A stretch of 64,000 nucleotides of DNA. Source: Antedon mediterranea. Lineage: Eukaryota > Animalia > Echinodermata. The stretch is from assembly GCF_964355755.1 (NCBI RefSeq), contig NC_092673.1, forward strand, positions 19,155,648 through 19,219,647. The letters are read 5' to 3'. This document shows, in pieces, positions 1 to 64,000 of the stretch (positions are counted from its first letter, which is position 1; the number at the start of each line of letters is the position of its first letter). The translations under genes were made by a program, and so were the position numbers. The notes under the pieces are model-generated. The model did not search any database. It had not been told where the DNA came from and worked only from the letters and a program-made list of their open reading frames with translations.

Positions 1-4
1 GTTA

Positions 5-125
5 AGCTTGGTTCTCACTACGACGCACCGCAAGGACGTAAGCCGCAATGCAAGCAAATTAATCATAATAATTAATTGAATAATAAATTTGTTTTTAATT
101 GGTCAATTTGCTTGTGAACCAAGCT
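5..125. mobile_element. Small MITE, PIF/Harbinger-like
   Basis: Termini agcttggttc(t)cac / gtgaaccaagct flanked by TTA on both sides. Confidence 0.55.
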
Positions 126-613
126 TTAAGATGGTGTTGGTTTGACATTTCTGGTGCACCAGCAGACCATACTCTAGAATAGTAACCAACCTATTGTACA
201 GCCACAATATGGGGACAGAAAAAATAGTTCCTGTTTCTGTTTATTGACACTTGGTTTGCTTTAGAAAGACATTGGTTTGGAATCTTCGAAATTGTCGATT
301 ATGTTTAGTTTAACATCTCAATTTGCTCGCCTTTAAACAAGTATAAAGGTTTAACCAAGTTACACTTTCTGGTGATATACATTAGTAGCTTTTTAACATT
401 AGATTTTATTTGATTCTTGTCAGCCCAATTAAATAAAATGTCACTTTAAAACATTACATATCATTTTACTTTGAATACCAAATTACAGTATTGTGTTAAC
501 AAGGACGTTATTGTGCTGGGACCATCAATCATCAAGTTATACTAAAGGAGTGTTCTTCAATTTAAGGCGCATATGACATTATACACATGTGCCACAGTGT
601 TTGGCATCTATGC

Positions 614-753
614 CTACCTATAACCAGGGAGGTGAAAAAATAATAATATTAGCTCCCTGCTATAATCAAGTAAATCAGAAATAAAAAGGTTTTCTGATGC
701 TTTAAATGCCCTAAAAGCCAAACGGTCACTGAGTGGCATGATTGGTGACAAAC
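614..753 (-). CDS. Possible terminal exon (GLSPIMPLSDRLAFRAFK...GYR*)
   Basis: Strong acceptor ctttctttcag in compatible phase, open to TAG at 614-616; no recognisable domain. Confidence 0.3.
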
Positions 754-906
754 CTGAAAGAAAGTATATTCATTTCAAAGTCCAGAGCAACCTGTGGTGT
801 CCTGTTACTATTGTAAAACAGTAATGATATTATATACCTCAAGATTAAATTATGAGATTTTAATTTAGTCAAAATCAGACAGTAGTTTAACCCTTGTCAT
901 ATTTAC

Positions 907-2672
907 CTTGTTCTGATCGATGCTTTCGTTTAATTTTCTTTGGGGATTTTTTATCACCTAAATGTGGATAAATTTGTAATACATTCAATGATACAAACAG
1001 GCCTATGTTTAAAGTAATTATTAATTAATAATTATAAAATCTCTTTTGCAAAAAATACATGTTAAAACAGATATGATAACAGTGTTCTTAAGGCCAATTT
1101 ACACAGACAAGCGGTAACGGTACAGTAAGTGGAAAACCATGTAGCTTGTCCATATAGAATCTGTATCTATCCTGAGTGGAAACCGCCCGTCCGTGTTGTG
1201 TGTAAATGGTCATAAAGAGTATCATAGATTCTATATTTTTTATTACCGTTACCGCTTGTCTGTGTAAATCGGCCTTAAAGCTGATAAAACTATTTATGTG
1301 TCCATAGATTTCCTTTGGGTATTTGTTGAGTTGTGATACAACAATATTGTTTAAATAATTGTGAGCAGTTCATTTTTTTTCATTATTGCCTACAGAACAT
1401 AGTGTTTATGAAATATAATAACATAATTTTTTGGTGATTGAGTAAAGGGTGCCTGAAATTCCTGATTTTAATTTCAAATATCAAAAATGTTTAAAAACGT
1501 AAAATTAACTTTTATATACAGTATTGCTTTTAAAAATAAATTTTAAAATTTGTATCGAATATAATTGAATAAATTAGAATTGTTGTACTGTACTGAAGTA
1601 AATAATTTTTGTTTAAAATAATTTGAGATTCTAATACTGAATAGTTCATAACAGTTTGTGTGTATTGATATATTACTATCTACATCATTACCAAAATAAA
1701 CATAACATACCTGGATTTGAACTTGCTGTCTCACCTTTAACAAAAAAAAAACCAATATTTCAATAAATGCTAGACAAATTACAGATTCTTCCTGGTAACA
1801 CTATAGCTATACTAGTGCAAAAGGATCAATGCTTATTTAAAAACGACAACAACATGAACTTTCAATTGGGAACAGTTAGCATATATATACTTACAAAACA
1901 CTTTCACTGGAGGAATATCATTTGACTCTTGTGAGAGTAAAAAGTTTGCCTTTAGAAGATTTGTTGATGTATTATTTCTGAAAAAATTAAATGTCCTTGA
2001 TGGGCTTTCACTCCATAGGTATTCAGCAGTGATAATCTAAAAATAAGAATATTTTTAGAAAGAAAAAGTACATATTACAGCTCGAAAGCAGAAAAGTATA
2101 AATAGTATGTTACCTAAATTATTGCTATTTTATTGTACTTGGTAGTTTTAGTGGCAATCAATCTTTGATCATACACTCATGAACAAGGTATGGATTCGAA
2201 GATAAGCCGTACAATTTAGACCAGATAGCGAGTTTGTCAAATGTTGCTTACAGAACAGTAGACACTTTGGCAATTGTGGGAAAGAAACAAAGAAAGACCG
2301 TTTTGTTTGTAAAGCAGAATCAAATCAGTCGTAGCTGACTGGATAACTACTGTAGGAGATCAATTGGATATAGCGGGAGATATTTTTCATTTATCTTTTA
2401 AACTACAGTATTAGTTTTACTGCAAGCATCTGTTTAATACATATTCTTGAGCCTCAAAAGCTTATACAAATATTATGATATCACAAATTGTGAAAAAACG
2501 TTTTTAGATTTAATTTAATAAAACAGAATGGACATACTTCTTTTTCATCTTCTACTTGCCATTCTTGGTTTGGAATCGCAACACTGATTCTAATGTCTTT
2601 ATACAAAGAAAGAATATTGTCAGGTGGTTGTAAAAGTTGCTCACCACATTGTTCGTGCTCTTTTTGTATCTT
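907..2672 (-). CDS. Module 2 UPA-like exons (2538-2672, 1895-2036), 24-nt micro-exon (1711-1734) and basic exon (907-957, GDKKSPKKIKRKHRSEQ)
   Basis: The 135- and 142-nt exons have the same lengths and phases as in module 1; canonical borders. Confidence 0.75.
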
Positions 2673-5600
2673 CTGAAATACATAAAATATAAAATAAAAG
2701 CACAAAATGAACTAGGCACTTTATTTTACATTTACACAATTTAAGCACCGAATGTGCCCTTTCTACATAATCACATTGTTCGTGCTCTTTTTGTATCTTC
2801 TGAAATACATAAAATACAAAATAAAAGCACAAAATGAACTAGGCACTTTATTTTACATTTACACAATTTAAGCACCGAATGTTCCCTTTCTACATAATCA
2901 TAACTGAAGCACAAATGTCAGAATGGCAGTGCGATAACAAAATTTCTATGAAGTTATGATTACCATCCATCCATTTTGTCCAGGTAAACATGTCGGTATG
3001 ATGCATTATCAAATGTAGAAAATTGTGGAATGTTTATAATTTAAAAATCTATGAGATTGTTTTTTCTTTTTCAATTGAAGCATTATGCCATTTTAAATTA
3101 ACTTCACAAACTTTGATATTTACTTAAGTTAAAACTGTTATCTACCAATACATCATCTCCAAATATAAATAAAAATACATTATCAATCAGTTGATCTCAC
3201 TTAAAATATATTAAAAAAAAAAAAATTGTCAACTATACTAAAAATATAAAATTATAATCATTTAAATACAAAATAATCCAAAATTAATAATTACCCTTTG
3301 TTTTCCAGGGTTCCAAAGTCTTAATCGAAGTTGATAATTATTTTCAAGGCTCTTTCCAAACACTCCACACTTTAATCTTTTCTTAGCATGAATAAAATTT
3401 CTTACATGACCCTCAAGTGCAAAGAGAGAAAAATGATTTATATTGATACAACATCGACCATTGTTTAAAGTGAAATTAATGTCCTTTTCATCACTTTCTA
3501 ATGCTATTTTTCTCCATTTATCGTGAAAGTGATCTTTAACAAGTAAAGTAAATTCCCAATTCTCTTCATTTACAGCATTGTGTGGAAATGACAGTAAACA
3601 TTGCTTGTTGAAGATGGTGCCTTCTGGTCCACATTTAACAATAGGCGATATTATTGATTCATGAGGTTGAGATATAGGCATGTCTATTTTCTTCAAAACA
3701 TTTTCTAGTGATATGTTAAATTTCTTTCCTTCTTCGATTGCTCCAGGTTGTATCTCCAACTTTATGTCTTCATCTTTAAGATGGAGAGTTTTGCCTTTAG
3801 AGCTCACAATTAACTTCATTTGATCTGCAGAATGAAAATGACATTACTTTTAAGATTTATTGTCCCCAAAAATATAAAAAATGAAGATTAATAAAATCAT
3901 ACTTTGAATATAGGCTAGGCAATCTAGCATTTTGAGTGAAACTAATTGCAATTAAAAAAATGACAGCCTTTAACCTCGACCCCATTTCTCAATGTTTGCA
4001 TAAACAATGTAACTAAAATGTCCCTAGAGACTATGTTTTGCTATCAATGACTCAGATACAGGTTTCCAATAGCCAGCATAGGACAACTTTGTAATTCCTA
4101 AAATCATACCTTTGTCACACACCTCAAAAGTATGCAAAATAGTAGTACAATTGTTAGTACAGAGGTGTGATGCTCAAATTTTGATCTCTTCATCATATGT
4201 GGTCATTTAAAAAAGAAAAATCTTTGTTTGCAATTTGTTTCACTTTGGGCTGTTTTTTTAGCTAGATTCCCTAGCCTAATAGGTCATTATGCAGTTTTAA
4301 TAATGTTATTCACACCCGTAGAAAAAAAAAACCAACACAAATAATAATTGATGATAATATAATACAAAAATATTTTTTTAGGGGACAATACACCTGTAAT
4401 ATTTGTTATAATAGCAATTGCTATAATCCTGTTCATAACAAAAATGTTCAATAGCTAGGCATACTATCATACTTTCACTGATCTCTAGTTTAAAAAGAAC
4501 ACATCTTCATTTTGATACTTTTCACTAAAAATGTCTATTTTTAACAGGCATTTCTTTAAACATGGCACATCTTCACAAATAATGTTGTGAATTAATTGTT
4601 CAGCACAAAATCTATATCATCAAGTTTTATCTTTTCCATCTATTTCAATACAGTGTATGTTTTCAAACTTTTACAGATCTAACTTACTTTATTTCCTTTT
4701 GCAAACACAGAGTAAATACAGTATAGCATACCTGGATTTGAACTTGATGTCTCAAAATCACCTGCAACAAATAAAATATACAATATTTCAACATATTCTA
4801 AGAAACTACAAATTATATATGGTAGGATACATGCTACGCCAAAGCAAGATAACATTTTGATTGCTATTGTAAAGGCAACAATGTACTTTTTTTTATTTTA
4901 TGAATAACAAATAATATTATTATATATTATAAATGTGATATAAATGCTACTTAAATTGTTTGCTGCAGGTTAAACACTTACAAGACACGGTAACTGGAGG
5001 AATATCATATGGCCCTTGTGAGAGTAAAAAGTTTGCTATTAGAAGATTTGTTGATGAATCATTTCTAGTAAAAATAAATGTTTTTGATGGGCTTTTACAC
5101 CATATGTTTTCAGCAAAGATGATCTAAAAAAAAAAGAATAGATATATGTTACAGGTACTGCACTTCTTGGAACAGAACATTTCCAAATAATGTATTTAAC
5201 AGGTATTTCTACATTGGGAAAATATTAATATTTATTACATTTACCTAAACACCATCTCTTTGATAGTAATGTGTAATCAATCAAAAGATTGCTCCAGATA
5301 TTACAATAGGGAAAGGGTTCTTTTACTTTTAGTGGTATGACATTTTAAATTGGATCAAGAAAATAACATCTACTGTAACATCTTAATTTAAGAGACATTA
5401 ACTCGTGAACATGGTAATGGTAATGTCAGCATATAAAAGTATCTAAGTGAGTAGTTAGTATTATCATTTTTACAGTTACAAACTGAACTCATCTAATAGC
5501 ACTATGAGATGAGAGTGCATACCTATACTAACAATTATTATAACTAGATGGTACACTCGCTTAGGTCGTGCCCACAGATGGTTCTCGAATACACAGTAAT

Positions 5601-8600
5601 TTTTTTTTAAATGTACGTACCGCAGGAGTGGACTATAATAGTTATTGTTGTTTACAGAAACGAATAAATAGACACGATAATTTATGTATAGTAACTAAAA
5701 TCAGCACACTGGGAATTACTCCCGAAAGAGAAACTTGTCACAAAATGTACTATGCTATTTCAATCGACTATGACAGTGACCGTTTTAACAAAGTATTAAA
5801 TCGCAAATGTGTTAACTGTACCAAGTGGTATATTATTTATAGGCCTATAAAACATGAAAACGAAACGTGTGTAACATTAGAGTTGAGGGATGGGGAAGAG
5901 GATATGGGCACAAAGAACGAAATATTTTTTCTGACAACTGTCAGTAATAAAGTATATTTGTATATTGTGCGTTTATATATCTAACAGTAGGGCCTACTCA
6001 CACTCACAGTAATACGTTTATTTATACATGTGTTTATATATCTAACGGTACCCACACTAATAGTAAAAAAATTGCGATTCAAATGGCAACCAAAAATGGT
6101 TAATACGTATTTACAGTTTGTTTGTTTGTTTCATTTATTTATTTTCCACACATTTGAACAAAAGGAACAGAAATATGAACTATAAAAAAAGAAAAAAGAA
6201 GACAATGTGTGAAAGGAGATCAAAATACGGTAAGTAAAAATTACTTTAAGCATTGACCACCTGAACAGTTGTCGACATGACAAGAAAACTAATAAATCTA
6301 AAAATGTAATGTCCAAGTATTGCAATACTACAGTATATCTATATAGGTTTTAGGTTAATTCTCTAAGGGCCAATAAATTTATCTACAGCTGGTTATTAAA
6401 TCTATCAAAATAGTATTTTTTAAAGAAAATCGGCCCGTCTTCAACATTATGATGTGTACTCGAGCTGTACAACCAGTTTTCAGCTATTAAAAACAATTAT
6501 CGTAGGAGATAGGAAATGCGAAGCATCCTCGTATTATTGTGTGCTGGTATTTTTCAAGAAAGACATCGATTAGACAGTGTATACCACGATCTGAAAACAC
6601 CACTATTTGTGGGCAAATCGTTGAACCTAAATTCGTTTTAATTGTCAATAACTAATTATCTAACTCAATTTAATTAGTTACATCAGGTTTTTAAAATCAG
6701 TACCAGAAGTACGAACCAACTTTAAATACCATCGAGTAAACATTCTAGAAGTAACACACGATTTACCGAACTTTGCCCTTACGTAAATTTATATAGATTA
6801 TAATGTATAGATTTTCCCCCCCAGAAATTTGATAATAGAATTTTGATTGTTTAATCTTTTCCCATCTACTCTAAACATGTGAAATTGTGATTGGATGAGA
6901 TTATTATCCCTTATTAATTATTATTATTAATAATTATATTTTTGCTGAAATACGTTTTTCTGGTTTTAATTCTCTTATAAATTTTCTCTTCTTTACCATT
7001 ACACATTTATTTTCTCTCCTCCTATTTAAAAAAAAACTACAATGAAATACTACGGTTCATTTTACAGAGCAATTATCAGAAGAACGCAACTGAATGGGTA
7101 GAAAAACCTGAAATAGTGGGGAAGGGGAAAAATGGTATCAACTGCATGCAAACATCTGTTTACTGAATTATTGATTTGTTAATGATTACACATTTTTTTT
7201 TAAACAAAATAAATGATCATACTTCTTTTTCATTCTCTACTTGCCATTCCTGGTTTGGTATCTCAACACTAATTTCCATTGAGTTATACAAGCACAGTAT
7301 ATTTTCAGGTGGTTGTAAAAGCTGCTCGCCAAATTGTAGCTGCTCTTTTTGTATCTTCTAAAATACAATGAAAAACAAACACAAGATGAACCAATCAAAT
7401 GTTATAATTTTTAAATCTAAAAATGTGATTGTTTTCCTTTTATACTTTTCAAAATGTTTTAACCAATTGAAGCCAAGATAAATTATCTTTACAGAGTTAA
7501 CATTGTTATCTACAAAAATAGGTTCTATAAAATACATTATCAACCAGTCAAAAAGTAACAGCAACTTATCTCCCTTTTCCTAGTTAAAAGAATTGTCAAT
7601 ATTTAATATACAAATGAATACTACATTTTGAAATTTAAAAAAAAATCAAAAAAAAAAAAAAAAATCATAATCTGATTCAAGTACATTTCTATAAACAAAT
7701 TACAAATTAATAATTACCCTTTCTTTTCCCGGGTTCCAAAGTCTTAATCGAAGTCGATAATTATTTTCAAGCCTTTTTCCAAATACTCCAAACTTTATTT
7801 TTTTCTTAGCATAACCAAAATTTGTGTTAATTTTACCCTTAAGCGCACAACAAGTGAATGAAATAAATTGTACAAAACATTGACCATTTCTTAAAGTATA
7901 TATCTGATTTTCATCACTTTCCAACAGTATTTGTTTCCATTTATCTTCAATGCGATCTTTAACAAGTAAAGTAAATTCCCAATTCTCTTCATTTACAGCA
8001 TTGTGTGGAAATGACAATAAACAGGGCTTGTTGAAGCTGGTGCCTTCTGGTCCACATTTTACAATAGGTGATATAATTGTTTCATGATGATGACGATATA
8101 CAGGCATTTCTATTTCAATGTTTTCAAGTGATATGTTAACTGACTTCCCTTCTTCAATTGCTCCAGAATATATCTGCAACTTGATGTCCTCCTCCTTAAG
8201 ATGAAGAGTTCCCCCTGTAGAGTCCACAATTAACTCTATTCGATCTGCAGAATGAAACATTACTTTAATTGTGTTTGTTGCAATTGTTATAATCTCCTTC
8301 ATTATACAATTATACTTTCTTCCATCACAAACTTACAATGTTAGCTCTCTTTAGAGTATAACTTCTTAACAAAAATAGTACCAAATCATTTTATTGTCAA
8401 GATTATATTAACAGTACAGTAAGTTAAATACAGCTTATATTGGAACATTAAAAGTACACTAGCAGAAAAATGTATATACAGCAATGTAAGATTGTCTATT
8501 TTCCTCAATTCATTTATTTCAACTTGAATTGCACAGTGTTAGTTCTATTTAATTTTATAACAAAAATAGTTTTTCATGTTTTTAATATTATTGGTTGTGG

Positions 8601-11600
8601 TATCAGTACCATGCCATCTGTTGTAATTAATACATGAACAGTAACTAAAATAATATGTAACCATTTAAAAAGATATTTACGCTATAATGAGTGTGTGGAT
8701 GGGACTCAAACCTCTCTAGACTACTGATCTCAGTGGTCTGGAGGTATATACGCAATGCTAGTAATCTGGAGGTCATGGGTTTGAGTCCAATCTGTGAAAT
8801 ACTTTTAAATTTGTTCGCAAAGTGTTCTCATTGAACTGAGTATACAGTGCAATTACGTCAGAATAAGACAAAACATCTGACCAACTAAATTATTCTCTTA
8901 ATCTTTCAACTCATTGAAAATGTTTTGTGCCAAATTTTGAACCATGAGTGAGAAACTTATAATCATAGCAGTACATCTAAGGACAATTTAAGCTATTGAA
9001 GTTGCACGCAATTATAAGAATTTGTATATTATATAATATATGATAAAATAAACGAATGAAATTCTTACTACAAGTCCACTACTGAAATACCATTTTAAAC
9101 ACAATATGTTACATTGAACCATACAACTCCTTATACGATTCTTAAACTCACCAATCACTGGTTTAAGCTTTGTTTTCTGTTCTTCAACCATTAGTTTCTC
9201 AAAGTGTTCACTAGCAAGACTTGGTAAATCTAAAAAATGTAACATACAAAATCTTTTACACATATTTTTCATAAAAAGAAATATTAAAAGACACAACTTG
9301 GCAAAAATTGTTAATGTTCATAATGCTACCATATAATAATAATTTCTCTATTTTTATACTGGTGTAGGTTACAAAGGCTGGTGAGGCTATGTCTGAATAT
9401 AGCCCGAGTGTCATTATCATATCTTGATCATCATCATGATATCATATTTTTATATATAACCTTTATCTACAATAATAGGCATTGTTACCCTCACTTATCA
9501 TCTAATCAATGAGATTTTATCTATGATTTTTATATAATATATATATATGTCTATTTTAAAAACAAGATATATATGAAATTTGTCTAATTTATATTTACCG
9601 TACTGACGCGGGTATAAGCCCACCCCCCTCAAACATGAAATCACGTCAAGTTTGGGGGGTGGGCTTATACCCGAGGATCCAAAAATGCAGATCGTCAAAA
9701 ACAGCACATGTACACTGTGTATTCCACCATGCGAGCGAACGCCCTCACGTGTACGACGTTGCCTCTAAACACGAGGTGTAGAGTGCCAGAAAATTAAGCT
9801 TATAGTTCGTGTAATTTATCGTAGAATATCTTATTTTAAACATCAATTGAACAAGAATTTATCAAGCAGAAAAGCAAGTATACAATGTTCGTTAAATAGA
9901 AATGTACCAAAGAAATTTAATAAGCTTGTTTATGGCAGCCGATACCAAATAGTGGTTTTCCGTTTTGGCGACTTGTAGCGTATCGTGTGTGAAGCGATCT
10001 TCGACCGCGATGGAGTGTTAACAAAACAGGACCGCTAGGCCTCATATGGCCTAGCGTGCGTATATTAGCCTAGCTTGGTTATGATCAAAAAGGTAGGTGT
10101 ATTCGGTGTATGGACGTCGCCAAATACAAAATAATGTATTACGACACACACTGTAGATCTTCGAATTAATGGGTGGGCTTATACCCGAGTGCCTCATTTT
10201 TCATGAAAATTAGTCAAAAGTCGGGGGTGGGCTTATACCCGAGTATGGGCTTATACCCACGTCAGTATATTTTAACATGGCACCTGTTCACACAATGATG
10301 TAAATTTATATTTTTATTTGTTTCAGCAAAATGTGGAGTGCTGAGGAGGGCCAAAGCAGAGAAAACACTACCACCAGGGAATAAAATTGTTCACTGTCTA
10401 CATTTAACTATGCTATGCTATATTTATTGTTGAAATCATTGTTTTCAGATAGATTTGTGAAACATTTTAATAACTTTCTATATCTATAATCAGCTTTAGA
10501 AATTCAACTACAGTACAACAAAACTACACACTTTATGTTTGTCTTAATAATCAGCATTATATTCTTTGTGTTAAAATATGATACTAATTATTAATGTTAG
10601 AGTAATATCATTCTCATTAACACCAACTTCTTTGTCATTATCATCTTGTTGATATCTTTATTTTAATTTTTATAATTCTTTGTTGTTGTTTGTTGTTTTG
10701 TCTTGTTGAGGGCCCATAATGGTAAATCCGTTTTTAAGAATATTCAAATAAAGAAAGGAGAAAGGACCCAAATGACACATTGATACATTTATAGAGACAA
10801 ATACAATAAAAGTAGTTTCTCCGTTGGTTAAGAGTTGGAAACTTGATAGTATTCCTGTTAATACGTTGTTAAAGATATGATTTTTGTTTTTTTTTTATTG
10901 GTAATCCGCACAGATTGAAAAAAAATGGATCGAATTTCTGTTATGGCTGTACTTGTCTTTACGACGCCTGAGGGAATAGAAACTTGTGGAACAGAGATTG
11001 GAATGTTCCATTTATCGCAGATCAATACATTTGTATAAACGTATATTAAATCTATCAAAATAGTATTTTTTAAAGAAACACTTCAACATTATGATGCTGT
11101 ACTCGAGCTGTTCAACCGGTTTTCAGCTATTAAAAACAATTATTGAGGAGGAGATAGGAAAATGCGAAGCATCCTCGTATTATTGTGTGTGGGTATTTAT
11201 TAAGATTGACATCTATTATACAGTGTATACCACAACCACGAAACACCCCTATTTGGGGCAAATCGTTGAACCTGAATTTGTTTTAATTGTCAATAACTAA
11301 TTATTTAACTCAATTTAATTAGTAAACAGGGTTACATCAGATGGTTAAAATGAGTACCGAAAGTACAAACCAACTTTATATACCATCGAGTATAAATTCT
11401 GGAAATAAACCGCGATTTATCGAATTTTGCCCTTACGTAAATTTATATATAGGTATAGGATCTTGCTAACGCGAATACAATAGCCGGTATCACAATCCGA
11501 TCAAAGATCCCTCTGCATATAATGTCATTAACCACATTGTTACATAATAATAAAGACATTACTTACTTTTTATCTAGATTTCATTTTAAATTATGTGTAT

Positions 11601-14600
11601 AATCTATACACTAAAAAATAAAATTGAACAAACAATATGGATAATAAAAAAAATCTTATTTCGTTTCCCAATGTGAGACTCGATCTCGGTACCTTGAATG
11701 CCATAGACACGAGCACAGACCACCGAGCCATACACAACTGACTAAAAGTTGTAGAAAGATTCCTCCGTGTATTTACTATGCAGCAACCACTTTGGCGCAG
11801 ATAGATTATTACATACCGCAATGAATTATAATTTTTTACTATGATGACATCTTTAAAAATGTTAAAAAATGATGCACTGTCAAACTATATACTTTTAACT
11901 TTAATATATGAACTTTTATTTTGAAAGAAGAAAGTTAAAGTTTGTTATTTCGGCCTAAGAAAATGTCATAATTTTTTGATTGTCGAAATAAATTTTTTTA
12001 AATTTAAAATGCAATTAATGACAACTTTTGTACTCTTAATTTCATAATAAATCATACATGATACATACACTTCAAGAAAATGAAATAAAAAATACGTGTT
12101 CCCGAGATTTCTGACGATCTATATTATTTTTAAAATTTAGCATATTTTCACCATTTTGTTAACTTACACGTGCGTAGCCTGTCACTCTTGACGTGCTCGT
12201 ATAACGCAAATTCGAGTTGAAAAGTGAATAAAATATGATGATATTATTAAAGAAAGGTTGTACGTGCGTGATCGCATGATAATGCATATAACCTAAAAAT
12301 CAACAATCAAGCAAAAATCAAGCAAGCATGCCACATAAATCTGCAAACTATAGCTTCATTCCATTATTACAGTATTTTAAATAGAAACAATCAACTGTTT
12401 GTTTTATTTATGATAATCTCTCCATTTGTTATTTGTTATCAGTTGCACACTTTTCGCCTTTTTACAGTACCGCTCAGAAATGTTTTTTTAATAACATTAG
12501 CGTCTAATTCTCTCTTTACTGAAATCCCATTTTAATCACAATTCTGTTAAATTATAATATAGATACAATCATAAAACATACAGCAGCTCTTATTCTTAAA
12601 CTCACCACTCTCTGGCTTAAGAAGTTTTGTTTTCTGTTTGTCACTTGTATGTTTCTGAAATTGTGTTTGAAATTGCTCATCAACAGTACTTGTTAAATCT
12701 AAAAAAATGCACAAAACAAAAATATGACATATTATATATTTTCATAAAAAACACTATATTAAAAGTCATAGCTTTTTTGTTTCAATGGTATAAGGTTATA
12801 TAAAGGCTCTGTGTGATACAAAGCCTTACAAACACTTGTGGGTGATTGTGTACAAGCAATCATTCATTCTGAATATACTATAATAATAATAATGTATATT
12901 TTTAACTACAATGTATACAGTTAACAACTACAGTTATTAATTATGTCCTAAAAAATGTGTGGAACTCAAACTCATCCAAACATATAGGCGTTATGCAACA
13001 TTTTTTGACAGAGATCCTGAATCTAAATCGTTTCTAGCAACATACGGTTGATTAGGATGGTTTCACTGTCTGTGTAAAGTGAAAATAAAGTAATCCTAAA
13101 ATGAATAACTGGTATGTTATTGACCACCTATCGTAAGTTTTTAATATGCCTTGAACTTTTTAAATGTTTTTATTTATATTCTGTTTTATGACCAGTAACC
13201 AATTTTGTTTTTATATCTGTGTGAAAACACAATAAAGATAACTTGAACTTGAGCCCACCATGGTTTGGGCTGAATTTTGCCAATATAGACCTGGAATTGC
13301 ATTTTTAAAGGCCTACAATAAGGGCACTGTTCTTTATACACTTGGTAGAGCTTGGTTATGCTTTGTGGGACTTGGTGTTTAGAATAACACATGTATGATG
13401 CTTAATTTTACATACAGAAAAATAGTATTCTTAAGCTGGCTTAAAAATGTGTGAAGAAAATTCATTCATTGTGGAAACAAAAAATGGGATTAACAAGAAA
13501 ATGTTTTATTTTTATATTCAATATTTATCGCCTCCTATCGTAAATTGTTTGCCTCGAATGCGAATGTGGGAAGGAGGAGTTTGAATTTGTCTATTGGTTT
13601 TACCCATAGTAAAAAAATTAGTAGATTTAAGTAGACTTAAGTAGAAATAGCTCTATTTTTAGTAGTTTTTTAGTAGACCTTTTTATCTCGCCTAATAAGG
13701 ATTTTAACTCAATGAGTCAACGATGGAACGACTACTTCCCAGCTATAAAATAGATAGTTGATTAATATTTAACTGGCTATTATCAGTTTCTTTATAGTCT
13801 ATTGATAGGTCATTGGTAGTCTTGTATAGCTATAATAAGGAGACAGTAGATAGATAGATATGATACTCATAGATTTCTAATAGCTATCTGGTAGTCCATA
13901 TCTATCTATTGTATAAAATAGATAGCTTATTAACAGTTACTGGCTATTATCAGTTTGTTTATGTCTATTAATAGGTTGCTGGTAGCCCATTGTATAGCTA
14001 TTATAAGTAGACAATAGATAGATGCATACAACTGTGTTACTCACAGATTGAAAATAGTGAAAAATCTATCTAACACTATTAGTGGGGGTTTTGAATTATG
14101 CTAATGAGGTAAAACCTATTAGGAACTATCTAAAATCTACCTAAATCTACTTATTAGTAGGTGTTTAATAGGTAATAGAGCTATATCTATTAAGGGGATA
14201 ACTTTTAAGGCGAATAGATATAGAGATATATCTACTAAGAACTTTTAATTAAGCGCCATCATTTACGGCAGTAACCTGGTACGCACGGCGCGCTGAAAAT
14301 CCGGTGATTCAGCTCCTCGAAGAAGACAAATTATTATTTAAAATGTTTGAAGGAAATTCATCCATTGTGGAAACAAAAACTGGGATTTAACAAGAAAATT
14401 AGATTTTTATATTCAATATTTATCTCCTCCTATCGTAAATTGTTTGCCTTGAATGCGAATACCAATTGTACATAGCATTATATATAAAATACATTACATT
14501 AAAAAAAAAATAATCTACATTTTACATTTATGTGCAATTAATAAAGTTCAAATATTCCTTAACAATGCATATCCCCCGTCCGATTATTGTAACTAGTTTA

Positions 14601-17600
14601 AAGTAAAGCCTCCTATCAAAAGCCCCTTGAGGTTTATTGAAGGTCCCTTTCATCTTAAAATCATCATCATCATGATTAAAATCTCTTTATTTTTGTTATG
14701 TGTACTGTTTTGATGTATTGAATAAAGAGATTGATTTGATTTGAAAAATGATTTATTTAATATTTTTATTTCAAAGGAATTTTAAAGTTTGCGTTTTTGT
14801 GTTATTTTTATCGTATTAATAGCAAAATAATTTACATCTTGCAACATATCACAACTTCCATGTATACTACTATCCCACTGAATTATTTAATCTATAATAA
14901 ACCTGTGAATGATATATCATAAATGTTAATTTTCTTTATCTGGACATTCTTCTTCACTTGATGAGAAATCAAATCTTTATCGTTTGCAATGAAACTAGTT
15001 GATCCTAAAATTTCAATAATTAAAACTTCAATTACCTTCTAAGAAGTTTAAAATTTCAGTTTTTCTTTGCTCCTCTATCCACCTGTTACTTTCTAAAAGA
15101 GAGACAAGTGTATTTCCATCCTATTAAAAAAATGGGTTTAGTTATTAGTAGTTTTGAGAAATTATTGATATACAATATAACACACTTTAATTGCGCATCA
15201 CATACATACAGTATTATGTCATGGCTCAAACATTTACCATCTAGAGATTGGATGAAAGAGCATCACGTGATAACACGTAGATTTACTATTTTTAACATTG
15301 GTTGTAAATTAGGACGTGAATAGAAATTAATATTTGCTAATAAATGACATCAACTTGTACAGTGCGCCACCTATAACTCCTGTATCCAAACCAAAACTTA
15401 AGCGCTGCCGTTTATAGTCTACCGCCTTCAACATTGAAAGATGGAGGAGAGAGAGAAAGAGATAAAAGTTTAATAAAAGTTTACTTTGGAACAGTAGGTA
15501 GATGTGTTAAAATGTTTGAGCCATAATATAAAACAACTAGAAAGCCACTCCGAGAGTGCATACCTCCGCCTACTGTAAAATTCTCCTACATAAGATTTCT
15601 CCGGTAAAAAAAAAAAAATATGTATATTTGTGTGTGTCTTAATGCTGTTTGTGATTTAGGCTAATTTCACTACAAGCATGTGTATGCGAGTTTGGTGTAA
15701 TGGTTATGTAACAAGCCTTTGAATTAACAATAGCTTCAGTTGACTAACAATAGAACAGCAACACGAAAATCAAACGAGTGAATTTGAAAAGAAAATGGGT
15801 TTTTTAAACTACTGGCATAAAAAAACGTGCACATTAAATCAAATTATGTTTTAAAATTACAAATCACGAATTATAACTCTTGCCTCTTGTACAAAAATGA
15901 AGTTTTTTGGACAAGTAGTTCTCGAGAAAATGCAATTTCAGTATACTTGTTACTTTAAGACTGCTCGCCGGCTTTTGAAAAATGTTGTCCTATCTTTTAA
16001 CACTAGCAGGTTTAAAAAAGTATACTAAAAAGTGGTCCAGAATTGGGACAATGGTCCCAAAATTTAATGGAATGGTCCTTGACTACATATCTATCTGTAT
16101 ATTCATTTTGGTAAAGATCTTGTAATTACATTTTGAGTAATCCTGCTAACAAACAAACACACGCTACCGATTACATATACCTCCTTGGCGGAGGTAAACA
16201 AATAGTTTTACTATAAACTTTCAAAGCAAATAATATTTGGATACTATCCAGAAACAAATGAAATATCCCTGTATAATCCCTGTACATTACCTTCTTTGCA
16301 ATGTTGCTGGTGTATAATACTGACAACAGACATTATGTGAAATTGGGTTTTTTTGGTCAACCCAAACCACAGCAACAATTACTGCTAAATAATGTGGTAA
16401 ATAATCATAAATGTCGACTATTGATAAATGAAAACAAAATATAATATCTTACCATGGATCAAATGTAGTATAGTGTCATTAAAATCTACTTACTGTACAA
16501 TATCAATCACAAAATTTGAACATTAATAATTTAATACATATTTTATAAAATTGTACAAACAAATGTTTAGATGTTAAACATAATGTATGAGGCCAATAAG
16601 CAGTTAAATGAATTTACATATAAATTTAGGTAATGGGAAATTTCAGTAAATTAAGTGCAACTTCTAGAATTTTTACTCAATGGTAGAGAAAGTTGGTACA
16701 TCCTTTCAGTACTGATTTTTAACACCCAATGAAACCAATATCATAATTAAGATAAGTTAGATATTAACGATAACAAATTTAGTTTAAACCATTTGCCTCA
16801 ATGAAAATCATATCATATCATGAAGCCTGATACCATCCCATCATCAAATGTACCAAGACAGGAATTTGGTGAACAATACCATGCAATAAACAAAATTAAG
16901 GTAATTCTCAGGATGACAATTATATTTGACTACATAAATTCCATCATATCTGTATTCATTTGCTTTGTGTACAGTGCAATTTTCAGTTATTTACCAAAGT
17001 TCATGTATTCAAGAAACATCTATGAGCACTTACTAGTATATTATATTTTAACAAGAAATCATTTTTCCAAAAAAGTCATAAGATAAGAGATGGAACTTTT
17101 CTTAAAAGCATTCAGTTTGAAAAGAATAATTTCATATTACCTTTCTTTTTAAATTGCATTACTCAAACAATTTAGATTTTGAAAACTAACAAAACATTGT
17201 GTACATTTCTCTTCATTTTGTGGCAAAATGTTTGCACAAAAAGATCCTAGGTTGGAAAAAGATCTCCAGATGTAGTTTAAGGCCATGTTTATAATTAGCT
17301 GGATAGAATGACAGAAGCATTTTTTTAAGGTAAGGGAGGGAACAGGTTATTAATTAATAATTATTTTTTATTAAAATCAGATTCTATTAATTTTTTTAAC
17401 ATAAACATTTTTAGTTGTTTAGTAGTTGTCGCATTTTATTTCATATTTACAATTAATTAGACCATTGTCAATAATTGTTAATTAATGACTGAATATATAA
17501 AAAAAAATAGATTTTTTTGTTCATTAAGAAAATTAAAGATTTATGTTATATGATAGGTAACTGTAAACTTTAAATCAGTTATCATAAATCATATATAACT

Positions 17601-20600
17601 ATTTAGTTATTTTTTTATTTGGTTTGTTTTAATAAAATTTGATTTTTGTTAATGTGCTTACTTTTTTCTCTCATTAAATGGTTTACGTCAGCAGATCTAT
17701 ATGATGTTAGCCTATTACACTAGCAAATCCCTGTACATTACCTTATTTTGCAATGCTACTGGTGCCCCATGCTGAATGAGACACGTCACTATTTCTAAGG
17801 TAGGCACAGTATATCCACTCCACAGATATGAATGTAATGGAGTGTTACCATCCTGGAAAGGAATCATAATCATGAATGTTTATAAATACTGACAACAGAC
17901 ATTATGTGAAATTGTTTTTTTTGTGTAAATACAAACAACAACAATTACTGCTAAATAATGTGATAAAATCCTAATTATCATTATTGATAAATGAAAACAA
18001 AATAGAATATATTACCATGGATCAGATCTAGTAATTGTTAGCCTATTACTTAATGTAAGTAATCATTAAAATCTACTTACTGTACAATATCAATCACAAA
18101 ATGTAAACATTAATAAAATACATATTTCATAAAATTGTACAAACAAATGTTTAGATGTTAACAATATGAGACCAATAAGCAGTTTAATGAATTTACATAT
18201 AAATTTAGGTAATGGGAAATTTCAGTAAATTAAGTGCAACTTCTAGAATTTATACTCAATGGTAGAGAAAGTTTGTACATACTTCCGGTACTGATTTTTA
18301 ACACCTAATGAAAATCAGTGTACTATAAATGTACATAAATACAAAAAAACCAACACAAATACAAAAAAAATGCACAAAATTGCCCAAGAATACATGGTTT
18401 GATCGTCAATGCATAAAAAAGAAAATTATTATTCGTAGCATTCTTAATAAATATAGAAAATACAAAACTAACACCCTATTAAATGAATATCTGTTAAAGA
18501 AAAGGAGTTATAAAAAATTAATAAAATTAAAAAAAAATAAACATAAAAATTCATCACAACAAAAATTAATCAGGTTAATAAAGGAACATAACAGTACAAA
18601 ATTTTGGAAAAACCTTAAAACCAAACGACAACAAAACGTAACAAACATTACACTTAAAAAATGGCATGATTACTTCAAAACTATGTTCCAAAATCAAACA
18701 AATAATATACAAGAAATCAATATAGAAGACGATAACGATAACAATTGCGAACATAACGATTGTTACAATGAAGAAATCAGCCGGGAAGAGGTAATTTATG
18801 CAATTAAAGCACAGAAAAGGAGTAAAGCTCCAGGTATTGATGGATTCCCAATTGATTTTTTTACTTGTATCCCAAATGCTGCTATTAGCGCAATTACGAA
18901 CATTTTTAATAGTATTTTTACCTCTGGAAATTTTCCCCAACAATGGGCAACAAGCATTATTATTCCTATATTTCAAAAGCGTAAAAGAGATCAACCAGCA
19001 AATTATAGAGGCGTATCCTTAATATCCACTTTAGGCAAGGTGTTTTTAAACATTATAAGCAATAGATTAAGCAAATGGACAGAAGAAAATGAAATATTAC
19101 ATCAAGAACAGGGAAGGTTTAGAAAAGATTGTCGTACTATTGATAAAATATTTATTTTAGACACAATTGTTAACAAATATCTCTCAAAAAAACGAGGAAC
19201 TGTGTACATGGCGTTTATAGATTTAAAACGCGCTTTCGATTCTATTAGACACGATTTCCTTATAAGTAAACTAAGAAAATCTGGTATAAAAGGTAAAATA
19301 ATCAAAGTTATAAAAACAATGTATAGTAAACTAAAAGGGCATGTAAAGGTTGGCAACAAAATTGGAGAATCCTTTAAATGTGAAGTAGGAATACAACAAG
19401 GGTCACCTTTATCTTCATTATTATTTAATATTTTTATTAATGATATAACTGATTTATTACATACTGCTGAAAATCGAAACAAAATAAAAATTAATAACAT
19501 AAATATTAATCACCTACTGTATGCAGATGATCTAGTTTTAATCAGTGATACAGTGTACTCATTACAAGATCTTTTAAATAAATTAGCATATAACTATTGT
19601 AATAATAGGTGGGGATTGGTAGTTAACATTGACAAAAGTAAAATAATAGTATTTTAAAAAAATGGAAAACTTAAGAACTACGAAAAGTGGAATTAACTTG
19701 GTAAAGAAATTGAAATAGTAAAATCTCTTAAATATCTTGGAGTCACTTTCGATTGTTCAGGAATTTGGGAAAAGGCCAGAGAACAAAATAATACACAGGC
19801 TAATAAAGCACTTTTCTCACTCAAAAATATAGTATATCAGAAATATGGACATTTACTAGTGAATATTTGGAACTACTTATTTGATGTTAAAATAAACCCA
19901 ATTATACTGTATGGTAGTGAAATATGGGGAAAACTAAACAACAACAAAATTGATGATATTCAAAATAATTTCTGTAGATATGTTTTAGGGGTCGGGAAAT
20001 CAGCCACAAATGTTTCAATTAGAGGAGAATGTAGACGATTCTCTTTATCAATCGAAGGTGTACTCAATGTTATCCGTTATTGGGTAAGACTAGTAAATAT
20101 GAACGAGGACAGATATGCGAAGAAATGTTATAAATCTCAACTTCATAAAGCGCAAAATAATAGTAATTGTTGGGTAAGCGATGTAAAACATATGTTATGC
20201 TCTATTGGTCATGGAAACATATGGTTTTCACAAAATAATGTCCTTGATAAATTTCATATAATTAATAAAAATAAAAGAAAGGCTAACCGATATGGAACGC
20301 CAATCCTTTCATGAAAGCATAAATATTTCTTCAAAATTAAGATATTATAAAATGTTCAAAAACAATTTCGGAGTAGATGGATACTTACTACAGACCCTTG
20401 ATACTAGATATAAGCGAGCTTTAAGTCAACTAAGACTGGGCACACTTCAACTAGAGGTAGAAAAGGGAATATGGAAAAGAATAGAGCGCAACAATAGGTT
20501 ATGTAAAATATGTGATATAAATGAAGTTGAAGGTGAATATCATTTTGTTACAGTTTGCTCTCGTTACAAGGAAATCAGAAAAAAATTTATACCTTCTTTA

Positions 20601-23600
20601 TTTTTTGAAAATCCAAATACTTTTAAATTCTGCCGTTTAATTTCATCACAGGATCCAATAATTATTGATAATCTATCTAAATATATTTATCATGCTTATA
20701 AGTTAAGATATATGTTTTGCTTAGAGAACGAAATTAATTAATTCATTTATCCTGCGACCATAAATTGCTTTATTTTTCAATGTAATTATTATTTTATTAA
20801 TTACTAGGGGCCAGAGGCCTAAAGTAAATAAAGTAAGGCGATAAGCCTGAATGAATGAATGAATGAATGAATGAATGAATGAATGAATGAATGAATATTG
20901 ACGATCAAAACAAATTTATCATTTGCCTCGATGAAGATCAAAAAATGTTTGCACAAAAAGATCCTAGGTTGGAAAAGGATCTCCAGATGTAGTTTAAGGC
21001 CATGTTTATAATTAGCTAGATAGACTGACAGAAGCATTTTTTTTGTAAGATAAGGGAAGGAGCACATTATTAATTAATAATCATTATTAATTAAAAATCA
21101 TTTTTTTATTAAAATCAGATTCTATTAATTTTTGTTTAGTAGTTGTCCCATTTTATTTCATATTTACAATTAATTAGACCATTATCAATAATTGTTAATT
21201 AATAGCTGAATATACAAAAAAAATAGATTTTATTGTTCATTAAGAAAATTAAAGATTTATGTTATATGATAGGTATAATATATATAAATATATAACTATT
21301 TAGTTATTTTTTTATTTTGTTTGTTTTAATAAAATTTGATTGTTGTTTATAATGTACTTACTTTTTTCTCTCATTAAATGGTCTACTTCAGCAGATCTAT
21401 ATAATGTTAGCTTATTACACTAGCAAATCCCTGTACATTTACCTTATTTTGCAATGCTACTGGTGCCCCATGCTGAATGAGACACGTCACTATTTCTAAG
21501 GTAGGTGTATATTCATTCCTCAGATAGTCATGTAATATAGTGTTACCATCCTAGAAAGGAATCATAATGAAGTTTATAAATACTGACAACAGACATTATG
21601 TGAAATTGGGTTTTTTTTTTGTAAATACAAACAACAATTACTGCTAAATAATGTGATAAAATATTAATTATCATTATTGATAAATGAAAACAAAATATAA
21701 TATATTACCATGGATCAGATCTAGTGATTGTTAGCCTATTACTTAATGTAAGTAATCATTAAAATCTGAGAAAGTTGGTAAATACTTTCAGTACTGATTT
21801 TTAACACACAATGAAACCAATATCATAATTAAGCTAAGTTAGATATTAACGATAACAAATTTAGTTTAAACCATTTGCCTTAATGAAAATCATATCATGA
21901 AGTCTGATACCATCCCATAATAAAATGTACCAAGACAGGAATTTGGTGAACAATACCATGTAATAAACAAAATTAAGGTAATTCTCCGGATGACAATTAT
22001 ATTTGACTACATAAATTCCAACATATCTGTATTCATTTGCTTTGTGTACAGTGCGACTTAAGACAATTTCAGTTATTTACCAAGGTTCATGTATTCGAGA
22101 ACCATCTGTGGGCACTTACTAGTATATCACATTTTAACTGGCAACTTTATAGAATCATTTTTTCCAAAAAGTCATAAGATAAGATACGGCACTGTTTGAA
22201 AAGAATAATTTCATGTTAAATTTCTTTTTCCAATTGCATTGCTCAAACATTTTTAGATTTTGGAAACCACTATAAACTAAACATTATTTACATTTCTATT
22301 CCATTTGTGGCAAAATGTTTGCAAAAAAAAATGCTGGAAAAGGATCTCTTTAAGGCCATATTCAAACTGTAATTAGCTGGATATACTGACAGAAGTATTT
22401 TTTGTAAGGTAAGGGAAGGAGCAGGTTATTAACACTAACTAATTCTTTTTTATTAAAATCAGATTCTATTAATTTTGTTAACAATAACACAAACATTTTT
22501 GTTTGCTATTTAATTATTTGTCAACATACATTTTATTTCATATTTATAATTAATTAGACCATTTTCAATTGTTATTTACTTTACAGCTACATATTGAGCA
22601 ATATATATTTATTTTATGGTAAAAAGTATTTAAACAAAATTATACTGATTCACCTGAATATAAAAAATTACAAGTAGATTGTTTTTGTTCATTAAGAAAA
22701 AAATAAATGTTATTTGATGGATAACTGTATACTTTAAATCAGTTATCATAAATCATATATAACTGTTTAGTTATTACAGTATTTTAATTTGATTTTTTGA
22801 TTTTTGTTAATGTGCTTACTTTTTTCTCTCATTGAATGGTTTACTTCAGCAGATCTATATAATGTTAGCTTATTACACTAGCAAATCCCTGTACATTACC
22901 TTATTTTGCCATGCTACTGGTGCCCCATGCTGAATGAGACAAGTCACTATTTCTAAGGTAGGAGCAGTATCTCTATGAGTATATCCACCCCACAGATACA
23001 TATGTAATGGAGTGTTACCATCCTGGAAAGGAATCATAATCATGAAGTTTATAAATACTGACAACAGACATTATGTGAAATTGTTTGTTTTTTGTCAATA
23101 CAAACAACAACAATTGCTGCTAAATATTGTGGTAAATAATCATAATTATCATTATTAATAAATGAGTAGAACAAAATAGAATGGTTTACCACAGCATATC
23201 TATAGAATGTTAGCCTATTACACTAGCAAATCCCTGTACATTTACCTTATTTTGCAATGCTACTGGTGCCCCATGCTGAATGAGACAAGTCACTATTTCT
23301 AAGGTAGGTACAGTATATCCACTCCTCAGATATGAATGTAATGGAGTGTTACCATACTGGAAAGGAATCACAATGAAGTTTATAAATACTGACAACAGAC
23401 ATTATGTGAAATTGTTTGTTTTTTGCTGCTGTAAATAACAACAATTGCTGCTAAATAATGTGATAAAATCCTAATTATCATTATTAATAAATGAAAACAA
23501 AATATAATATATTACCATGGATCAGATCTAGTAATCGTTAGCCTATTACTTAATGTAAGTAATCATTAAAATCTACTTACTGTACAATATCAATCACAAA

Positions 23601-26600
23601 ATGTAAACATTAATAAAATACATATTTCATAAAATTGTACAAACAAATGTTTAGATGTTAACAATATGAGACCAATAAGCAGTTTAATGAATTTACATAT
23701 AAATTTAGGTAATGGGAAATTTCAGTAAATTAGGTGCAACTTCTAGAATTTATACTCAATGGTAGAGAAAGTTTGTACATACTTCCGGTACTGATTTTTA
23801 ACACCTAATGAAAATCAGTGTACTATAAATGTACATAAATACAAAAAAACAAACACAAATACAAAAAAATTGCACAAAATTGCCCAAGAATACATGGTTT
23901 GATCGTCAATGCATAACAACAACAAATTATTATTCGTAGCATTCTTAATAAATATAGAAAATACAAAACTAACACCCTATTAAATGAATATCTGTTAAAG
24001 AAAAGGAGTTATAAAAAATTAATAAAATTTAAAAAAAAATAAACATAAAAATTCATCACAACAAAAATTAATCAGGTTAATAAAGGAACATAACAGTACA
24101 AAATTTTGGAAAAACCTTAAATCCAAACGACAACAAAATGTGACAAACATTACACTTAAAAAATGGCATGATTACTTCAAAACAATGTTCCAAAATCAAA
24201 CAAATAATATACAAGAAATCAATATAGAAGACGATAACGATAACAATTGCGAACATAACGATTGTTACAATGAAGAAATCAGCCGGGAAGAGGTAATTTA
24301 TGCAATTAAAGTTAACATTGACAAAAGTAAAATAATAGTATTTTTAAAAAATGGAAAACTTAAGAACTACGAAAAGTGGAATTAACTTGGTAAAGAAATT
24401 GAAATAGTAAAATCTCTTAATTATCTTGGAGTCACTTTCGATTGTTCAGGAATTTGGGAAAAGGCCAGAGAACAAAATAATACACAGGCTAATAAAGCAC
24501 TTTTCTCACTCAAAAATATAGTATATCAGAAATATGGACATTTACTAGTGAATATTTGGAACTACTTATTTGATGTTAAAATAAACCCAATTATACTGTA
24601 TGGTAGTGAAATATTGGGAAAACTAAACAACAACAAAATTGATGATATTCAAAATAATTTCTGTAGATATGTTTTAGGGGTCGGGAAATCAGCCACAAAT
24701 GTTTCAATTAGAGGCGAATGTAGACGATTCTCTTTATCAATCGAAGGTGTACTCAATGTTATCCGTTATTGGGTAAGACTAGTAAATATGAACGAGGACA
24801 GATATGTGAAGAAATGTTATAAATCTCAACTTCATAAAGCGCAAAATAATAGTAATTGTTGGGTAAGCGATGTAAAACATATGTTATGCTCTATTGGTCA
24901 TGGAAACATATGGTTTTCACAAAATAATGTCCTTGATAAATTTCATATAATTAATGAAATAAAAGAAAGGCTAACCGATATGGAACGCCAATCCTTTCAT
25001 GAAAGCATAAATATTTCTTCAAAATTAAGATATTATAAAATGTTCAAAAACAATTTCGGAGTAGATGGATACTTACTACAGACCCTTGATACTAGATATA
25101 AGCGAGCTTTAAGTCAACTAAGACTGGGCACACTTCAACTAGAGGTAGAAAAGGGAATATGGAAAAGAATAGAGCGCAACAATAGGTTATGTAAAATATG
25201 TGATATAAATGAAGTTGAAGGTGAATATCATTTTGTTACAGTTTGCTCTCGTTACAAGGAAATCAGAAAAAAATTTATACCTTCTTTATTTTTTGAAAAT
25301 CCAAATACTTTTAAATTCTGCCGTTTAATTTCATCACAGGATCCAATAATTATTGATAATCTATCTAAATATATTTATCATGCTTATAAGTTAAGATATA
25401 TGTTTTGCTTAGAGAACGAAATTAATTAATTCATTTATCTTGTGACCATAAATTGCTTTATTTTTCAATGTAATTATTATTTTATTAATTACTAGGGGCC
25501 AGAGGCCTAAAGTAAATAAAGTCAGGCGATAAGCCTGAATGAATAAATGAATGAATGAATGAATATTGACGATCAAAACAAATTTATCATTTGCCTTGAT
25601 GAAGATCAAAAAATGTTTGCACAAAAAGATCCTAGGTTGGAAAAGGATCTCCAGATGTAGTTTAAGGCGATGTTTATAATTAGCTAGATAGACTGACAGA
25701 AGAATTTTTTTTGTAAGATAAAGGAAGGAGCACATTATTAATTAATAATCATTATTAATTAATAATCATTTTTTATTAAAATCAGATTCTATTAATTTTT
25801 GTTTAGTAGTTGTCCCATTTTATTTCATATTTACAATTAATTAGACCATTATCAATAATTGTTAATTAATAACTGAATATATAAAAAAAATAGATTTTAT
25901 TGTTCATTAAGAAAATTAAAGATTTATGTTATATGATAGGTAACTGTACACTTTAAATCAGATCATAAATCATATATAACTATTTAGTTATTTTTTTATT
26001 TGGTTTGTTTTAATAAAATTTGATTTTTGTTAATGTGCTTACTTTTTTCTCTCATTAAATGGTCTATTTCAGCAGATCTATATAATGTTAGCTTATTACA
26101 CTAGCAAATCCCTGTACATTTACCTTATTTTGCAATGCTACTGGTGCCCCATGCTGAATGAGACACGTCAGTATTTCTAAGGTAGGTGTTGTATATTCAT
26201 TCCTCAGATATGAATGTAATAGAGTGTCACCATACTGGAAAGGAATCATAATGAAGTTTATAAATACTGACAATAGAAATTATGTAAAATTGGTTTTCTG
26301 TTGTTAATACAAACAACAACAATTACTGCTAAATAATGTGATAAAATCCTAATTATCATTATTGATAAATGAAAACAAAATATAATATCTTACCATGGAT
26401 CAGATGTAGTGATTGTTAGCCTATTACTTAATGTAAGTAATCATTAAAATCTACTTACTGTACAATATCAATCACAAAATTTGAATATTAATAAAATACA
26501 TATTTTATAAAATTGTACAAACAAATGTTTAGATGTTAAACATAATGTATGAGGCCAATAAGCAGTTAAATGAATTTACATATAAATTTAGGTAATGGGA

Positions 26601-29600
26601 AATTTCAGTAAATTAAGTGCAACTTCTAGAATTTTTACTCAATGGTAGAGAAAGTTGGTACATCCTTTTAGTACTGATTTTTAACACCCAATGAAACCAA
26701 TGTCATAATTAAGCTAATTTAGATATTAACGATAACAAATTTAGTTTAAACAATATTGCCTCAATGAAAATCATATCATATCATGAAGACTAATATCATG
26801 CCATCATCAAATATACCAAGACAGGAATTTGGTGAACAATACCATGCAATAAACAAAATTAAGGTAATTCTCAGGATGACAATTATATTTGAATACATAA
26901 ATTCTAACATATCTGTATTCATTTGCTTTGTGTACAGTGCAATTTTCAGTTATTTACCAAAGTTCATGTATTCAAGAAGCATCTGTGAGCACTTACTAGT
27001 ATATTATATTTTAACGAGAATTAATTTTTTCAACAAAGTCATAAGATAAAAGACGGAACTTTTCTTAAAAGCATTCAGTTTGAAAAGAATAATTTCATAT
27101 TACCTTTCTTTTTTAAATTGCATTACTCAAACAATTTAGATTTTGAAAACTAACAAAACATTGTGTACATTTCTCTTCATTTTGTGGCAAATGTTTGCAC
27201 AAAAAGATCCTAGGTTGGAAAAGGATTTCTTTAAGGCCATGTTCATAATTAGCTGGATAGACTGACAGAAGCATTTTTTGTAAGGTAAGGGAGGGAGCAG
27301 GTTTTTAATTAATAATCATTTTTTATTAAAATCAGATTCTATTAATTTTTTTAACATAAACATTTTTAGTTGTTTACTAGTTGTCCCATTCTATTTCATA
27401 TTTACAATTAATTAGACCATTGTCAATAACTGTTAATTAATAACTGAATATATATAAAAAAATAGATTTTTTTGTTCATTAAGAAAATTAAAGATTGATG
27501 TTATGTGATAGGTAACTGTACACTTTAAATCAGTTATCATAAATCATATATAACTATTTGGTTTGTTTTAATCAAATTTGATTTTTGTTAATGTGCTTAC
27601 TTTTTTCTCTCATTAAATGGTTTACTTCAGCAGATCTATAGAAAGTTAGCTAATTACACTAGCAAATCCCTGTACATTTACCTTATTTTGCAATGCTAAT
27701 GGTGCCCCATGCTGAATGAGACACGTCACTATTTCTAAGGTAGGTGCAGTACTCCTCAAATATGAATGTAATGGAGTGTCACCATACTGGAAAGGAATCA
27801 TAATCATGAATGTTTATAAATACTGACAACAGACATTATGTGAAATTGGTTTTTTTTTTGTTAATATTGTACAAACAACAATTATTGCTAAATAATGTGA
27901 TAAAATTCTAATTATCATTATTGATAAATGAAAACAAAATATAATATATTACCATGGATCAGATGTAGTAATTGTTAGCCCATTACTTAATGTAAGTAAT
28001 CATTAAAATCTACTTACTGTACAATATCAATCACAAAATTTGAACATTAATAAAATACATATTTCATAAAATTGTACAAACAAATGTTTAGATGTTAACA
28101 ATATGAGACCAATAAGCAGTTAAATGAATTTATATATAAATTTAGGTAATGGGAAATTTCAGTAAATTAAGTGCAACTTCTAGAATTTATACTCAATGGT
28201 AGAGAAAGTTGGTACATACTTTCGGTACTGATTTTTAACACCCAATGAAACCAATATCATTTAAGTTAAGTTAGATATTAACGATAACAAATTTAGTTTA
28301 AACCATTTGCCTCAATGAAAATCATATCATATCATGAAGCCTGATACCATCCCATCATCAAATGTACCAAGACAGGAATTTGGTGAACAATACCATGTAA
28401 TAAACAAAATGAAGGTAATTCTCAGGATGACAATTATATTTGACTACATAAATTCCATCATATCTGTATTCATTTGCTTTTTGTACAGTGCAATTTTCAG
28501 TTATTTACCAAAGTTTATGTATTCAAAAAGCATCTGTGAGCACTTACTAGTATATTATATTTTAACAAGAAATAATTTTTCCAAAAAAGTCATAAGATAA
28601 AGAGACGGAACTTTTCTTAAAAGCATTCAGTTTGAAAAGAATAATTTCATATTACCTTTCTTTTTAAATTGCATTACTCAAACAATTTAGATTTTGAAAA
28701 CTAACAAAACATTGTGTACATTTCTCTTCATTTTGTGGCAAAATGTTTGCACAAAAAGATCCTAGGTTGGAAAAGGATCTCCAGATGTAGTTTAAGGCCA
28801 TGTTTATAATTAGCTGGATAGAATGACAGAAGCATTTTTTTAAGGTAAGGGAGGGAGCAGGTTATTAATTAATAATTATTTTTTATTAAAATCAGATTCT
28901 ATTAATTTTTTTAACATAAACATTTTTAGTTGTTTAGTAGTTGTCGCATTTTATTTCATATTTACAATTAATTAGACCATTGTCAATAATTGTTAATTAA
29001 TGACTGAATATATAAAAAAAAATAGATTTTTTTGTTCATTAAGAAAATTAAAGATTTATGTTATATGATAGGTAACTGTACACTTTAAATCAGTTATCAT
29101 AAATCATATATAACTATTTAGTTAATTTTTTATTTGGTTTGTTTTAATAAAATTTGATTTTTGTTAATGTGCTTACTTTTTTCTCTCATTAAATGGTTTA
29201 CTTCAGCAGATCTATAGAATGTTAGCCTATTACACTAGCAAATCCCTGTACATTTACCTTATTTTGCAATGCTACTGGTGCCCCATGCTGAATGAGACAC
29301 GTCACTATTTCTAAGGTAGGTGTATATCCACTCCACAGATATGAATGTAATGGAGTGTTACCATGCTGGAAGGGAATCATAATGAAGTTTATAAATACTG
29401 ACAACAGACATTATGTGAAATTGGGTTTTTTGACAATACAAACAACAACAATTAATGCTAAATAAAGTGGTAAATAATCATAATTAACATTATTAATAAA
29501 TGAGTAGAACAAAATAGAATGGTTTACCACAGCATATCTATAGAATGTTAGCCTATTACACTAGCAAATCCCTGTACATTACCATATTTTGCAATGCTAC

Positions 29601-32600
29601 TGGTGCCCCATGCTGAATGAGACACGTCACTATTTCTAAGGTAGGTTGTGTATATTCAATCCTCAGATATGAATGTAATGGAGTGTCACCATACTGGAAA
29701 GGAAAGCATTTTTTTGTAAGGTAAGAGAGGGAGCAGGTTATTAATTAATAATTATTTGTTATTAAAATCAGATTCTATTAATTTTGTGTAACATAAACCT
29801 TTTTTATTTGTTATTTTATTATTAATCAATGTAGTCCCATTTTATTTCATCTTTACAATTAATTAGACCATTGTCAATCATTGTTATCTTTACAGCTACA
29901 TATGAGCAATTTATATTTGTTTTACGGTCAAAAATAGTTAAACAAAATTATACCGATTCACCTGAATATAAAAAATTACAAGTACTGATTTTTAACACCC
30001 AATGAAACCAATATCATAATTAAGTTAAGTTAGATATTAACGATAACAAATTTAATTTAAACCATTTGCCTTGATGAAAATCATATCATATCATGAAGCC
30101 TGATACCATCCCATCATCAAATGTACCAAGACAGGAATTTGGTGAACAATACCATGTAATAAACAAAATGAAGGTAATTCTCAGGATGACAATTATATTT
30201 GACTACATAAATTCCAACATATCTGTATTTATTTGCTTTGTGTACAGTGCAACTTAGACAATTTTCAGTTATTTACTGAAGTTTATTTATTCGAGAACCA
30301 TTAATTACCAGTATATCAAATTTTAACTGGCAACTTTAATAGAATCATTTTTTCCAAAAAGTCATAAGATACAGTAAGATACGGCACTGTTTGAAAAGAA
30401 TAATTTCATATTAAATTTCTTTTTGAAATTGCATTGCTCAAACATTTTTACTAAACTAAACATTTTTCTTCCTTTTGTGCAAAATGTTTGTTTGGAAAAG
30501 GATCTCTTTAAACCCATCTGTATGTGATAAGACTGACAGAAGTATTTTGTTGTAAAGTAAGTAAAGGGCAGGAGCAGGTTATTAACAATTAATAATCCTT
30601 TTTTATTGAAATCAGATTCTATTTATAACATAAACATGTTTTAATTTGTTATTTTATTAATAGTCAATGTAGTTGTCCCATTTTATTTCGTATTTACAAT
30701 TAATTAGACCATTGTCAATCGTTATCTTTGAAGTACATACAGTAATAATGAGCACTTTATATTTGTTTTACGGTCATAAAAATGTAAACAACATTGTAGG
30801 TTTCTATTAGGCGTCATGTCCAAATGTTTCAAACTGACAAAGCGTGTTAATCGCGTTTTCTTTTGTTTTAGCGTTAGCGTGAAAATTCTAAAATCGTCAG
30901 ACCGTTTGGAAAATGGACAATATGCATAGCTTGTATAGTTCCGCCCACTAACATGCTTGACTGATTTTTACGAATCGTTTAACGTCGTTGCGAATCGCTT
31001 TGTGAACGTCGTTTAACGATGAGTCATCACACACAGGCCCAAACAATTCGTTTCAGTTTGTAGCTGAATTGTATTCCAGGGGTGCCGATCTCAAACATCA
31101 TTCTAAAATGTTTACAAGTTCGTAACCTCAATAAATAATTTAATATTAATAATAAACAGGGGCCTGGAATGTTTTTCTTTTACATAGCCAACTGAAAATA
31201 TCGTTAGGAAGTTCATACGATGAACTAAGCACCTGAGACAATAGCAACACGATGTGCCACGTAGTCTCACTTCTAAATGCATTAGCGAACGTCTACAGTA
31301 GCCGATCGATAAAAAAAAAGGTCTTCTAAAAATAGCAGCAGTGAATGCTCGGCCGACCGTCGGTGTTCGCGCGCTCATAGATTGCAGGCCGATAACATAA
31401 GTTAAACAAGTACCTAGATGTTGGTCACGCGATATCCTCTTTCTCCTCCTGTTCACAGCGCTCACATGTTTTTACTTCAAATTCTGCCGGTCGGTAATCT
31501 TATTTAGATCGTTGAAAAGATGACTGATCATTAATTTAATTCATTTAATGTTTGATTCTATTTTTGTGCTTTATTTTATTTTGTTTATCTTTATAAATTT
31601 GATTTATTTTAATTTAATTTTTATTGTTATATATGTCTCGTCATATTGTAATTTTGTGAGGGTCCCTAATGATCAGCTTCGGCTGGATGGACCACCCTCG
31701 TAAAATATTCTTGAAAATAAATATATAAATCATTGGCTATTTTTCCGTTGCACAAGGGCCTAGTTGTATTAATAATAATAATTATTATACTTATTAAACA
31801 AGGAATATATTGATTTTGTATTTATTTTGTGAAGGCTTTTGAACTTTGTCGTCGCTGTATTTTTAAATTTGTTAACTAAGTTAGAATTTACTAGCATAAT
31901 ATAATACTGTAAAACCAGACACTTTTGTGACATAAAACTTTCGCAAATTTGAAAAGTACAAGTAAATAACTGTATACTGTAAAAAAAAGATCGCGTTAAT
32001 CCATTGTGGATGCGATCTTCGTATATATCGAACATCCGTCGATCCAGAAACGATGCCCACAAAAAAGATGGTAAAACATTCATTCTAAATATGGTATCAA
32101 AACGTTCAAGTCGCTCAAAAAGAATGCCGACAGAAGACCGTAATTAATACAGACCTGGGTTTTTTGGCATGAAACGCGATACTACTCGATGTTTTACCTC
32201 AACCTCTAACATGATATTTTTTAACTCAGTACGTCCATTAGAGGGTGGTGGATGCTGTGCTGACGACAATAAAACAGTAATTAAGATCGTGTACCTGCAT
32301 TTCCTCTATTTATATCTAAACTGTTCCCAGACTCCGATCCACTCGCATGTTTTTCCCACTCCAAATTCTGGTCTGGCCTTTCTCTTTACACAATATATTA
32401 ATCATTTAAAAGGCCTATGACTGGTAAATCTTAACATGGAATATATATTTATTTTGCTTATATTTTGTTGGTGTTCTAGCCTAGGTGTTGTTATTTTTAT
32501 AATTCGCTAACCCAAGGTAGGATTAAATAATTTATAGTGTAGGCCGCCGACCTGAACTCTCTCTGTGTGAGCTGACTGAGGTCCACGGGCCCGATGTCGT

Positions 32601-35600
32601 CTCGTGGGCTGATGTTTCCGGCCAAATTAGGATAATTGATGCATAGGGCGGCTACAAAAATTGACGTCTTCCAGCTTTAAATAGGATTTTAATTAGCGAA
32701 CAATACATTGTTTGTGTGTATTGTCACTGCTTCTAAAGGCGATGACACATAGACAATCAATGTTTAACGCTAACGCGCGTCTAACGGCTAAACAATTACA
32801 GTGGGCGGTACATGTATACTAAATGCATAAATTAATTAGCTCTTTTACGATCGTTGCACGCGTTAAACGATCAAGCTATCAACGGTGACCGTTTGACGCG
32901 GTTTGTACATTTGGAAACATTTGGACATGACGCCTTATGAAGATTTTTTTGTTCATTAGAAATAAGAGATTTATGTTATTTGATATGTAACTACACTTAA
33001 ATCAGTTCATAAATCAAATGAACTATTTAGTTTTTTATTTGGTTTGTTGTAAAAAAAAAAAAGTGAGTGTGTATTTATTTTTCTTTAATACTTTTTCTCT
33101 AATTAATTGTAACATTTTTCACAAAATCATGTCTGGTATGCTTCATTTAGATTCTGCTAAGCTTTGATTTATTTATATTATTATTTTTAGCCTAATGTTG
33201 TTAATCAGTGCATGCAGGTTATACCTCCATCATCAGTGTGTATTTATATTATTATTTTTAGCCTTGTGTGGTTAATCAGTACATGCAGGTTATACCCCCA
33301 TCATGAGTGTGTATTTATATTATTATTTTTAGCCTAATGTGGTTAATCAGTACATGCAGGTTATACCCCCCCATCATCAGTGTGTATTTATATTATTATT
33401 TTTAGCCTAATGTTGTTAATCAGTACATGCAGGTTATACCTCCATCATCAGTGTGTATTTATATTATTATTTTTAGCCTAATGTGGTTAATCAGTACATG
33501 CAGGTTATACCCCCATCATCAGTGTGTATTTATATTATTATTTTTAGCCTAATGTTGTTAATCAGTGCATGCAGGTTATACCTCCATCATCAGTGTGTAT
33601 TTATATTATTATTTTTAGCCTTATGTGGTTAATCAGTACATGCAGGTTATACCCCCATCATGAGTGTGTATTTATATTATTATTTTTAGCCTAATGTGGT
33701 TAATCAGTACATGCAGGTTATACCTCCATCATCAGTGTGTATTTATATTATTATTTTTAGCCTAATGTGGTTAATCAGTACATGCAGGTTATACCTCCAT
33801 CATCAGTGTGTATTTATATTATTATTTTTAGCCTAATGTGGTTAATCAGTGCATGCAGGTTATACCCCTATCATCAGTGTGTATTTATATTATTATTTTT
33901 AGCCTAATGTTGTTAATCAGTACATGCAGGTTATACCTCCATCATCAGTGTGTATTTATATTATTATTTTTAGCCTAATGTTGTTAATCAGTGCATGCAG
34001 GTTATACCTCCATCATCAGTGTGTATTTATATTATTATTTTTAGCCTAATGTTGTTAATCAGTACATGCAGGTTATACCCCCATCATCAGTGTGTATTTA
34101 TATTATTATTTTTAGCCTAATGTTGTTAATCAGTACATGCAGGTTATACCCCCATCATCAGTGTGTATTTATATTATTATTTTTAGCCTAATGTGGTTAA
34201 TCAGTACATGCAGGTTATACCTCCATCATCAGTGTGTATTTATATTATTATTTTTAGCCTAATGTGGTTAATCAGTACATGCTGGTTATACCCCCATCAT
34301 CAGTGTGTATTTATATTATTATTTTTAGCCTAATGTTGTTAATCAGTACATGCAGGTTATACCTCCATCATCAGTGTGTATTTATATTATTATTTTTAGC
34401 CTAATGTGGTTAATCAGTACATGCAGGTTATACCCCCATCATCAGTGTGTATTTATATTATTATTTATAGCCTAATGTGGTTAATCAGTACATGCAGGTT
34501 CAGGCGCGGATTCAAGGGGGGGGGCTACTGTACTTTATTAATTGTGCGAGGTACTTTCGAATTTGTTGCGGACTTCTTTAATTGTGCGAGGAGCTTTCGA
34601 ATTTGTTGCGGACTTCTTTAATTGTGCGAGGAGCTTTCGAATTTGTTGCAGACTTCTTTAATTGTGCGAGGAGCTTTCGAATTTGTTGCGGACTTCTTTA
34701 ATTGTGCTTAATAGCTCTTCTTTAATTCCGCGTTTCTTCTTTATTTGTGCATTTCGTTTTATATTTTCATGCTTTCTTTTGTTTATATGCGATTCCTTCT
34801 TTAATTGTGTGATTTCTTCTTTGTGTGATTCCTTCTTTAATTGTGTGAATATGATTTATATAGTGTGCGTGACAGTTGTGGGCCACCGTACCCTAGAGTA
34901 TTAGCAGATCCCCTCTATGATTTTGACTTTCTAATTTGATGCGGGCGCCCTACTCCATGGCTCACAATGGCGCCACCCATAGCTCTATTCTATCCCACAA
35001 TGCCTTTCGAAATTGTTACGCGCTTCGGACGAACAGGAGATTCTTGTGTTATAGGTTCTTTGATGCATATTCATAATAATGCTCCCCTAAAATGGGACGA
35101 AATAGGACGCCCTCACTTGGATTTTCAGAGAAAGTCTTTGGGAAAAATACTTTCGCCACCCTGAAGTTCGGAACTGTGTATAGGTGAGGTGTGAATAGGT
35201 GAGGTGTGCAACAGATGATCGAATCAGAGTGCGTTAGTAGTGATCTCGAACACCATAAAATGCATTTTTTTTCTGGGCTTCGCCCAGTGTATTTAGTCTC
35301 TGCGATCGCGTGTGCCCCCACCGCAAAAATAATCCTGGATCCGCCCCTGCAGGTTATACCTCCATCATCAGTGTGTATTTATATTATTATTTTTAGCCTA
35401 ATGTGGTTAATCAGTACATGCAGGTTATACCTCCATCATCAGTGTGTATTTATATTATTATTTTTAGCCTAATGTTTAATCAGTACATGCAGGTTATACC
35501 CCCATCATCAGTGTGTATTTATATTATTATTTTTAGCCTAATGTGGTTAATCAGTACATGCAGGTTATACCCCCATCATCAGTGTGTATTTATATTATTA

Positions 35601-37836
35601 TTTTTAGCCTAATGTGGTTAATCAGTGAATGCAGGTTATACTTCCATCATCAGTGTGTATTTATATTATTATTTTTAGCCTAATATGGTTAATCAGTACA
35701 TGCAGGTTATACCTCCATCATCAGTGTGTATTTATATTATTATTTTTAGCCTAATGTTGTTAATCAGTGCATGCAGGTTATACCCCTATTATCAGTGTGT
35801 ATTTATATTATTATTTTTAGCCTAATGTGGTTAATCAGTGCATGCAGGTTATACCCCCATCATCAGTGTGTATTTATATTATTATTTTTAGCCTAATGTG
35901 GTTAATCAGTACATGCAGGTTATACCTCCATCATCAGTGTGTATTTATATTATTATTTTTAGCCTAATGTGGTTAATCAGTACATGCAGGTTATCCCCAT
36001 CATCAGTGTGTATTTATATTATTATTTTTAGCCTAATGTGGTTAAAGCCTGTTTTCCTGTCGACGTTGAAATACGTTGAGTTGCGTTGAGTTTAAAATCG
36101 TTAAAGTTGAAAATAAAATAACGATGACGATGATCGAGTCGGACCGCTAATATTTACACATTTTTACGCGATCGTTTATAGTTTCTTGGTTCTCTCGAGC
36201 GTTGCTGGGACACGCGGACGTGAAGTGTTGCAAAACTAAAGCCGGCCACGCGCAGCCGGGACCGCGTGAAAATTGAAAAAGTTACGGGTTTTGATGCTTA
36301 AACCCAGCCTAGGACATACTTTCGTTGATATCTTAATCTAGGATTCTAGGCTTACACTAAAGACAAACATTAAATTTAATTGGTTTAATATTATAATTTA
36401 ATTTAACTTACACTTGTTTTTTTTAAATATCAGACCTTAAAAGTGTACAAAAAAGGTGAAAAACATCGTCGCGTTGTAAACATTCAAGAATTGTCAGCGC
36501 GTACCTATTTTGTCACAAACTGCAATGACGTAATTTGTGGACCATTTGATTGGTCAGTTTTAACGATCGTAACGATCGTAATCGTTAAAGTTGAACCAAG
36601 TTCAACTTTAACGATTTAAGATTTTAACGATTTTCAACGTTAATTTTTACCCCCTTTTCCTGTTAAATCGTTGAATATGTCAACTCAACGCAACTCAACG
36701 TAACTTAACGTCGACAGGAAAACAGGCTTAATCAGTACATGCAGATTATCCCCATCATCAGTGTGTATTTATATTATTATTTTTAGCCTAATGTTGTTAA
36801 TCAGTACATGCAGGTTATACCCCCATCATCAGTGTGTATTTATATTATTATATTATTATTTTTAGCCTAATGTGGTTAATCAGTGCATGCAGGTTATACC
36901 TCCATCATCAGTGTGTATTTATATTATTATTTTTAGCCTAATGTGGTTAATCAGTACATGCAGGTTATACCTCCATCATCAGTGTGTATTTATATTATTA
37001 TTTTTAGCCTAATGTGGTTAATCAGTACATGCAGGTTATACCTCCATCATCAGTGTGTATTTATATTATTATTTTTAGCCTAATGTGGTTAATCAGTGCA
37101 TGCAGGTTATACCCCTATCATCAGTGTGTATTTATATTATTATTTTTAGCCTAATGTTGTTAATCAGTACATGCAGGTTATACCTCCATCATCAGTGTGT
37201 ATTTATATTATTATTTTTAGCCTAATGTGGTTAATCAGAACATGCAGGTTATACCCCCATCATCAGTGTGTATTTATATTATTATTTTTAGCCTAATGTG
37301 GTTAATCAGTGCATGCAGGTCTTACCAACATCATTAGTGTGATATTGCAAAATAATTGTAATTCATTATATAAAAAAATGTTATAATAAATAATAAAGAA
37401 AATTACAATCTCTATAATTTTAAACTTTAATTAAATTTCTTCTTTGATAATATTATAAAAATAATGTACATCTTGTTTTAAATACCTCATTGATAGATTT
37501 CACAAGATCTGGTTGCGTCTTACAAATTTGTTTAATTGTTTGCAAATCACTCCTCCTGTACAACAAAGCTTTTTCTAATTTGTTCCTGTTAAAATGTAAG
37601 AAATAATGAATTATTACACTATTTTATGAAAATGATGATTTATGGAAATAATCAATATCATCATTATATTTGATGAGAATGAGCCCTTTAATTGTAATAT
37701 TTATAATTTCATAATCTTTTAAGAAAGTTTTAAAGTATTGCTAACTATTCAAACATTTTAATTTGTTTTAACATTTACATATTGGAGCTGGTTATTTTTG
37801 TTGGATTTGAAATAAAAAACAAACGTACCTTTCCAT
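907..37836 (-). CDS. Multi-exon gene: ankyrin-repeat array plus 2x (ZU5-UPA-like) protein, about 990 aa in the exons found; 3' end uncertain
   Basis: 22 exons with canonical AG/GT borders and mutually compatible phases join into one stop-free frame (2968 nt): 37829-37836, 37486-37585, 29583-29693, 29258-29365, 27682-27786, 26124-26234, 23246-23356, 22900-23022, 21443-21550, 17742-17852, 15036-15120, 12606-12698, 9152-9229, 7718-8244, 7223-7357, 4982-5123, 4732-4761, 3295-3824, 2538-2672, 1895-2036, 1711-1734, 907-957. Confidence 0.8.
1092..1274. mobile_element. MITE with 31-bp TIRs, TTAA flanks (Harbinger- or Kolobok-type)
   Basis: ggccaatttacacagacaagcggtaacggta versus its reverse complement at 1244-1274, one mismatch. 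Confidence 0.8.
2645..2898. repeat. 127-bp direct tandem duplication spanning a splice acceptor
   Basis: 2645-2771 and 2772-2898 are nearly identical. Confidence 0.9.
3295..3824 (-). CDS. ZU5 domain exon, module 2, with HFS motif
   Basis: ISPIVKCGPEGTIFNKQCLLSFPH...ININHFSLFAL; same exon borders as 7718-8244. Confidence 0.9.
3853..4395. mobile_element. Kolobok-like non-autonomous element containing a nested Academ-like MITE (3911-4278)
   Basis: Outer ends attgtcccc / ggggacaat, with a related copy at about 48790-49020. Inner TIRs taggctaggcaatctagc / gctagattccctagccta with an ATA target duplication. Confidence 0.65.
4732..7357 (-). CDS. Module 1 UPA-like exons (7223-7357, 4982-5123) and a 30-nt micro-exon (4732-4761)
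   Basis: Open, phase-compatible exons (KIQKEQLQFGEQLLQPPEN..., IIFAENIWCKSPSKTF..., CDFETSSSNP), each with a paralog in module 2 (same length for the two larger exons). The E..GGxLLxxP-like motif fits the UPA region that follows ZU5. Confidence 0.78.
5544..6797 (-). mobile_element. Non-autonomous Helitron-like element
   Basis: Minus strand a|TCTATATAAA...CTAG|t with an imperfect hairpin before CTAG; about 400 bp recur at 11045-11452. Confidence 0.6.
7718..8244 (-). CDS. ZU5 domain exon, module 1 (plus start of the UPA-like region)
   Basis: GGTL...I..GAI...ISPIVKCGPEGTSFNKPCLLSFPH matches the ZU5 pattern of UNC5/ankyrin/PIDD proteins; ctgcag / gtaatt borders. Confidence 0.9.
9152..9229 (-). 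CDS. Linker exon L2 (DLPSLASEHFEKLMVEEQKTKLKPVI)
   Basis: 78 nt, phase 1-1, tttttag / gtgagt borders. Confidence 0.7.
9598..10267. mobile_element. Tc1/mariner-pogo-like MITE
   Basis: Inverted ends tactgacgcgggtataagccca / tgggcttatacccacgtcagta; repeated internal gggcttataccc motifs; right tip incomplete. Confidence 0.6.
11455..12295 (-). mobile_element. Internally deleted copy of the Helentron/HINE-like family at 51289-54382
   Basis: Reverse-complement match to about 53430-54252 and to the 5' end ttaggttatatgcattatcatgc. Confidence 0.75.
12606..12698 (-). CDS. Linker exon L1 (DLTSTVDEQFQTQFQKHTSDKQKTKLLKPES)
   Basis: 93 nt, phase 1-1, tttttag / gtgagt borders; paralog of 9152-9229. Confidence 0.7.
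15036..15120 (-). CDS. Ankyrin C-cap-like exon (DGNTLVSLLESNRWIEEQRKTEILNFLE)
   Basis: ttttaatag acceptor, G|gtaatt donor, phase 0 to 1; begins DGNT like the repeats. Confidence 0.75.
15534..16198 (-). mobile_element. Helentron-associated (HINE/DINE-1-like) non-autonomous element
   Basis: Sub-terminal inverted repeat tacctccgcc / ggcggaggta, palindrome acctccttggcggaggt, hairpin cactc-cga-gagtg next to aactag. Confidence 0.65.
16271..16345 (-). pseudogene. Decayed ninth ankyrin exon (pseudo-exon)
   Basis: Both flanks of the repeat unit are present (atccctgtacattacc and atactgacaacagacattatgtg), but only about 23 nt of the exon 3' end remain and the normal acceptor is deleted. Confidence 0.7.
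17742..17852 (-). CDS. Ankyrin repeat exon A8 (DGNTPLHSYLWSGYTVPTLEIVTCLIQHGAPVALQNK)
   Basis: 111 nt, phase 0-0, ctttccag / gtaatg borders. Confidence 0.88.
18315..20895 (+). mobile_element. 5'-truncated, frameshifted non-LTR retrotransposon (LINE ORF2; RTE-X/CR1-group-like), copy 1
   Basis: RT motifs KAPGIDG, NYRGVSL, FIDLKRAFDSI, QGSPLS, YADD; C-terminal CxxC...H...C motif; (TGAA)n tail at 20848-20895; no endonuclease domain. Confidence 0.92.
21443..21550 (-). CDS. Ankyrin repeat exon A7 (DGNTILHDYLRNEYTPTLEIVTCLIQHGAPVALQNK)
   Basis: 108 nt, phase 0-0, ctttctag / gtaaat borders. Confidence 0.88.
22900..23022 (-). CDS. Ankyrin repeat exon A6 (DGNTPLHMYLWGGYTHRDTAPTLEIVTCLIQHGAPVAWQNK)
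   Basis: 123 nt, phase 0-0, in-frame loop insertion; inside ORF 22873..23064. Confidence 0.9.
23246..23356 (-). CDS. Ankyrin repeat exon A5 (YGNTPLHSYLRSGYTVPTLEIVTCLIQHGAPVALQNK)
   Basis: 111 nt, phase 0-0; inside ORF 23210..23395. Confidence 0.9.
23815..25565 (+). mobile_element. Copy 2 of the same LINE insertion, with an 813-bp internal deletion of the RT core
   Basis: Same 5' junction and 3' flank as copy 1; joins caattaaag (copy 1 position 18809) to ttaacattgac (19623); shorter TGAA tail. Confidence 0.92.
26124..26234 (-). CDS. Ankyrin repeat exon A4 (YGDTLLHSYLRNEYTTPTLEILTCLIQHGAPVALQNK)
   Basis: 111 nt, phase 0-0; inside ORF 26088..26273. Confidence 0.9.
27682..27786 (-). CDS. Ankyrin repeat exon A3 (YGDTPLHSYLRSTAPTLEIVTCLIQHGAPLALQNK)
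   Basis: 105 nt, phase 0-0, canonical borders; not in the ORF track. Confidence 0.88.
29258..29365 (-). CDS. Ankyrin repeat exon A2 (HGNTPLHSYLWSGYTPTLEIVTCLIQHGAPVALQNK)
   Basis: 108 nt, phase 0-0, canonical borders; inside ORF 29222..29404. Confidence 0.9.
29583..29693 (-). CDS. Ankyrin repeat exon A1 (YGDTPLHSYLRIEYTQPTLEIVTCLIQHGAPVALQNM)
   Basis: GxTPLH...LIQHGA ankyrin motif; ctttccag / gtaatg borders; 111 nt, phase 0-0. Confidence 0.88.
30810..32934. mobile_element. PIF/Harbinger-type element with probable decayed transposase remnants
   Basis: TIRs ggcgtcatgtccaaatgtttc / gaaacatttggacatgacgcc with a TTA target duplication. ORF 31112..31465 (SARTPTVGRAF...RRPF) loosely resembles the Harbinger R..VERAFG.LK.RF motif. 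Confidence 0.75.
34501..35349. mobile_element. hAT-like non-autonomous element inserted in the 71-bp array
   Basis: Imperfect TIRs caggcgcggattcaagg / tcctggatccgcccctg; caggtt duplicated on both sides; internal 40-bp repeat about 4 times at 34536-34706. Confidence 0.7.
36046..36728. mobile_element. PIF/Harbinger-type MITE inserted in the 71-bp array
   Basis: TIRs agcctgttttcctgtcgacgtt / aacgtcgacaggaaaacaggct, TAA target duplication. Confidence 0.85.
37486..37585 (-). CDS. Ankyrin N-cap-like exon (NKLEKALLYRRSDLQTIKQICKTQPDLVKSINE)
   Basis: ttttaacag acceptor, GAG|gtatt donor, phase 2 to 0; reads directly into YGDTPLH of the first repeat. Confidence 0.7.
37829..37836 (-). CDS. Putative start exon, coding part ATG GAA AG (M-E-R)
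   Basis: ATGGAAAG|gtacgt donor; phase 2 matches the next exon. Confidence 0.6.
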
Positions 37837-37994
37837 TTCAAAAATACAGTGTGTTCATTTAACAATTATTAATACGGATAGCTTCTAGTGTAAAAGTAAG
37901 CCTACACATTCTGTTCTGAAAATATGAAAGGTAAAACATAATTTCATCAGACAGAAACCTTTGCATTAAAGGCTACGACAATTCAATTGCACCG

Positions 37995-38490
37995 GTATGC
38001 TGGCATTACTGAATGAAGATGACCTGTATGCTGGCATTACTGAATGAAGATGATCTGTATGCTGGCATTACTGAATGAAGATGATCTGTATGCTGGCATT
38101 ACTGAATGAAGATGATCTGTATGCTGGCATTACTGAATGAAGATGACCTGTATGCTGGCATTACTGAATGAAGATGACCTATATGCTGGCATTACTGAAT
38201 GAAGATGACCTGTATGCTGGTGTTACTGAATGAAGATGACCTGTATACTGGTGTTACTGCATGAAGATGACCTGTATGTTGGCGTTACTGAATGAAGATG
38301 ACCTGTATGCTGGTGTTACTGAATGAAGATGATCTGTATGCTGGTGTTACTGCATGTAGATGACCTGTATGCTGGTGTTACTGAATGAAGATGATCTGTA
38401 TGCTGGTGTTACTGCATGTAGATGACCTGTATGCTGGTGTTACTGAATGAAGATGACCTGTATGCTGGTGTTACTGAATAAGATGACTCC
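37995..38490. repeat. 31-bp minisatellite, about 16 copies
   Basis: Unit tgtatgctggcattactgaatgaagatgacc; ggcatt variants on the left, ggtgtt variants on the right. Confidence 0.95.
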
Positions 38491-40464
38491 TGTGCTAGCA
38501 TTACAACATATTATACTTTAGATTTTTAAACTGTTATACTTGTTATTAAACAAATAAAGCATATTGTGTACATTGTGCGATTGTAAAATCTAAGTTTATC
38601 ACCAAGTTGATATTAAACTGGCCATGGTCTCATCTTTAAATATTTAAAAAATTATTTTGTTCATAATAATTGATTGACAGATCAACAACTGGAAACATTG
38701 TTTTGTGGATTCATTTTCCCAAACGGCAATTATGACTTTTCTTTAATTAATACACAACAAATGGCTGCCATTCAGTTTGGCCCACTTTACTTTAAACCCC
38801 AAAAAACCCAGCAAAAACATCCCTCTAGGCAATTGTGAGTATCAGAAAAACATATCAGTTATTTGGTCAAAAATGCTGTTAATCTCTCTCTAGGCTGGGT
38901 GCAAGGGGGCCGCCAGGGGGTCTAGAGGGCAAAGCCCCCGGAAGTAACGCGTTCTAGCGTCTTTTGAGGCCATTTTAATCAGATTTAGGGTAGCCACTTT
39001 TTCCATTTTTCATAATGCATAAATAAAATACTGCGTGCAAAAAACCGATGCGCAATGATGACTGTGGCAATCCATTTCAATTTTAAAAATGAAGTGACCT
39101 TTAAAGTTCAAAATATGCCTATATTTATCGAGTATATTGTAGCATAGAAAATATACACAAACGTAAAACGTACCCACAGGCAGGAACTGAGCTAAGACAT
39201 TTTTGAAAATTAGAGCTGATTATAGGTCCTGGAAAATGCACTTATTGTGCTTCGAAATTTGAAATGAAATTTATAAGTACCTAAGAAAATTTTGAAAACT
39301 AGACCTGCAGGTCTTCAAAAATTGCATCTTATAATTTGAAAACATCGGGCCTAGAGGCTTAAAAAAGTGGTTAATTGGGGTGGGTGGGTGGTGTGTGTCT
39401 GCAAGCGTAGACCATTTTCAGTCGCGAAAATCAGTATACCTCGCAAGTGTATTTATGCTTAACATCTGGACTTTGAGTATGGTGAGAAGTTCTTGACATA
39501 CAGGACATTGAAAACTTAATAACTAAACTATAATAAGATGTTGTTGGCTAAGCGAAAATAGCATGTTTTTTGTTTAGTAATGTATGAAATATTTATTTTA
39601 GGTGCCCCACGGTACAGAGGGTTAATTGTAAATTAAAAAATTGGTGAACATACGAATAATTAACATAACTTGTTTTTGCTGTAGCGTACGTCGATACACA
39701 GTACACAAAGTAACGCGAACGATTCGTACAAAGGCCAGACAAGTGCATTCTTTTGTTTAGTAGTTAGATCGCTGGCAAAATGAATGCATAGTGCATAATA
39801 ATAGCCCTCTGACGTACTCACGGTCAATTGAACGTCGTGGTTTTCTAGGTGCTGAAGTGAACGTGAACAATGTGTATATTATTCCCCGACAAAACTTTGG
39901 TGGGAAAGCTAGTCTCCCGTAGCTCGTACTAGGACTTTTTGAAGTCGAAGTTCGAACTACGACTAAAGTCTGGTTTAAAGAATACGGGCGTATCACTGTA
40001 CTATCAGACTAATATACCTTTTTTTATTTTCACGTCAGACATGTTTTGTTCAAAGATATTCAGCAGCCTAACTTCTGTGACCTTTGTAACAGACATTAGT
40101 AGGTTTGAAATTACCTTTTAACTCAAGTTTATTGAACAATTCATGTGCTATTAAACGAGAGGCCTGAAAGGTAAGTGATAACATAGGCAGAATTTGAGCA
40201 AAAGATAGTATCACCCTTGTAGTGTGTGCACCAAGATTAGCTTTTAAGCCTCTGAATTTCGAATTAAAATCTGTAATTTTATTGTATTGCAATTTTTGCT
40301 GTACAGTAAAATTAAAATAGTCAGAAAACACTTGTTTCAATGGATGCAACTGGGTTGCCATGAACCAACATTTCCAAACAAAGTATTGCTATTCCTGTAA
40401 TTGTCATAAAACAAAGCACAATTATGCAAGTCAAATTAAATATTCTGTAAAAATAATATAAAAA

Positions 40465-40635
40465 CTCACATTACAACTGAATCTGAACAACACAATTGTT
40501 GGTACCCTACCCTGGAAACAATCCTCCATCCACTGGTAAATCAGTTCGACTGAAAAGCTCTACATAAACACGCTACTTGACTATAAGGTGTTTATAATTG
40601 TCACTGCTTCTGTGCATCACATGACTTCCTAATCA
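40465..40635 (-). promoter_or_regulatory. Candidate promoter and non-coding first exon of the ankyrin-ZU5 gene
   Basis: Minus strand: AGGAAGT (ETS-like) overlapping TCATGTGA (E/M-box), TATAAA near 40591-40596, and a GTGAGT donor near 40464-40469. Short motifs only. Confidence 0.25.
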
Positions 40636-41797
40636 ATCTTGCATGCTAGCCTATAATAGAAAATATAAGTCTTGTTTACCTATCTATCGTTTGCAAACTT
40701 CATTTAAACAAAGATAGTGTTAGGAAGATATCATAATTCATATTCGACCAATGCAAACGAATGAATTATGAGCGGAGCTAGTGCCATATACAAAGAGTTA
40801 CAACATTGGGTTAAACTTCAAAGTCATGTGATATACAGATCAAACTTTTTCAAAATTATCTCCATTAATCCATGTAAAGTATAGATTAGGAGCAACAAAT
40901 ACTTTAAACGTTTTCTTATATTTTTAAAAATGTAATTGCATATTTGATGGTGAATTATTGATGTGCAAAGTGTACAGAAGTACTTGCTTGCGCTAGTACA
41001 TTATAAGATTTATTGATTTTGGAACAAAACATCACATAACTATGTATAATTTTAATTCATAATAGATGCTTTGCTGATTAAATAAAATTAATAAAGTGTC
41101 GTGGATATATTTGTTAATAATATTTTGTGCTTTAGGATAATAATGTGTATTTTGATTACCAGGAATTGTTTAGGTATAAAAAACAATTTATATTAAGGCT
41201 AATTAGGAGGCTCTGTTTGGTTAATAGAGGCCTACTATGCCATTTTATGTTGTAATAATATTATTGATAATATTATTTATTGGCCTATATACTTGTTAAT
41301 TATTGGTACTCAGGTATATCAAGAAGGAAAAAAGATATCCATGGGAAAGCCAATCCTACTTCACATCACATTCATTTTATTTATCAGAAATTGGTATTTG
41401 TATGGAGAATGCACTAGAATCTATAGATATTAAATGTATCACCTAATTATAAATTATTAATTTAAAAAAAATCATATTTTGCATAATGAAAGAAAAACTA
41501 CTGTCTGTATTTTATTGTGAGCAGTCTACCAGCTTTATACAAAATATTTTAAAATAACAATTATGGATAAAAAAAATGGATATTACAATAAGAACAGAAC
41601 TTTATTTTGAATTAAATATATTTATTATGAGATAAACAATTGTTTATTCAATAATGATATCATTTATTGTTCATTTATTATTAAAAACCAAAAGTGTTAT
41701 TTTGCACCGCCATTTTAGTATGTGGAGGTCTGAAATCATAAAAATTAAATGGTGGGAGACTTTATAAAAGCATGGCGAAATAGGACATTTTAAAATT

Positions 41798-43400
41798 CGC
41801 CGTGGTTAGGATTCCGGCACCGGAACTCAACTGCCCAGCGTTAGGGAATCCGACACGCTATTGCGCATGCCCAGAGCGAGGTAATCGGCGACTCTATACT
41901 TATCAACAGCGATGGATCATTTCATAGCTGCGCCACACGGCGAACACTAGCCTAGGTGCCTACTAATACTATAATAGTAAATACGGGATCCACTAATCTA
42001 GGCTAGGGCTACCAGTTAGACGTGACCAGTAGGCCTATTTATTTTGTAATTAAAAAGTGGTTGCTTCATTCATATATAAACTTCATATCATTATGAATTA
42101 TATAATTACATGACTAGTTTTATGATTTTTCATAACGCATTTTACTGTACATAACAACATGCAATCACAAATTGATTTGTTGACGGCAGCCACCGCGTGG
42201 ATGTCAAAAAACTGTTAGGAAGTCAGGGTCGCAACGCTAGCATTACGATTCTTAGATAGATACTGATTCTTATTAATATCATTATAATTATTTTAACGCG
42301 TGGCGTAGTCGTATTTTAATTATTAATTCATGTATGGCATAGGCCAAGTTTCATCCATCGCTCGCTCCCCCCGTGCAACGACTATCTAGGGCTACAGTAA
42401 TCCCAATCCTAACACTCCGACTCTCGGTGGTGTGTGTGTGGCACTAAAAAGTGCAAGCAAAGAATATATACCACAAGAATGAGTATTCCGCGATTTTTGC
42501 ATGAGAAATTTGTAACAGAGAGCTCCAGTGAGTGATGCCCGCCCTCATAAGGGCGGATGTATACATACTAAATAAGACTTGATTTAATAGATATTATACA
42601 TGTCACATTAAATAGAATTATGATAATAGTTTTTGCAATTGTAAACTATTTTATAATACATATTTATTAACAAACTAGTGTACATTCACTTTTACAGACA
42701 ATTATTTACTAACATGCTAAGTTAGTTCACAAAAAAGGCCTAACACAGCAACACCAAAAATCAACGAATCGTTACTCAGCACGGCCTATTCTTTACCATT
42801 GCCGTGTTCTGCTCTACGCCCGGTAAATTAAGTATTGTTTTTATGATATAAATTAGTATAAAATACATGTTGTTAATAGGACAAAATGTTAAATGTCATT
42901 AACATTTATTTGTTTTACCAGAAACAAGTTAAATATAGGAATATTATTAAACTATCTTTCGTGAAAACGCGTAAACAACAACACGCCCGGTCACGCTATC
43001 GTAGCGCCCGGTTGATAAAGCAAACTGTTTATACCGCAGTTTTTACTAAATAAATTGCATAAAACGAACAATTAAATATCCAAATAGTATTTAACATGAT
43101 GTTGGCATGTAGTTTTTAACATTTTTTATCATGAAAATACTACCGGTGGTCCAGCCTTTGATTAGTGAAACCGTCACAAAAAGTTGTATACATCCCAGAT
43201 ACATCCACACTTATGGCGGCGCCCTACCACATGGACAATATTACTGTTACAGGGAAAATCGCGGATTACTCATTCTTGTGATATATATTCTTTGGTGCAA
43301 GCTATAATTCACTTCCCAGAGCTCTGGGCATGCGCAATAGCGTGTCGGATTCGCTAACAGTGGGCAGTTGAGTTCCGGTGCCGGAATCCTAACCACGGCA
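41798..43400. mobile_element. Mutator/MULE-like non-autonomous element
   Basis: About 80-bp TIRs gccgtggttaggattccggcaccggaactcaactgccca...; 9-bp target duplication tttaaaatt (41789-41797 and 43401-43409). Confidence 0.85.
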
Positions 43401-43624
43401 TTTAAAATTTTGATTACAACCATGGGGCCTAGGCTTCTTTCCACAGTCTATTATTAGCCCTCCCCTCTAAATCCTGGATCTACTCCTGGTGTATTTCTAC
43501 CAAAATGAGTGTGGTATTATGTTATGCAGGTTAGACAAACTTACTGATTCAACAGATTTTTACAATCTTCTGTCATGTGAAATATAAAGCATGCATTATA
43601 GACTACAGAAATAAACTACCGTAT

Positions 43625-46600
43625 TATACCCCACACAAATACCCTGACTAACAGCCCTGGGGCAGCAGTGCATTTTAGTCTATTAATAAATGGATCATAA
43701 AGTAAGGTAGTACAATACCCCACACAAATACCCTGACTAACAGCCCTGGGGAAGCAGTGCATTTTAGTCTATTAATAAATGGATCATAAAGTAATTAAGG
43801 TAGTACAATACCCACACAAATACCCTGACTAACAGCCCTGGGGAAGCAGTGCATTTTAGTCTATAAATAAATGGATCATAAAGTAAGGTAGTACAATACC
43901 CCACACAAATACCCTGACTAACAGCCCTGTGGAAGCAGTGCATTTTAGTCTATAAAAAAAGGAACATAAAGTAAGGTAGTACAATACCCACACAAATACC
44001 CTTGACTAACAGCCCTGGGGAAGCAGTGCATTATAGTCTATTAATAAATGGATCATAAAGTAAGGTAGTACAATACCCACACAAATACCCTGACTAACAG
44101 CCCTGGGGAAGCAGTGCACTTTAGTCTATTAATAAATGGATCATAAAGTAAGGTAGTACAATACCCCACACAAATACCCTGACTAACAGCCCTGGGGAAG
44201 CAGTGCATTTTAGTCTATTAATAAATGGATCATAAAGTAAGGTAGTACAATACCCACACAAATACCCTGACTAACAGCCCTGGGGAAGCAGTGCATTATA
44301 GTCTATTAATAAATGGATCATAAAGTAAGGTAGTACAATACCCACACAAATACCCTGACTAACAGCCCTGGGAAAGCAGTGCATTTTAGTCTATTAATAA
44401 ATGGATCATAAAGTAAGGTAGTACAATACCCCACACAAATACCCTGACTAACAGCCCTGGGGAAGCAGTGCATTTTAGTCTATTAATAAATGGATCATAA
44501 AGTAAGGTAGTACAATACCCCACACAATTACCCTGACTAACAGCCCTGGGGAAGCAGTGCATTTAGTCTATTAATAAATGGATCATAAAGTAAGGTAGTA
44601 CAATACCCCACACAAATACCCTGACTAACAGCCCTGTGGAAGCAGTGCATTTTAGTGTAGTAATAAATGGATCATAAAGTAAGGTAGTACAATACCTCAC
44701 ACAAATACCCTGACTAACAGCCCTGGGGAAGCAGTGCATTTTAGTCTATTAATAAATGGATCATAAAGTAAGGTAGTACAATACCCCACACAAATACCCT
44801 GACTAACAGCCCTGTGGAAGCAGTGCATTTTAGTCTAGTAATAAATGGATCATAAAGTAAGGTAGTACAATACCTCACACAAATACCCTGACTAACAGCC
44901 CTGGGGAAGCAGTGCATTTTAGTCTATTAATAAATGGATCATAAAGTAAGGTAGTACAATACCCCACACAAATACCCTTGACTAACAGCCCTGGGGAAGC
45001 AGTGCATTTTAGTCTATTAATAAATGGATCATAAAGTAAGGTAGTACAATACCACACACAAATACCCTGACTAACAGCCCTGGGGAAGCAGTGCATTTTA
45101 GTCTATTAATAAATGGATCATAAAGTAAGGTAGTACAATACCCCACACAAATACCCTGACTAACAGTCCTGGGGAAGCAGTGCATTTTACTCTAGTAATA
45201 AATGGATCATAAAGTAAGGTAGTACAATACCCCACACAAATACCCTGACTAACAGCCCTGGGGAAGCAGTGCATTTTAGTCTATTAATAAATGGATCATA
45301 AAGTAAGGTAGTACAATACCCCACACAAATACCCTGACTAACAGCCCTGGGGAAGCAGTGCATTTTAGTCTATTAATAAATGGATCATAAAGTAATTAAG
45401 GTAGTACAATACCCCACACAAATACCCTGACTAACAGCCCTGGGGAAGCAGTGCATCTTAGTCTATTAATAAATGGATCATAAAGTAAGGTAGTACAGTA
45501 CAATACCCCACACAAATACCCTGACTAACAGCCCTGGAGAAGCAGTGCATTTTAGTCTATTAATAAATGGATCATAAAGTAAGGTAGTACAATACCCCAC
45601 ACAAATACCCTGACTAACAGCCCTGGAGAAGCAGTACATTTTAGTCTATTAATAAATGGATCATAAAGTAAGGCAGTACAATACCCCACACAAATACCCT
45701 GATTAACAGCCCTGGGGAAGCAGTGCATTTTAGTCTATTAACACTTTGACTGCCAAACACGAAGATCTTCGTTTTTGGAAACACAACGCTTGACTGCCAA
45801 ACACGAAGATCTTCGTTTTTCGCGTTTTTTTACGAAATCCGGTAGATAGGTTAATTATTGGTATATACTATAAATATGGACACTAAATTCGGTCTGGACC
45901 ATGAATATTTTACCTTTTGAAAGTAACTAATCTGGTTATGAACGATTGTCAAAATGGTACCTGTCGAAATAACATACACCGCGCATCACAGTAGCGCGTA
46001 CAGCGATGGTTTGGCGCATTGTGTATCGGTCGCGCTCTAGCTATGCCGCCGAAGCATTACAAAGGTTTATGTGGATTGGCATGTTTGTTTGTTATCTGAA
46101 TAAAAAATAATGGATGAATTTTCAATAAGAAGTCATTAATTTTATTATTGTATGTATACCCTAATTGTTTTGGTGTTTCACTGTAAGTGGCTGAGTTTCA
46201 CGCAACAAACTTGATTAGAAATGGTATGAATATTATCATCAGTTTACTAGCTAGGCTAGTAGTAGTACGTAGTACTAGCCTAGGCTAGCCTAGGCCTAGT
46301 CATAAAACGGTTCCGGGCCAACTTTAGGCCTAGTTAACTAGGCCTGGAGTCTTTACTATGTGGATTTTGGCGAAACATTGATGTAAGATTTATGATTTAT
46401 AAAATGTAATACATTTTTCGATAGTGATAACTTGTTTTTATAGGCCTACCGGTGCCGTGTAAGTAACTTGTTCGTTGTTTGTTGATCTCACCGGGCGATA
46501 TTTTCATATTGTGATGTCTTGCACAAAATCGCGAATATCTCTACTTCTTGCGCGAAACTACGAAAAACTCACAAAGTGCGTTACTTTCATTTTACTATTA

Positions 46601-47012
46601 CGATTTACATTTTGCGATTTGAAAATCGTTCTTGGTACCATTGTAAAGCTAAAATCTTTATGATTATTTTAGTCTAAATTACATGTAAATCAGATCACAT
46701 ACATAGTTTCAATCAGCTTTAATAAAAACATCGAATTGGGCTATAAACGCTGGCGGTGGCAGTTTCTAACTGGAAAAACCTCTGGCAGTCAAAGTGTTAA
46801 TAAATGGATCATAAAGTAAGGTAGTACAATACCCCACACAAATACCCTGACTAACAGCCCTGGAGAAGCAGTGCATTTTAGTCTATTAATAAATGGATCA
46901 TAAAGTAAGGTAATACAATACCCCACACAAATACCCTGACTAACAGCCCTGGGGAAGCAGTGCGTTTTAGTCTATTAATAAATGGATCATAAAGTAAGGT
47001 AGTACAATACCA
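43625..47012. repeat. 89-bp satellite, about 26 copies, interrupted by a transposon
   Basis: Unit accccacacaaataccctgactaacagccctggggaagcagtgcattttagtctattaataaatggatcataaagtaaggtagtacaat. Confidence 0.95.
45742..46796. mobile_element. piggyBac-like non-autonomous element
   Basis: TTAA duplicated; TIR cactttgactgcca / tggcagtcaaagtg; sub-terminal direct repeat at the left end. Confidence 0.85.
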
Positions 47013-47911
47013 ACAAATAAATAGTTTCAAAGATTGAGGCCTCGGACGTTTTTAGCATTTTCGACATATTCTATGCCTGTTCCTCTGGGCACTGCTCATG
47101 GGCCCCAAGCTTCGATTTAGCCAGTGAGCGCACATAGCCATTACGCCACTGATTATACTGTTCAAATATGTATGAATACATACAGGGCAACAAAGAACGT
47201 GCGAAAGAAGCGCAGTCAACAACAAGGTTAAATGTCGTTGCACATGTGCAGTAAACAATACAGTATTAGGCACGCGACCGTTTCGTTGTTACCATGCGGT
47301 TAATTAAACTGTAACATTGTGGGCGGTCCGCGGTCTGTCGGCGAGAGTCAAGGAACCCTTGATCTCACGTCGATGCATATCCTTCTATTCTTTAATCCAT
47401 GGTCTTGCATACTTATATTAACAAAGAACGTCCTTTTGTAAAGAACATGTTAACACTTTAACAGTCAAGTTGGTTAAGTCAATAAAAGAGTGTACACACA
47501 AAAGCAAGACACTGTGTACTATCATGGAGGAAAAAATAATGTAATCTTTTTATTTCCTTCATGATATTACCAAGTATTTAAATTCACAAATGATTATTCT
47601 TATGTGTTAGTTGTAAACAACATGACATTTTTTTAATGAATATTTCAGTGATACCCTCACAGCATTCTAATTCTGATTTCCACTAATCCTCTTCTGGATG
47701 TCACCATAGGAAATAGAATGCTGAGGATGGTGATAGGTGACAGTCAAATATTTGTCCACAATTGTTGACCAGTTTTATCCTTATCCTGATATTTATATTA
47801 ACTTAATTATTAAATAATTTATATAAATTTAAATTATATATAATAAACAAAAACCACAACAAGCCTGTTCACTATGCATGTTACCATTACCATTTCTGAA
47901 CCAATCAAAAT

Positions 47912-48490
47912 GAAACTTACACCTAAATTCCCCATTAGTATGGAGAGTGCCCTTATATAAAATGTATCACTTAATTAACACTCCATATGAACAATAAAAA
48001 CTTACACCTAAATTCTCCATTAGTATGGAGAGTGCCCTTATATAAAATGTATCACCTAATTAACAATCCATATGAACAATAAAAACTTACACCTAAATTC
48101 CCCATTAGTATGGAGAGTGCCCTTATATAAAATGTATCACCTAATTAACACTCCATATGAACAATAAAAACTTACACCTAAATTCTCCATTAGTATGGAG
48201 AGTGTCCTTATATAAAATGTATCACCTAATTAACAATCCATATGAACAATAAAAACTTACACCTAAATTCTCCATTAGTATGGAGAGTGTCCTTATATAA
48301 AATGTATCACCTAATTAACAATCCATATGAACAATAAAAACTTACACCTAAATTCCCCATTAGTATGGAGTGTGTCCTTATATCAAATGTATCACCTAAT
48401 TAACACTCCTTATGAACAATAAAAACTTACACCTAAATTCCCCATTAGTATGGAGAGTGCCCTTATATAAAATGTATCACCTAATTATGA
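47912..48490. repeat. 85-bp tandem repeat, about 6.7 copies
   Basis: cttacacctaaattc recurs at 47916, 48001, 48086 and onward; a diverged single relative lies near 41400-41570. Confidence 0.92.
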
Positions 48491-49779
48491 ATATCTAACC
48501 TACAAAATCGTAATTTGCATAATGAAACTAAGATACACTATCTGTGAGTAGTGTGCATGCTTTATGCAAAATTAAACAAAAAATAACAATCCACATGAAC
48601 AATAAAAACATTTTGTTTGCTTTTTTATTTTAAATTGTTTTATTATCATGACAATGACAAATACATCCAAACTGTCAATCATCAGTCATTAAGCTTTATT
48701 TTGTTGTTGCTTAAATTTAAACATTAATTATTGTTGTTCTTAAGTTCACCAGGTTCAAATTTATTCAACAGGGGTCCACAGGGTACTGGATATATTGTCC
48801 CCCAAAAACATGAAAAATGAAGATTAATAAAATCAAACTTTGAATAGGGAATTCTGCAGTTTCAACCCATTGTCTGATAATTTGACTATTTTTTGCATTA
48901 TTTTCAGGTAAAAAATTTTATTTTCGCTCCAATTTTTGGTCAAAGTGAATAACTATTATGAAATTAAAATTGCATATTCAAGAAAAATATATATATATTT
49001 TCCAGGTGACAATATATCTTTAATGGATTTCAGTATACAGGAGCAAATCTGTCATGCTTATTAAACTGCAAAAACTATCCTATTTAGGACATTTTTTTAA
49101 ATTGCCTACAATTCTTTAAAAAGAAATTATATATTCTTTGTAATACTAGCGACTTGAGTGTTTAAACTTAAAGTATCTTTTTTTATATTTATATTGTACA
49201 CATAATGCCAAAATATATATATTTGTGTAAATACTTTATTTGTCACTCTCATAATATAATAATATAACTTTAACAATTATGACAAAAAAGACCAAAACAA
49301 ATCTAAAGTTGAATTGAATTTGTTGGGGGAAGAATTTATTTAAAAAAAAAAGAGTTATTGAAGAGGGTTGGGGGTTGGTGAGTATAGGGAGATACTGGAG
49401 TCGGGTGTTATGTACTGAGAAGGCTTTAAACTAAGTTTGAAACCCGCCCTGGGGCGGGTAAAATTGCTAGTATATTATAAGGTCAATTTGACAATGATAA
49501 TTATTAAATTGTCAATTGTGATTTATTTTTAAATGTTTACAACATTCTTCTAATGATTTTTTTTTCTATTTTGTAGTAACATATTGATTGATATTCATAT
49601 CTAGTTATTGTTAACAACCTCTTTATCAACTGCAATTTATTAAAACTTAACAAGATAAACACCCAAGAAAATGGCCTGGTTATTTAATATTAGATTCTTT
49701 GTCTCTATGGTGTACCAATGGAAGCCTCTGGTTCAAAAAAAGGGTTTTTTACCACCTTTTTTAAACCTAATCATCATCA

Positions 49780-50345
49780 TGATGAAAATTGCATCAATAA
49801 AATGGCACAGATAATGAAAATTGTACTGATGGTGAAAATCGTATTGATGGTGAAAATTGTATTAATGGTGAAAATTGTACTGATGGTGAAAATCGTATTG
49901 ATGGTGAAAATTGTATTGATGGTGAAAATTGTATTGATAATAAAAATTGTATTGATGGTGAAAATTGTATTGATGGTGAAAATTGTACTGATGGTGAAAA
50001 TTGTATTGATGGTGAAAATTGTATTGATGGTGAAAATTGTATTGATAATGAAAATTGTATTGATGGTGAAAATTGTATTGATGGTGAAAATTGTATTGAT
50101 GGTGAAAATTGTATTGATGGTGAAAATTGTATTGATGATGAAAATTGTATTGATGGTGAAAATTGTACTGATGGTGAAAATTGTACTGATGGTGAAAATT
50201 GTATTGATGGTGAAAATTGTATTGATGGTGAAAATTGTATTGATGGTGAAAATTGTATTGATGGTGAAAATTGTATTGATGCTGAAAATTGTATTGATGC
50301 TGAAAATTGTATTGATGCTGAAAATTGTATTGATGCTGAAAAATG
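49780..50345. repeat. 18-bp minisatellite (gatggtgaaaattgtatt), about 31 copies
   Basis: Direct reading; it produces the periodic ORFs 49718..50407 and 49794..50387. Confidence 0.95.
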
Positions 50346-50414
50346 TTGCCTATTTTGAAGGGAAAATAGTCCAGGACTACACTTCATTTAATTTGAGCAT
50401 AAAATAGCCTAAGC

Positions 50415-53400
50415 GGGTCAGTCTAATTACCGAAAACAACCGAAAATAACCGAAAACAACCACAAACAACCGTAAACAATCGAAAACAAACCAATAAACA
50501 AAATAAAAAATTAATATTTTTTTTAATGTCGCTCTCTATTGATGAGTGTTTCTAAAGCTAAGACCGTACAGAGAGAAAACCACATGCGCAAAAGCCAAGG
50601 AAGATCCTACGAAATGGTAGTGTGCACAAAATACAACTCCAAAAAATCGTACAAATTCAATGATATACACCGTAGACTACATTTACTTCCAAAATCTAAC
50701 ACATTTCGTTTTTAGTCTTTAGATTTTCAAAAACAAAGCATGATTTTACCTAACTTTGCATTTTCGTCACTATACTGAAGTGATTAAGGATAAAAACGTT
50801 ATTTACTCGACTACGGTAATTTTACTGAATAGATTTTATTGAATCCTTAATCGTGAGCTGGTTTTAAGTATACTTTATAGTCCCTAATGTTATCAATATT
50901 CTTAAAATATCATTTTTGTATTATTATCTTTGAAAATCTATAATTAAATTGATCATGATTAACCATAGTCAATTTACTTTCTATACTATGGATTAACGTG
51001 ATTCACAATTATTGTGAGGAGTAAATGCGTTGGTTTCTGGATCAAAAATCGAAATGACTAAAATTAAAATATGTTCATAGATTCTGTATGTAAGTAAATG
51101 CGATGTTATCATTGATTGATTGTACGATTTTTAGTTGTATTTTGTGCACACTACCATTTCGTAGGGTCTTCCTTGGCTTTTGCGCACGCGGTCTTAACCT
51201 TCTCTCTGTCATGGTCTTAACTCTAGAAACAACCATCAGTAGAGGGCGACATTAAAAATGTATATACAAATTTGTTTTCGGTATTTAGATTATTAGGTTA
51301 TATGCATTATCATGCATATAACCTCTTGATTCTGTCAAAATCTTTATTTATTGGTTATCCGCCTCAAGCGGATAAGCCCTTGGAATTGTAGTGTTTCTTT
51401 TTTTTTATTATTCTTCTTTCTTTCCGCCACTTTTTGTACGCGACGTTTCTCTGCAACGTGTTAACATAAAATGTTGTAACTTGGTAAACATTTAGAAATT
51501 TAACTGAAGATGTGCAGCCAAGCTTTTGGACGCTGTCAGATCCGCGTAGCGTAAGTCACGCGCGATTTTCTGAAAATCTTAAATTGATCATAACTTCGAA
51601 ACCGATAAATATTTTTTAACGTAACTTGCAGCCACGTTTTCTTCACATCAATGACTAACTTTTTCAATCTCTAGCACATTTTTGGAGACTAGAAAGTTTG
51701 CGCGTAAATTGCGTTTGAAATTTTAAAATGCTCCAAATTTGTACACGCTGTTTCTCTGCAACGCGTGAACATAACATGTTGTAACTTGGTCAACATATAG
51801 ACATTTAACTGAAGATGTGCAGCCAAGCTTTTGGACGCTGTATCATGATCTTATCGTAAGTTACGCGCGATTTTCTGAAAATCTTAAATTGATCATAACT
51901 TTGAAACAGATAAATATTTTTTAACGTAATTTTCAGCCACGTTTGCTTTACATTAATTGTTAACTTTTTTATCCCTACCGAATTTTGTAACATTAGAAAG
52001 TGCGTGCGTAAACGGCGTTTGAAATTTTAAAATGCTTCAAATCAATTTCTGATTAAATTAGAGCACGTTTCAGGTCATTTTAAGGGTTTAAAAATTGCCA
52101 CTGGTGCGCACTTTTTTACGCGCGCACGGCGCAGGGAACGCGTATGAGCTTTTCTTTTACATAAATTGTGTTTTTCAAACTTAGGTTAACAATTTTACGT
52201 TATTTTATTCACTTTTCAACTTGAAATGGCGTTCTACGAGCACGTTAAACATGACTGGTTGCGCACAAAAAAGTCAACAAATTGTGAAAATGTTGCAAAA
52301 TATGTCTACTTTTAAAAGTGATACAGTTCATCAGAATGCAAGGTTACCCCCATTTTTTATTTTATTTTATCACAGTCTATGAATTGTAGATCTGATTTAT
52401 TATAGTGTTGAATGTTAAAACGTTTTTGATGGCTACATTATTTGCATATTAAATATAATTTTCGAAATTTTTATCATCAAACAAACAATAACATATTCAA
52501 AGAGCAAAACAATAAACATAATGTTTATCTTTTTTCTTTACATGTTGATATATAAAACTTGAAAGTATGCACTTTGCTAATATGTCACTGTTTAAAATTT
52601 GTGAAGATTTCATCATAGTAAAAATTATGATTTAGTTTGATAAGTAATAATCTATTTGCATCGAGTGGTTCACGACATACCGAATGAACGAGGAAACTTT
52701 CGTCGGATTTTCTTCAGCAGGTGCTCATATGGCTCGATGTGTAGTGCCACCGACTTTGGTATCAGAGGTACCGGGATCGAGTCCCGTCACGGGAAAACAA
52801 TTTAATAAAAGGATTTATTTGGTTGTTACACTGAAAAGGCAGTTTTAATTTTGAATAGGCTACTTTTTGGAAAAGCCATAACTGAAAAGTACTTGAATGC
52901 GCACAAGATACGTTTTGTTGCGGGCGGATAACCAAACTCGTCCTCAAGTGACGAGTTCAGATCTAGTTTATTTATTCTTTCCTTAGCACTATTTTGTCCG
53001 TGAATTATCTTGATATCAGTTTCATCTATTTAAGTCAATTTTTCAGAGTATATTCCTTATGGCCAGGAATCGATGTGGTTATATTTTCACGATGCGTAAT
53101 CAAAAATTACGCGGTCTACGCGCGATTTTACGAAATCACGTTTGTAATCATATCTTCACAAGCATGAATCACAATTAAACAAAATTTGGTACTCATAAAT
53201 TTCAGGTCATATTTCATCATATGGCAATACAATTACGTGCGTAGCGCATATAACGCTTGCGTACGCGCGCTTAAAATGTTCAAAATTGTCAAAATTTATT
53301 TTCGATGAAATTAGAGTACGTTTCAGGCAATTTTAAGCGTTTAAAAAATTGCCATGAGTGCGCAGATTTTTGCACGCGCACTGCGCGTTATACGTTAATG

Positions 53401-54461
53401 CGCACTCTTTTTGTCCGATTTCGGTTGTACAACCTTTCTTTAATAATATCATCATATTTTATTCACTTTTCAACGCGTAATTGCCTTATACGAGCACGTC
53501 AAAAGTGACAGGCTACGCACGTGTAAGTTAACAAAATGGTGAAAATATGCTAAATTTTAAAATTAATATAGATCGTCAGAATGCTCGGGAACACATATTT
53601 TTTATTTCATTTTCTTGAAGTGTATGTATCTTATGTATGATTTATTATTAAACTAAGGGAACAAAAGTTGATTAAGCCATAATTAATTGCATATTAAATT
53701 TAAAAAAATTCATTTCGACAATCAAACAAATTATGACATTTTCTTAGGCCAAAATAACAAACTTAACATTAACTTTCTTCCTCCAAAAGTTCATATATTA
53801 AAGTTAAAAGTATATAGTTTGACAGTGCATCATTTTTGTACATTTTTAGAGATGTCATCATAGTAAAAAATTATAATTCATTGCGGTATGTAATAATCTA
53901 TCTGCACCAAAGTGGTTACTGCATAGTAAATACACGGAGGAATTTTTCTACAATTTTTAGACAGTTGTGCATGGCTCGGTGGTGTGTGCTCGTGTCTATG
54001 GCACTCAAGGTACCGAGATCGAGTCTCACCTTGGGAAACGAAATAAGATTTTTTTTTTATTATCCGTATTGTTTGTTCAAATTTATTTCTTAGTGTATAT
54101 ATTATACACATGATTTATAATGAAATCTAGATAAAAAATAACTTATGTCTTTATTATTATGTAACAGCAAATGTGGTTTATGACATTATACGCAGAGGGA
54201 TCTTTGATCGGATTGTGATACCGGCTATTGTATTCGCGTTAGCAAGGTCCTATCATATATTATAAATAATTAAAGAATCTGAGAAAATCAATGAATCAAA
54301 ATATCTTTTAAAAATCAATTATCTTTATTAAAATCAATGCATATAACCTATAATTCGTCATAGTGACGAATTAAATCTAGTTTTATTTTGTTTTCGGTTG
54401 TTTATGGCTGTTTTCAGTTGTTTTGGTTGTTTTCGGTTGTTTTTGGTAATTAGACTGACCG
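50415..54461. mobile_element. Foldback-type TIR element (about 1 kb) split by nested insertions
   Basis: Ends ggtcagtctaattacc.aaaacaaccgaaaa and its reverse complement at 54430-54460; inner arms 50520-50660 and 51120-51260 are inverted copies. No clean target duplication. Confidence 0.75.
51289..54382 (+). mobile_element. Helentron/HINE-like element A, containing a related element B at about 51349-52967
   Basis: A: 5' palindrome aggttatatgca..tgcatataacct, 3' tgcatataacct + hairpin aattcgtca-tag-tgacgaatt + atctagtt. B: ttatccgc-ctcaa-gcggataa, 3' ggcggataacc + aactcgtc..gacgagtt + atctagtt. Confidence 0.72.
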
Positions 54462-54981
54462 GCCTATTAAAGCATATGTTTATTTGTATTTTATGGTTGA
54501 GGTACAGTAGTACAGGAAAGGCAAACTCAATTCGGCGAAAAATTTAACATACAGCTCAGGGCGTTTTTCAAGTTATTATAACATAGAGATCGCTATATAC
54601 AATTTAATTTAATGTCTCACGCATTGGCCACTGAAAAAGTTGGCAGGTTTGAGATACATGTATTAAATTAGACAAAAAAAGCAATTCAATTTATAGCTTT
54701 AGATTGTTTTTATGATTTTGATTAATTAATCTCTTAATCTTTAATCTCTACAAGACATAAAATCTTGGAAAAAAAAACCAGAATTAGTCAATCCTTTAGT
54801 TAGTTTTTAGAATTAGTAGATAAGTTTCAGTTGCTTTTCGAAATTTTGTAATAGAATTGCTGCCTTTCTACCTTGCTAGGCTAATTGCTATTACTAGCTA
54901 GGTCTATAGGATTGTTTGGTCATTTGTTGACTTATTAACACTAGATGCCATTGTTTGTACCATTAGAATATAAAACATTAA

Positions 54982-55541
54982 AGACACCTTCCCTACAATT
55001 TGTGAGGTTTTGTAAAAATAATACATATATTACTTTAAAAACATTAAACCAGGTCATTCCTTGTCTTAAATGTACGTTTTATGGTAAATTATGATAAAAA
55101 GTGAGAAACAATGCACTACCTAAGTAGCTCGCGGCGACTGACCTCTCGTGGACGGTCTTTAGGCCTAGCCTATCTAGGCTTAGTTTTGTAGGCCTAGCTG
55201 GTAAACATCGGTAAAGTACAAACATCGTACGCTAGCTATATACCTAGCCTGACGTTGTATAGTTGCTGCATTAATTGTCTTTCTATTTTTGCCAGACTCC
55301 GTTGATACAAATTGGGGAAAACCCGGTATTTTCGCTGAAAAGTTAGGAGTCTTCCATTTGTTTTGGCCTCACGATCGATCGAAAAGTGGGTGAATTACAG
55401 AAGAAAAACAGAAATATCAATCCACGCGCAATGCATTTTGGCATTTATAATTTTTAACCATTTAAAGACGAAAAAAGTTATCGCAATAGGACCATATAGT
55501 ATTATTTTTACATTAAATATAGTTTGTGATCTTAAAATAGA
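54982..55541 (-). mobile_element. Truncated inverted copy of the Kolobok-like element at 58081-58706
   Basis: Reverse-complement match over about 550 bp; begins ttaa|agacaccttccct. Confidence 0.8.
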
Positions 55542-58080
55542 TAATAATAATTATTTGTATAAATACTGTTTGATACTAAACGATCATTGTACAATTACAA
55601 CAAGTAAAAATACAGTATTATAAAATGAAATAAATAACTATACTATTACAACTCACATTTACACACTGAATCTAAAGAAACATACATGATAAAATAACAT
55701 TACATTCAAAATTGCACAGTCCGATCATAAAGCTGCCTATTATAAGATGCTTATTGTTATACCAAGGGCCAACACCCTATTTCTTTATTTTGTGAATTGC
55801 ATTACTTCCTCAATCAGTCTTGCCTTCTTTAAGGTTAAGTGATCTTCATTGAACCTGTTGTGATTGTCAAGAATCTTTTTTTTAAATCAATGTTACCTTT
55901 TTTTCTGTCGATTTAGTGCCTGGCATTCTATAAAATTTGTGGATAGAACATCTTATATAAACCTGGTCAACATACAGTAATACTATAAACCTATGCTGTG
56001 AAAATAATTTTTACTATGGTATATAAAATAAAATATTAACAAGCTTTAATATCATTTAGTTTGATAAATTAGTATAATTATCTAGGGACGATTAAAGTGA
56101 TGCAGCTTGCTTATGCAATTTTATGCAAAACCAGCATACATAGTATAAACATCAGTAGTAAATTAGCTTGAATTTACCATGAAGATTGTACAACTAAGCT
56201 CTCTTCGATGTCATAACTGAAAACTTTCATTAACATCAAGCGGAACATATTTTGGTGAAACCAGAATCTATGAAACGTCGCTTAGGCAAGTTATTGGTTA
56301 TGATGAAAATTGCATCAATGAAATTTCTATCAATGCGGATGAATAGATGATGAAAATAGAATAGATGAAAATGGCATAGATGATGAAAGCTGAATATATC
56401 ATTAAATTAAAGGGGCTGTTTATACAATTAATTACACTATAGTAGATGACATATACATTGATTGGATAGTGAAGGCAGCTAATAAAATAATAAATAATAA
56501 ATCACCCCCTTAACCCTTCAGCACCTGAAACAATAATGTAATGTTTTATATACTTCCTGTACAGTTATTTAAATATATAGGAAATCAGAGACTAATTACA
56601 AACAAAATACAACATTTTTTTTCTGGTTCATAAGTTTGCATTACAAGTTGTATTTATTTGAAAGAATACTAAATAAATAGTAACGTAAATTTTGTCAACA
56701 TTTGACATTCTAATCACGACCATTTGACGATATTAGGCCTAGGCTAGACAAACTAGCCTATCTCATTCGTAGCCTGGTGGACAGGCTGCATGTTTTCGCC
56801 CAATTGAAGGCTGGCTTACTAGAGGAAGGCCTAGCTGGGCTTGAAATAATAAATTATGACCTAAAATTTACTAATTTCAATAGCATAATATACTACTTAT
56901 TTGTGAAACATCGATATCACAATTGGCAGATAAATCTAAATCGTTATTTTGACTAAAAACCCTGTCTTCTTTCTCTAACAAATAGAGAGCTTATGCGGTT
57001 CAGGTGAGTGATTTTTTAGCAATTGTCAAGGCGTTTACCCAAGATGGAAAACCAACAGAATGAGAAACTTGTTTCTCCCTACTGCAATGAGGCAATTTAA
57101 TGAAACATGGAAACAGTAGTCATTTTATGCTATTCCCTTACACACACCAATCTTACTTTTGTATTTTAAATGATATATTTTATCTGAATTTATATGTGCT
57201 TTATCTGTATTTACCAAATTTTAACCTTTTTAACTGATTTTTATATTTTTTTTTAAACGAAAATAATTTCAAACCATGTACAATATTTTATTGTGTTTGA
57301 CCATAAATAAATGAATATTCACCAAATACAATACTGACTTCCTCAAACAATCTTGCAAAATATTTAACTGCAAAAACAGGAAGTTAAAACATATTCACGA
57401 CTTCAATTATTCAAAAAGAAAGGAAACGAATGCTAGTGTTTAAATCATACTCTATATATTATTGAGGTTTCACATTTTAGAATACCTGTTTTATAAGGCC
57501 AAAAAATATATATACTTGTTAAGCATCAAGGACGTTTTTTTTTTTTACTAAAGTACTATGCTTTAATAGGTCATCAACATTGTTTTATGCTACCATCTTG
57601 AAATAAAGTGATACTAATTCCTTCAAACACGAACAAATGAATCACTATTTTCAACTTTAAGAAACTATTTAATGCAATAAAATTGTTCCTGTTGGTAAAA
57701 TAAAATGTAATGATTTATCGTAATTGTTAGTTATTTTGTTGTCAGTCAGAAAAGAAAAAGAGAAGAGGCTAAAAAAATCAGGGAAGAGTGGTAACTTAAC
57801 AATATATTTTGTCTGGCCTAATTAATTATTTCAACTTGTAAACCAAAACCACTATTATTATTAATGAACTTTACTATTTAATCTCAATAACAGTACAGTA
57901 GTATGGTGATTGAATGAAAGCTATGAAAACATTTTTTGGGGACTACAAAGTCATACTAAAGACTTTTGGGCTCCACAGATCTCTTATAATAGGCCTAATT
58001 TGTTATCTCAAATTTGATCTGGACTGGTCCAGAGGGCTATCAGTCATATTAAAGACATCAGCAAACATTTATTATCTTAA

Positions 58081-58706
58081 AGCCCCATTCCCTACGTTTT
58101 TTAGATCTAATTTAAGATCACAAACTATATTTAATGTAAAAATAATACTATATGGTCTTATTGCGATATCTTTTTTCGTCTTTAAACGGTTAAAAATGTG
58201 AAAAATAAGTCGATTCTAATAATTATAGCGGCCCGCTATAAATCCCAAAATGCATTGCGCGCGGATTGATATTTTTGTTTTTCACCTGTAATTCGCCCAC
58301 TTTTCGATCGATCGTGAGGCCAAAACAAATGGAAGACTCCTAACTTTTCAGCGAAAATACCGGGTTTTCCCCAATTTGTATCAACGGAGTCTGGCAAAAA
58401 TAGAAAGACAATTAATGCAGCAACTATACAACGTCAGGCTAGGTATATAGCTCGCGTACGATGTTTGTACGTTACCGATGTTTACCAGCTAGGCCTACAA
58501 AACTAAGCCTAGCTAGGCTAGGCCTAAGACCGTCCACGAGAGGTCGATCGCCGCAAGCTACTTAGGTAGTGCATTGTTTCTCACTTTTTATCATAATTTA
58601 CCATAAAACGTACATTTAAGACAAGGAATGACATGGTTTAATGTTTTTAAAGTGATATATATGTATTATTTTCCAAAAAACGTCCAAAATTGCAGGGAAG
58701 GGGTCT
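58081..58706 (+). mobile_element. Kolobok-like non-autonomous DNA transposon
   Basis: TTAA on both sides, AG...CT termini, imperfect TIRs agccccattccct / agggaaggggtct. Confidence 0.75.
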
Positions 58707-59204
58707 TTAATATTAATCTAAATATATTTTTTATTTTTTGTACATATTCTGCAAGATGGCTTCCGTAGCACGAAAATCGTCTATTGGTTTAAGTTTCTCT
58801 GATCGCCTTACATCATTATTACTAGGCTAGCCTACAAGGGCCTAGATTAAAAGAGAATAGTAGGCCTAGGTAGAAGGCTAGGCCTGGCTCTAATGCCTCT
58901 CTACGTACAGTACTACTAGGTCTAGCTAGTAGGCCTAGGCTAGGCCTAGTTACTAGATTATGGGCGTAGGCCTAGCGCCGTATTGGCTGTCTGTGTAGGC
59001 TATAGGCCTAAGCCTAGCTTGGCTAAATAAAAAAGTCTAGGCCTACAGTAGGCCCTTCTTAAGAAAGACCTGCCATTAAAACAATAGGATCAGGTGCCAT
59101 TTTCGGCCACCTCGACTTGTATGGACTATACCATTATAAAAAGATGGGAAAATAGGTTCAACTAGTATAGCCGAGTCGTCGTAAAACAAAAAACTAAAAT
59201 CCAT

Positions 59205-60140
59205 AAATATGTCGTCAATGAATCCGTTACCATTTTGTTTCTGTATCTACAATCGTTTCATTTATTTACATTTAACATTAAATGTATCCGGTAATCAGTA
59301 AAAAACAAATAAACATATAATTACGTCAATGAATCTGTTACCATGGAGTTGTTAGTGTTACCATTTTGTTTCTACGGTATCTTCGTGAGGTGGTTTCCCC
59401 GATTAATCGTACGATCTAAACGGTACTGGGTATGATCAACTAGCGTTCGTGTTTCCACCTAATCATCCATTCATAGAAGTACTGATGAAGATATCAATCT
59501 GTGGCGACAATAGAATGGACCTGAGACCTGGCTATCTTCGACTTTTAAATAATAGAAAGGTTAGAAAAATGTTTTTGTTAGACTAGAAATGTACGTTGTA
59601 TGTATATAGAAAAATGGTTGTAGTTTTCAAAATTACGTTGTATAAGTTGCGATGTGAAAAACTGTTATTTAATCGTTAGTTGTCGTGTACATAAAGCAAA
59701 AATATAAATATAATAAAATAAAATAAAATAAAAATCGTTAGTAAAACTTTTAAAAAGAGTAAAGATATAAGGAAGAAAAGCAAAGAGATCATCGTTTCAT
59801 TTATTTACTTTTAACATTAAATGTAAATGTAGGCTATCAGATGATCAGTAAAGCAAACATACATAATAATTACGTCAATGAATCTGTTACCATTTCGTTT
59901 AACTACGGTATCTATATTCGTTCCATTTATTTACATTTAACATTAAATGTAAATGTATCAGGTAATCAGTAAAACCATAGAGATATTATAGTATCTCTAT
60001 GGTAAAACAAATAAACATATAATTACGTCAATGAATCTGTTACCATTATGATTTTGTTTCTGTATCTACATTCGTTTCATTTATTTGTATCAGGTGATCA
60101 GTAAAACAAACAAAAAACATATAATTATGTCAATAAATCT
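59205..60140. repeat. Degenerate interrupted repeat, unit about 110-150 bp, about 5 copies
   Basis: aattacgtcaatgaatctgttacca...cgtttcatttattt...atcagtaaa recurs near 59212, 59320, 59870, 60021 and 60123. Confidence 0.75.
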
Positions 60141-60857
60141 TCAATTATGCTCGTCCGATTGTGATATTTAGTTTAGTTGTTTTGTAGTTTAACATATTTT
60201 AAATTTAATTAATTGTATTGTTTGTAGTATTTAAGATGTTTTAATTCCGATTGTACTGTAGTTTTTAATATGTTTTGATTTTGATTGTACTGTAGTATTT
60301 AGTTTAGTTGTATTGTAGTTTAACATGTTTTAATTAATTTTATAAACCAAACAAGGGGGTGCAGCAGCCACTTCAAGACATGAGGCACTTGCGCTACCTG
60401 TTTTACTGAAAAATACTACGGACTTGAACTACCATTTACCAAAATCAAGGCCACGCCAGAGAGGGTGCAATATTTGTACTGGTTCCCAGCATGATCTGCG
60501 CATGGCCAAAGAGACCTCCACCGTTCATGGCAAATTTTGACGCGTTTGCGGTGGTGCACACCACCGATGATCAAGAGCGGTCACAGTTGAATGATTTTGT
60601 CCTAGGCCGGCTAGCGAAATTTTTTTTACTCGTCATATAAGGCCGATTTAGCAGAAGTCAATAGAGGGCGCGCTCCATCGCTCATGAATATTTATTAGAA
60701 AGTGTTACTCAAAACTTGCATACATTAAAACTTTCGCGCTAGATAGCATGGCAGCCTGCTAGCTGTCGTCGATACGCGGCGATGATACGACGATGATAGG
60801 ATCGTCGCCTTTTCCACTCTCTACTTCTTGCTTCCATCTCTCTCTCCTCCAGCAGCC

Positions 60858-63800
60858 ATGGATATCACAGCTTGTGATGTCCATAACTGTAGTGATATTG
60901 ATGATGCACTGAAGGTAAGAGAGTAGGCCTATGTCGTATGATAACAATAACATTAACTAGCCTAGAATTTAATTCGTCACTTTGACGAATTATAGGTGAT
61001 CATTTCTTATAATTTTAATGACATTTAATTTTTAAAAACGATGAATGTACGTTAAAATACGATCGCAAAATGTTGATAATCCGATGACCTGACTAAAATG
61101 CATACGATTATTAGCTTCCTAGACCTAGCCTACCTAGGCCTAGTGCTGAGTTTTACCTAGTATTATGTCTCATATACTGAGCTGTAGATACTGTAAATAC
61201 AGAAGGAAGGAAGGGATGAAGCATAGGTCTATCCTACTAGCTTAGGCCTAGGCTAGTTAATTGGTTAAATATTAATTAGGCCTAGGGATGCCTACTACTA
61301 CTAGGGCCTAGCTAGGCCTAGTTAGGCCTCTAGTACTAGGCTAGGCCTACACTAGCTAGTCCCCTAACTCTAGGCCTAGTAGTAGTAGTAGGTAGGCATA
61401 GGCTATAGGCTAATTAATAATAGGCCTAGTAATACAATATTAATTTGAACATACTGTACAGACTAGTTGATCATACCCAGTACCGTTTGATCGTACGATT
61501 AATCGGGAAACCACCTCACGACAATACAATGTAAAATAATATAGGCCTAATTGCCTAGGCCTATATTTTACAGTTGTAGATAGACGCCTATGCCTAATTT
61601 GATTTAGATATGTGTACGTTACTGTTATTTTATATATTATTATAATTTAGGCCTAAATTTAAAAGCATTAAAAAATTGATTGTGCATTTAGATGAACATT
61701 TTCTATCATGGTTGTGCATTTGTTAAAGCTTTTATAGTGATTTTTAAAGAAATGTTTTAAATTGAAACTAAACATACTCTTATCTTTTAGGACATTCTTC
61801 CTGAAGATTATGTTTACCTAGTGTGTGGGTATACTAGCAATGAGACAGGTGGCTATACTGCAGATTTGAGACTTAATATCTCAACAAAAAATGAAGCAGA
61901 TATGTGGTTGACTTCTTTCACCAACAAGACCAAAACCACTCTAAGGATTCGCAGATTGTATCTTCGGGTAAGAAGAACATCCATAAGGTTTACTTGAGAT
62001 GTCATCACAATACGTTCCCAAGGAACAGCTTAGCTAATGAAAAGAGTGGTTCTAAAAACACTGATTGTCCGGCCAGCATGGTGATTACTGTAAAGCGAGA
62101 GGTGACCAACCGAAAGAGCAGGTAAATTCTGATAAAATGAGATTAAATTGTTAGAATAAAAGGGAAGTAAACTTTACGAAATAATGATATTTTATTACCA
62201 CCTTTGCTTCTCCCACAATAAGTATGGCATTATGAAATAGTACGACCCAAAGGCGACATTTTTAGGGGGTGGCATTATGTGTGGGTGGCACTAATTGACA
62301 TCCGTTCATCATGGGGTCACTCCTAAAAAGAATTACAGTCGGTAGGGGTGGGGGTTAATTCATACCTAAACAAAAAAACTTTATTAATGTTACAAAACAC
62401 AGAAGACACTTCAATAAGAGATACTATTTTAAAAAATTCTGATGAATAGAATTACATTTATTTGCAAAATTCCTTCAATACTACAAAAACTGGAAAACCA
62501 AAAAGTTTGTAATTACCATTTTCCCGACTTAGATATAAGATCAACCCAAACATGAAATCTCATCTGTTTTAAGGTGTGGCTCATTTTATGTGAAAATGAC
62601 TCAAACATTGGGGTTTGGGGTTAGTAATAGATAATTATGAAAAAAAAAACACAAAAAAGAATGTTCTGGATATAATAACCAAACACATACATTATTATTT
62701 TAAACATTTAATCCACAATAATTTTACCACATTACTGTATTGTACTTGAAAGTAAATGTCATTGTCTTACCATTAATTTAAGGATATCTTTTTTCTATAG
62801 ATCTTCAGATACTCACTTGCACAACTTCCCAATGATGGTTCATTTGAGTTACAACCACAATCATCCGATCCTCTGTGCTGACACTCTAAGACACAGAGAT
62901 GTTTCAGATATAGTAACAAAGAAGTTTGTGGATATGTTCAAAACAGGTCATTCACCATCGACCGCTCTTCTAGCACATAAACATGACCTTGAAGAGGAGC
63001 ATACTGATGACTACGTTGTAGTTGCTGCTGACCGAGCAGAATGTCCTGATCAGCAATGGTGCTACCGGTAAGTAGCCATCGTGAAGTTTATCAATATGTT
63101 CGTTCGTATGTTAAAGTTAAATAATTTTGTAAAATATGTTTATTACACATTAGTGTATTATTAATGAAACTATTTTAGCAATACAATTTGCTCCCATCAT
63201 TGGATACTGTAATTTTATATTTATATCAGGTTGTACTACAAGATATTCAAAGAAAGCTATGGAGAACCTGATGGTGAAGCAATGCTTAGAGACCTTGAAG
63301 CAAAAATTCAGCAAGTGTGTTCAACGCATAATGAAGAAGTTGCCAAGATAAAGCGAGTTGGAGAAAATGTGGTCGTTGCCATATGTACACCTCTGATGAA
63401 ACGTGTCCACAGATATGTACGACAGAGTGGTGAACTTGCTTTTATTGATTCATCGGGCGGAGTAGACCGTCATGGCTGTCGTGTTTTTGTAATTCTTACA
63501 CATAGCTGTGCCGGTGGCCTACCGTTGGGCTTACTTATCACCACGTCGGAAACTGAAGAGGTCATTACAGAAGGCCTAACTCTTCTTAAGGACATTTTAC
63601 CGCCTGTTGCCTTTTATGGTAAGTTAGGCCCAGCTGTCTTTATGACAGATGACTGTGAGGCAGAGAGGAAAGCCCTAAGTAATGTATTCCCAGGGTCTTC
63701 ACGTGTTCTGTGTGCGTTCCACATATTGCAGGCTATGTGGAGATACCTGTGGGACACAAAACACAAGGTAAAAAAGGAAGATAGACCACGATTATTAGGC

Positions 63801-64000
63801 GCGGTCAAGGCAATGCTGTATGCATCTACTGAGGCTCAGCTACATGTCTTTTATGAGGATTTGGTTGGTGATGATAGTTCAAAGACCTATCCACAATTTA
63901 TAGACCACGTAACTAAATTGTATGACAGACGCGAGATGTGGGCTTTGTGTTATCGAAACGAGCTACCAATGCGTTCAAATAACACCAACAATTACTGCGA
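60858..64000 (+). mobile_element. Intron-containing Mutator/MULE DDE transposase gene (exons 60858-60914, 61791-62121, 62801-63067, 63230->64000), one apparent frameshift; continues past the window
   Basis: Spliced translation gives RCHH...CPA...HNHP (WRKY/GCM1/FAR1-type DNA-binding zinc motif) and the MULE core FIDSSG...GGLPLG...FMTDD...ERKAL...LCAFH...W...TNNYC(E). The frame changes near 61950-61965. Confidence 0.88.

What the first reader, a model, noticed from the sequence alone, without database searches (positions are those of the whole stretch)
907..37836. Unusual architecture: ANK array + (ZU5-UPA) x2, a PIDD/FIIND-like sensor layout
Seen: a four-exon module (527/530, 135, 142 and 30/24 nt) is duplicated in tandem downstream of the ankyrin array. 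Established: canonical ankyrins are ANK-ZU5-ZU5-UPA-DD, PIDD1 is LRR-ZU5-ZU5-UPA-DD, UNC5 has ZU5-UPA-DD, and NLRP1/CARD8 use a single ZU5-UPA (FIIND). Two complete ZU5-UPA modules in series behind short variable ankyrin repeats match none of these. No death-fold domain is visible in the window, so the effector is either beyond position 1 or absent (candidate stop exon 614-753). Inference: a lineage-specific cytosolic sensor in which a variable repeat domain controls a ZU5-UPA signalling unit.
Basis: partly seen in the sequence, partly recalled or inferred. Interest (0 to 1): 0.8.

Follow-up and report, generated by a model that had tools for sequence, protein, structure and literature searches.

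The report
Feather-star ankyrin–ZU5–DED self-cleaving sensor
A feather-star gene with eight variable ankyrin repeats, two ZU5-UPA modules and, by the database gene model, a caspase-8-type death-effector pair just outside the window; it is likely one protein that is predicted to cut itself like human PIDD1 or NLRP1 and likely acts as an intracellular immune or cell-death sensor.

Summary
On the minus strand 22 GT-AG exons (37836 to 907) read in one open frame: eight one-exon ankyrin repeats with caps, two linker exons and two ZU5-UPA modules. A RefSeq model of Antedon mediterranea (XP_071947400.1) matches both modules letter for letter, skips 614-753 and ends in a tandem DED left of the window (fold match to caspase-8, Z 14.9). 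ZU5-2 ends in His-Phe-Ser, the PIDD1 self-cleavage motif; 40 of 51 related ZU5 domains have H-F-[S/T/C]. ZU5-1 has S-F-T, in register with the NLRP1 cut. Repeat variation sits on the ankyrin binding face. The ankyrin head is shared with crinoid ANK-Roc-COR-DED proteins, and the DED pair with crinoid DED-DED-NACHT-LRR receptors. One spliced run shows a module-1 splice of this copy and a linker-to-ZU5 splice in this copy or a close paralog; no ankyrin-to-linker splice was seen. Tandem ZU5-UPA also occurs in amphioxus and Anneissia. Verdict: a new domain combination of a known kind, likely a PIDD/NLRP1-like sensor signalling through DEDs. Cleavage and function are untested.

The parts
37829..37836 (-). 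First coding exon (ATG)
   Evidence: the same N-terminus begins paralogs XP_071948771, XP_071948777 and XP_071947615
37486..37585 (-). N-terminal capping repeat exon
   Evidence: first 36 aa are 72-86% identical to four Antedon ankyrin or ANK-Roco N-termini
29583..29693 (-). Ankyrin repeat exon 1 (phase 0-0)
29258..29365 (-). Ankyrin repeat exon 2
27682..27786 (-). Ankyrin repeat exon 3
26124..26234 (-). Ankyrin repeat exon 4
23246..23356 (-). Ankyrin repeat exon 5
22900..23022 (-). Ankyrin repeat exon 6 (longest loop, 10 aa)
21443..21550 (-). Ankyrin repeat exon 7
17742..17852 (-). Ankyrin repeat exon 8
16291..16319 (-). Remnant of a ninth ankyrin unit: only the last 29 nt of the exon and its donor remain
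15036..15120 (-). C-terminal capping repeat exon (phase 0-1)
   Evidence: 90% identical to the cap of ANK-Roc model XP_071948802
12606..12698 (-). Linker exon A (phase 1-1)
   Evidence: found after the cap in XP_071948802 and before linker B and ZU5 in XP_071948765
9152..9229 (-). Linker exon B (phase 1-1)
   Evidence: a contig of spliced run X1 joins such an exon to a ZU5 exon start (this copy or a close paralog)
7718..8244 (-). Module 1 exon: ZU5-1 and start of UPA-1; S-F-T motif at 7853-7861
   Evidence: splice to the next exon seen in X1
7223..7357 (-). Module 1 UPA exon
   Evidence: (135 of 135 letters identical in X1)
4982..5123 (-). Module 1 UPA exon
4732..4761 (-). Module 1 spacer exon
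3295..3824 (-). Module 2 exon: ZU5-2 and start of UPA-2; H-F-S motif at 3427-3435
2538..2672 (-). Module 2 UPA exon
1895..2036 (-). Module 2 UPA exon
1711..1734 (-). Module 2 spacer exon
907..957 (-). Basic linker exon; in the RefSeq model it splices to the tandem-DED part left of position 1
614..753 (-).
   Evidence: Skipped by XP_071947400.1; no hit among 174 retrieved proteins

Best explanation
The exons likely form one crinoid gene for a cytosolic protein of about 1170 aa (ankyrin array, linker, two ZU5-UPA modules, tandem DED) that is predicted to cut itself at the His-Phe-Ser of ZU5-2 and likely works as an immune or cell-death sensor in the manner of PIDD1, NLRP1 and CARD8. Shown: open exon chain, domains and folds, motif position and conservation, variation on the ankyrin concave face. 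Inferred: the cut leaves a roughly 40 kDa UPA-DED-DED piece held on the N-terminal part; ligand binding by the repeats, or destruction of the N-terminal part, frees it; UPA clusters it and the DEDs seed a filament that recruits a DED caspase or a FADD-like adaptor. ZU5-1 (S-F-T) would be a slower second cut or an inactive spacer.
For: 22 exons in frame with canonical ends. RefSeq residues 20-592 are identical to the model, followed by a tail with DED hits. The AlphaFold model has mean pLDDT 84.5; it matches UNC5B ZU5-UPA (Z 26.5, rmsd 2.1, 272 aligned), CARD8 (Z 17.7), NLRP1 FIIND (Z 17.0) and caspase-8 tandem DED (Z 14.9, rmsd 3.0, 156 aligned). The motif lies in the loop before the last ZU5 strand, as described for CARD8 (PMC3210808). 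Human NLRP1 residue 1214 starts its alignment at residue 151, which puts T150 of S-F-T at Ser-1213. 40 of 51 aligned ZU5 domains have H-F-[S/T/C], the three nucleophiles named for self-processing in PMC9162469; UNC5B lacks the motif. Variable positions 1, 3, 8, 11 and 12 are concave-face positions in PMC8415598: 11 of 36 columns vary against 5 of 63 in the rest of the repeat (Fisher p 0.005), and all loop length changes keep the frame. The DED pair is 48-51% identical to the N-terminal DEDs of two NACHT-LRR proteins.
Against: No cleavage, ligand, partner or phenotype was tested. No ankyrin-to-linker splice of this copy was seen, and RefSeq starts at ZU5-1 without ankyrins. The DED tail rests on the RefSeq model alone. 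Variation in the first 12 codons does not exceed the flanking introns significantly (11 of 36 against 9 of 59, p 0.12), so diversifying selection is suggested, not shown. The closest solved fold is uncleaved UNC5B. None of 173 retrieved proteins holds both ankyrin and ZU5. Relative domain positions in the model are unsure (pTM 0.51).
Confidence: 0.5

Rival explanations
1. One gene, but an uncleaved fold-back switch like UNC5B or ankyrin-B: ZU5-UPA holds the DEDs shut and a partner bound by the repeats opens it.
For: Best fold matches are UNC5B (Z 26.5) and ankyrin-B (Z 20.1); PMC9162469 describes this autoinhibited supramodule. ZU5-1 lost the His and has the longer branch (0.30 against 0.14).
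Against: ZU5-2 keeps H-F-S, and the family swaps only among Ser, Thr and Cys at the nucleophile position. UNC5B has no such motif. The rival can also coexist with cleavage.
Confidence: 0.2
2. A cFLIP-like damper: the tandem DED lacks a caspase domain and caps or diverts the filaments of crinoid DED-NLRs and Roco-DED proteins instead of starting them.
For: A DED-pair profile's best PDB hits are cFLIP (E 0.003-0.02); Atlas hits include v-FLIP-like clusters. Many short DED-DED-only relatives exist.
Against: Caspase-8 DEDs score as well or better by another profile and by fold. A variable binding head and a release motif suit a trigger better (inference).
Confidence: 0.15
3. Two adjacent units in an unstable cluster: the ankyrin exons are the stranded front of an ANK-Roco gene, and the ZU5-UPA-DED gene is separate or a short-lived chimera.
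For: RefSeq omits the ankyrins. The nearest ankyrin relatives are ANK-Roc-COR proteins. The array holds a broken LINE and a decayed ninth unit.
Against: No Roc-COR sequence lies in the window. All eight exons are stop-free, and their four length classes are all multiples of three. Cap and linkers are internal exons whose phases lead straight into ZU5-1. Paralog models hold ANK-cap-linker A and linker A-linker B-ZU5.
Confidence: 0.13

Closest known systems
PIDD1 (LRR-ZU5-ZU5-UPA-DD)
   Same: Repeat head, two ZU5 domains, His-Phe-Ser at the end of ZU5, death-fold output (PMC9162469, section 6 read).
   Different: Ankyrin instead of LRR; each ZU5 has its own UPA; tandem DED instead of DD; only one of two sites keeps the His; lineage-specific family rather than a conserved single gene.
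NLRP1 / CARD8 (FIIND = ZU5-UPA, then CARD)
   Same: Same fold (Z 17.0-17.7) and the same register of the cut site; a UPA-death-fold fragment would be released (PMC3210808; PMC7794386 abstract).
   Different: 8-11% identity; no Pfam FIIND hit; no NACHT; DED pair instead of CARD; two modules.
UNC5 receptors and ankyrin-B (ZU5-UPA-DD, ANK-ZU5-ZU5-UPA-DD)
   Same: Closest ZU5-UPA sequence and fold (E 1e-42; Z 26.5).
   Different: No Ig, TSP or transmembrane part seen; UNC5B lacks the motif; the repeats are recent near-identical copies of crinoid Roco type; output is DED.
Crinoid ANK-Roc-COR-DED-DED Roco proteins and DED-DED-NACHT-LRR NLRs (database models)
   Same: Same ankyrin type, caps and linker A; same DED-pair family.
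   Different: The switch here is ZU5-UPA, not a GTPase or NACHT ATPase.
[quoted passage not shown]
   Same: One repeat per exon, exon turnover and variable binding repeats in candidate immune receptors.
   Different: Brown alga, LRR or TPR repeats, independent origin; diversifying selection shown there, only suggested here.

Membership tests
PIDD1 orthologue | N-terminal LRRs | tested here: not met
   Upstream exons are ankyrin repeats
PIDD1 orthologue | ZU5-ZU5-UPA order | tested here: not met
   Order is ZU5-UPA-ZU5-UPA
PIDD1 orthologue | Single C-terminal death domain | tested here: not met
   Tail aligns over 156 residues with caspase-8 tandem DED
Self-cleaving ZU5-UPA proteins (PIDD1, NLRP1, CARD8 type) | ZU5-UPA fold followed by a death fold | tested here: met
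   the death fold rests on the RefSeq tail
Self-cleaving ZU5-UPA proteins (PIDD1, NLRP1, CARD8 type) | [H/S]-F-[S/T/C] in the loop before the last ZU5 strand | tested here: met
   H428-F429-S430 and S148-F149-T150 in RefSeq numbering
Self-cleaving ZU5-UPA proteins (PIDD1, NLRP1, CARD8 type) | Actual autoproteolysis and signalling by the released fragment | not testable with these tools
   Needs expression and mutagenesis
NLRP1 / CARD8 family | Pfam FIIND domain and C-terminal CARD | tested here: not met
   Pfam gives ZU5 and a weak DED, no FIIND or CARD; fold of the tail is tandem DED
Canonical ankyrins (ANK1-3) | Long conserved ankyrin array then ZU5-ZU5-UPA-DD | tested here: not met
   Eight near-identical repeats, different order and tail; ankyrin-1/2/3 score far below UNC5B
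UNC5 netrin receptors | Ig-Ig-TSP-TSP ectodomain and transmembrane helix (recalled) | tested here: not met
   Upstream exons encode ankyrin repeats and short hydrophilic linkers
Roco proteins | Roc-COR domain | tested here: not met
   No credible tblastn hit of three paralog Roc or Roc-COR regions in the window; none in the RefSeq model

The most novel reading that the evidence does not exclude
Crinoids run a plug-and-play intracellular immune system in which one hypervariable, one-exon-per-repeat ankyrin head and one DED-DED output are wired to three switches (NACHT, Roc-COR, self-cleaving ZU5-UPA). This gene would be an invertebrate NLRP1/CARD8-like release sensor that signals to a caspase-8-type protease, with two staged cuts and a binding surface diversified by exon gain, loss and skipping.
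Probability: 0.3. Interest if true: 0.8.

Novelty: new variant of a known kind. Interest (0 to 1): 0.58.

Why it matters
Echinoderm intracellular immunity is known mostly from gene counts. This locus gives a concrete, cheap test of whether the PIDD1/NLRP1 self-cleavage switch was coupled independently to a variable ankyrin sensor and a caspase-8-type output. It also shows sensor, switch and effector modules being exchanged between Roco, NLR and ZU5 genes in one genome, and that current annotation splits such genes. The theme of shuffled death-fold architectures in marine invertebrates is already in print (PMC8195603), which limits the surprise.

Tried and rejected
No whole genome is held for this window, so the sequence left of position 1 and a genome-wide paralog count were not checked. 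The run search listed no holder on record as RNA; X1 proved spliced only when laid. The first laying was crowded by repeats and showed no splice joint among the 15 joints listed. X1 had no cover over 8265-8335, where the RefSeq start lies; a gap in contigs is not evidence. Single-sequence AlphaFold failed (pLDDT 29.9) and was discarded. The joined protein with the ankyrins was not folded or scanned as a whole. Pfam gave no UPA hit on this gene's exons or RefSeq model. Exon 614-753 as the true end was rejected as the main form. Roc-COR or DED inside the window was rejected. A claim of positive selection was not made: pN/pS is about 2.2 in the first 12 codons but rests on few, non-independent changes. 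No complex prediction was sent. Three look-ups of earlier scan findings returned nothing.

Full report
Observation. The window is AT-rich animal DNA. On the minus strand, 22 exons from 37836 to 907 have canonical AG/GT ends and join in one frame without a stop. Pfam finds Ank on all eight exons (6 of 8 above the curated cut-off) and ZU5 on both long exons. The three long exon pairs of the modules are 81-83% identical. In a tree of 17 modules the two are sisters (98/97), so they doubled in place.

Identity and the missing end. The module-2 exon found a 100% identical protein, XP_071947400.1 of the feather star Antedon mediterranea, and eight Antedon paralogs. Its residues 20-592 equal model residues 418-990. 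It then skips 614-753 and adds 184 residues that are not in the window. That tail is a tandem DED. Pfam DED is weak (E 4e-4), family profiles hit caspase-8 (E about 1e-4) and cFLIP (E 0.003), the Atlas gives TM 0.79 to a caspase-10 cluster, and the AlphaFold model (73 sequences, pLDDT 84.5) aligns with caspase-8 DEDs at Z 14.9, rmsd 3.0 over 156 residues. UPA is supported by TM 0.86-0.87 to UNC5 UPA for module 1 and Z 26.5 to UNC5B for module 2. The tail rests on the RefSeq model; I could not read that DNA.

One gene or two. RefSeq starts at ZU5-1 with a Met from the intron and has no ankyrins. Run X1 is spliced RNA: a contig joins 7357 to 7718 across the GT-AG intron and is identical to that exon at 135 of 135 letters, while DNA run X5 shows no such joint. 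X1 depth in five bins fits exon-only cover of both modules. Another X1 contig covers linker exon B (78 of 79 letters alike), joins it to a ZU5 exon start (28 of the 30 letters shown alike) and carries 27 further non-intronic letters upstream. Paralog models hold ANK-cap-linker A (XP_071948802) and linker A-linker B-ZU5 (XP_071948765). No Roc-COR or DED lies in the window as another 3' end for the repeats. I put one gene at about 0.85. The ankyrin-to-linker splice of this copy was not seen.

The switch. ZU5-2 ends in H428-F429-S430 and ZU5-1 in S148-F149-T150 (RefSeq numbering), each in the loop before the last ZU5 strand. PIDD1 cuts itself at His-Phe-Ser, NLRP1 and CARD8 at Ser-Phe-Ser, and Ser, Cys or Thr serve as nucleophile (PMC9162469 section 6; PMC3210808 passages and section 6). 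Of 51 aligned ZU5 domains, 40 have H-F-[T 22, S 10, C 8]; 2 are cut off after H-F, 2 have no letters, 2 have Y-F-S, 1 is ZU5-1 and 4 differ (the set includes this gene and two near-duplicate pairs). UNC5B lacks the motif. The solved NLRP1 fragment aligns from residue 1214 to model residue 151, which places T150 at Ser-1213; only the ends of that alignment were shown. ZU5-1 has twice the branch length of ZU5-2, so it may be relaxed. A cut in ZU5-2 would give about 94 and 40 kDa.

The sensor. The repeats are copies of an exon-plus-intron unit of about 1.56 kb, 80-96% identical, with a ninth unit that has lost most of its exon. In the first 12 codons 11 of 36 columns vary, against 5 of 63 in the last 21 codons (p 0.005) and 9 of 59 in flanking intron (p 0.12). 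Loops between the helices are 4 to 10 residues and always in frame. Across 21 repeats from this gene and paralogs there are 19 different loops. The variable positions 1, 3, 8, 11 and 12 are on the concave, partner-binding face (PMC8415598 passages). This fits a diversified binding surface but does not prove selection.

Family context. The seven best ankyrin hits include six Antedon proteins, among them ANK-Roc-COR-DED-DED Roco proteins and ankyrin-only fragments. A search of 1.84 billion representatives gave 438 hits at E 0.001 or better; I analysed the best 150. Most are tandem-DED proteins, including DED-DED-NACHT-LRR receptors, Roc-COR-DED-DED and one Roc-COR-DED-DED-ZU5-UPA-DED-DED (40 were scanned with Pfam, 10 named). 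This gene's DED pair groups with those of two NLRs (48-51% identity) and apart from those of its nearest ZU5 paralogs (quick tree). So head, switch and tail have separate nearest relatives, and the ZU5-UPA module is phase 1-1, which allows such swaps. Tandem ZU5-UPA also occurs in Branchiostoma lanceolatum (without the motif) and partly in Anneissia japonica. None of 173 retrieved proteins holds both ankyrin and ZU5, but split annotation and my query choice weaken that.

Mechanism. Shown: exon chain, domains, folds, motif, variation, expression of module 1. Inferred: self-cleavage; release of UPA-DED-DED after ligand binding or loss of the N-terminal part; UPA-promoted clustering as reported for NLRP1 and CARD8 (PMC7794386, abstract); recruitment of a DED caspase. 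I give this 0.5, an uncleaved switch 0.2, a cFLIP-like damper 0.15 and separate genes 0.13.

Novelty. It fails membership of PIDD1, NLRP1/CARD8, ankyrin, UNC5 and Roco families but works most like the first two. Lineage-specific shuffling of DED, ankyrin, FIIND and UPA-ZU5 in marine invertebrates is described (PMC8195603 passages; its source-data supplements were not read and may list similar architectures), as are DED-NACHT receptors (PMC2575513 passages) and one-exon-per-repeat immune genes in brown algae (PMC3341825 abstract). Searches aimed at this combination listed no paper whose title or abstract start describes it; most listed papers were not opened, and the library lacks most subscription journals. 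Verdict: new variant of a known kind, interest 0.58.

Noticed in passing
window 18329-20741 and 24026-25430 (+): Broken LINE with a reverse transcriptase domain (Pfam RVT_1, E 3e-34) inside the ankyrin array, copied with an internal deletion as part of a block duplication.
   Followed up: partly
window 62712-63998 (+): MULE transposase frames running off the right end (Pfam MULE, E 6e-8).
   Followed up: no
window 33170-37346, 37991-38487, 43626-47011, 47913-48487, 49815-50346: Minisatellites of 71, 31, 89, 85 and 18 bp; the 71-bp array fills much of the intron between the N-cap and the first ankyrin exon and is interrupted by two insertions.
   Followed up: no
window 9597-10266: A 668-bp segment is skipped by contigs of DNA runs X2-X4, like a polymorphic insertion, though the contig may come from another copy.
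   Followed up: no
window 7824: Contigs of X1, X3, X4 and X5 read another base here, changing one codon in UPA-1; allele or assembly error.
   Followed up: no
protein P0020 (XP_071947615.1): Ankyrin head with two Roc-COR units in tandem and a hydrophobic C-terminal stretch: the same doubling of the switch module as here.
   Followed up: no
protein P0030 (XP_033103043.1): Anneissia NLR with several DED pairs in front of NACHT-LRR.
   Followed up: no
proteins P0002, P0005, P0009: ZU5-UPA paralogs with hydrophobic stretches that look like membrane anchors, so some family members may be membrane-bound.
   Followed up: no

Follow-up and report, generated by a model that had tools for sequence, protein, structure and literature searches.

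In a duplicated ZU5-UPA protein of the crinoid Antedon mediterranea, we judge it somewhat better than even that there is one likely self-cleavage event, between Phe429 and Ser430 of the second module, and that the equivalent site of the first module, which is without its histidine, is likely slow or dead. The gene lies on the minus strand of the window (the whole stretch of 64,000 nucleotides that was analysed) and corresponds to RefSeq XP_071947400.1 (hereafter P0001), a model of 776 aa to part of which the module 2 exon is 100% identical. Nine exons with AG/GT ends, running from 8244 to 907, join into one open frame without a stop that is identical to residues 21-591 of P0001, and two probable linker exons lie further upstream:

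12606 to 12698, minus strand: probable second upstream linker exon, in phase; common to paralog P0003, absent from P0001
9152 to 9229, minus strand: probable upstream linker exon, phase-compatible; common to paralog P0003, absent from P0001
7718 to 8244, minus strand: module 1 exon, whole ZU5 and first UPA strands; Pfam ZU5 match, joined by splicing to the following exon in run X8
7223 to 7357, minus strand: module 1 UPA exon a; spliced-frame match to P0001
4982 to 5123, minus strand: module 1 UPA exon b; spliced-frame match to P0001
4732 to 4761, minus strand: 30-nt linker exon from module 1 to module 2; P0001 match, junction absent from the RNA data seen
3295 to 3824, minus strand: module 2 exon, whole ZU5 and first UPA strands; Pfam ZU5 and P0001 matches
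2538 to 2672, minus strand: module 2 UPA exon a; P0001 match
1895 to 2036, minus strand: module 2 UPA exon b; P0001 match
1711 to 1734, minus strand: 24-nt linker exon after module 2; P0001 match
907 to 957, minus strand: basic linker exon; P0001 match, with the DED-like tail beyond the window edge

Each motif under study sits in an exon of 527-530 nt that holds a full ZU5 domain (Pfam ZU5 matches, E 1.6e-18 and 1.9e-20), and the same exon series (ZU5 exon, 135-nt exon, 142-nt exon, short linker) repeats in each module. Because this series repeats and the two copies share 82% of their DNA and 69% of their protein sequence over 265 codons, the ZU5-UPA unit has undergone a recent internal duplication, and the domain order of P0001 is ZU5-UPA-ZU5-UPA-DED-like. 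The presence of UPA after ZU5 is indicated by residues 20-290, which match UNC5/UNC5CL models with TM 0.84-0.87 (the aligned part being named UPA), and by a profile alignment that runs through the UPA of 3g5b; the Pfam UPA family itself had no match in P0001. The tail (approximately residues 610-776, the last ~170, encoded outside the window) is tandem-DED-like, with TM 0.79 to a caspase-10 model and 0.70 to a c-FLIP model, a profile match to the caspase-8 DEDs (E 0.001) and a Pfam DED match below cut-off (E 0.00037); by Pfam, profile and model comparisons of P0001 it is DED-like and not CARD. Pfam found neither LRR nor Death in P0001, and no membrane helix was seen in it. The upstream exons at 12606-12698 and 9152-9229 are related to each other, and the start of P0001 probably lies inside an intron. 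At 2645-2900 there is a 127-bp tandem duplication (98%) of a UPA-exon acceptor and exon start, the upstream copy of which leads to a stop if used.

Positions 3435-3427 of the minus strand encode His-Phe-Ser within ININ-HFS-LFAL (H428-F429-S430 of P0001), the predicted self-cleavage site of module 2, and positions 7861-7853 encode Ser-Phe-Thr within VQFI-SFT-CCAL (S148-F149-T150) in module 1. The initial annotation had taken HF|S and SF|T for the equivalent sites of two ZU5 modules, and both the codons and the shared alignment columns agree. The P1' nucleophile is kept in each (Ser430 and Thr150), and the P2 residue is His428 in module 2 and Ser148, without His, in module 1. AlphaFold2 models of the two exons, each built with 100 aligned sequences (pLDDT 91.7 and 93.7), place the scissile bond in a two-residue turn between strands in both cases; the cut site of CARD8 is described as a loop just ahead of a long strand (PMC3210808). 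When both models were aligned by VIA against 48,161 solved chains, module 1 matched NLRP1 (6x6c_E) with a modest Z of 7.8 (rmsd 3.1, 109 aligned) and module 2 with a Z of 7.7 (rmsd 3.1, 110 aligned), and the aligned range, which gives the last aligned residue only, ends in each with the motif Phe (model residues 129 and 131, respectively) on NLRP1 residue 1212. F1212 precedes the known cut of NLRP1, whose nucleophile is Ser1213. The same method returned Z 10.0 against CARD8 (7jkq) and Z 14.3-15.0 against UNC5B (3g5b), and its alignments to five GAIN chains also stop at the motif Phe. The best Foldseek match was likewise UNC5B (E 3.9e-09); VIA alone listed CARD8 and NLRP1, the ZU5 domains of CARD8, NLRP1 and PIDD1 being absent among the matches listed by Foldseek and by sequence searches of solved structures. 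The motif Phe aligns with residue 137 of 3g5b, which is Leu677 of UNC5B using an offset of 540 that fits the His624, Cys663, Glu666 and Cys670 named in PMC3210808, and Leu677 is equated with CARD8 Phe296 in the same source. Finally, an UNC5CL-like protein of 518 aa, aligned at 29% identity, has its own HFS (227-229) opposite that of module 2. Models and alignments thereby place the motif Phe at P1 on the known scissile bond in both modules, and the structural superposition proposed at the outset as a check leaves the HFS position unrefuted.

A profile search of 1.84 billion representatives returned 570 proteins at E<=0.001, and the best 150 of these 570, together with earlier matches, gave 155 proteins and 161 ZU5 domains, or 141 domains after removal of 15 fragmentary ones and 5 near-duplicates. 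Within this set His-Phe occupies the motif column in 103/141 homologous domains, and the position of the motif is therefore more than chance. The residue that follows is Thr in 68, Ser in 22 and Cys in 13, which accounts for 103/103; on a tree built without the motif columns, parsimony requires at least 21 changes at this residue, all among Ser, Thr and Cys and none to any other, and the eight neighbouring columns hold 6-16 residue types each. Ser, Thr and Cys are the nucleophiles of autoproteolysis by N-to-O/S acyl shift (PMC3210808), and a P1' position restricted to these three through at least 21 switches is therefore read as a nucleophile signature. Domains without the Phe carry S/T/C at P1' in only 7/22 cases, and most of these 22 form one clade that resembles the uncut UNC5 receptors (QLG, as in UNC5B). 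Further UNC5CL-like domains hold HFS or HFT in 18/18, and eight Antedon paralogs, compared as proteins only, hold HFC (four), HFS (three) and HFT (one). Ten homologs that were looked up include crinoids, a starfish, a hemichordate, a lancelet and bivalves, and most of the 54 homologs scanned are ZU5-(UPA)-Death proteins. The threonine of module 1 had initially been regarded as the doubtful change; as HF|T is the commonest form (68/103), Thr as an anomaly is ruled out, and the odd part of SF|T is the missing His. From the same family pattern, in which Thr is normal, the module 2 site is very likely live, and the release of a C-terminal UPA piece by self-cleavage, as first suggested, is likely for module 2 on the strength of its full motif and its scissile position.

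Counted by sequence offset, the histidines of module 1 lie at -133, -116, -79 to -77 (His71-73) and -50 only with respect to Thr150; there is none between -50 and Thr150, and so none at -27. Module 2, by the same count, has His at -34, -32 and -2 and none at -27. The catalytic His of NLRP1 and CARD8 is reported 27 residues before the nucleophile (H942/S969, H270/S297, H1186/S1213; 10.1101/2020.08.13.250241, PMC3210808), and it is because this upstream His is catalytic that these proteins tolerate Ser at P2. The initial annotation had likened SF|T to the SF|S of NLRP1/CARD8. Because module 1 is without the distal His this analogy fails, and SF|T was ruled out as an NLRP1-type site; the conserved Pro-His at -50 of module 1 corresponds to CARD8 His252, which is thought to be structural (PMC3210808). 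Proteins of the UNC5CL type have no His at the CARD8-type distal position, and as such the P2 His is their only obvious base. Published data from Nup98, CARD8 and GAIN domains differ on the need for a P2 His: changes at P2 are described as having little or no effect in Nup98 (H862A/Q) and CARD8 (S295A/Q) (PMC3210808), whereas in GAIN domains the His is the base, a receptor with Arg in its place needs the His restored to cleave, and ADGRB2 keeps HLS yet is uncut (10.1101/2023.03.12.532270). Two possibilities had been raised for the first site, namely that it is slow or dead or that it takes part in two-step processing as in PIDD; the former is favoured, the module 1 site being probably slow or dead as judged from its sequence, and the latter survives as a possible but weaker reading. 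Outside the receptor-like clade, twelve domains keep the Phe without the His, of which 10 keep Ser or Thr and 2 have lost the nucleophile. Against 0/103 among His-bearing domains, this 2/12 gives a Fisher p of 0.01 with relatedness ignored, which suggests that constraint is relaxed in the His-less set, though most of its members keep the nucleophile. Seven UNC5CL-like domains (P0069, P0075, P0089, P0091, P0127, P0147 and P0149) form a cluster without the His (TF|T, SF|T, SF|N), two of them labelled bivalve; six keep Thr, and they have no common replacement His. This cluster constitutes an independent test set for His-free cleavage.

The manner in which the His was lost may be legible in the codons that precede the Phe:

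7858 to 7870, minus strand: probable compensated +1/-1 frameshift; Q-F-I-S in frame against N-L-F-H one base out (7869-7858)

A His codon would need three substitutions to become the Ser codon of module 1, and the three codons before it are also unlike those of all paralogs. The closest relatives read N-L-N-H, N-L-I-H and N-I-N-H at these codons, and mismatches to module 2 fall from 8/12 in frame to 3/12 when shifted. The gain of 6 from shifting is the best in the 265 codons (the next-best place gives 3) and was reached in 12/3000 and 22/3000 null trials (p about 0.004-0.007), and the shifted 4-mer outscores the in-frame 4-mer against 12/12 crinoid-clade domains. The exact end of the shift is not fixable from module 2 alone, and the protein is back to the family pattern at Phe-Thr. 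These codon comparisons make it probable that a compensated +1/-1 frameshift, four codons long, cost module 1 its His. Pairs of neighbouring indels, the second of which brings the frame back after the intervening codons have been changed, are known and rare (Biba, Klink, Bazykin 2022, PMC8935012); the two near indels are common to the pairs described there and to the present case, which differs in that a likely catalytic residue was removed in one of two internal duplicates. Module 1 also evolves mildly faster, with more changes against 7/7 outgroups (chi2 1.3-4.3, the outgroups not being independent), and on either side of the site the two modules differ with a dN/dS of 0.6 (computed without one codon).

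Given the chemistry of PIDD1, UNC5CL, CARD8, NLRP1 and GAIN domains, it is reasonable to postulate that His428 would activate Ser430 while the buried Phe would strain the bond, and that an N-to-O acyl shift followed by hydrolysis would yield a UPA-DED-DED piece of 347 residues (40 kDa). By analogy with CARD8, whose fragments stay associated, this piece would remain bound to its own ZU5 until released, whereupon the UPA-DED-DED would recruit a DED partner, for example a caspase-8-like protein or FADD. After the duplication, module 1 would have gained one base and lost another some 13 bases away, which would have rewritten four codons, removing the His and leaving the Phe and Thr in place. Loss of the His there may have been tolerated if only the cut adjacent to the effector is needed, as for PIDD-CC; activation and signalling by PIDD1 are reported to need only the second cut (PMC7883297), and by analogy the first site would therefore be free to decay. 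Fragment sizes assume the RefSeq start, and two in-phase exons, and possibly eight ankyrin exons, lie upstream.

Of the alternatives, the one that fares best, although we consider it unlikely at roughly one chance in four, holds that both sites are cut in two steps in the manner of PIDD-C and PIDD-CC, with the strain at the Phe and the hydroxyl of the Thr sufficing without His; pieces of ~17, 32 and 40 kDa would then be expected from the 776-aa model. Module 1 keeps the Phe, the Thr and an intact fold, its Thr is the commonest nucleophile of the family, the frameshift ends just short of Phe-Thr, the nucleophile persists in 10/12 His-less domains, and the small effects of P2 changes in Nup98 and CARD8 (PMC3210808) would be in keeping with such a cut. 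However, the sequence near the site offers no substitute His, whereas CARD8 and NLRP1 need their distal His; the nucleophile is lost more often in His-less than in His-bearing domains; retention of the Thr may be inertia after a recent loss of the His; and the layout is unlike that of PIDD1 in that each ZU5 has its own UPA.

That neither site cuts, the motif being a structural remnant in an uncut UNC5-like scaffold or in a decaying duplicate of an immune gene, we regard as more doubtful still. A motif-bearing GAIN domain can stay uncut, a dN/dS of 0.6 is indicative of weak constraint, and the same fold works without being cut in the canonical UNC5 receptors (PMC10084454). Yet a chemical role explains the restriction to S/T/C in 103 domains better than a structural one does, and of the two modules the second changes more slowly. 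In addition, no stop interrupts the nine exons, and indel variants close to the motif come in lengths of three bases. Less probable again, and quite improbable in our estimation, is that each module has a transcript of its own, through tandem genes or alternative use, so that no one chain has a first and a second site. Single-module paralogs do exist, and among the 15 joints listed, out of 497, no RNA contig crosses the 4732-to-3824 junction; these 15 connect neither the modules nor the linker or ankyrin exons, and they are evidence in neither direction. Against separate transcripts, the RefSeq model agrees with all nine exons, which can be spliced in phase with no stop, and no DED exon was found between the two modules.

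The public runs bear on the remaining reading, that SF|T is an artefact of assembly. Contigs from X1 (possibly the source sample) and from X8 (another study) bridge SF|T without a gap, and X5 and X7 (under a different organism label) cover it and have no indel at 7853-7870; in these two the first of the shifted codons carries substitutions, and three-base indels occur further along. SF|T itself is the same in all four runs, which come from three studies. No listed run is recorded as RNA, and X8 behaved as RNA at one junction: one of its contigs departs from the genome exactly at donor 7718, and the 135 letters that follow are the beginning of the next exon, from which it follows that the module 1 exon is transcribed and spliced in X8, a result that rests on one study. 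One base gained and one lost within short A/T runs is the pattern that two homopolymer slips would leave, but an assembly error of this kind is contradicted by the four runs and by the splicing of the exon, and its likelihood is negligible.

The favoured reading, a single likely cut in module 2, may be set beside several known systems. UNC5CL self-cleaves (PMC7883297, PMC10084454). Antedon shares with it the ZU5-UPA fold, its Atlas model matching the UNC5CL cluster with TM 0.84, as well as the aligned HFS and a P2 His as the only obvious base; it differs from the ZU5-UPA-death domain arrangement of UNC5CL in the doubled module, the tandem-DED-like tail, the lack of a visible membrane helix in P0001 and the absence of His from module 1. 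PIDD1 is laid out as LRR-ZU5-ZU5-UPA-DD, whereas the Antedon protein is (ZU5-UPA)x2-DED-DED, with no LRR found, no adjacent ZU5 pair and no Death. The two have in common a pair of ZU5 domains with a cut motif after each, HF/S in PIDD1 (PMC3210808), and the distal cut of PIDD1 makes its signalling piece (PMC7883297). The FIIND of NLRP1 and CARD8 (ZU5-UPA-CARD) is alike in fold, in bond position, in having Ser at P2 as in module 1 and in the death-fold effector after UPA; it is unlike in its His at -27, absent here, and in an effector that is CARD where that of Antedon is DED-like. GAIN/GPS and Nup98 have a related sandwich (Z 5.7-9.7 for GAIN chains, 4.0-4.3 for Nup98) and the H-X-S/T chemistry with Thr as a working nucleophile, in different protein contexts and at 7-13% identity.

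Upstream of the modules, 17742-29693 of the minus strand holds a tandem duplication array of eight single-exon ankyrin-like repeats (phase 0, 105-123 nt), which differ mainly in mid-repeat; five were scanned, and 5/5 match Pfam Ank. The array is possibly the variable sensor part of this gene or of a neighbouring one. A possible further coding exon without a Pfam match lies upstream of it at 37486-37584 (minus strand), and on the plus strand within it lie a broken LINE-like element and a shortened copy (18329-20741 and 24026-25429; reverse-transcriptase match, E 2.6e-34). A MULE transposase-like frame (63213-63998, plus strand) runs off the window, and satellite arrays occupy 33170-37346, 37991-38487, 43626-47011, 47913-48487 and 49815-50346, with periods of 71, 31, 89, 85 and 18 bp. 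Four proteins from outside the window (P0007, P0016, P0018 and P0048) carry ZU5-UPA and DED-like units in shuffled layouts, P0007 being Roc-COR-DED-ZU5, and by their sequences point to a domain-shuffled crinoid immune family.

Self-cleavage of ZU5 is already known and the motif alone is ordinary. The ancient ZU5/GAIN/Nup98 domain is discussed in PMC10084454 with citation of Liao et al. 2014, where the S/T/C rule may already have been stated. Fusions of UPA-ZU5 and FIIND in expanded DED/TRADD-N families of marine invertebrates have been described with self-cleavage predicted (PMC8195603), an expansion in sponges has been noted (PMC3482391), and FIIND sequences in DED-containing proteins appear in a figure legend of PMC3210808. 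Among the listings of a literature search that covers few subscription journals, no paper dealt with this site or with a family of ZU5-UPA-tandem-DED proteins in crinoids. The ZU5-UPA proteins of marine invertebrates swap Thr, Ser and Cys freely behind His-Phe, and self-cleavage is therefore predicted, from sequence, as the rule in a large marine-invertebrate group. The two 69%-identical modules described here are matched by nature and could serve to ask whether a ZU5 that lacks a distal His depends on its P2 His, and module 1 is a probable example of a catalytic residue lost through two compensating frameshifts. Were the DED tail to be freed by the cut, FIIND-like logic would be extended to DED signalling in echinoderms. 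More speculatively, and with a probability that we hold to be low, crinoids may have expanded a self-cleaving ZU5-UPA-tandem-DED family of CARD8/NLRP1-like tripwires that signal through DEDs, in which the ankyrin-exon array would be the sensor, module 1 would be disarmed by the frameshift, and the module 2 cut would arm a UPA-DED-DED piece able to nucleate a caspase-8-like filament once the N-terminal part is destroyed.

Follow-up and report, generated by a model that had tools for sequence, protein, structure and literature searches.

The array and the predicted gene that contains it

The window analyzed here, a stretch of 64,000 nucleotides from the crinoid Antedon mediterranea, carries eight ankyrin-repeat (ANK) exons, all on the minus strand (Table 1). 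Each has an AG acceptor and a GT donor, lies in phase 0 at both ends, and is free of stop codons, in agreement with the sequence-only reading that had proposed eight single-exon ankyrin repeats at this site. In a Pfam scan of four of these exons, three passed the Ank cut-off and R4 fell narrowly under it. The finer details of that reading were also accurate: the C-terminal 21 residues differ by exactly four single changes (V>L twice, L>W, and K>M), variation occurs at exon positions 1, 3, 5, 8, and 11-13, and the exons are 35, 36, 37, or 41 codons long with every indel in frame. Its figure of about four synonymous variable sites holds, since there are two in the 33 ungapped codons and, from the codon table, two to three in the gapped loop. 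Across the array the mean column identity is 81%, and 10 of 33 positions are variable. The length variation is located in the loop between helix 1 and helix 2, not in the beta-hairpin.

Table 1. Coordinates within the window of the gene model and the associated repeat features
Feature	Position	Strand	Details
Predicted start-codon exon (coding part)	37829..37836	-	ATG at 37836; GT donor; in-frame join to N-cap exon
Ankyrin N-cap exon	37486..37585	-	AG/GT; 100 nt; phase 2 to 0; similar to paralog N-caps
ANK exon R1	29583..29693	-	111 nt, 37 codons
ANK exon R2	29258..29365	-	108 nt, 36 codons; Pfam Ank E 3.5e-6
ANK exon R3	27682..27786	-	105 nt, 35 codons
ANK exon R4	26124..26234	-	111 nt, 37 codons; Pfam Ank E 0.002, below cut-off
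ANK exon R5	23246..23356	-	111 nt, 37 codons
ANK exon R6	22900..23022	-	123 nt, 41 codons, longest loop; Pfam Ank E 1.7e-5
ANK exon R7	21443..21550	-	108 nt, 36 codons
ANK exon R8	17742..17852	-	111 nt, 37 codons; Pfam Ank E 4e-6
Ankyrin C-cap exon	15036..15120	-	AG/GT; 24/28 residues match P0014 C-cap
Linker exon 1	12606..12698	-	AG/GT; phase 1-1; homologous to P0002 linker, by eye also P0014 and P0168
Linker exon 2	9152..9229	-	AG/GT; phase 1-1; in frame into ZU5-1
ZU5-1 and start of UPA-1	7718..8244	-	Pfam ZU5 E 1.8e-20; identical to P0001
Rest of UPA-1	4732..7357 (exons 7357-7223, 5123-4982, 4761-4732)	-	AG/GT; translation identical to P0001
ZU5-2 and start of UPA-2	3295..3824	-	Pfam ZU5 E 1.4e-18
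Rest of UPA-2 and start of linker to tandem DED-like tail	907..2672 (exons 2672-2538, 2036-1895, 1734-1711, 957-907)	-	Translation identical to P0001
Relic ninth ANK exon	16292..16310 (ends approximate)	-	Unit homology stops at 16310 (self-BLAST)
LINE retrotransposon in R7-R8 intron	18329..20896	+	Pfam RVT_1 E 2.6e-34; frameshifted reverse transcriptase; TGAA-repeat tail
Second copy of the same LINE, RT core deleted, in R4-R5 intron	23830..25564 (start approximate)	+	

The eight exons fit into a 22-exon open frame with 989 codons and no stop within the window, in which all internal junctions are canonical AG/GT. The sequence-only reading had noted the ANK exons and missed the rest of this gene. 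The whole predicted protein is ~1,174 aa, with its last 185 residues beyond the window, and its predicted layout is an N-cap, eight ANK repeats, a C-cap, linkers, ZU5-UPA, a second ZU5-UPA, and a tandem DED-like tail. The translated start agrees with the N-termini of paralogs P0012, P0013, P0018, and P0019, and the N-cap exon also differs from its paralogs at the end of helix 1. The RefSeq model P0001 represents the back half alone, starting at ZU5-1, and from that point on the 22-exon model is identical to it. No database protein with the eight repeats was found, nor any read joining ANK to ZU5 at this locus.

The start of P0001 at ZU5-1 would fit an array that is silent or separate, either a young pseudogene or a stand-alone ankyrin protein, with the ZU5-UPA-DED gene expressed without it as in RefSeq. 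Several paralog models are likewise ANK-only (P0012, P0013, P0018, and P0029) or begin at a linker (P0002 and P0168), and the introns of the array are full of LINEs and minisatellites and include one relic exon. We regard this arrangement as rather unlikely, as neither the frame nor any splice site is disrupted over 37 kb, caps and linkers are all present and in order, and paralog models bridge the joints in question: P0014 joins C-cap to linker, and P0002 joins a homologous linker to its own ZU5. Annotation that broke off at repetitive exons would account for the fragmentary paralog models. In X5, a probable RNA run, exon depth is ~1,750-2,600 in the constant part against ~250 in the flank, with introns covered too. 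Among four runs compared, head-to-tail ANK exon joints were listed for X5 only. The data are short-read contigs in which paralogs and alleles are mixed, and the joints are not assignable to single exons; as X5 was matched at 80% likeness, the joints may stem from paralogs, and one of the two begins with a base absent from all eight exons. ANK-to-ANK splicing probably occurs in the family, as judged from this one probable RNA run.

Duplication and variation of the repeats

The array copies are whole exon-plus-intron units duplicated in tandem, 76-96% alike in self-BLAST pieces, and the introns between repeats (0.2-3.6 kb) were copied along with the exons. A block of two exons was duplicated recently (R4-R5 = R7-R8), as marked by the two LINE copies; the block is 96% identical, and the LINE 3' part differs at 9 of 1220 nt. 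Of the relic ninth exon, ~19 terminal nt and the donor are left, the acceptor and most of the exon having been deleted. Units of the array have recombined, as the upstream and downstream flanks of six of them give mutually rejecting trees (AU p=0.002 and 0.0003); a PHI-like test (p=0.52) and a single-tree simulation (p=0.10) gave no sign of recombination. A unit can be gained, lost, or swapped with no change of frame, since every repeat is a single phase-0 exon. R3 matches one repeat of the Roc-bearing paralog P0014 at 33 of 35 residues, and all repeats of its own array are less close to it.

An AlphaFold model of paralog P0012 (pLDDT 87.5) forms a DARPin-like stack (TM ~0.8), and its top fold matches are mostly DARPins. 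DARPin libraries are randomized at concave-face positions 2, 3, 5, 10, 13, and 33 (PMC4308713). Mapping the variable residues onto these library positions supported the claim that they lie on the predicted binding face, with positions 2 and 33 almost invariant in the array. Like DARPins, the array has an N-cap, internal repeats on a constant scaffold, and a C-cap, and it varies at positions 3, 5, 10, 13, and 14. Unlike DARPins, it is natural, nearly fixed at positions 2 and 33, and variable at the structural Pro of the TPLH motif (Pro 7), and its loop between helix 1 and helix 2 is 2-8 residues longer and variable in length. For protein design, this natural ankyrin library offers variation in a loop that is constant in designed ones.

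Amino-acid change is concentrated at the face. At positions 2, 3, 5, 10, 13, 14, and 33 there are 14 non-synonymous changes over 18.0 sites against 2 over 22.8 synonymous sites (p=0.0004), in counting tests on few changes with only 2 synonymous changes in the comparison; against introns (79 changes over 374 sites) the same positions give p=1e-4. A conservative count that takes two multi-base changes at position 10 as single events gives p=0.007 against synonymous sites and 0.008 against introns. Restricted to the exact six positions of PMC4308713, this conservative count is significant against synonymous sites (p=0.026) and not significant against introns (p=0.054). The youngest duplicated block has 7 differences in 42 nt of face codons, 3 in 156 nt of the remaining codons, and 70 in 2937 nt of flanks (p=6e-5, or 0.003 conservatively; 0.003 and 0.04 against introns alone). 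For 14 repeats, the eight of the array plus six close paralog repeats, mean entropy is 1.18 bits at the face and 0.21 elsewhere (p=0.001). The proposed diversification at the variable sites is thus upheld as a significant excess of amino-acid change over both synonymous sites and flanking introns. Purifying selection on the proposed fixed scaffold has weak support against introns (p=0.02) and none against synonymous sites, where the rates are equal (5/58 and 2/23). Selection for new binding specificities may drive the face excess. Multi-base changes at the face may have been imported from paralogs by gene conversion.

The same exons could be products of concerted evolution with no adaptive diversification, in which conversion or unequal crossing-over homogenizes the 3' half while the 5' half and loop are relaxed, mutation-prone, or fed by paralog tracts. 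As this account would have it, even synonymous sites vary little in the 3' half (piS 0.029, piN 0.021), and the equal scaffold and synonymous rates, the affinity of R3 to a paralog repeat, and two three-base changes at one codon that look imported all agree with it; surface positions of ankyrins are, moreover, tolerant of change. Relaxation, however, predicts a neutral rate, and the face positions are several-fold above both synonymous and intron rates. Imports of neutral tracts would not yield a 5' half in which 15 of 16 changes are non-synonymous, and the exon indels are all in frame, whereas among 14 intron gaps 4 have a length divisible by three. An origin of the changes in paralogs would shift the question, as face-restricted variation in the family remains. 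Concerted evolution by itself is therefore an unlikely explanation.

The predicted signaling half and the paralog family

ZU5-1 carries an SFT motif at 7861-7853, a predicted self-cleavage site of the CARD8/NLRP1 SF/S type, and ZU5-2 carries HFS at 3435-3427, a predicted site of the PIDD1 type; this motif, its location, and its S/C/T nucleophile have been described (PMC3210808, PMC9162469). HF[S/C/T] is present in 9/9 paralog records (7 clusters). P0005 begins with a truncated ZU5 remnant in which Asn takes the place of the nucleophile. The tail, in an Atlas model, matches the caspase-10 tandem DED with TM 0.77, and feature matches to DED clusters reach 0.89-0.90; Pfam DED matches fall short of the curated threshold. 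For P0001, AlphaFold yields only a poor model (pLDDT 48.6), and the fold matches of a low-confidence model include the FIIND of NLRP1/CARD8.

In sequence and fold, the back half is best matched by UNC5B, ZO-1, and ankyrin-1/2/3, and canonical ankyrins likewise have their repeats ahead of ZU5, UPA, and a death fold. The protein could accordingly serve as an adaptor of the ankyrin type with no immune role, or as a receptor in some other arms race (in development or in interactions with gametes or symbionts), with ZU5-UPA and the death fold forming an uncut scaffold as in ankyrin-B or UNC5. The best PDB match of ZU5-2/UPA-2 is indeed the UNC5B ZU5-UPA (E 8e-12), but there the Phe faces a Leu, and UNC5B has Leu-Gly where the Antedon family keeps Phe-Ser/Cys/Thr. 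Sequence matches to ankyrin-1/2/3 have E values of 0.05-0.8, that of ankyrin-B being marginal (E 0.05). The domain order differs, with ZU5-UPA occurring twice before the tandem DED, and the family is expanded and clustered, with 14 of the proteins retrieved located on one 36.19 Mb record. We consider the adaptor reading improbable.

The family also includes ANK-Roc-COR-DED and ANK-Roc paralogs (Roc/COR in P0011, P0015, P0016, P0019, and P0168), and P0003, P0007, and P0019 have hydrophobic C-terminal stretches. By Pfam, P0001 has no Roc/COR and no NACHT/NB-ARC; the 417-residue front part also lacks Roc/COR and consists only of caps, repeats, and short linkers. By inspection, neither the 22-exon model nor P0001 has an evident signal peptide or membrane helix, the protein beginning with a charged ankyrin cap and showing no long hydrophobic stretch, which argues for a cytosolic protein and against a surface allorecognition receptor. 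The suggestion of an innate-immune or allorecognition receptor is thus retained in its first part, as the ZU5-UPA with its predicted self-cleavage motif, the tandem DED, and the ROCO paralogs point to innate immune or cell-death signaling, and abandoned in its second.

Repeats with a variable face joined to a predicted self-cutting, death-signaling back end would likely form a fast-diversifying intracellular immune sensor. Our preferred reading, to which we give a probability of roughly 0.6, is that the eight exons are the variable recognition module of a predicted cytosolic PIDD1/CARD8-like immune or cell-death sensor. Self-cleavage of such a protein would occur where each ZU5 ends, at HF/S and possibly also at SF/T, and the pieces would remain together. 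A foreign or altered-self ligand binding the ankyrin groove would then free a UPA-DED-DED fragment, which would polymerize and recruit a DED caspase. The family probably combines variable ankyrin sensors with two signaling bodies, ZU5-UPA-DED or a Roc-COR GTPase. A bolder and rather doubtful extension is that crinoids possess combinatorial intracellular receptors resembling a natural DARPin library, with cassette exons exchanged within and between clustered genes and spliced in or out (any subset being in frame) on a self-cleaving ZU5-UPA-DED or Roc-COR-DED body, so that in a basal echinoderm binding repertoires would differ between individuals or even between cells.

Comparison with known systems

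With ANK1-3 and UNC5 the predicted protein shares ZU5, UPA, and a death-fold domain, in one chain with ankyrin repeats. Canonical ankyrins have 24 repeats followed by ZU5-ZU5-UPA and one death domain; the Antedon gene has eight near-identical repeats with caps in place of 24 diverged ones, ZU5-UPA twice, and a tandem DED-like tail. Unlike UNC5, it has no extracellular part and keeps the nucleophile motif that is absent in UNC5B.

PIDD1 is a single-copy gene, whereas the Antedon family is expanded and diversifying. The N-terminal sensor and the UPA followed by a death fold are shared with PIDD1 (LRR-ZU5-ZU5-UPA-DD), CARD8, and NLRP1 (FIIND = ZU5-UPA, then CARD), as are two ZU5 domains, each with [H/S]-F-[S/T] at the equivalent place at its end (PMC9162469, PMC3210808). 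In Antedon, however, the sensor is an ankyrin array, the order is ZU5-UPA-ZU5-UPA, the tail is tandem DED-like, and cleavage is predicted.

The design itself had been proposed as possibly undescribed, which does not stand, as the same kind exists with other repeats in the ROCO genes and NB-ARC-TPR genes of brown algae and in fungal NLRs of high internal conservation. The fungal HNWD/HET-E WD40 and NACHT-ANK NLRs (PMC13449251) share near-identical repeats (73-97% in Antedon) in which few positions are hypervariable, which evolve in concert and are likely exchanged between genes, and which are coupled to cell-death domains. The Antedon gene differs in having no NACHT or NB-ARC, an N-terminal sensor, and repeats split by introns; fungal repeats apparently have none between them, as far as the available part of the source goes.

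In Ectocarpus, both LRR-ROCO genes and NB-ARC-TPR genes are candidate immune receptors (PMC3341825, PMC11378527). As in these, each repeat occupies its own exon, repeats are gained, lost, and exchanged, introns contain inactivated relic exons, the concave face shows diversifying selection, paralogs are clustered, and the family has Roc-COR bodies. In contrast, the Antedon repeat is an ankyrin and not an LRR or TPR, the host is a deuterostome animal, ZU5-UPA and tandem DED replace the nucleotide-binding domain, and no inverted exon copies were found in the window. Unlike ROCO proteins, the array gene itself has no Roc-COR, which is found only in its paralogs. Crinoid immune genes have been little studied, and this locus offers a concrete candidate sensor family, one easily missed since the current annotation splits its genes. 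Hypervariable sensors with one repeat per exon were previously described from brown algae, and the hypervariable-repeat design also from fungi; an ankyrin version in a deuterostome, joined to a predicted self-cleaving module of inflammasome type and to ROCO GTPases, suggests that this way of diversifying evolved anew in animals.

Gene model and domain layout

The ZU5 exon in the window is identical to a segment of P0001 (XP_071947400.1), which RefSeq lists for the crinoid Antedon mediterranea and models only from the first ZU5 on, without the ankyrin part. Upstream of this exon the window contains, in frame, a start exon, an N-cap exon, the eight ankyrin (ANK) repeats (R1 to R8, numbered 5' to 3' along the gene), a C-cap exon, and two linker exons. 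The open frame comprises 22 exons and 989 codons within the window, is stop-free with canonical splice sites, and equals P0001 from the first ZU5 on; the predicted protein has approximately 1,174 residues in all, 185 of them outside the window. Paralog models back the exon joints piecewise: P0012, P0013, P0018, and P0019 for the N-caps, P0014 for the C-cap to the linker, and P0002 for the linker to the ZU5. The ankyrin array is predicted to be spliced to ZU5 at this locus, and the predicted layout is one of caps with eight ANK repeats, linkers, two successive ZU5-UPA modules, and a tandem DED-like tail.

The tail matches Pfam DED only weakly (E 4e-4, under the cut-off), its Atlas model aligned to the tandem DEDs of caspase-10 (TM 0.77) and FLIP (TM 0.69-0.70), and its top feature matches are DED clusters. 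Inspection of the predicted protein found no signal peptide or membrane helix. The best explanation, to which we give a probability of roughly 0.6, is that the gene encodes a variable cytosolic death-fold sensor resembling PIDD1 and CARD8, with ligand-triggered release.

Coordinates of the gene's features and of other elements in the window are collected in the table. Splicing at the second AG that the 127-bp duplication places upstream of the UPA-2 exon would shift the frame.

Features of the window, ordered by position
Feature	Position	Strand	Remarks
Tandem duplication, 127 bp	2645-2900		Repeats acceptor and first bases of UPA-2 exon
Open frame, 139 codons	5565-5984	+	Without Pfam match
ZU5 exon	7724-8263		
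Element, 840 bp	11441-12263 and 53427-54267		Opposite orientations, 91% identical; likely non-autonomous transposon
Short element	15500-16200 (approx.)		Very high copy; in all four runs, contig depth about hundred-fold that of adjacent bins
Relic ninth ANK exon	near 16310		Final ~19 bases and donor remain
Eight ANK exons	29693-17742	-	35-41 codons, AG/GT ends, phase 0, stop-free
LINE copy in array	18329-20896		TGAA tail
LINE copy in array	23830-25564		TGAA tail; without RT core
Minisatellite, 71 bp	33170-37346		In N-cap to first repeat intron; three blocks, ~37 copies, two interrupting insertions
Start exon (ATG)	37836		
Minisatellite, 31 bp	37991-38487		Upstream of gene
Minisatellite, 89 bp	43626-47011		Upstream of gene
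Minisatellite, 85 bp	47913-48487		Upstream of gene
Minisatellite, 18 bp	49815-50346		Upstream of gene; open in several frames, looks incidental
Open frame, 119 codons	62712-63071	+	Without Pfam match; in a GC-richer region that may be a fragmented transposon gene

Variation, tests of selection, and exchange among the repeats

The repeat array is real. The eight exons described in the sequence-only reading were confirmed, as were their near-constant C-terminal 21 residues (four single changes across the eight) and the variation at exon positions 1, 3, 5, 8, and 11-13 and in loop length; three of the four exons scanned passed the Pfam Ank cut-off. The duplicated copies are entire exon-plus-intron units. 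A two-exon block including the LINE is present as R4-R5 and R7-R8, which are 96% alike, and since the two LINE copies differ at only 9 of 1220 nt, its duplication is dated as recent. A false duplication in the assembly was considered and rejected, as unit flanks are 1-18% different and carry distinct indels.

In alignments to chains of designed ankyrin proteins (DARPins), exon positions 1, 3, 5, 8, 11, and 12 correspond to repeat positions 3, 5, 7, 10, 13, and 14. In one published ankyrin library, positions 2, 3, 5, 10, 13, and 33 are randomised and make up the concave binding surface (PMC4308713); general ankyrin geometry follows PMC8229355. For P0012, a close paralog, the AlphaFold model (pLDDT 87.5) shows ankyrin repeats stacked regularly, with a less certain long helix1-helix2 loop (block mean 68), and its best fold matches are the ARMS ankyrin domain and DARPins (TM ~0.8). 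Mapped by the DARPin alignment and this model, the proposed concentration of variation on the binding face holds for five of seven library positions, whereas positions 2 and 33 barely vary and the structural Pro 7 is variable too. The exon indels sit in the helix1-helix2 loop, adjoining positions 13-14.

Selection was assessed by counting tests on the eight exons of the window plus paralog proteins. The 33 ungapped codons were divided into a face set of positions 2, 3, 5, 10, 13, 14, and 33 and a scaffold of the other 26 codons; position 14 belongs to the original DARPin library. Face positions carry 14 non-synonymous changes in 18.0 sites versus 2 synonymous changes in 22.8 (p=0.0004) and versus 79 changes in 374 sites of the flanking introns (p=1e-4). 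If each of the two three-base changes at position 10 is counted as one event, p becomes 0.007 (synonymous) and 0.008 (introns), and restricting the face to the six PMC4308713 positions with the same counting gives 0.026 and 0.054. In the youngest block, differing bases number 7/42 in face codons, 3/156 in other codons, and 70/2937 in flanks (face excess p=6e-5, conservatively 0.003; versus introns alone 0.003 and 0.04). Adding six repeats of the three closest paralogs left the profile unchanged (entropy 1.18 versus 0.21 bits, p=0.001). All exon indels keep the frame; of 14 intron gaps, 4 have lengths that would do so. Of the earlier proposal of diversifying selection, the face excess over synonymous and intron sites stands, but the counts show no constraint on the scaffold relative to synonymous sites (5/58.2 versus 2/22.8). 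The counts behind these tests are small, and part of the changes may be imported from paralogs.

For six units, the tree of the upstream flanks and that of the downstream flanks reject one another (AU p=0.002 and 0.0003), so that each unit is a mosaic whose breakpoints fall in or close to the exon; R1 and R5 were omitted on account of their short downstream introns. On short alignments, a PHI-like test (p=0.52) and a single-tree simulation (p=0.10) gave no recombination signal. R3 shares 33/35 residues with one repeat of P0014, a Roc-bearing paralog, and fewer with every other repeat in its array, a hint of inter-gene exchange or of a recent common origin. Neutral concerted evolution, in which such exchange would shape the array without selection, is an unlikely account given the face excess. 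Letters variable in sequencing run X5 and not in run X1 (e.g., 17811, 17825) were rejected as proof of polymorphism, as alleles and paralogs are mixed.

Paralogs and transcripts

A profile search with the eight exons returned 12 proteins, eight named A. mediterranea proteins and four generic ankyrin proteins, and a representative search added three further Antedon proteins; three of its unnamed matches were looked up, and all are from Antedon. In the 158 other retrieved proteins, no family repeat was picked up by a strict pattern that overlooked P0029 and P0039, so this negative carries no weight. The array's repeat type and caps also stand ahead of Roc-COR-DED in P0011 and P0015, of Roc-COR in P0016, of two Roc-COR units in P0019, and of the same linker plus Roc in P0014; the Roc-COR protein P0168 ends with the same DED-like tail (68% identical). 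Because repeats, linker, and tail occur in differing combinations, sensor, middle module, and tail appear to recombine in the family. One 36.19 Mb record is common to 14 retrieved proteins. Summed contig depth, which is not a copy number, suggests many family copies. In run X8, from a second organism, 107 contigs aligned on one ANK exon at 80% likeness; run X9, from organism C, gave none, which carries no weight either way.

P0031, a paralog on another record, bears on its Roc domain a second type of array, more distantly related, whose ankyrin repeats are again near-identical and variable right after TPLH, suggesting that the design arose or diverged more than once in the Antedon genome. P0003, P0007, and P0019 end in hydrophobic stretches resembling membrane anchors, and part of the family may be membrane-tethered.

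None of the sequencing runs searched is on record as RNA. In X5, guessed to be RNA and from a different sample, the exon's constant part has a depth of ~1,750-2,600 versus ~250 in the flank; in X1 and X8 depth stays high past the donor. Joints of one exon to another, head to tail (depth 31 and 17), are listed only for X5 among the runs compared, and its loose ends read as the start of a next repeat exon. This indicates repeat-to-repeat splicing in family members, not necessarily at this locus. X5 covers introns too, and four runs aligned on 12400-31000 gave no exon-exon joint among the 15 joints listed of 231. X5 contains 0.55 of the words of 7200-8300, close to the 0.56 of 31-mers there that are entirely exonic, which is not counted as evidence of expression. 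That the array is silent or separate from the ZU5 gene appears quite unlikely, given the continuous open frame.

Predicted self-cleavage, proposed mechanism, and known systems

According to PMC3210808 and PMC9162469, self-cleavage of PIDD1 takes place at HF/S following each ZU5, and that of CARD8 and NLRP1 at SF/S; the nucleophile is Ser, Cys, or Thr, and the motif Phe corresponds to a Leu of UNC5B. ZU5-2 of the predicted protein has HFS, its Phe opposite a Leu in UNC5B, and ZU5-1 has SFT; in 9/9 paralog records (seven clusters) the residue after HF is Ser, Cys, or Thr. The AlphaFold model of P0001 is too poor for mapping the cleavage site. The retention of nothing but nucleophiles at this motif position is good indirect evidence for putative ZU5 self-cleavage in the family, and it leads us to predict a sensor that would be pre-cut at the ZU5 motifs with its pieces held together. 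Ligand binding in the ankyrin groove would then release UPA-DED-DED, which may recruit a DED caspase. An adaptor with no immune role is a very unlikely alternative.

The titles and abstract openings listed in literature searches, covering few subscription papers, yielded no published description of the ANK-array family or of its design. By domain content, the predicted gene is neither a ROCO, nor an NLR, nor a canonical ankyrin gene. PMC8195603 notes that DED proteins combined with ankyrins or ZU5-UPA have expanded in marine invertebrates, echinoderms included.

Follow-up and report, generated by a model that had tools for sequence, protein, structure and literature searches.

In a feather-star array of one-repeat ankyrin exons, an inserted LINE probably dates only its own tract

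The stretch of DNA analysed here (the window) covers 64 kb of contig NC_092673.1 from Antedon mediterranea and carries, on the minus strand, a gene with eight near-identical exons that encode one ankyrin repeat apiece (A1 to A8, Table 1). All eight match PF00023 (E 2e-6 to 2e-3), six of them above the 21.1-bit cut-off, and their repeats share the framework G-x-T-P-L-H ... L-E-I-V ... L-x-x-G-A, which can be aligned to DARPin repeats. Each exon is phase 0-0, is bounded by AG and GT and is free of stops, and the lengths of 105, 108, 111 or 123 nucleotides differ by in-frame changes in every case. A ninth unit has already been deleted to a remnant, and no plus-strand (inverted) exon copy was found in the 64-kb window. 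In contigs of run X5, a presumed RNA run that was used only for exon-exon joins, an exon end is joined to an exon start, 17851 being followed by 17742 after a single intervening letter. Thus, because these contigs hold head-to-tail exon joins, the family appears to be spliced at these exon ends, evidence that concerns the family and not specifically this locus.

The host gene is likely of an ANK-ZU5-ZU5-DED-like type. Its caps and linkers were located by tblastn of paralogs, the N-terminal cap being matched by P0010, P0011, P0016 and P0017 at 70-80%, and exon phases chain throughout, from this cap to position 907. A start-codon exon was not located. The source annotation has P0001 begin with the first ZU5 exon, leaving out the ankyrins; that the array is linked to ZU5 is likely, judging by exon phases and by paralogs P0012 and P0003. 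The two ZU5 domains are set apart by three exons, which we take to be the UPA-position domain. The DED match of P0001 scores 21.1 bits, under the Pfam cut-off of 35.9, and this DED-like end has no match in the 64-kb window. When 135 and 45 short ORFs were scanned against Pfam, no further domain exons came up, and a candidate exon at about 14902-15004 was dropped for want of homolog support.

Table 1. Features of the locus, in window positions
Feature	Position	Strand	Remarks
N-terminal capping ankyrin exon	37486..37585	-	phase 2 to 0; AG/GT, stop-free
A1 ankyrin exon	29583..29693	-	phase 0-0, 37 codons; acceptor at deletion junction
A2 ankyrin exon	29258..29365	-	36 codons
A3 ankyrin exon	27682..27786	-	35 codons
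A4 ankyrin exon	26124..26234	-	37 codons
A5 ankyrin exon	23246..23356	-	37 codons
A6 ankyrin exon	22900..23022	-	41 codons, in-frame loop insertion
A7 ankyrin exon	21443..21550	-	36 codons
A8 ankyrin exon	17742..17852	-	37 codons; Pfam Ank E=4e-6
Ninth-exon remnant (A9r), core deleted	16280..16316 (approximate)	-	sequence and flank homology
C-terminal capping ankyrin exon	15036..15120	-	phase 0 to 1; 89% to P0012 residues 76-103
Linker exon 1	12606..12698	-	phase 1-1; 73% to P0012 98-134, also in P0003
Linker exon 2	9152..9229	-	phase 1-1; 77% to P0003 43-72
ZU5 exon, first	7718-8244	-	Pfam ZU5 E=1.9e-20
Exons after first ZU5 (block 4732..8244)	7223-7357, 4982-5123, 4732-4761	-	identical to P0001
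ZU5 exon, second	3295-3824	-	Pfam ZU5 E=1.6e-18
Exons after second ZU5 (block 907..3824)	2538-2672, 1895-2036, 1711-1734, 907-957	-	
LINE copy 1	18328..20894	+	5′-truncated; RT domain; stops and frameshift; (TGAA)n tail
LINE copy 2	23828..25562	+	5′-truncated, antisense to gene; approximate ends, set by aligning it with copy 1
Low-divergence tract between the two LINE-bearing blocks	18037..20835	.	16 events/1984 columns vs 44/1265 outside

Canonical ankyrins and PIDD1 consist of a repeat domain, then ZU5 domains and a death-fold end; in canonical ankyrins of the ANK1-3 type, these are about 24 ancient repeats, adjacent ZU5-ZU5 and a death domain. The locus resembles them in this order, with a death-fold-like end, but its eight repeats are young and near-identical and have a longer helix1-helix2 loop, its two ZU5 modules are separate, a weakly matched DED-like end takes the place of the death domain, and the closest hits all come from Antedon. 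Given the number and youth of the repeats, the three exons between the ZU5s and the weak DED match, canonical ANK1-3-type identity was rejected. The same ankyrin repeat is employed by the ANK-ROC-COR-DED paralogs of Antedon. P0009, P0013, P0014 and P0017 (with P0012, partial) share with the locus the 35-41-residue repeat and the caps, and P0012 shares linker exon 1 as well. These proteins run on into ROC-COR, whereas the locus runs on into ZU5; a tblastn search with 18 family proteins, ankyrin-ROC proteins making up five of these, detected neither ROC nor COR in the window at E<=0.01.

Two elements lie within the array, and both are LINEs (non-LTR retrotransposons), as shown by the RT domain, 5′ truncation, simple-repeat tail and likely short target duplication. 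Copy 1 matches Pfam RVT_1 (E=2.6e-34) and ends in (TGAA)n x12. An empty-site contig in run X8 points to a likely 3-bp target duplication and moves the probable 5′ end to 18328, instead of 18314. In copy 2, an internal deletion of 813 bp, absent from the original prediction, takes out most of the RT domain. Pairwise alignment bore out the 5′ junction that had been noticed in both copies, the 3′ (TGAA)n junction being likewise common, and the shared downstream intron deletion of about 400 bp, which measures about 414 bp and lies beside the LINE 3′ end. The estimate of about 20 differences in 1.7 kb was also close, with 19 substitutions in 1747 aligned sites (1.1%), to which 5 indels are added, among them a microsatellite that changed in length and the 813 bp lost from the right copy. 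Since the junctions are identical and an in-frame stop and the 414-bp deletion are shared, a single insertion was copied, and the same truncation point, tail, stop and adjacent deletion rule out independent insertions. The claim that flanking exons were duplicated along with the LINE is supported in a wider form: as some letters are exclusive to A7 and A4 (21383, 21516, 21537) or to A8 and A5 (17806), these exons were either co-copied with it or derive from the same sister units.

The original prediction used the LINE as an internal clock, against which the neighbouring exons had diverged faster. Its exon counts were exact: A7 and A4 differ by a one-codon indel and by 7 substitutions, all replacement, that fall in 5 codons, and A8 and A5 by 4 substitutions (2 replacement, 2 silent). 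The two pairs thus differ at 11/219 sites (5.0%), and exons exceed the LINE in merged events (10/219 vs 18/1747, p=5e-4). Nevertheless, the introns beside the exons are also more diverged than the LINE core, as had been noted, and this is the larger effect: exon-proximal introns differ at 44/640 sites (6.9%; 16/184, 11/239 and 17/217 in three zones), and the zones touching the LINE at 1/273 and 5/305. Exons and exon-proximal introns do not differ from each other, either in substitutions (p=0.42) or in merged events (p=0.40, with 4.6 per 100 bp in exons, slightly above the 3.3 in introns). The low-divergence tract comes from a change-point fit that none of 300 permutations equalled. A LINE-free control, the A9r-A8 intron against A3-A2, has a middle that is not different from the LINE (13/900, p=0.45), in a 900-bp stretch chosen after the bins were seen, and an acceptor end that adjoins the dead exon remnant and is high (26/147); over their whole length, LINE-free intron pairs are 3.7-4.9% different. 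Divergence is therefore alike in exon and intron, around a low tract centred on the LINE, which is largely the result that the prediction had set against itself. The clock is not supported for the exons, as the introns beside them are equally diverged, and neither is exon-specific positive selection in these pairs, where the replacement share is neutral (9/11, p=0.51; A7/A4 alone, p=0.16). The LINE likely dates its own tract only, and not the neighbouring exons.

The other option offered at the outset, gene conversion from other units, fits the switching of the nearest relative near exons. In 60-bp windows close to the LINE, a unit is nearest to its LINE partner; in those closer to the exons, its nearest relative becomes A3, A4, A6, A2 or A8. 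Some flank patches have only 0-1 differences per 60 bp to non-partners, for instance A4 to A8 or A2 at 25928-26047 and A8 to A3 at 17862-17921. Similarly, the closest exon to A8 is A2 (3/108), not A5, and the closest to A4 is A1 (6/111), not A7; for 3 of the 4 A8/A5 differences, both letters are found in other units. Among 29 informative sites in 7 units, 123/406 pairs do not fit a single tree (Rm=10). A permutation test of neighbour incompatibility was not significant (p=0.16), so part of this may be recurrent mutation. In the three outer A7/A4-side zones, 24/31 substitutions are private to one copy within the window, which implies donors outside it or an older duplication. The letters of A7 private codon 8 are present, unphased, in contigs of 4/4 runs, and Ile at A7 codon 5 occurs also in paralog P0010. 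Patchwork exchange is thus the likely source of the contrast between LINE and exons.

On balance, we favour a reading in which the array forms the variable, putative binding end of an ANK-ZU5-death-fold protein, its units are patched mutually and the LINE dates its own tract only. Unequal crossing-over and gene conversion would move patches of sequence between units. The exon and nearby intron, common to all units and to paralogous genes, would have many possible donors and could drift up to the array background of 4-9%, while the LINE, with a single partner, would stay at 1%. Perhaps selection also preserves the helix framework and reading frame and favours differing residues at those positions of the beta-turn and helix 1 that make up the predicted binding face. 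Reshuffling of exons might then alter what the protein binds, and this putative binding might be passed to a death-fold pathway via the ZU5 modules and the DED-like end.

Variation at the predicted face, which was assigned by alignment to DARPins, bears on this last part. Although overall piN/piS among the eight exons is 1.07, piN is 0.218 at seven binding-face codons vs 0.026 in the framework and 0.047-0.112 in introns. The rate of events at the face exceeds that in introns by a factor of 2.3-2.7 (p=0.006-0.018; intron rates from 6-7 units, exon rates from 8 exons), and 9 fall in 15 nt of the face vs 3 in 21 nt of interleaved codons (p=0.02). Counting only the face positions that PMC4308713 lists leaves a weak excess (p=0.047-0.097, or 0.18 when set against interleaved codons). 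Codon 35 is invariant and codon 37 varies once. The same face positions are variable among 24 distinct paralog repeats, and in contigs of the sequencing runs codon 11 reads Arg and Gly in 4/4 runs and Trp in 3/4. The best-supported 40 of 66 variant rows, unphased and misaligned around loop indels, hold 32 replacement and 8 silent changes, a count given no weight here. The other sequence comparisons are suggestive of diversifying selection at the predicted face, visible only across all eight exons, and the clustering would, again suggestively, suit a variable sensor of immune type, a putative role.

A mosaic array might instead owe its amino-acid variety to relaxed constraint at surface residues in repeats of recent origin, or to decay of the gene, with neither diversifying selection nor a sensor role. 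This is possible, and it would suit the overall piN/piS, the weak p with the published site set, the exon already deleted and an annotation without ankyrins; new repeats generally evolve under relaxed selection (PMC5120217). Relaxation alone, however, cannot make face codons outpace introns, and the quiet interleaved codons, the in-frame length changes and the splicing of the family in run X5 also speak against it.

Rather unlikely, and compatible with the favoured patchwork reading instead of exclusive of it, is an older duplication (about 4-6%) in which a single later conversion or crossover between the two LINE-bearing blocks evened out the long middle around the LINE, so that the clock would fail in reverse, with the LINE younger than the exon split. 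The private differences in the outer A7/A4 zones, the exclusive letters surviving in both exon pairs, the one sharp low tract and the divergence of whole LINE-free intron pairs would all follow from it. By contrast, the near-identical patches shared with non-partners indicate that flanks were patched recently too, and the A7 codon 8 letters and codon 5 Ile occur elsewhere as well. A single recent duplication of exon, LINE and exon, followed by positive selection that split the exons faster than neutral DNA, is improbable: the excess of exons over LINE, the 7 replacement and no silent changes of A7/A4 and the exclusive letters tying the exon pairs agree with it, but the neutral introns beside the exons are as different, the replacement share is neutral, A8 and A4 are closer to A2 and A1 than to their partners, and a LINE-free intron pair has the same low middle. 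That the LINE blocks are two haplotypes misassembled in tandem is very improbable, since, although 1% falls inside the contig-vs-window range of run X1 (2/619 to 24/~1140), the two blocks are flanked by different neighbours at either end, 813 bp are missing from one LINE, and two short and three long introns supply further independent duplicated junctions in the array.

Brown algae have candidate receptors with shuffled exons, of the LRR-ROCO and NB-ARC-TPR kinds (PMC3341825, PMC11378527). The locus shares with them one repeat per exon in a tandem array, with symmetric phase in all eight exons, what may be a dead exon in an intron (the deleted remnant), a variable binding face (predicted here), ROC-COR sister genes and recombination among repeats, as seen in the tract, the nearest-unit switching and the incompatible pairs, with the permutation test alone at p=0.16. 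It differs in using ankyrin, in an animal, instead of LRR or TPR, in having two ZU5 modules and a DED-like end in place of ROC-COR, in the lack of an inverted exon in the window and in selection that is only suggestive. Tentatively, feather stars might hold a natural DARPin-like library, in which one-repeat ankyrin exon cassettes, under diversifying selection, move about inside and among genes of the ANK-ROC-COR-DED and ANK-ZU5-DED types and vary at the binding-face positions where protein engineers randomise, an animal counterpart of the brown-algal ROCO receptors; we hold this to be doubtful. The HNWD allorecognition genes of Podospora (PMC2873952) have in common with the locus near-identical binding repeats, concerted evolution, rearrangement by deletion and duplication, and a place upstream or downstream of a cell-death output (putative here). 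They are WD40 repeats of a STAND NTPase whose function and mutability were shown, whereas both are putative for the locus.

The case warns that an element inserted in a tandem array dates only its own tract. If the binding face is under diversifying selection, this would be an ankyrin-based, exon-modular recognition family tied to death-fold signalling in a deuterostome without adaptive immunity, and the array is small enough for tests by population long reads and binding assays. A literature search, with most subscription papers outside its scope, found no description of this crinoid ankyrin-exon family.

Within 17742-29693, the minus strand carries eight ankyrin exons of 105-123 bp, from A1 (29583-29693) down to A8 (17742-17852). 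Each is flanked by AG/GT at both ends, is in phase 0-0 and free of stops, and matches Pfam Ank. Accompanying exons are collected in the table. The linkers are followed by two ZU5 modules with exons that match the Antedon mediterranea protein P0001 exactly; caps, A1-A8, linkers and ZU5 exons chain in phase throughout. Because P0001 as annotated is without ankyrins, we infer the joining of array and ZU5 modules in one gene from these phases and from two paralogs, P0012 (ANK, C-cap and linker 1) and P0003 (linker 1, linker 2 and ZU5). At the end of P0001, there is a weak DED match (E=3.7e-4, under the Pfam cut-off).

Exons accompanying the eight intact ankyrin exons
Feature	Position	Strand	Basis
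Ninth ankyrin exon, core deleted	near 16280-16316	-	sequence
N-cap exon	37486-37585	-	positioned from paralogous proteins
C-cap exon	15036-15120	-	positioned from paralogous proteins
Linker exons, two	12606-12698; 9152-9229	-	positioned from paralogous proteins

Contigs assembled from sequencing run X5 lead from 17851 back into 17742 across a single letter, so splicing of the ankyrin-exon family uses the exon ends as defined; this holds at the family level, the contigs not being assignable to the locus. This run also has contigs whose free ends resemble cap exons. A profile of A1-A8 gave 18 matches, 8 of them Antedon proteins, five of which have a ROC domain, and a tblastn search of the window with 18 family proteins returned no ROC-COR match at E<=0.01. 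In the Antedon paralogs P0004, P0009, P0013 and P0017, the order of ANK, ROC-COR, DED and ZU5 modules differs, which suggests domain-level shuffling; P0017 has ROC-COR twice. A 127-bp tandem duplication at 2645-2900, its copies 98% alike, repeats the acceptor and the 5′ portion of exon 2538-2672 and may supply it with a second acceptor.

Two LINE copies interrupt the array, one in the A8/A7 intron (18328-20894) and one in the A5/A4 intron (23828-25562). The counts of the original prediction were reproduced: the LINEs, judged by eye to be about 1% apart, differ by 19 substitutions in 1747 aligned sites, A8 and A5 by 4 substitutions (2 silent), and A7 and A4 by 7 in 5 codons, plus a one-codon indel. 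Both blocks also share the junctions and the deletion described, the latter of about 414 bp; in the right-hand LINE, a further 813 bp are missing. In organism B, a contig (run X8, joint 18327 to 16790) has the LINE-bearing unit type in LINE-free, undeleted form; by comparison with it, the LINE would have inserted at about 18328 and duplicated 3 bp of its target. The long intron of the array includes an older dispersed repeat (16600-16800, 18194-18341; inverted copies at 6612-6795 and 11253-11451), and the LINE landed inside it.

The same prediction took the LINE as an internal clock against which neighbouring exons had diverged faster, and here it fails. On the A8 side, the blocks differ at 4/111 exon positions, 16/184 in the intron and 1/273 in the LINE-adjacent intron; after the LINE, the introns give 5/305 and 11/239, the A7 exon 7/108 and the intron beyond 17/217. 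A two-change-point fit delimits a low tract at 18037-20835, with 16 merged events in 1984 columns versus 44 in 1265 outside, and none of 300 permutations was as strong. Exons (p about 5e-4) and exon-proximal introns (p about 4e-4) both lie above the LINE and do not differ from each other (p=0.42; merged events, 10/219 vs 21/640, p=0.40). In addition, since a LINE-free intron pair has a similar profile (13/900 differences mid-intron, 26/147 at the acceptor end), the low middle needs no dead element. Positive selection on the LINE-flanking exon pairs is not borne out either, the replacement share being neutral (9/11; expectation 0.77, p=0.51).

What gained ground is the alternative of conversion from other units. 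In 60-bp windows, the LINE partner is nearest beside the LINE and other units are nearest closer to the exons; within the exons, a few letters exclusive to each LINE-flanking pair survive. The pattern is that expected of a block that was copied and then overwritten in short patches. Incompatible pairs of informative sites number 123/406 (Rm=10), and a permutation test on neighbour incompatibility gave p=0.16. An older duplication, its middle later homogenised, fits in part, because 24 of the 31 outer A7/A4 differences are private to one copy within the window. As for other blocks, the short introns 29366-29582 and 23023-23245 have one deletion junction in common, and thus A1-A2 and A5-A6 derive from a second duplicated block (exons 7% apart, introns 3.7%).

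Across all 28 exon pairs, piN is 0.079 and piS 0.074. The seven codons that align with the binding face of ankyrins have a piN of 0.218; it is 0.108 in the helix1-helix2 loop, which also has in-frame indels, and 0.026 in the framework, with intron diversity at 0.047-0.112. Position 14 comes from the DARPin design. The other six (2, 3, 5, 10, 13, 33) are, under what is probably the same numbering convention, the ones picked for randomisation in PMC4308713, and DARPin randomised positions sit on the concave binding surface (PMC8229355). With multi-base codon changes counted as one event, 10 events fall in the 21 nt of the seven-codon face, a rate 2.3-2.7 times that of introns (p=0.006-0.018), intron counts being unmerged, which is conservative, but from 6-7 units, which is not. 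The six published positions only give 7 events in 18 nt (p=0.047-0.097 vs introns); against interleaved codons, the face gives p=0.02, or p=0.18 if restricted to the published positions. Ten related proteins (eight Antedon) supply 24 distinct repeats, in which variability is highest at the same face positions; at codon 11, Arg and Gly were seen in 4/4 runs from three organisms. These data suggest, but do not prove, diversifying selection across the ankyrin-exon family, and the signal does not belong to the two LINE-flanking pairs.

The array combines modular exons with exchange tracts. Unequal crossing-over could alter repeat number and order with the frame intact, and conversion would mix residues among units; the framework would be kept and the binding face would vary; a putative binding signal might then pass via ZU5 and the DED-like domain. 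In the sections of PMC8195603 consulted, ZU5 autoproteolysis in PIDD is mentioned, and death-fold proteins whose ankyrin regions vary are described as having expanded in particular lineages of sessile marine invertebrates, the Antedon family not among them. [quoted passage not shown] It differs from ROCO genes in being without ROC-COR, and is not of the canonical ankyrin type. Fast divergence, under relaxed and positive selection, is general in young repeats (PMC5120217), which makes the Antedon pattern less surprising. Literature searches covering ankyrin and ROCO proteins of Antedon, feather stars, crinoids and echinoderms turned up no account of this exon family, though genome-paper supplements may list such genes.

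Other elements also occupy the window. A 2.1-kb element (30809-32936) bounded by terminal inverted repeats lies in the intron that separates the N-cap exon from A1, where it splits remnants of array intron; its minus-strand ORFs had no Pfam match, and it is likely a DNA transposon. At 33170-37346, this intron also holds a 40-bp array and three arrays of a 71-bp satellite (about 19, 10 and 9 copies). Further satellites (89, 85, 31 and 18 bp) lie at 43626-48487, 37995-38487 and 49815-50342, the 18-bp array having several open frames. Finally, two long inverted-repeat pairs, 89-91% alike (54974-55542/58105-58714 and 11441-12263/53427-54267), are likely non-autonomous transposons.
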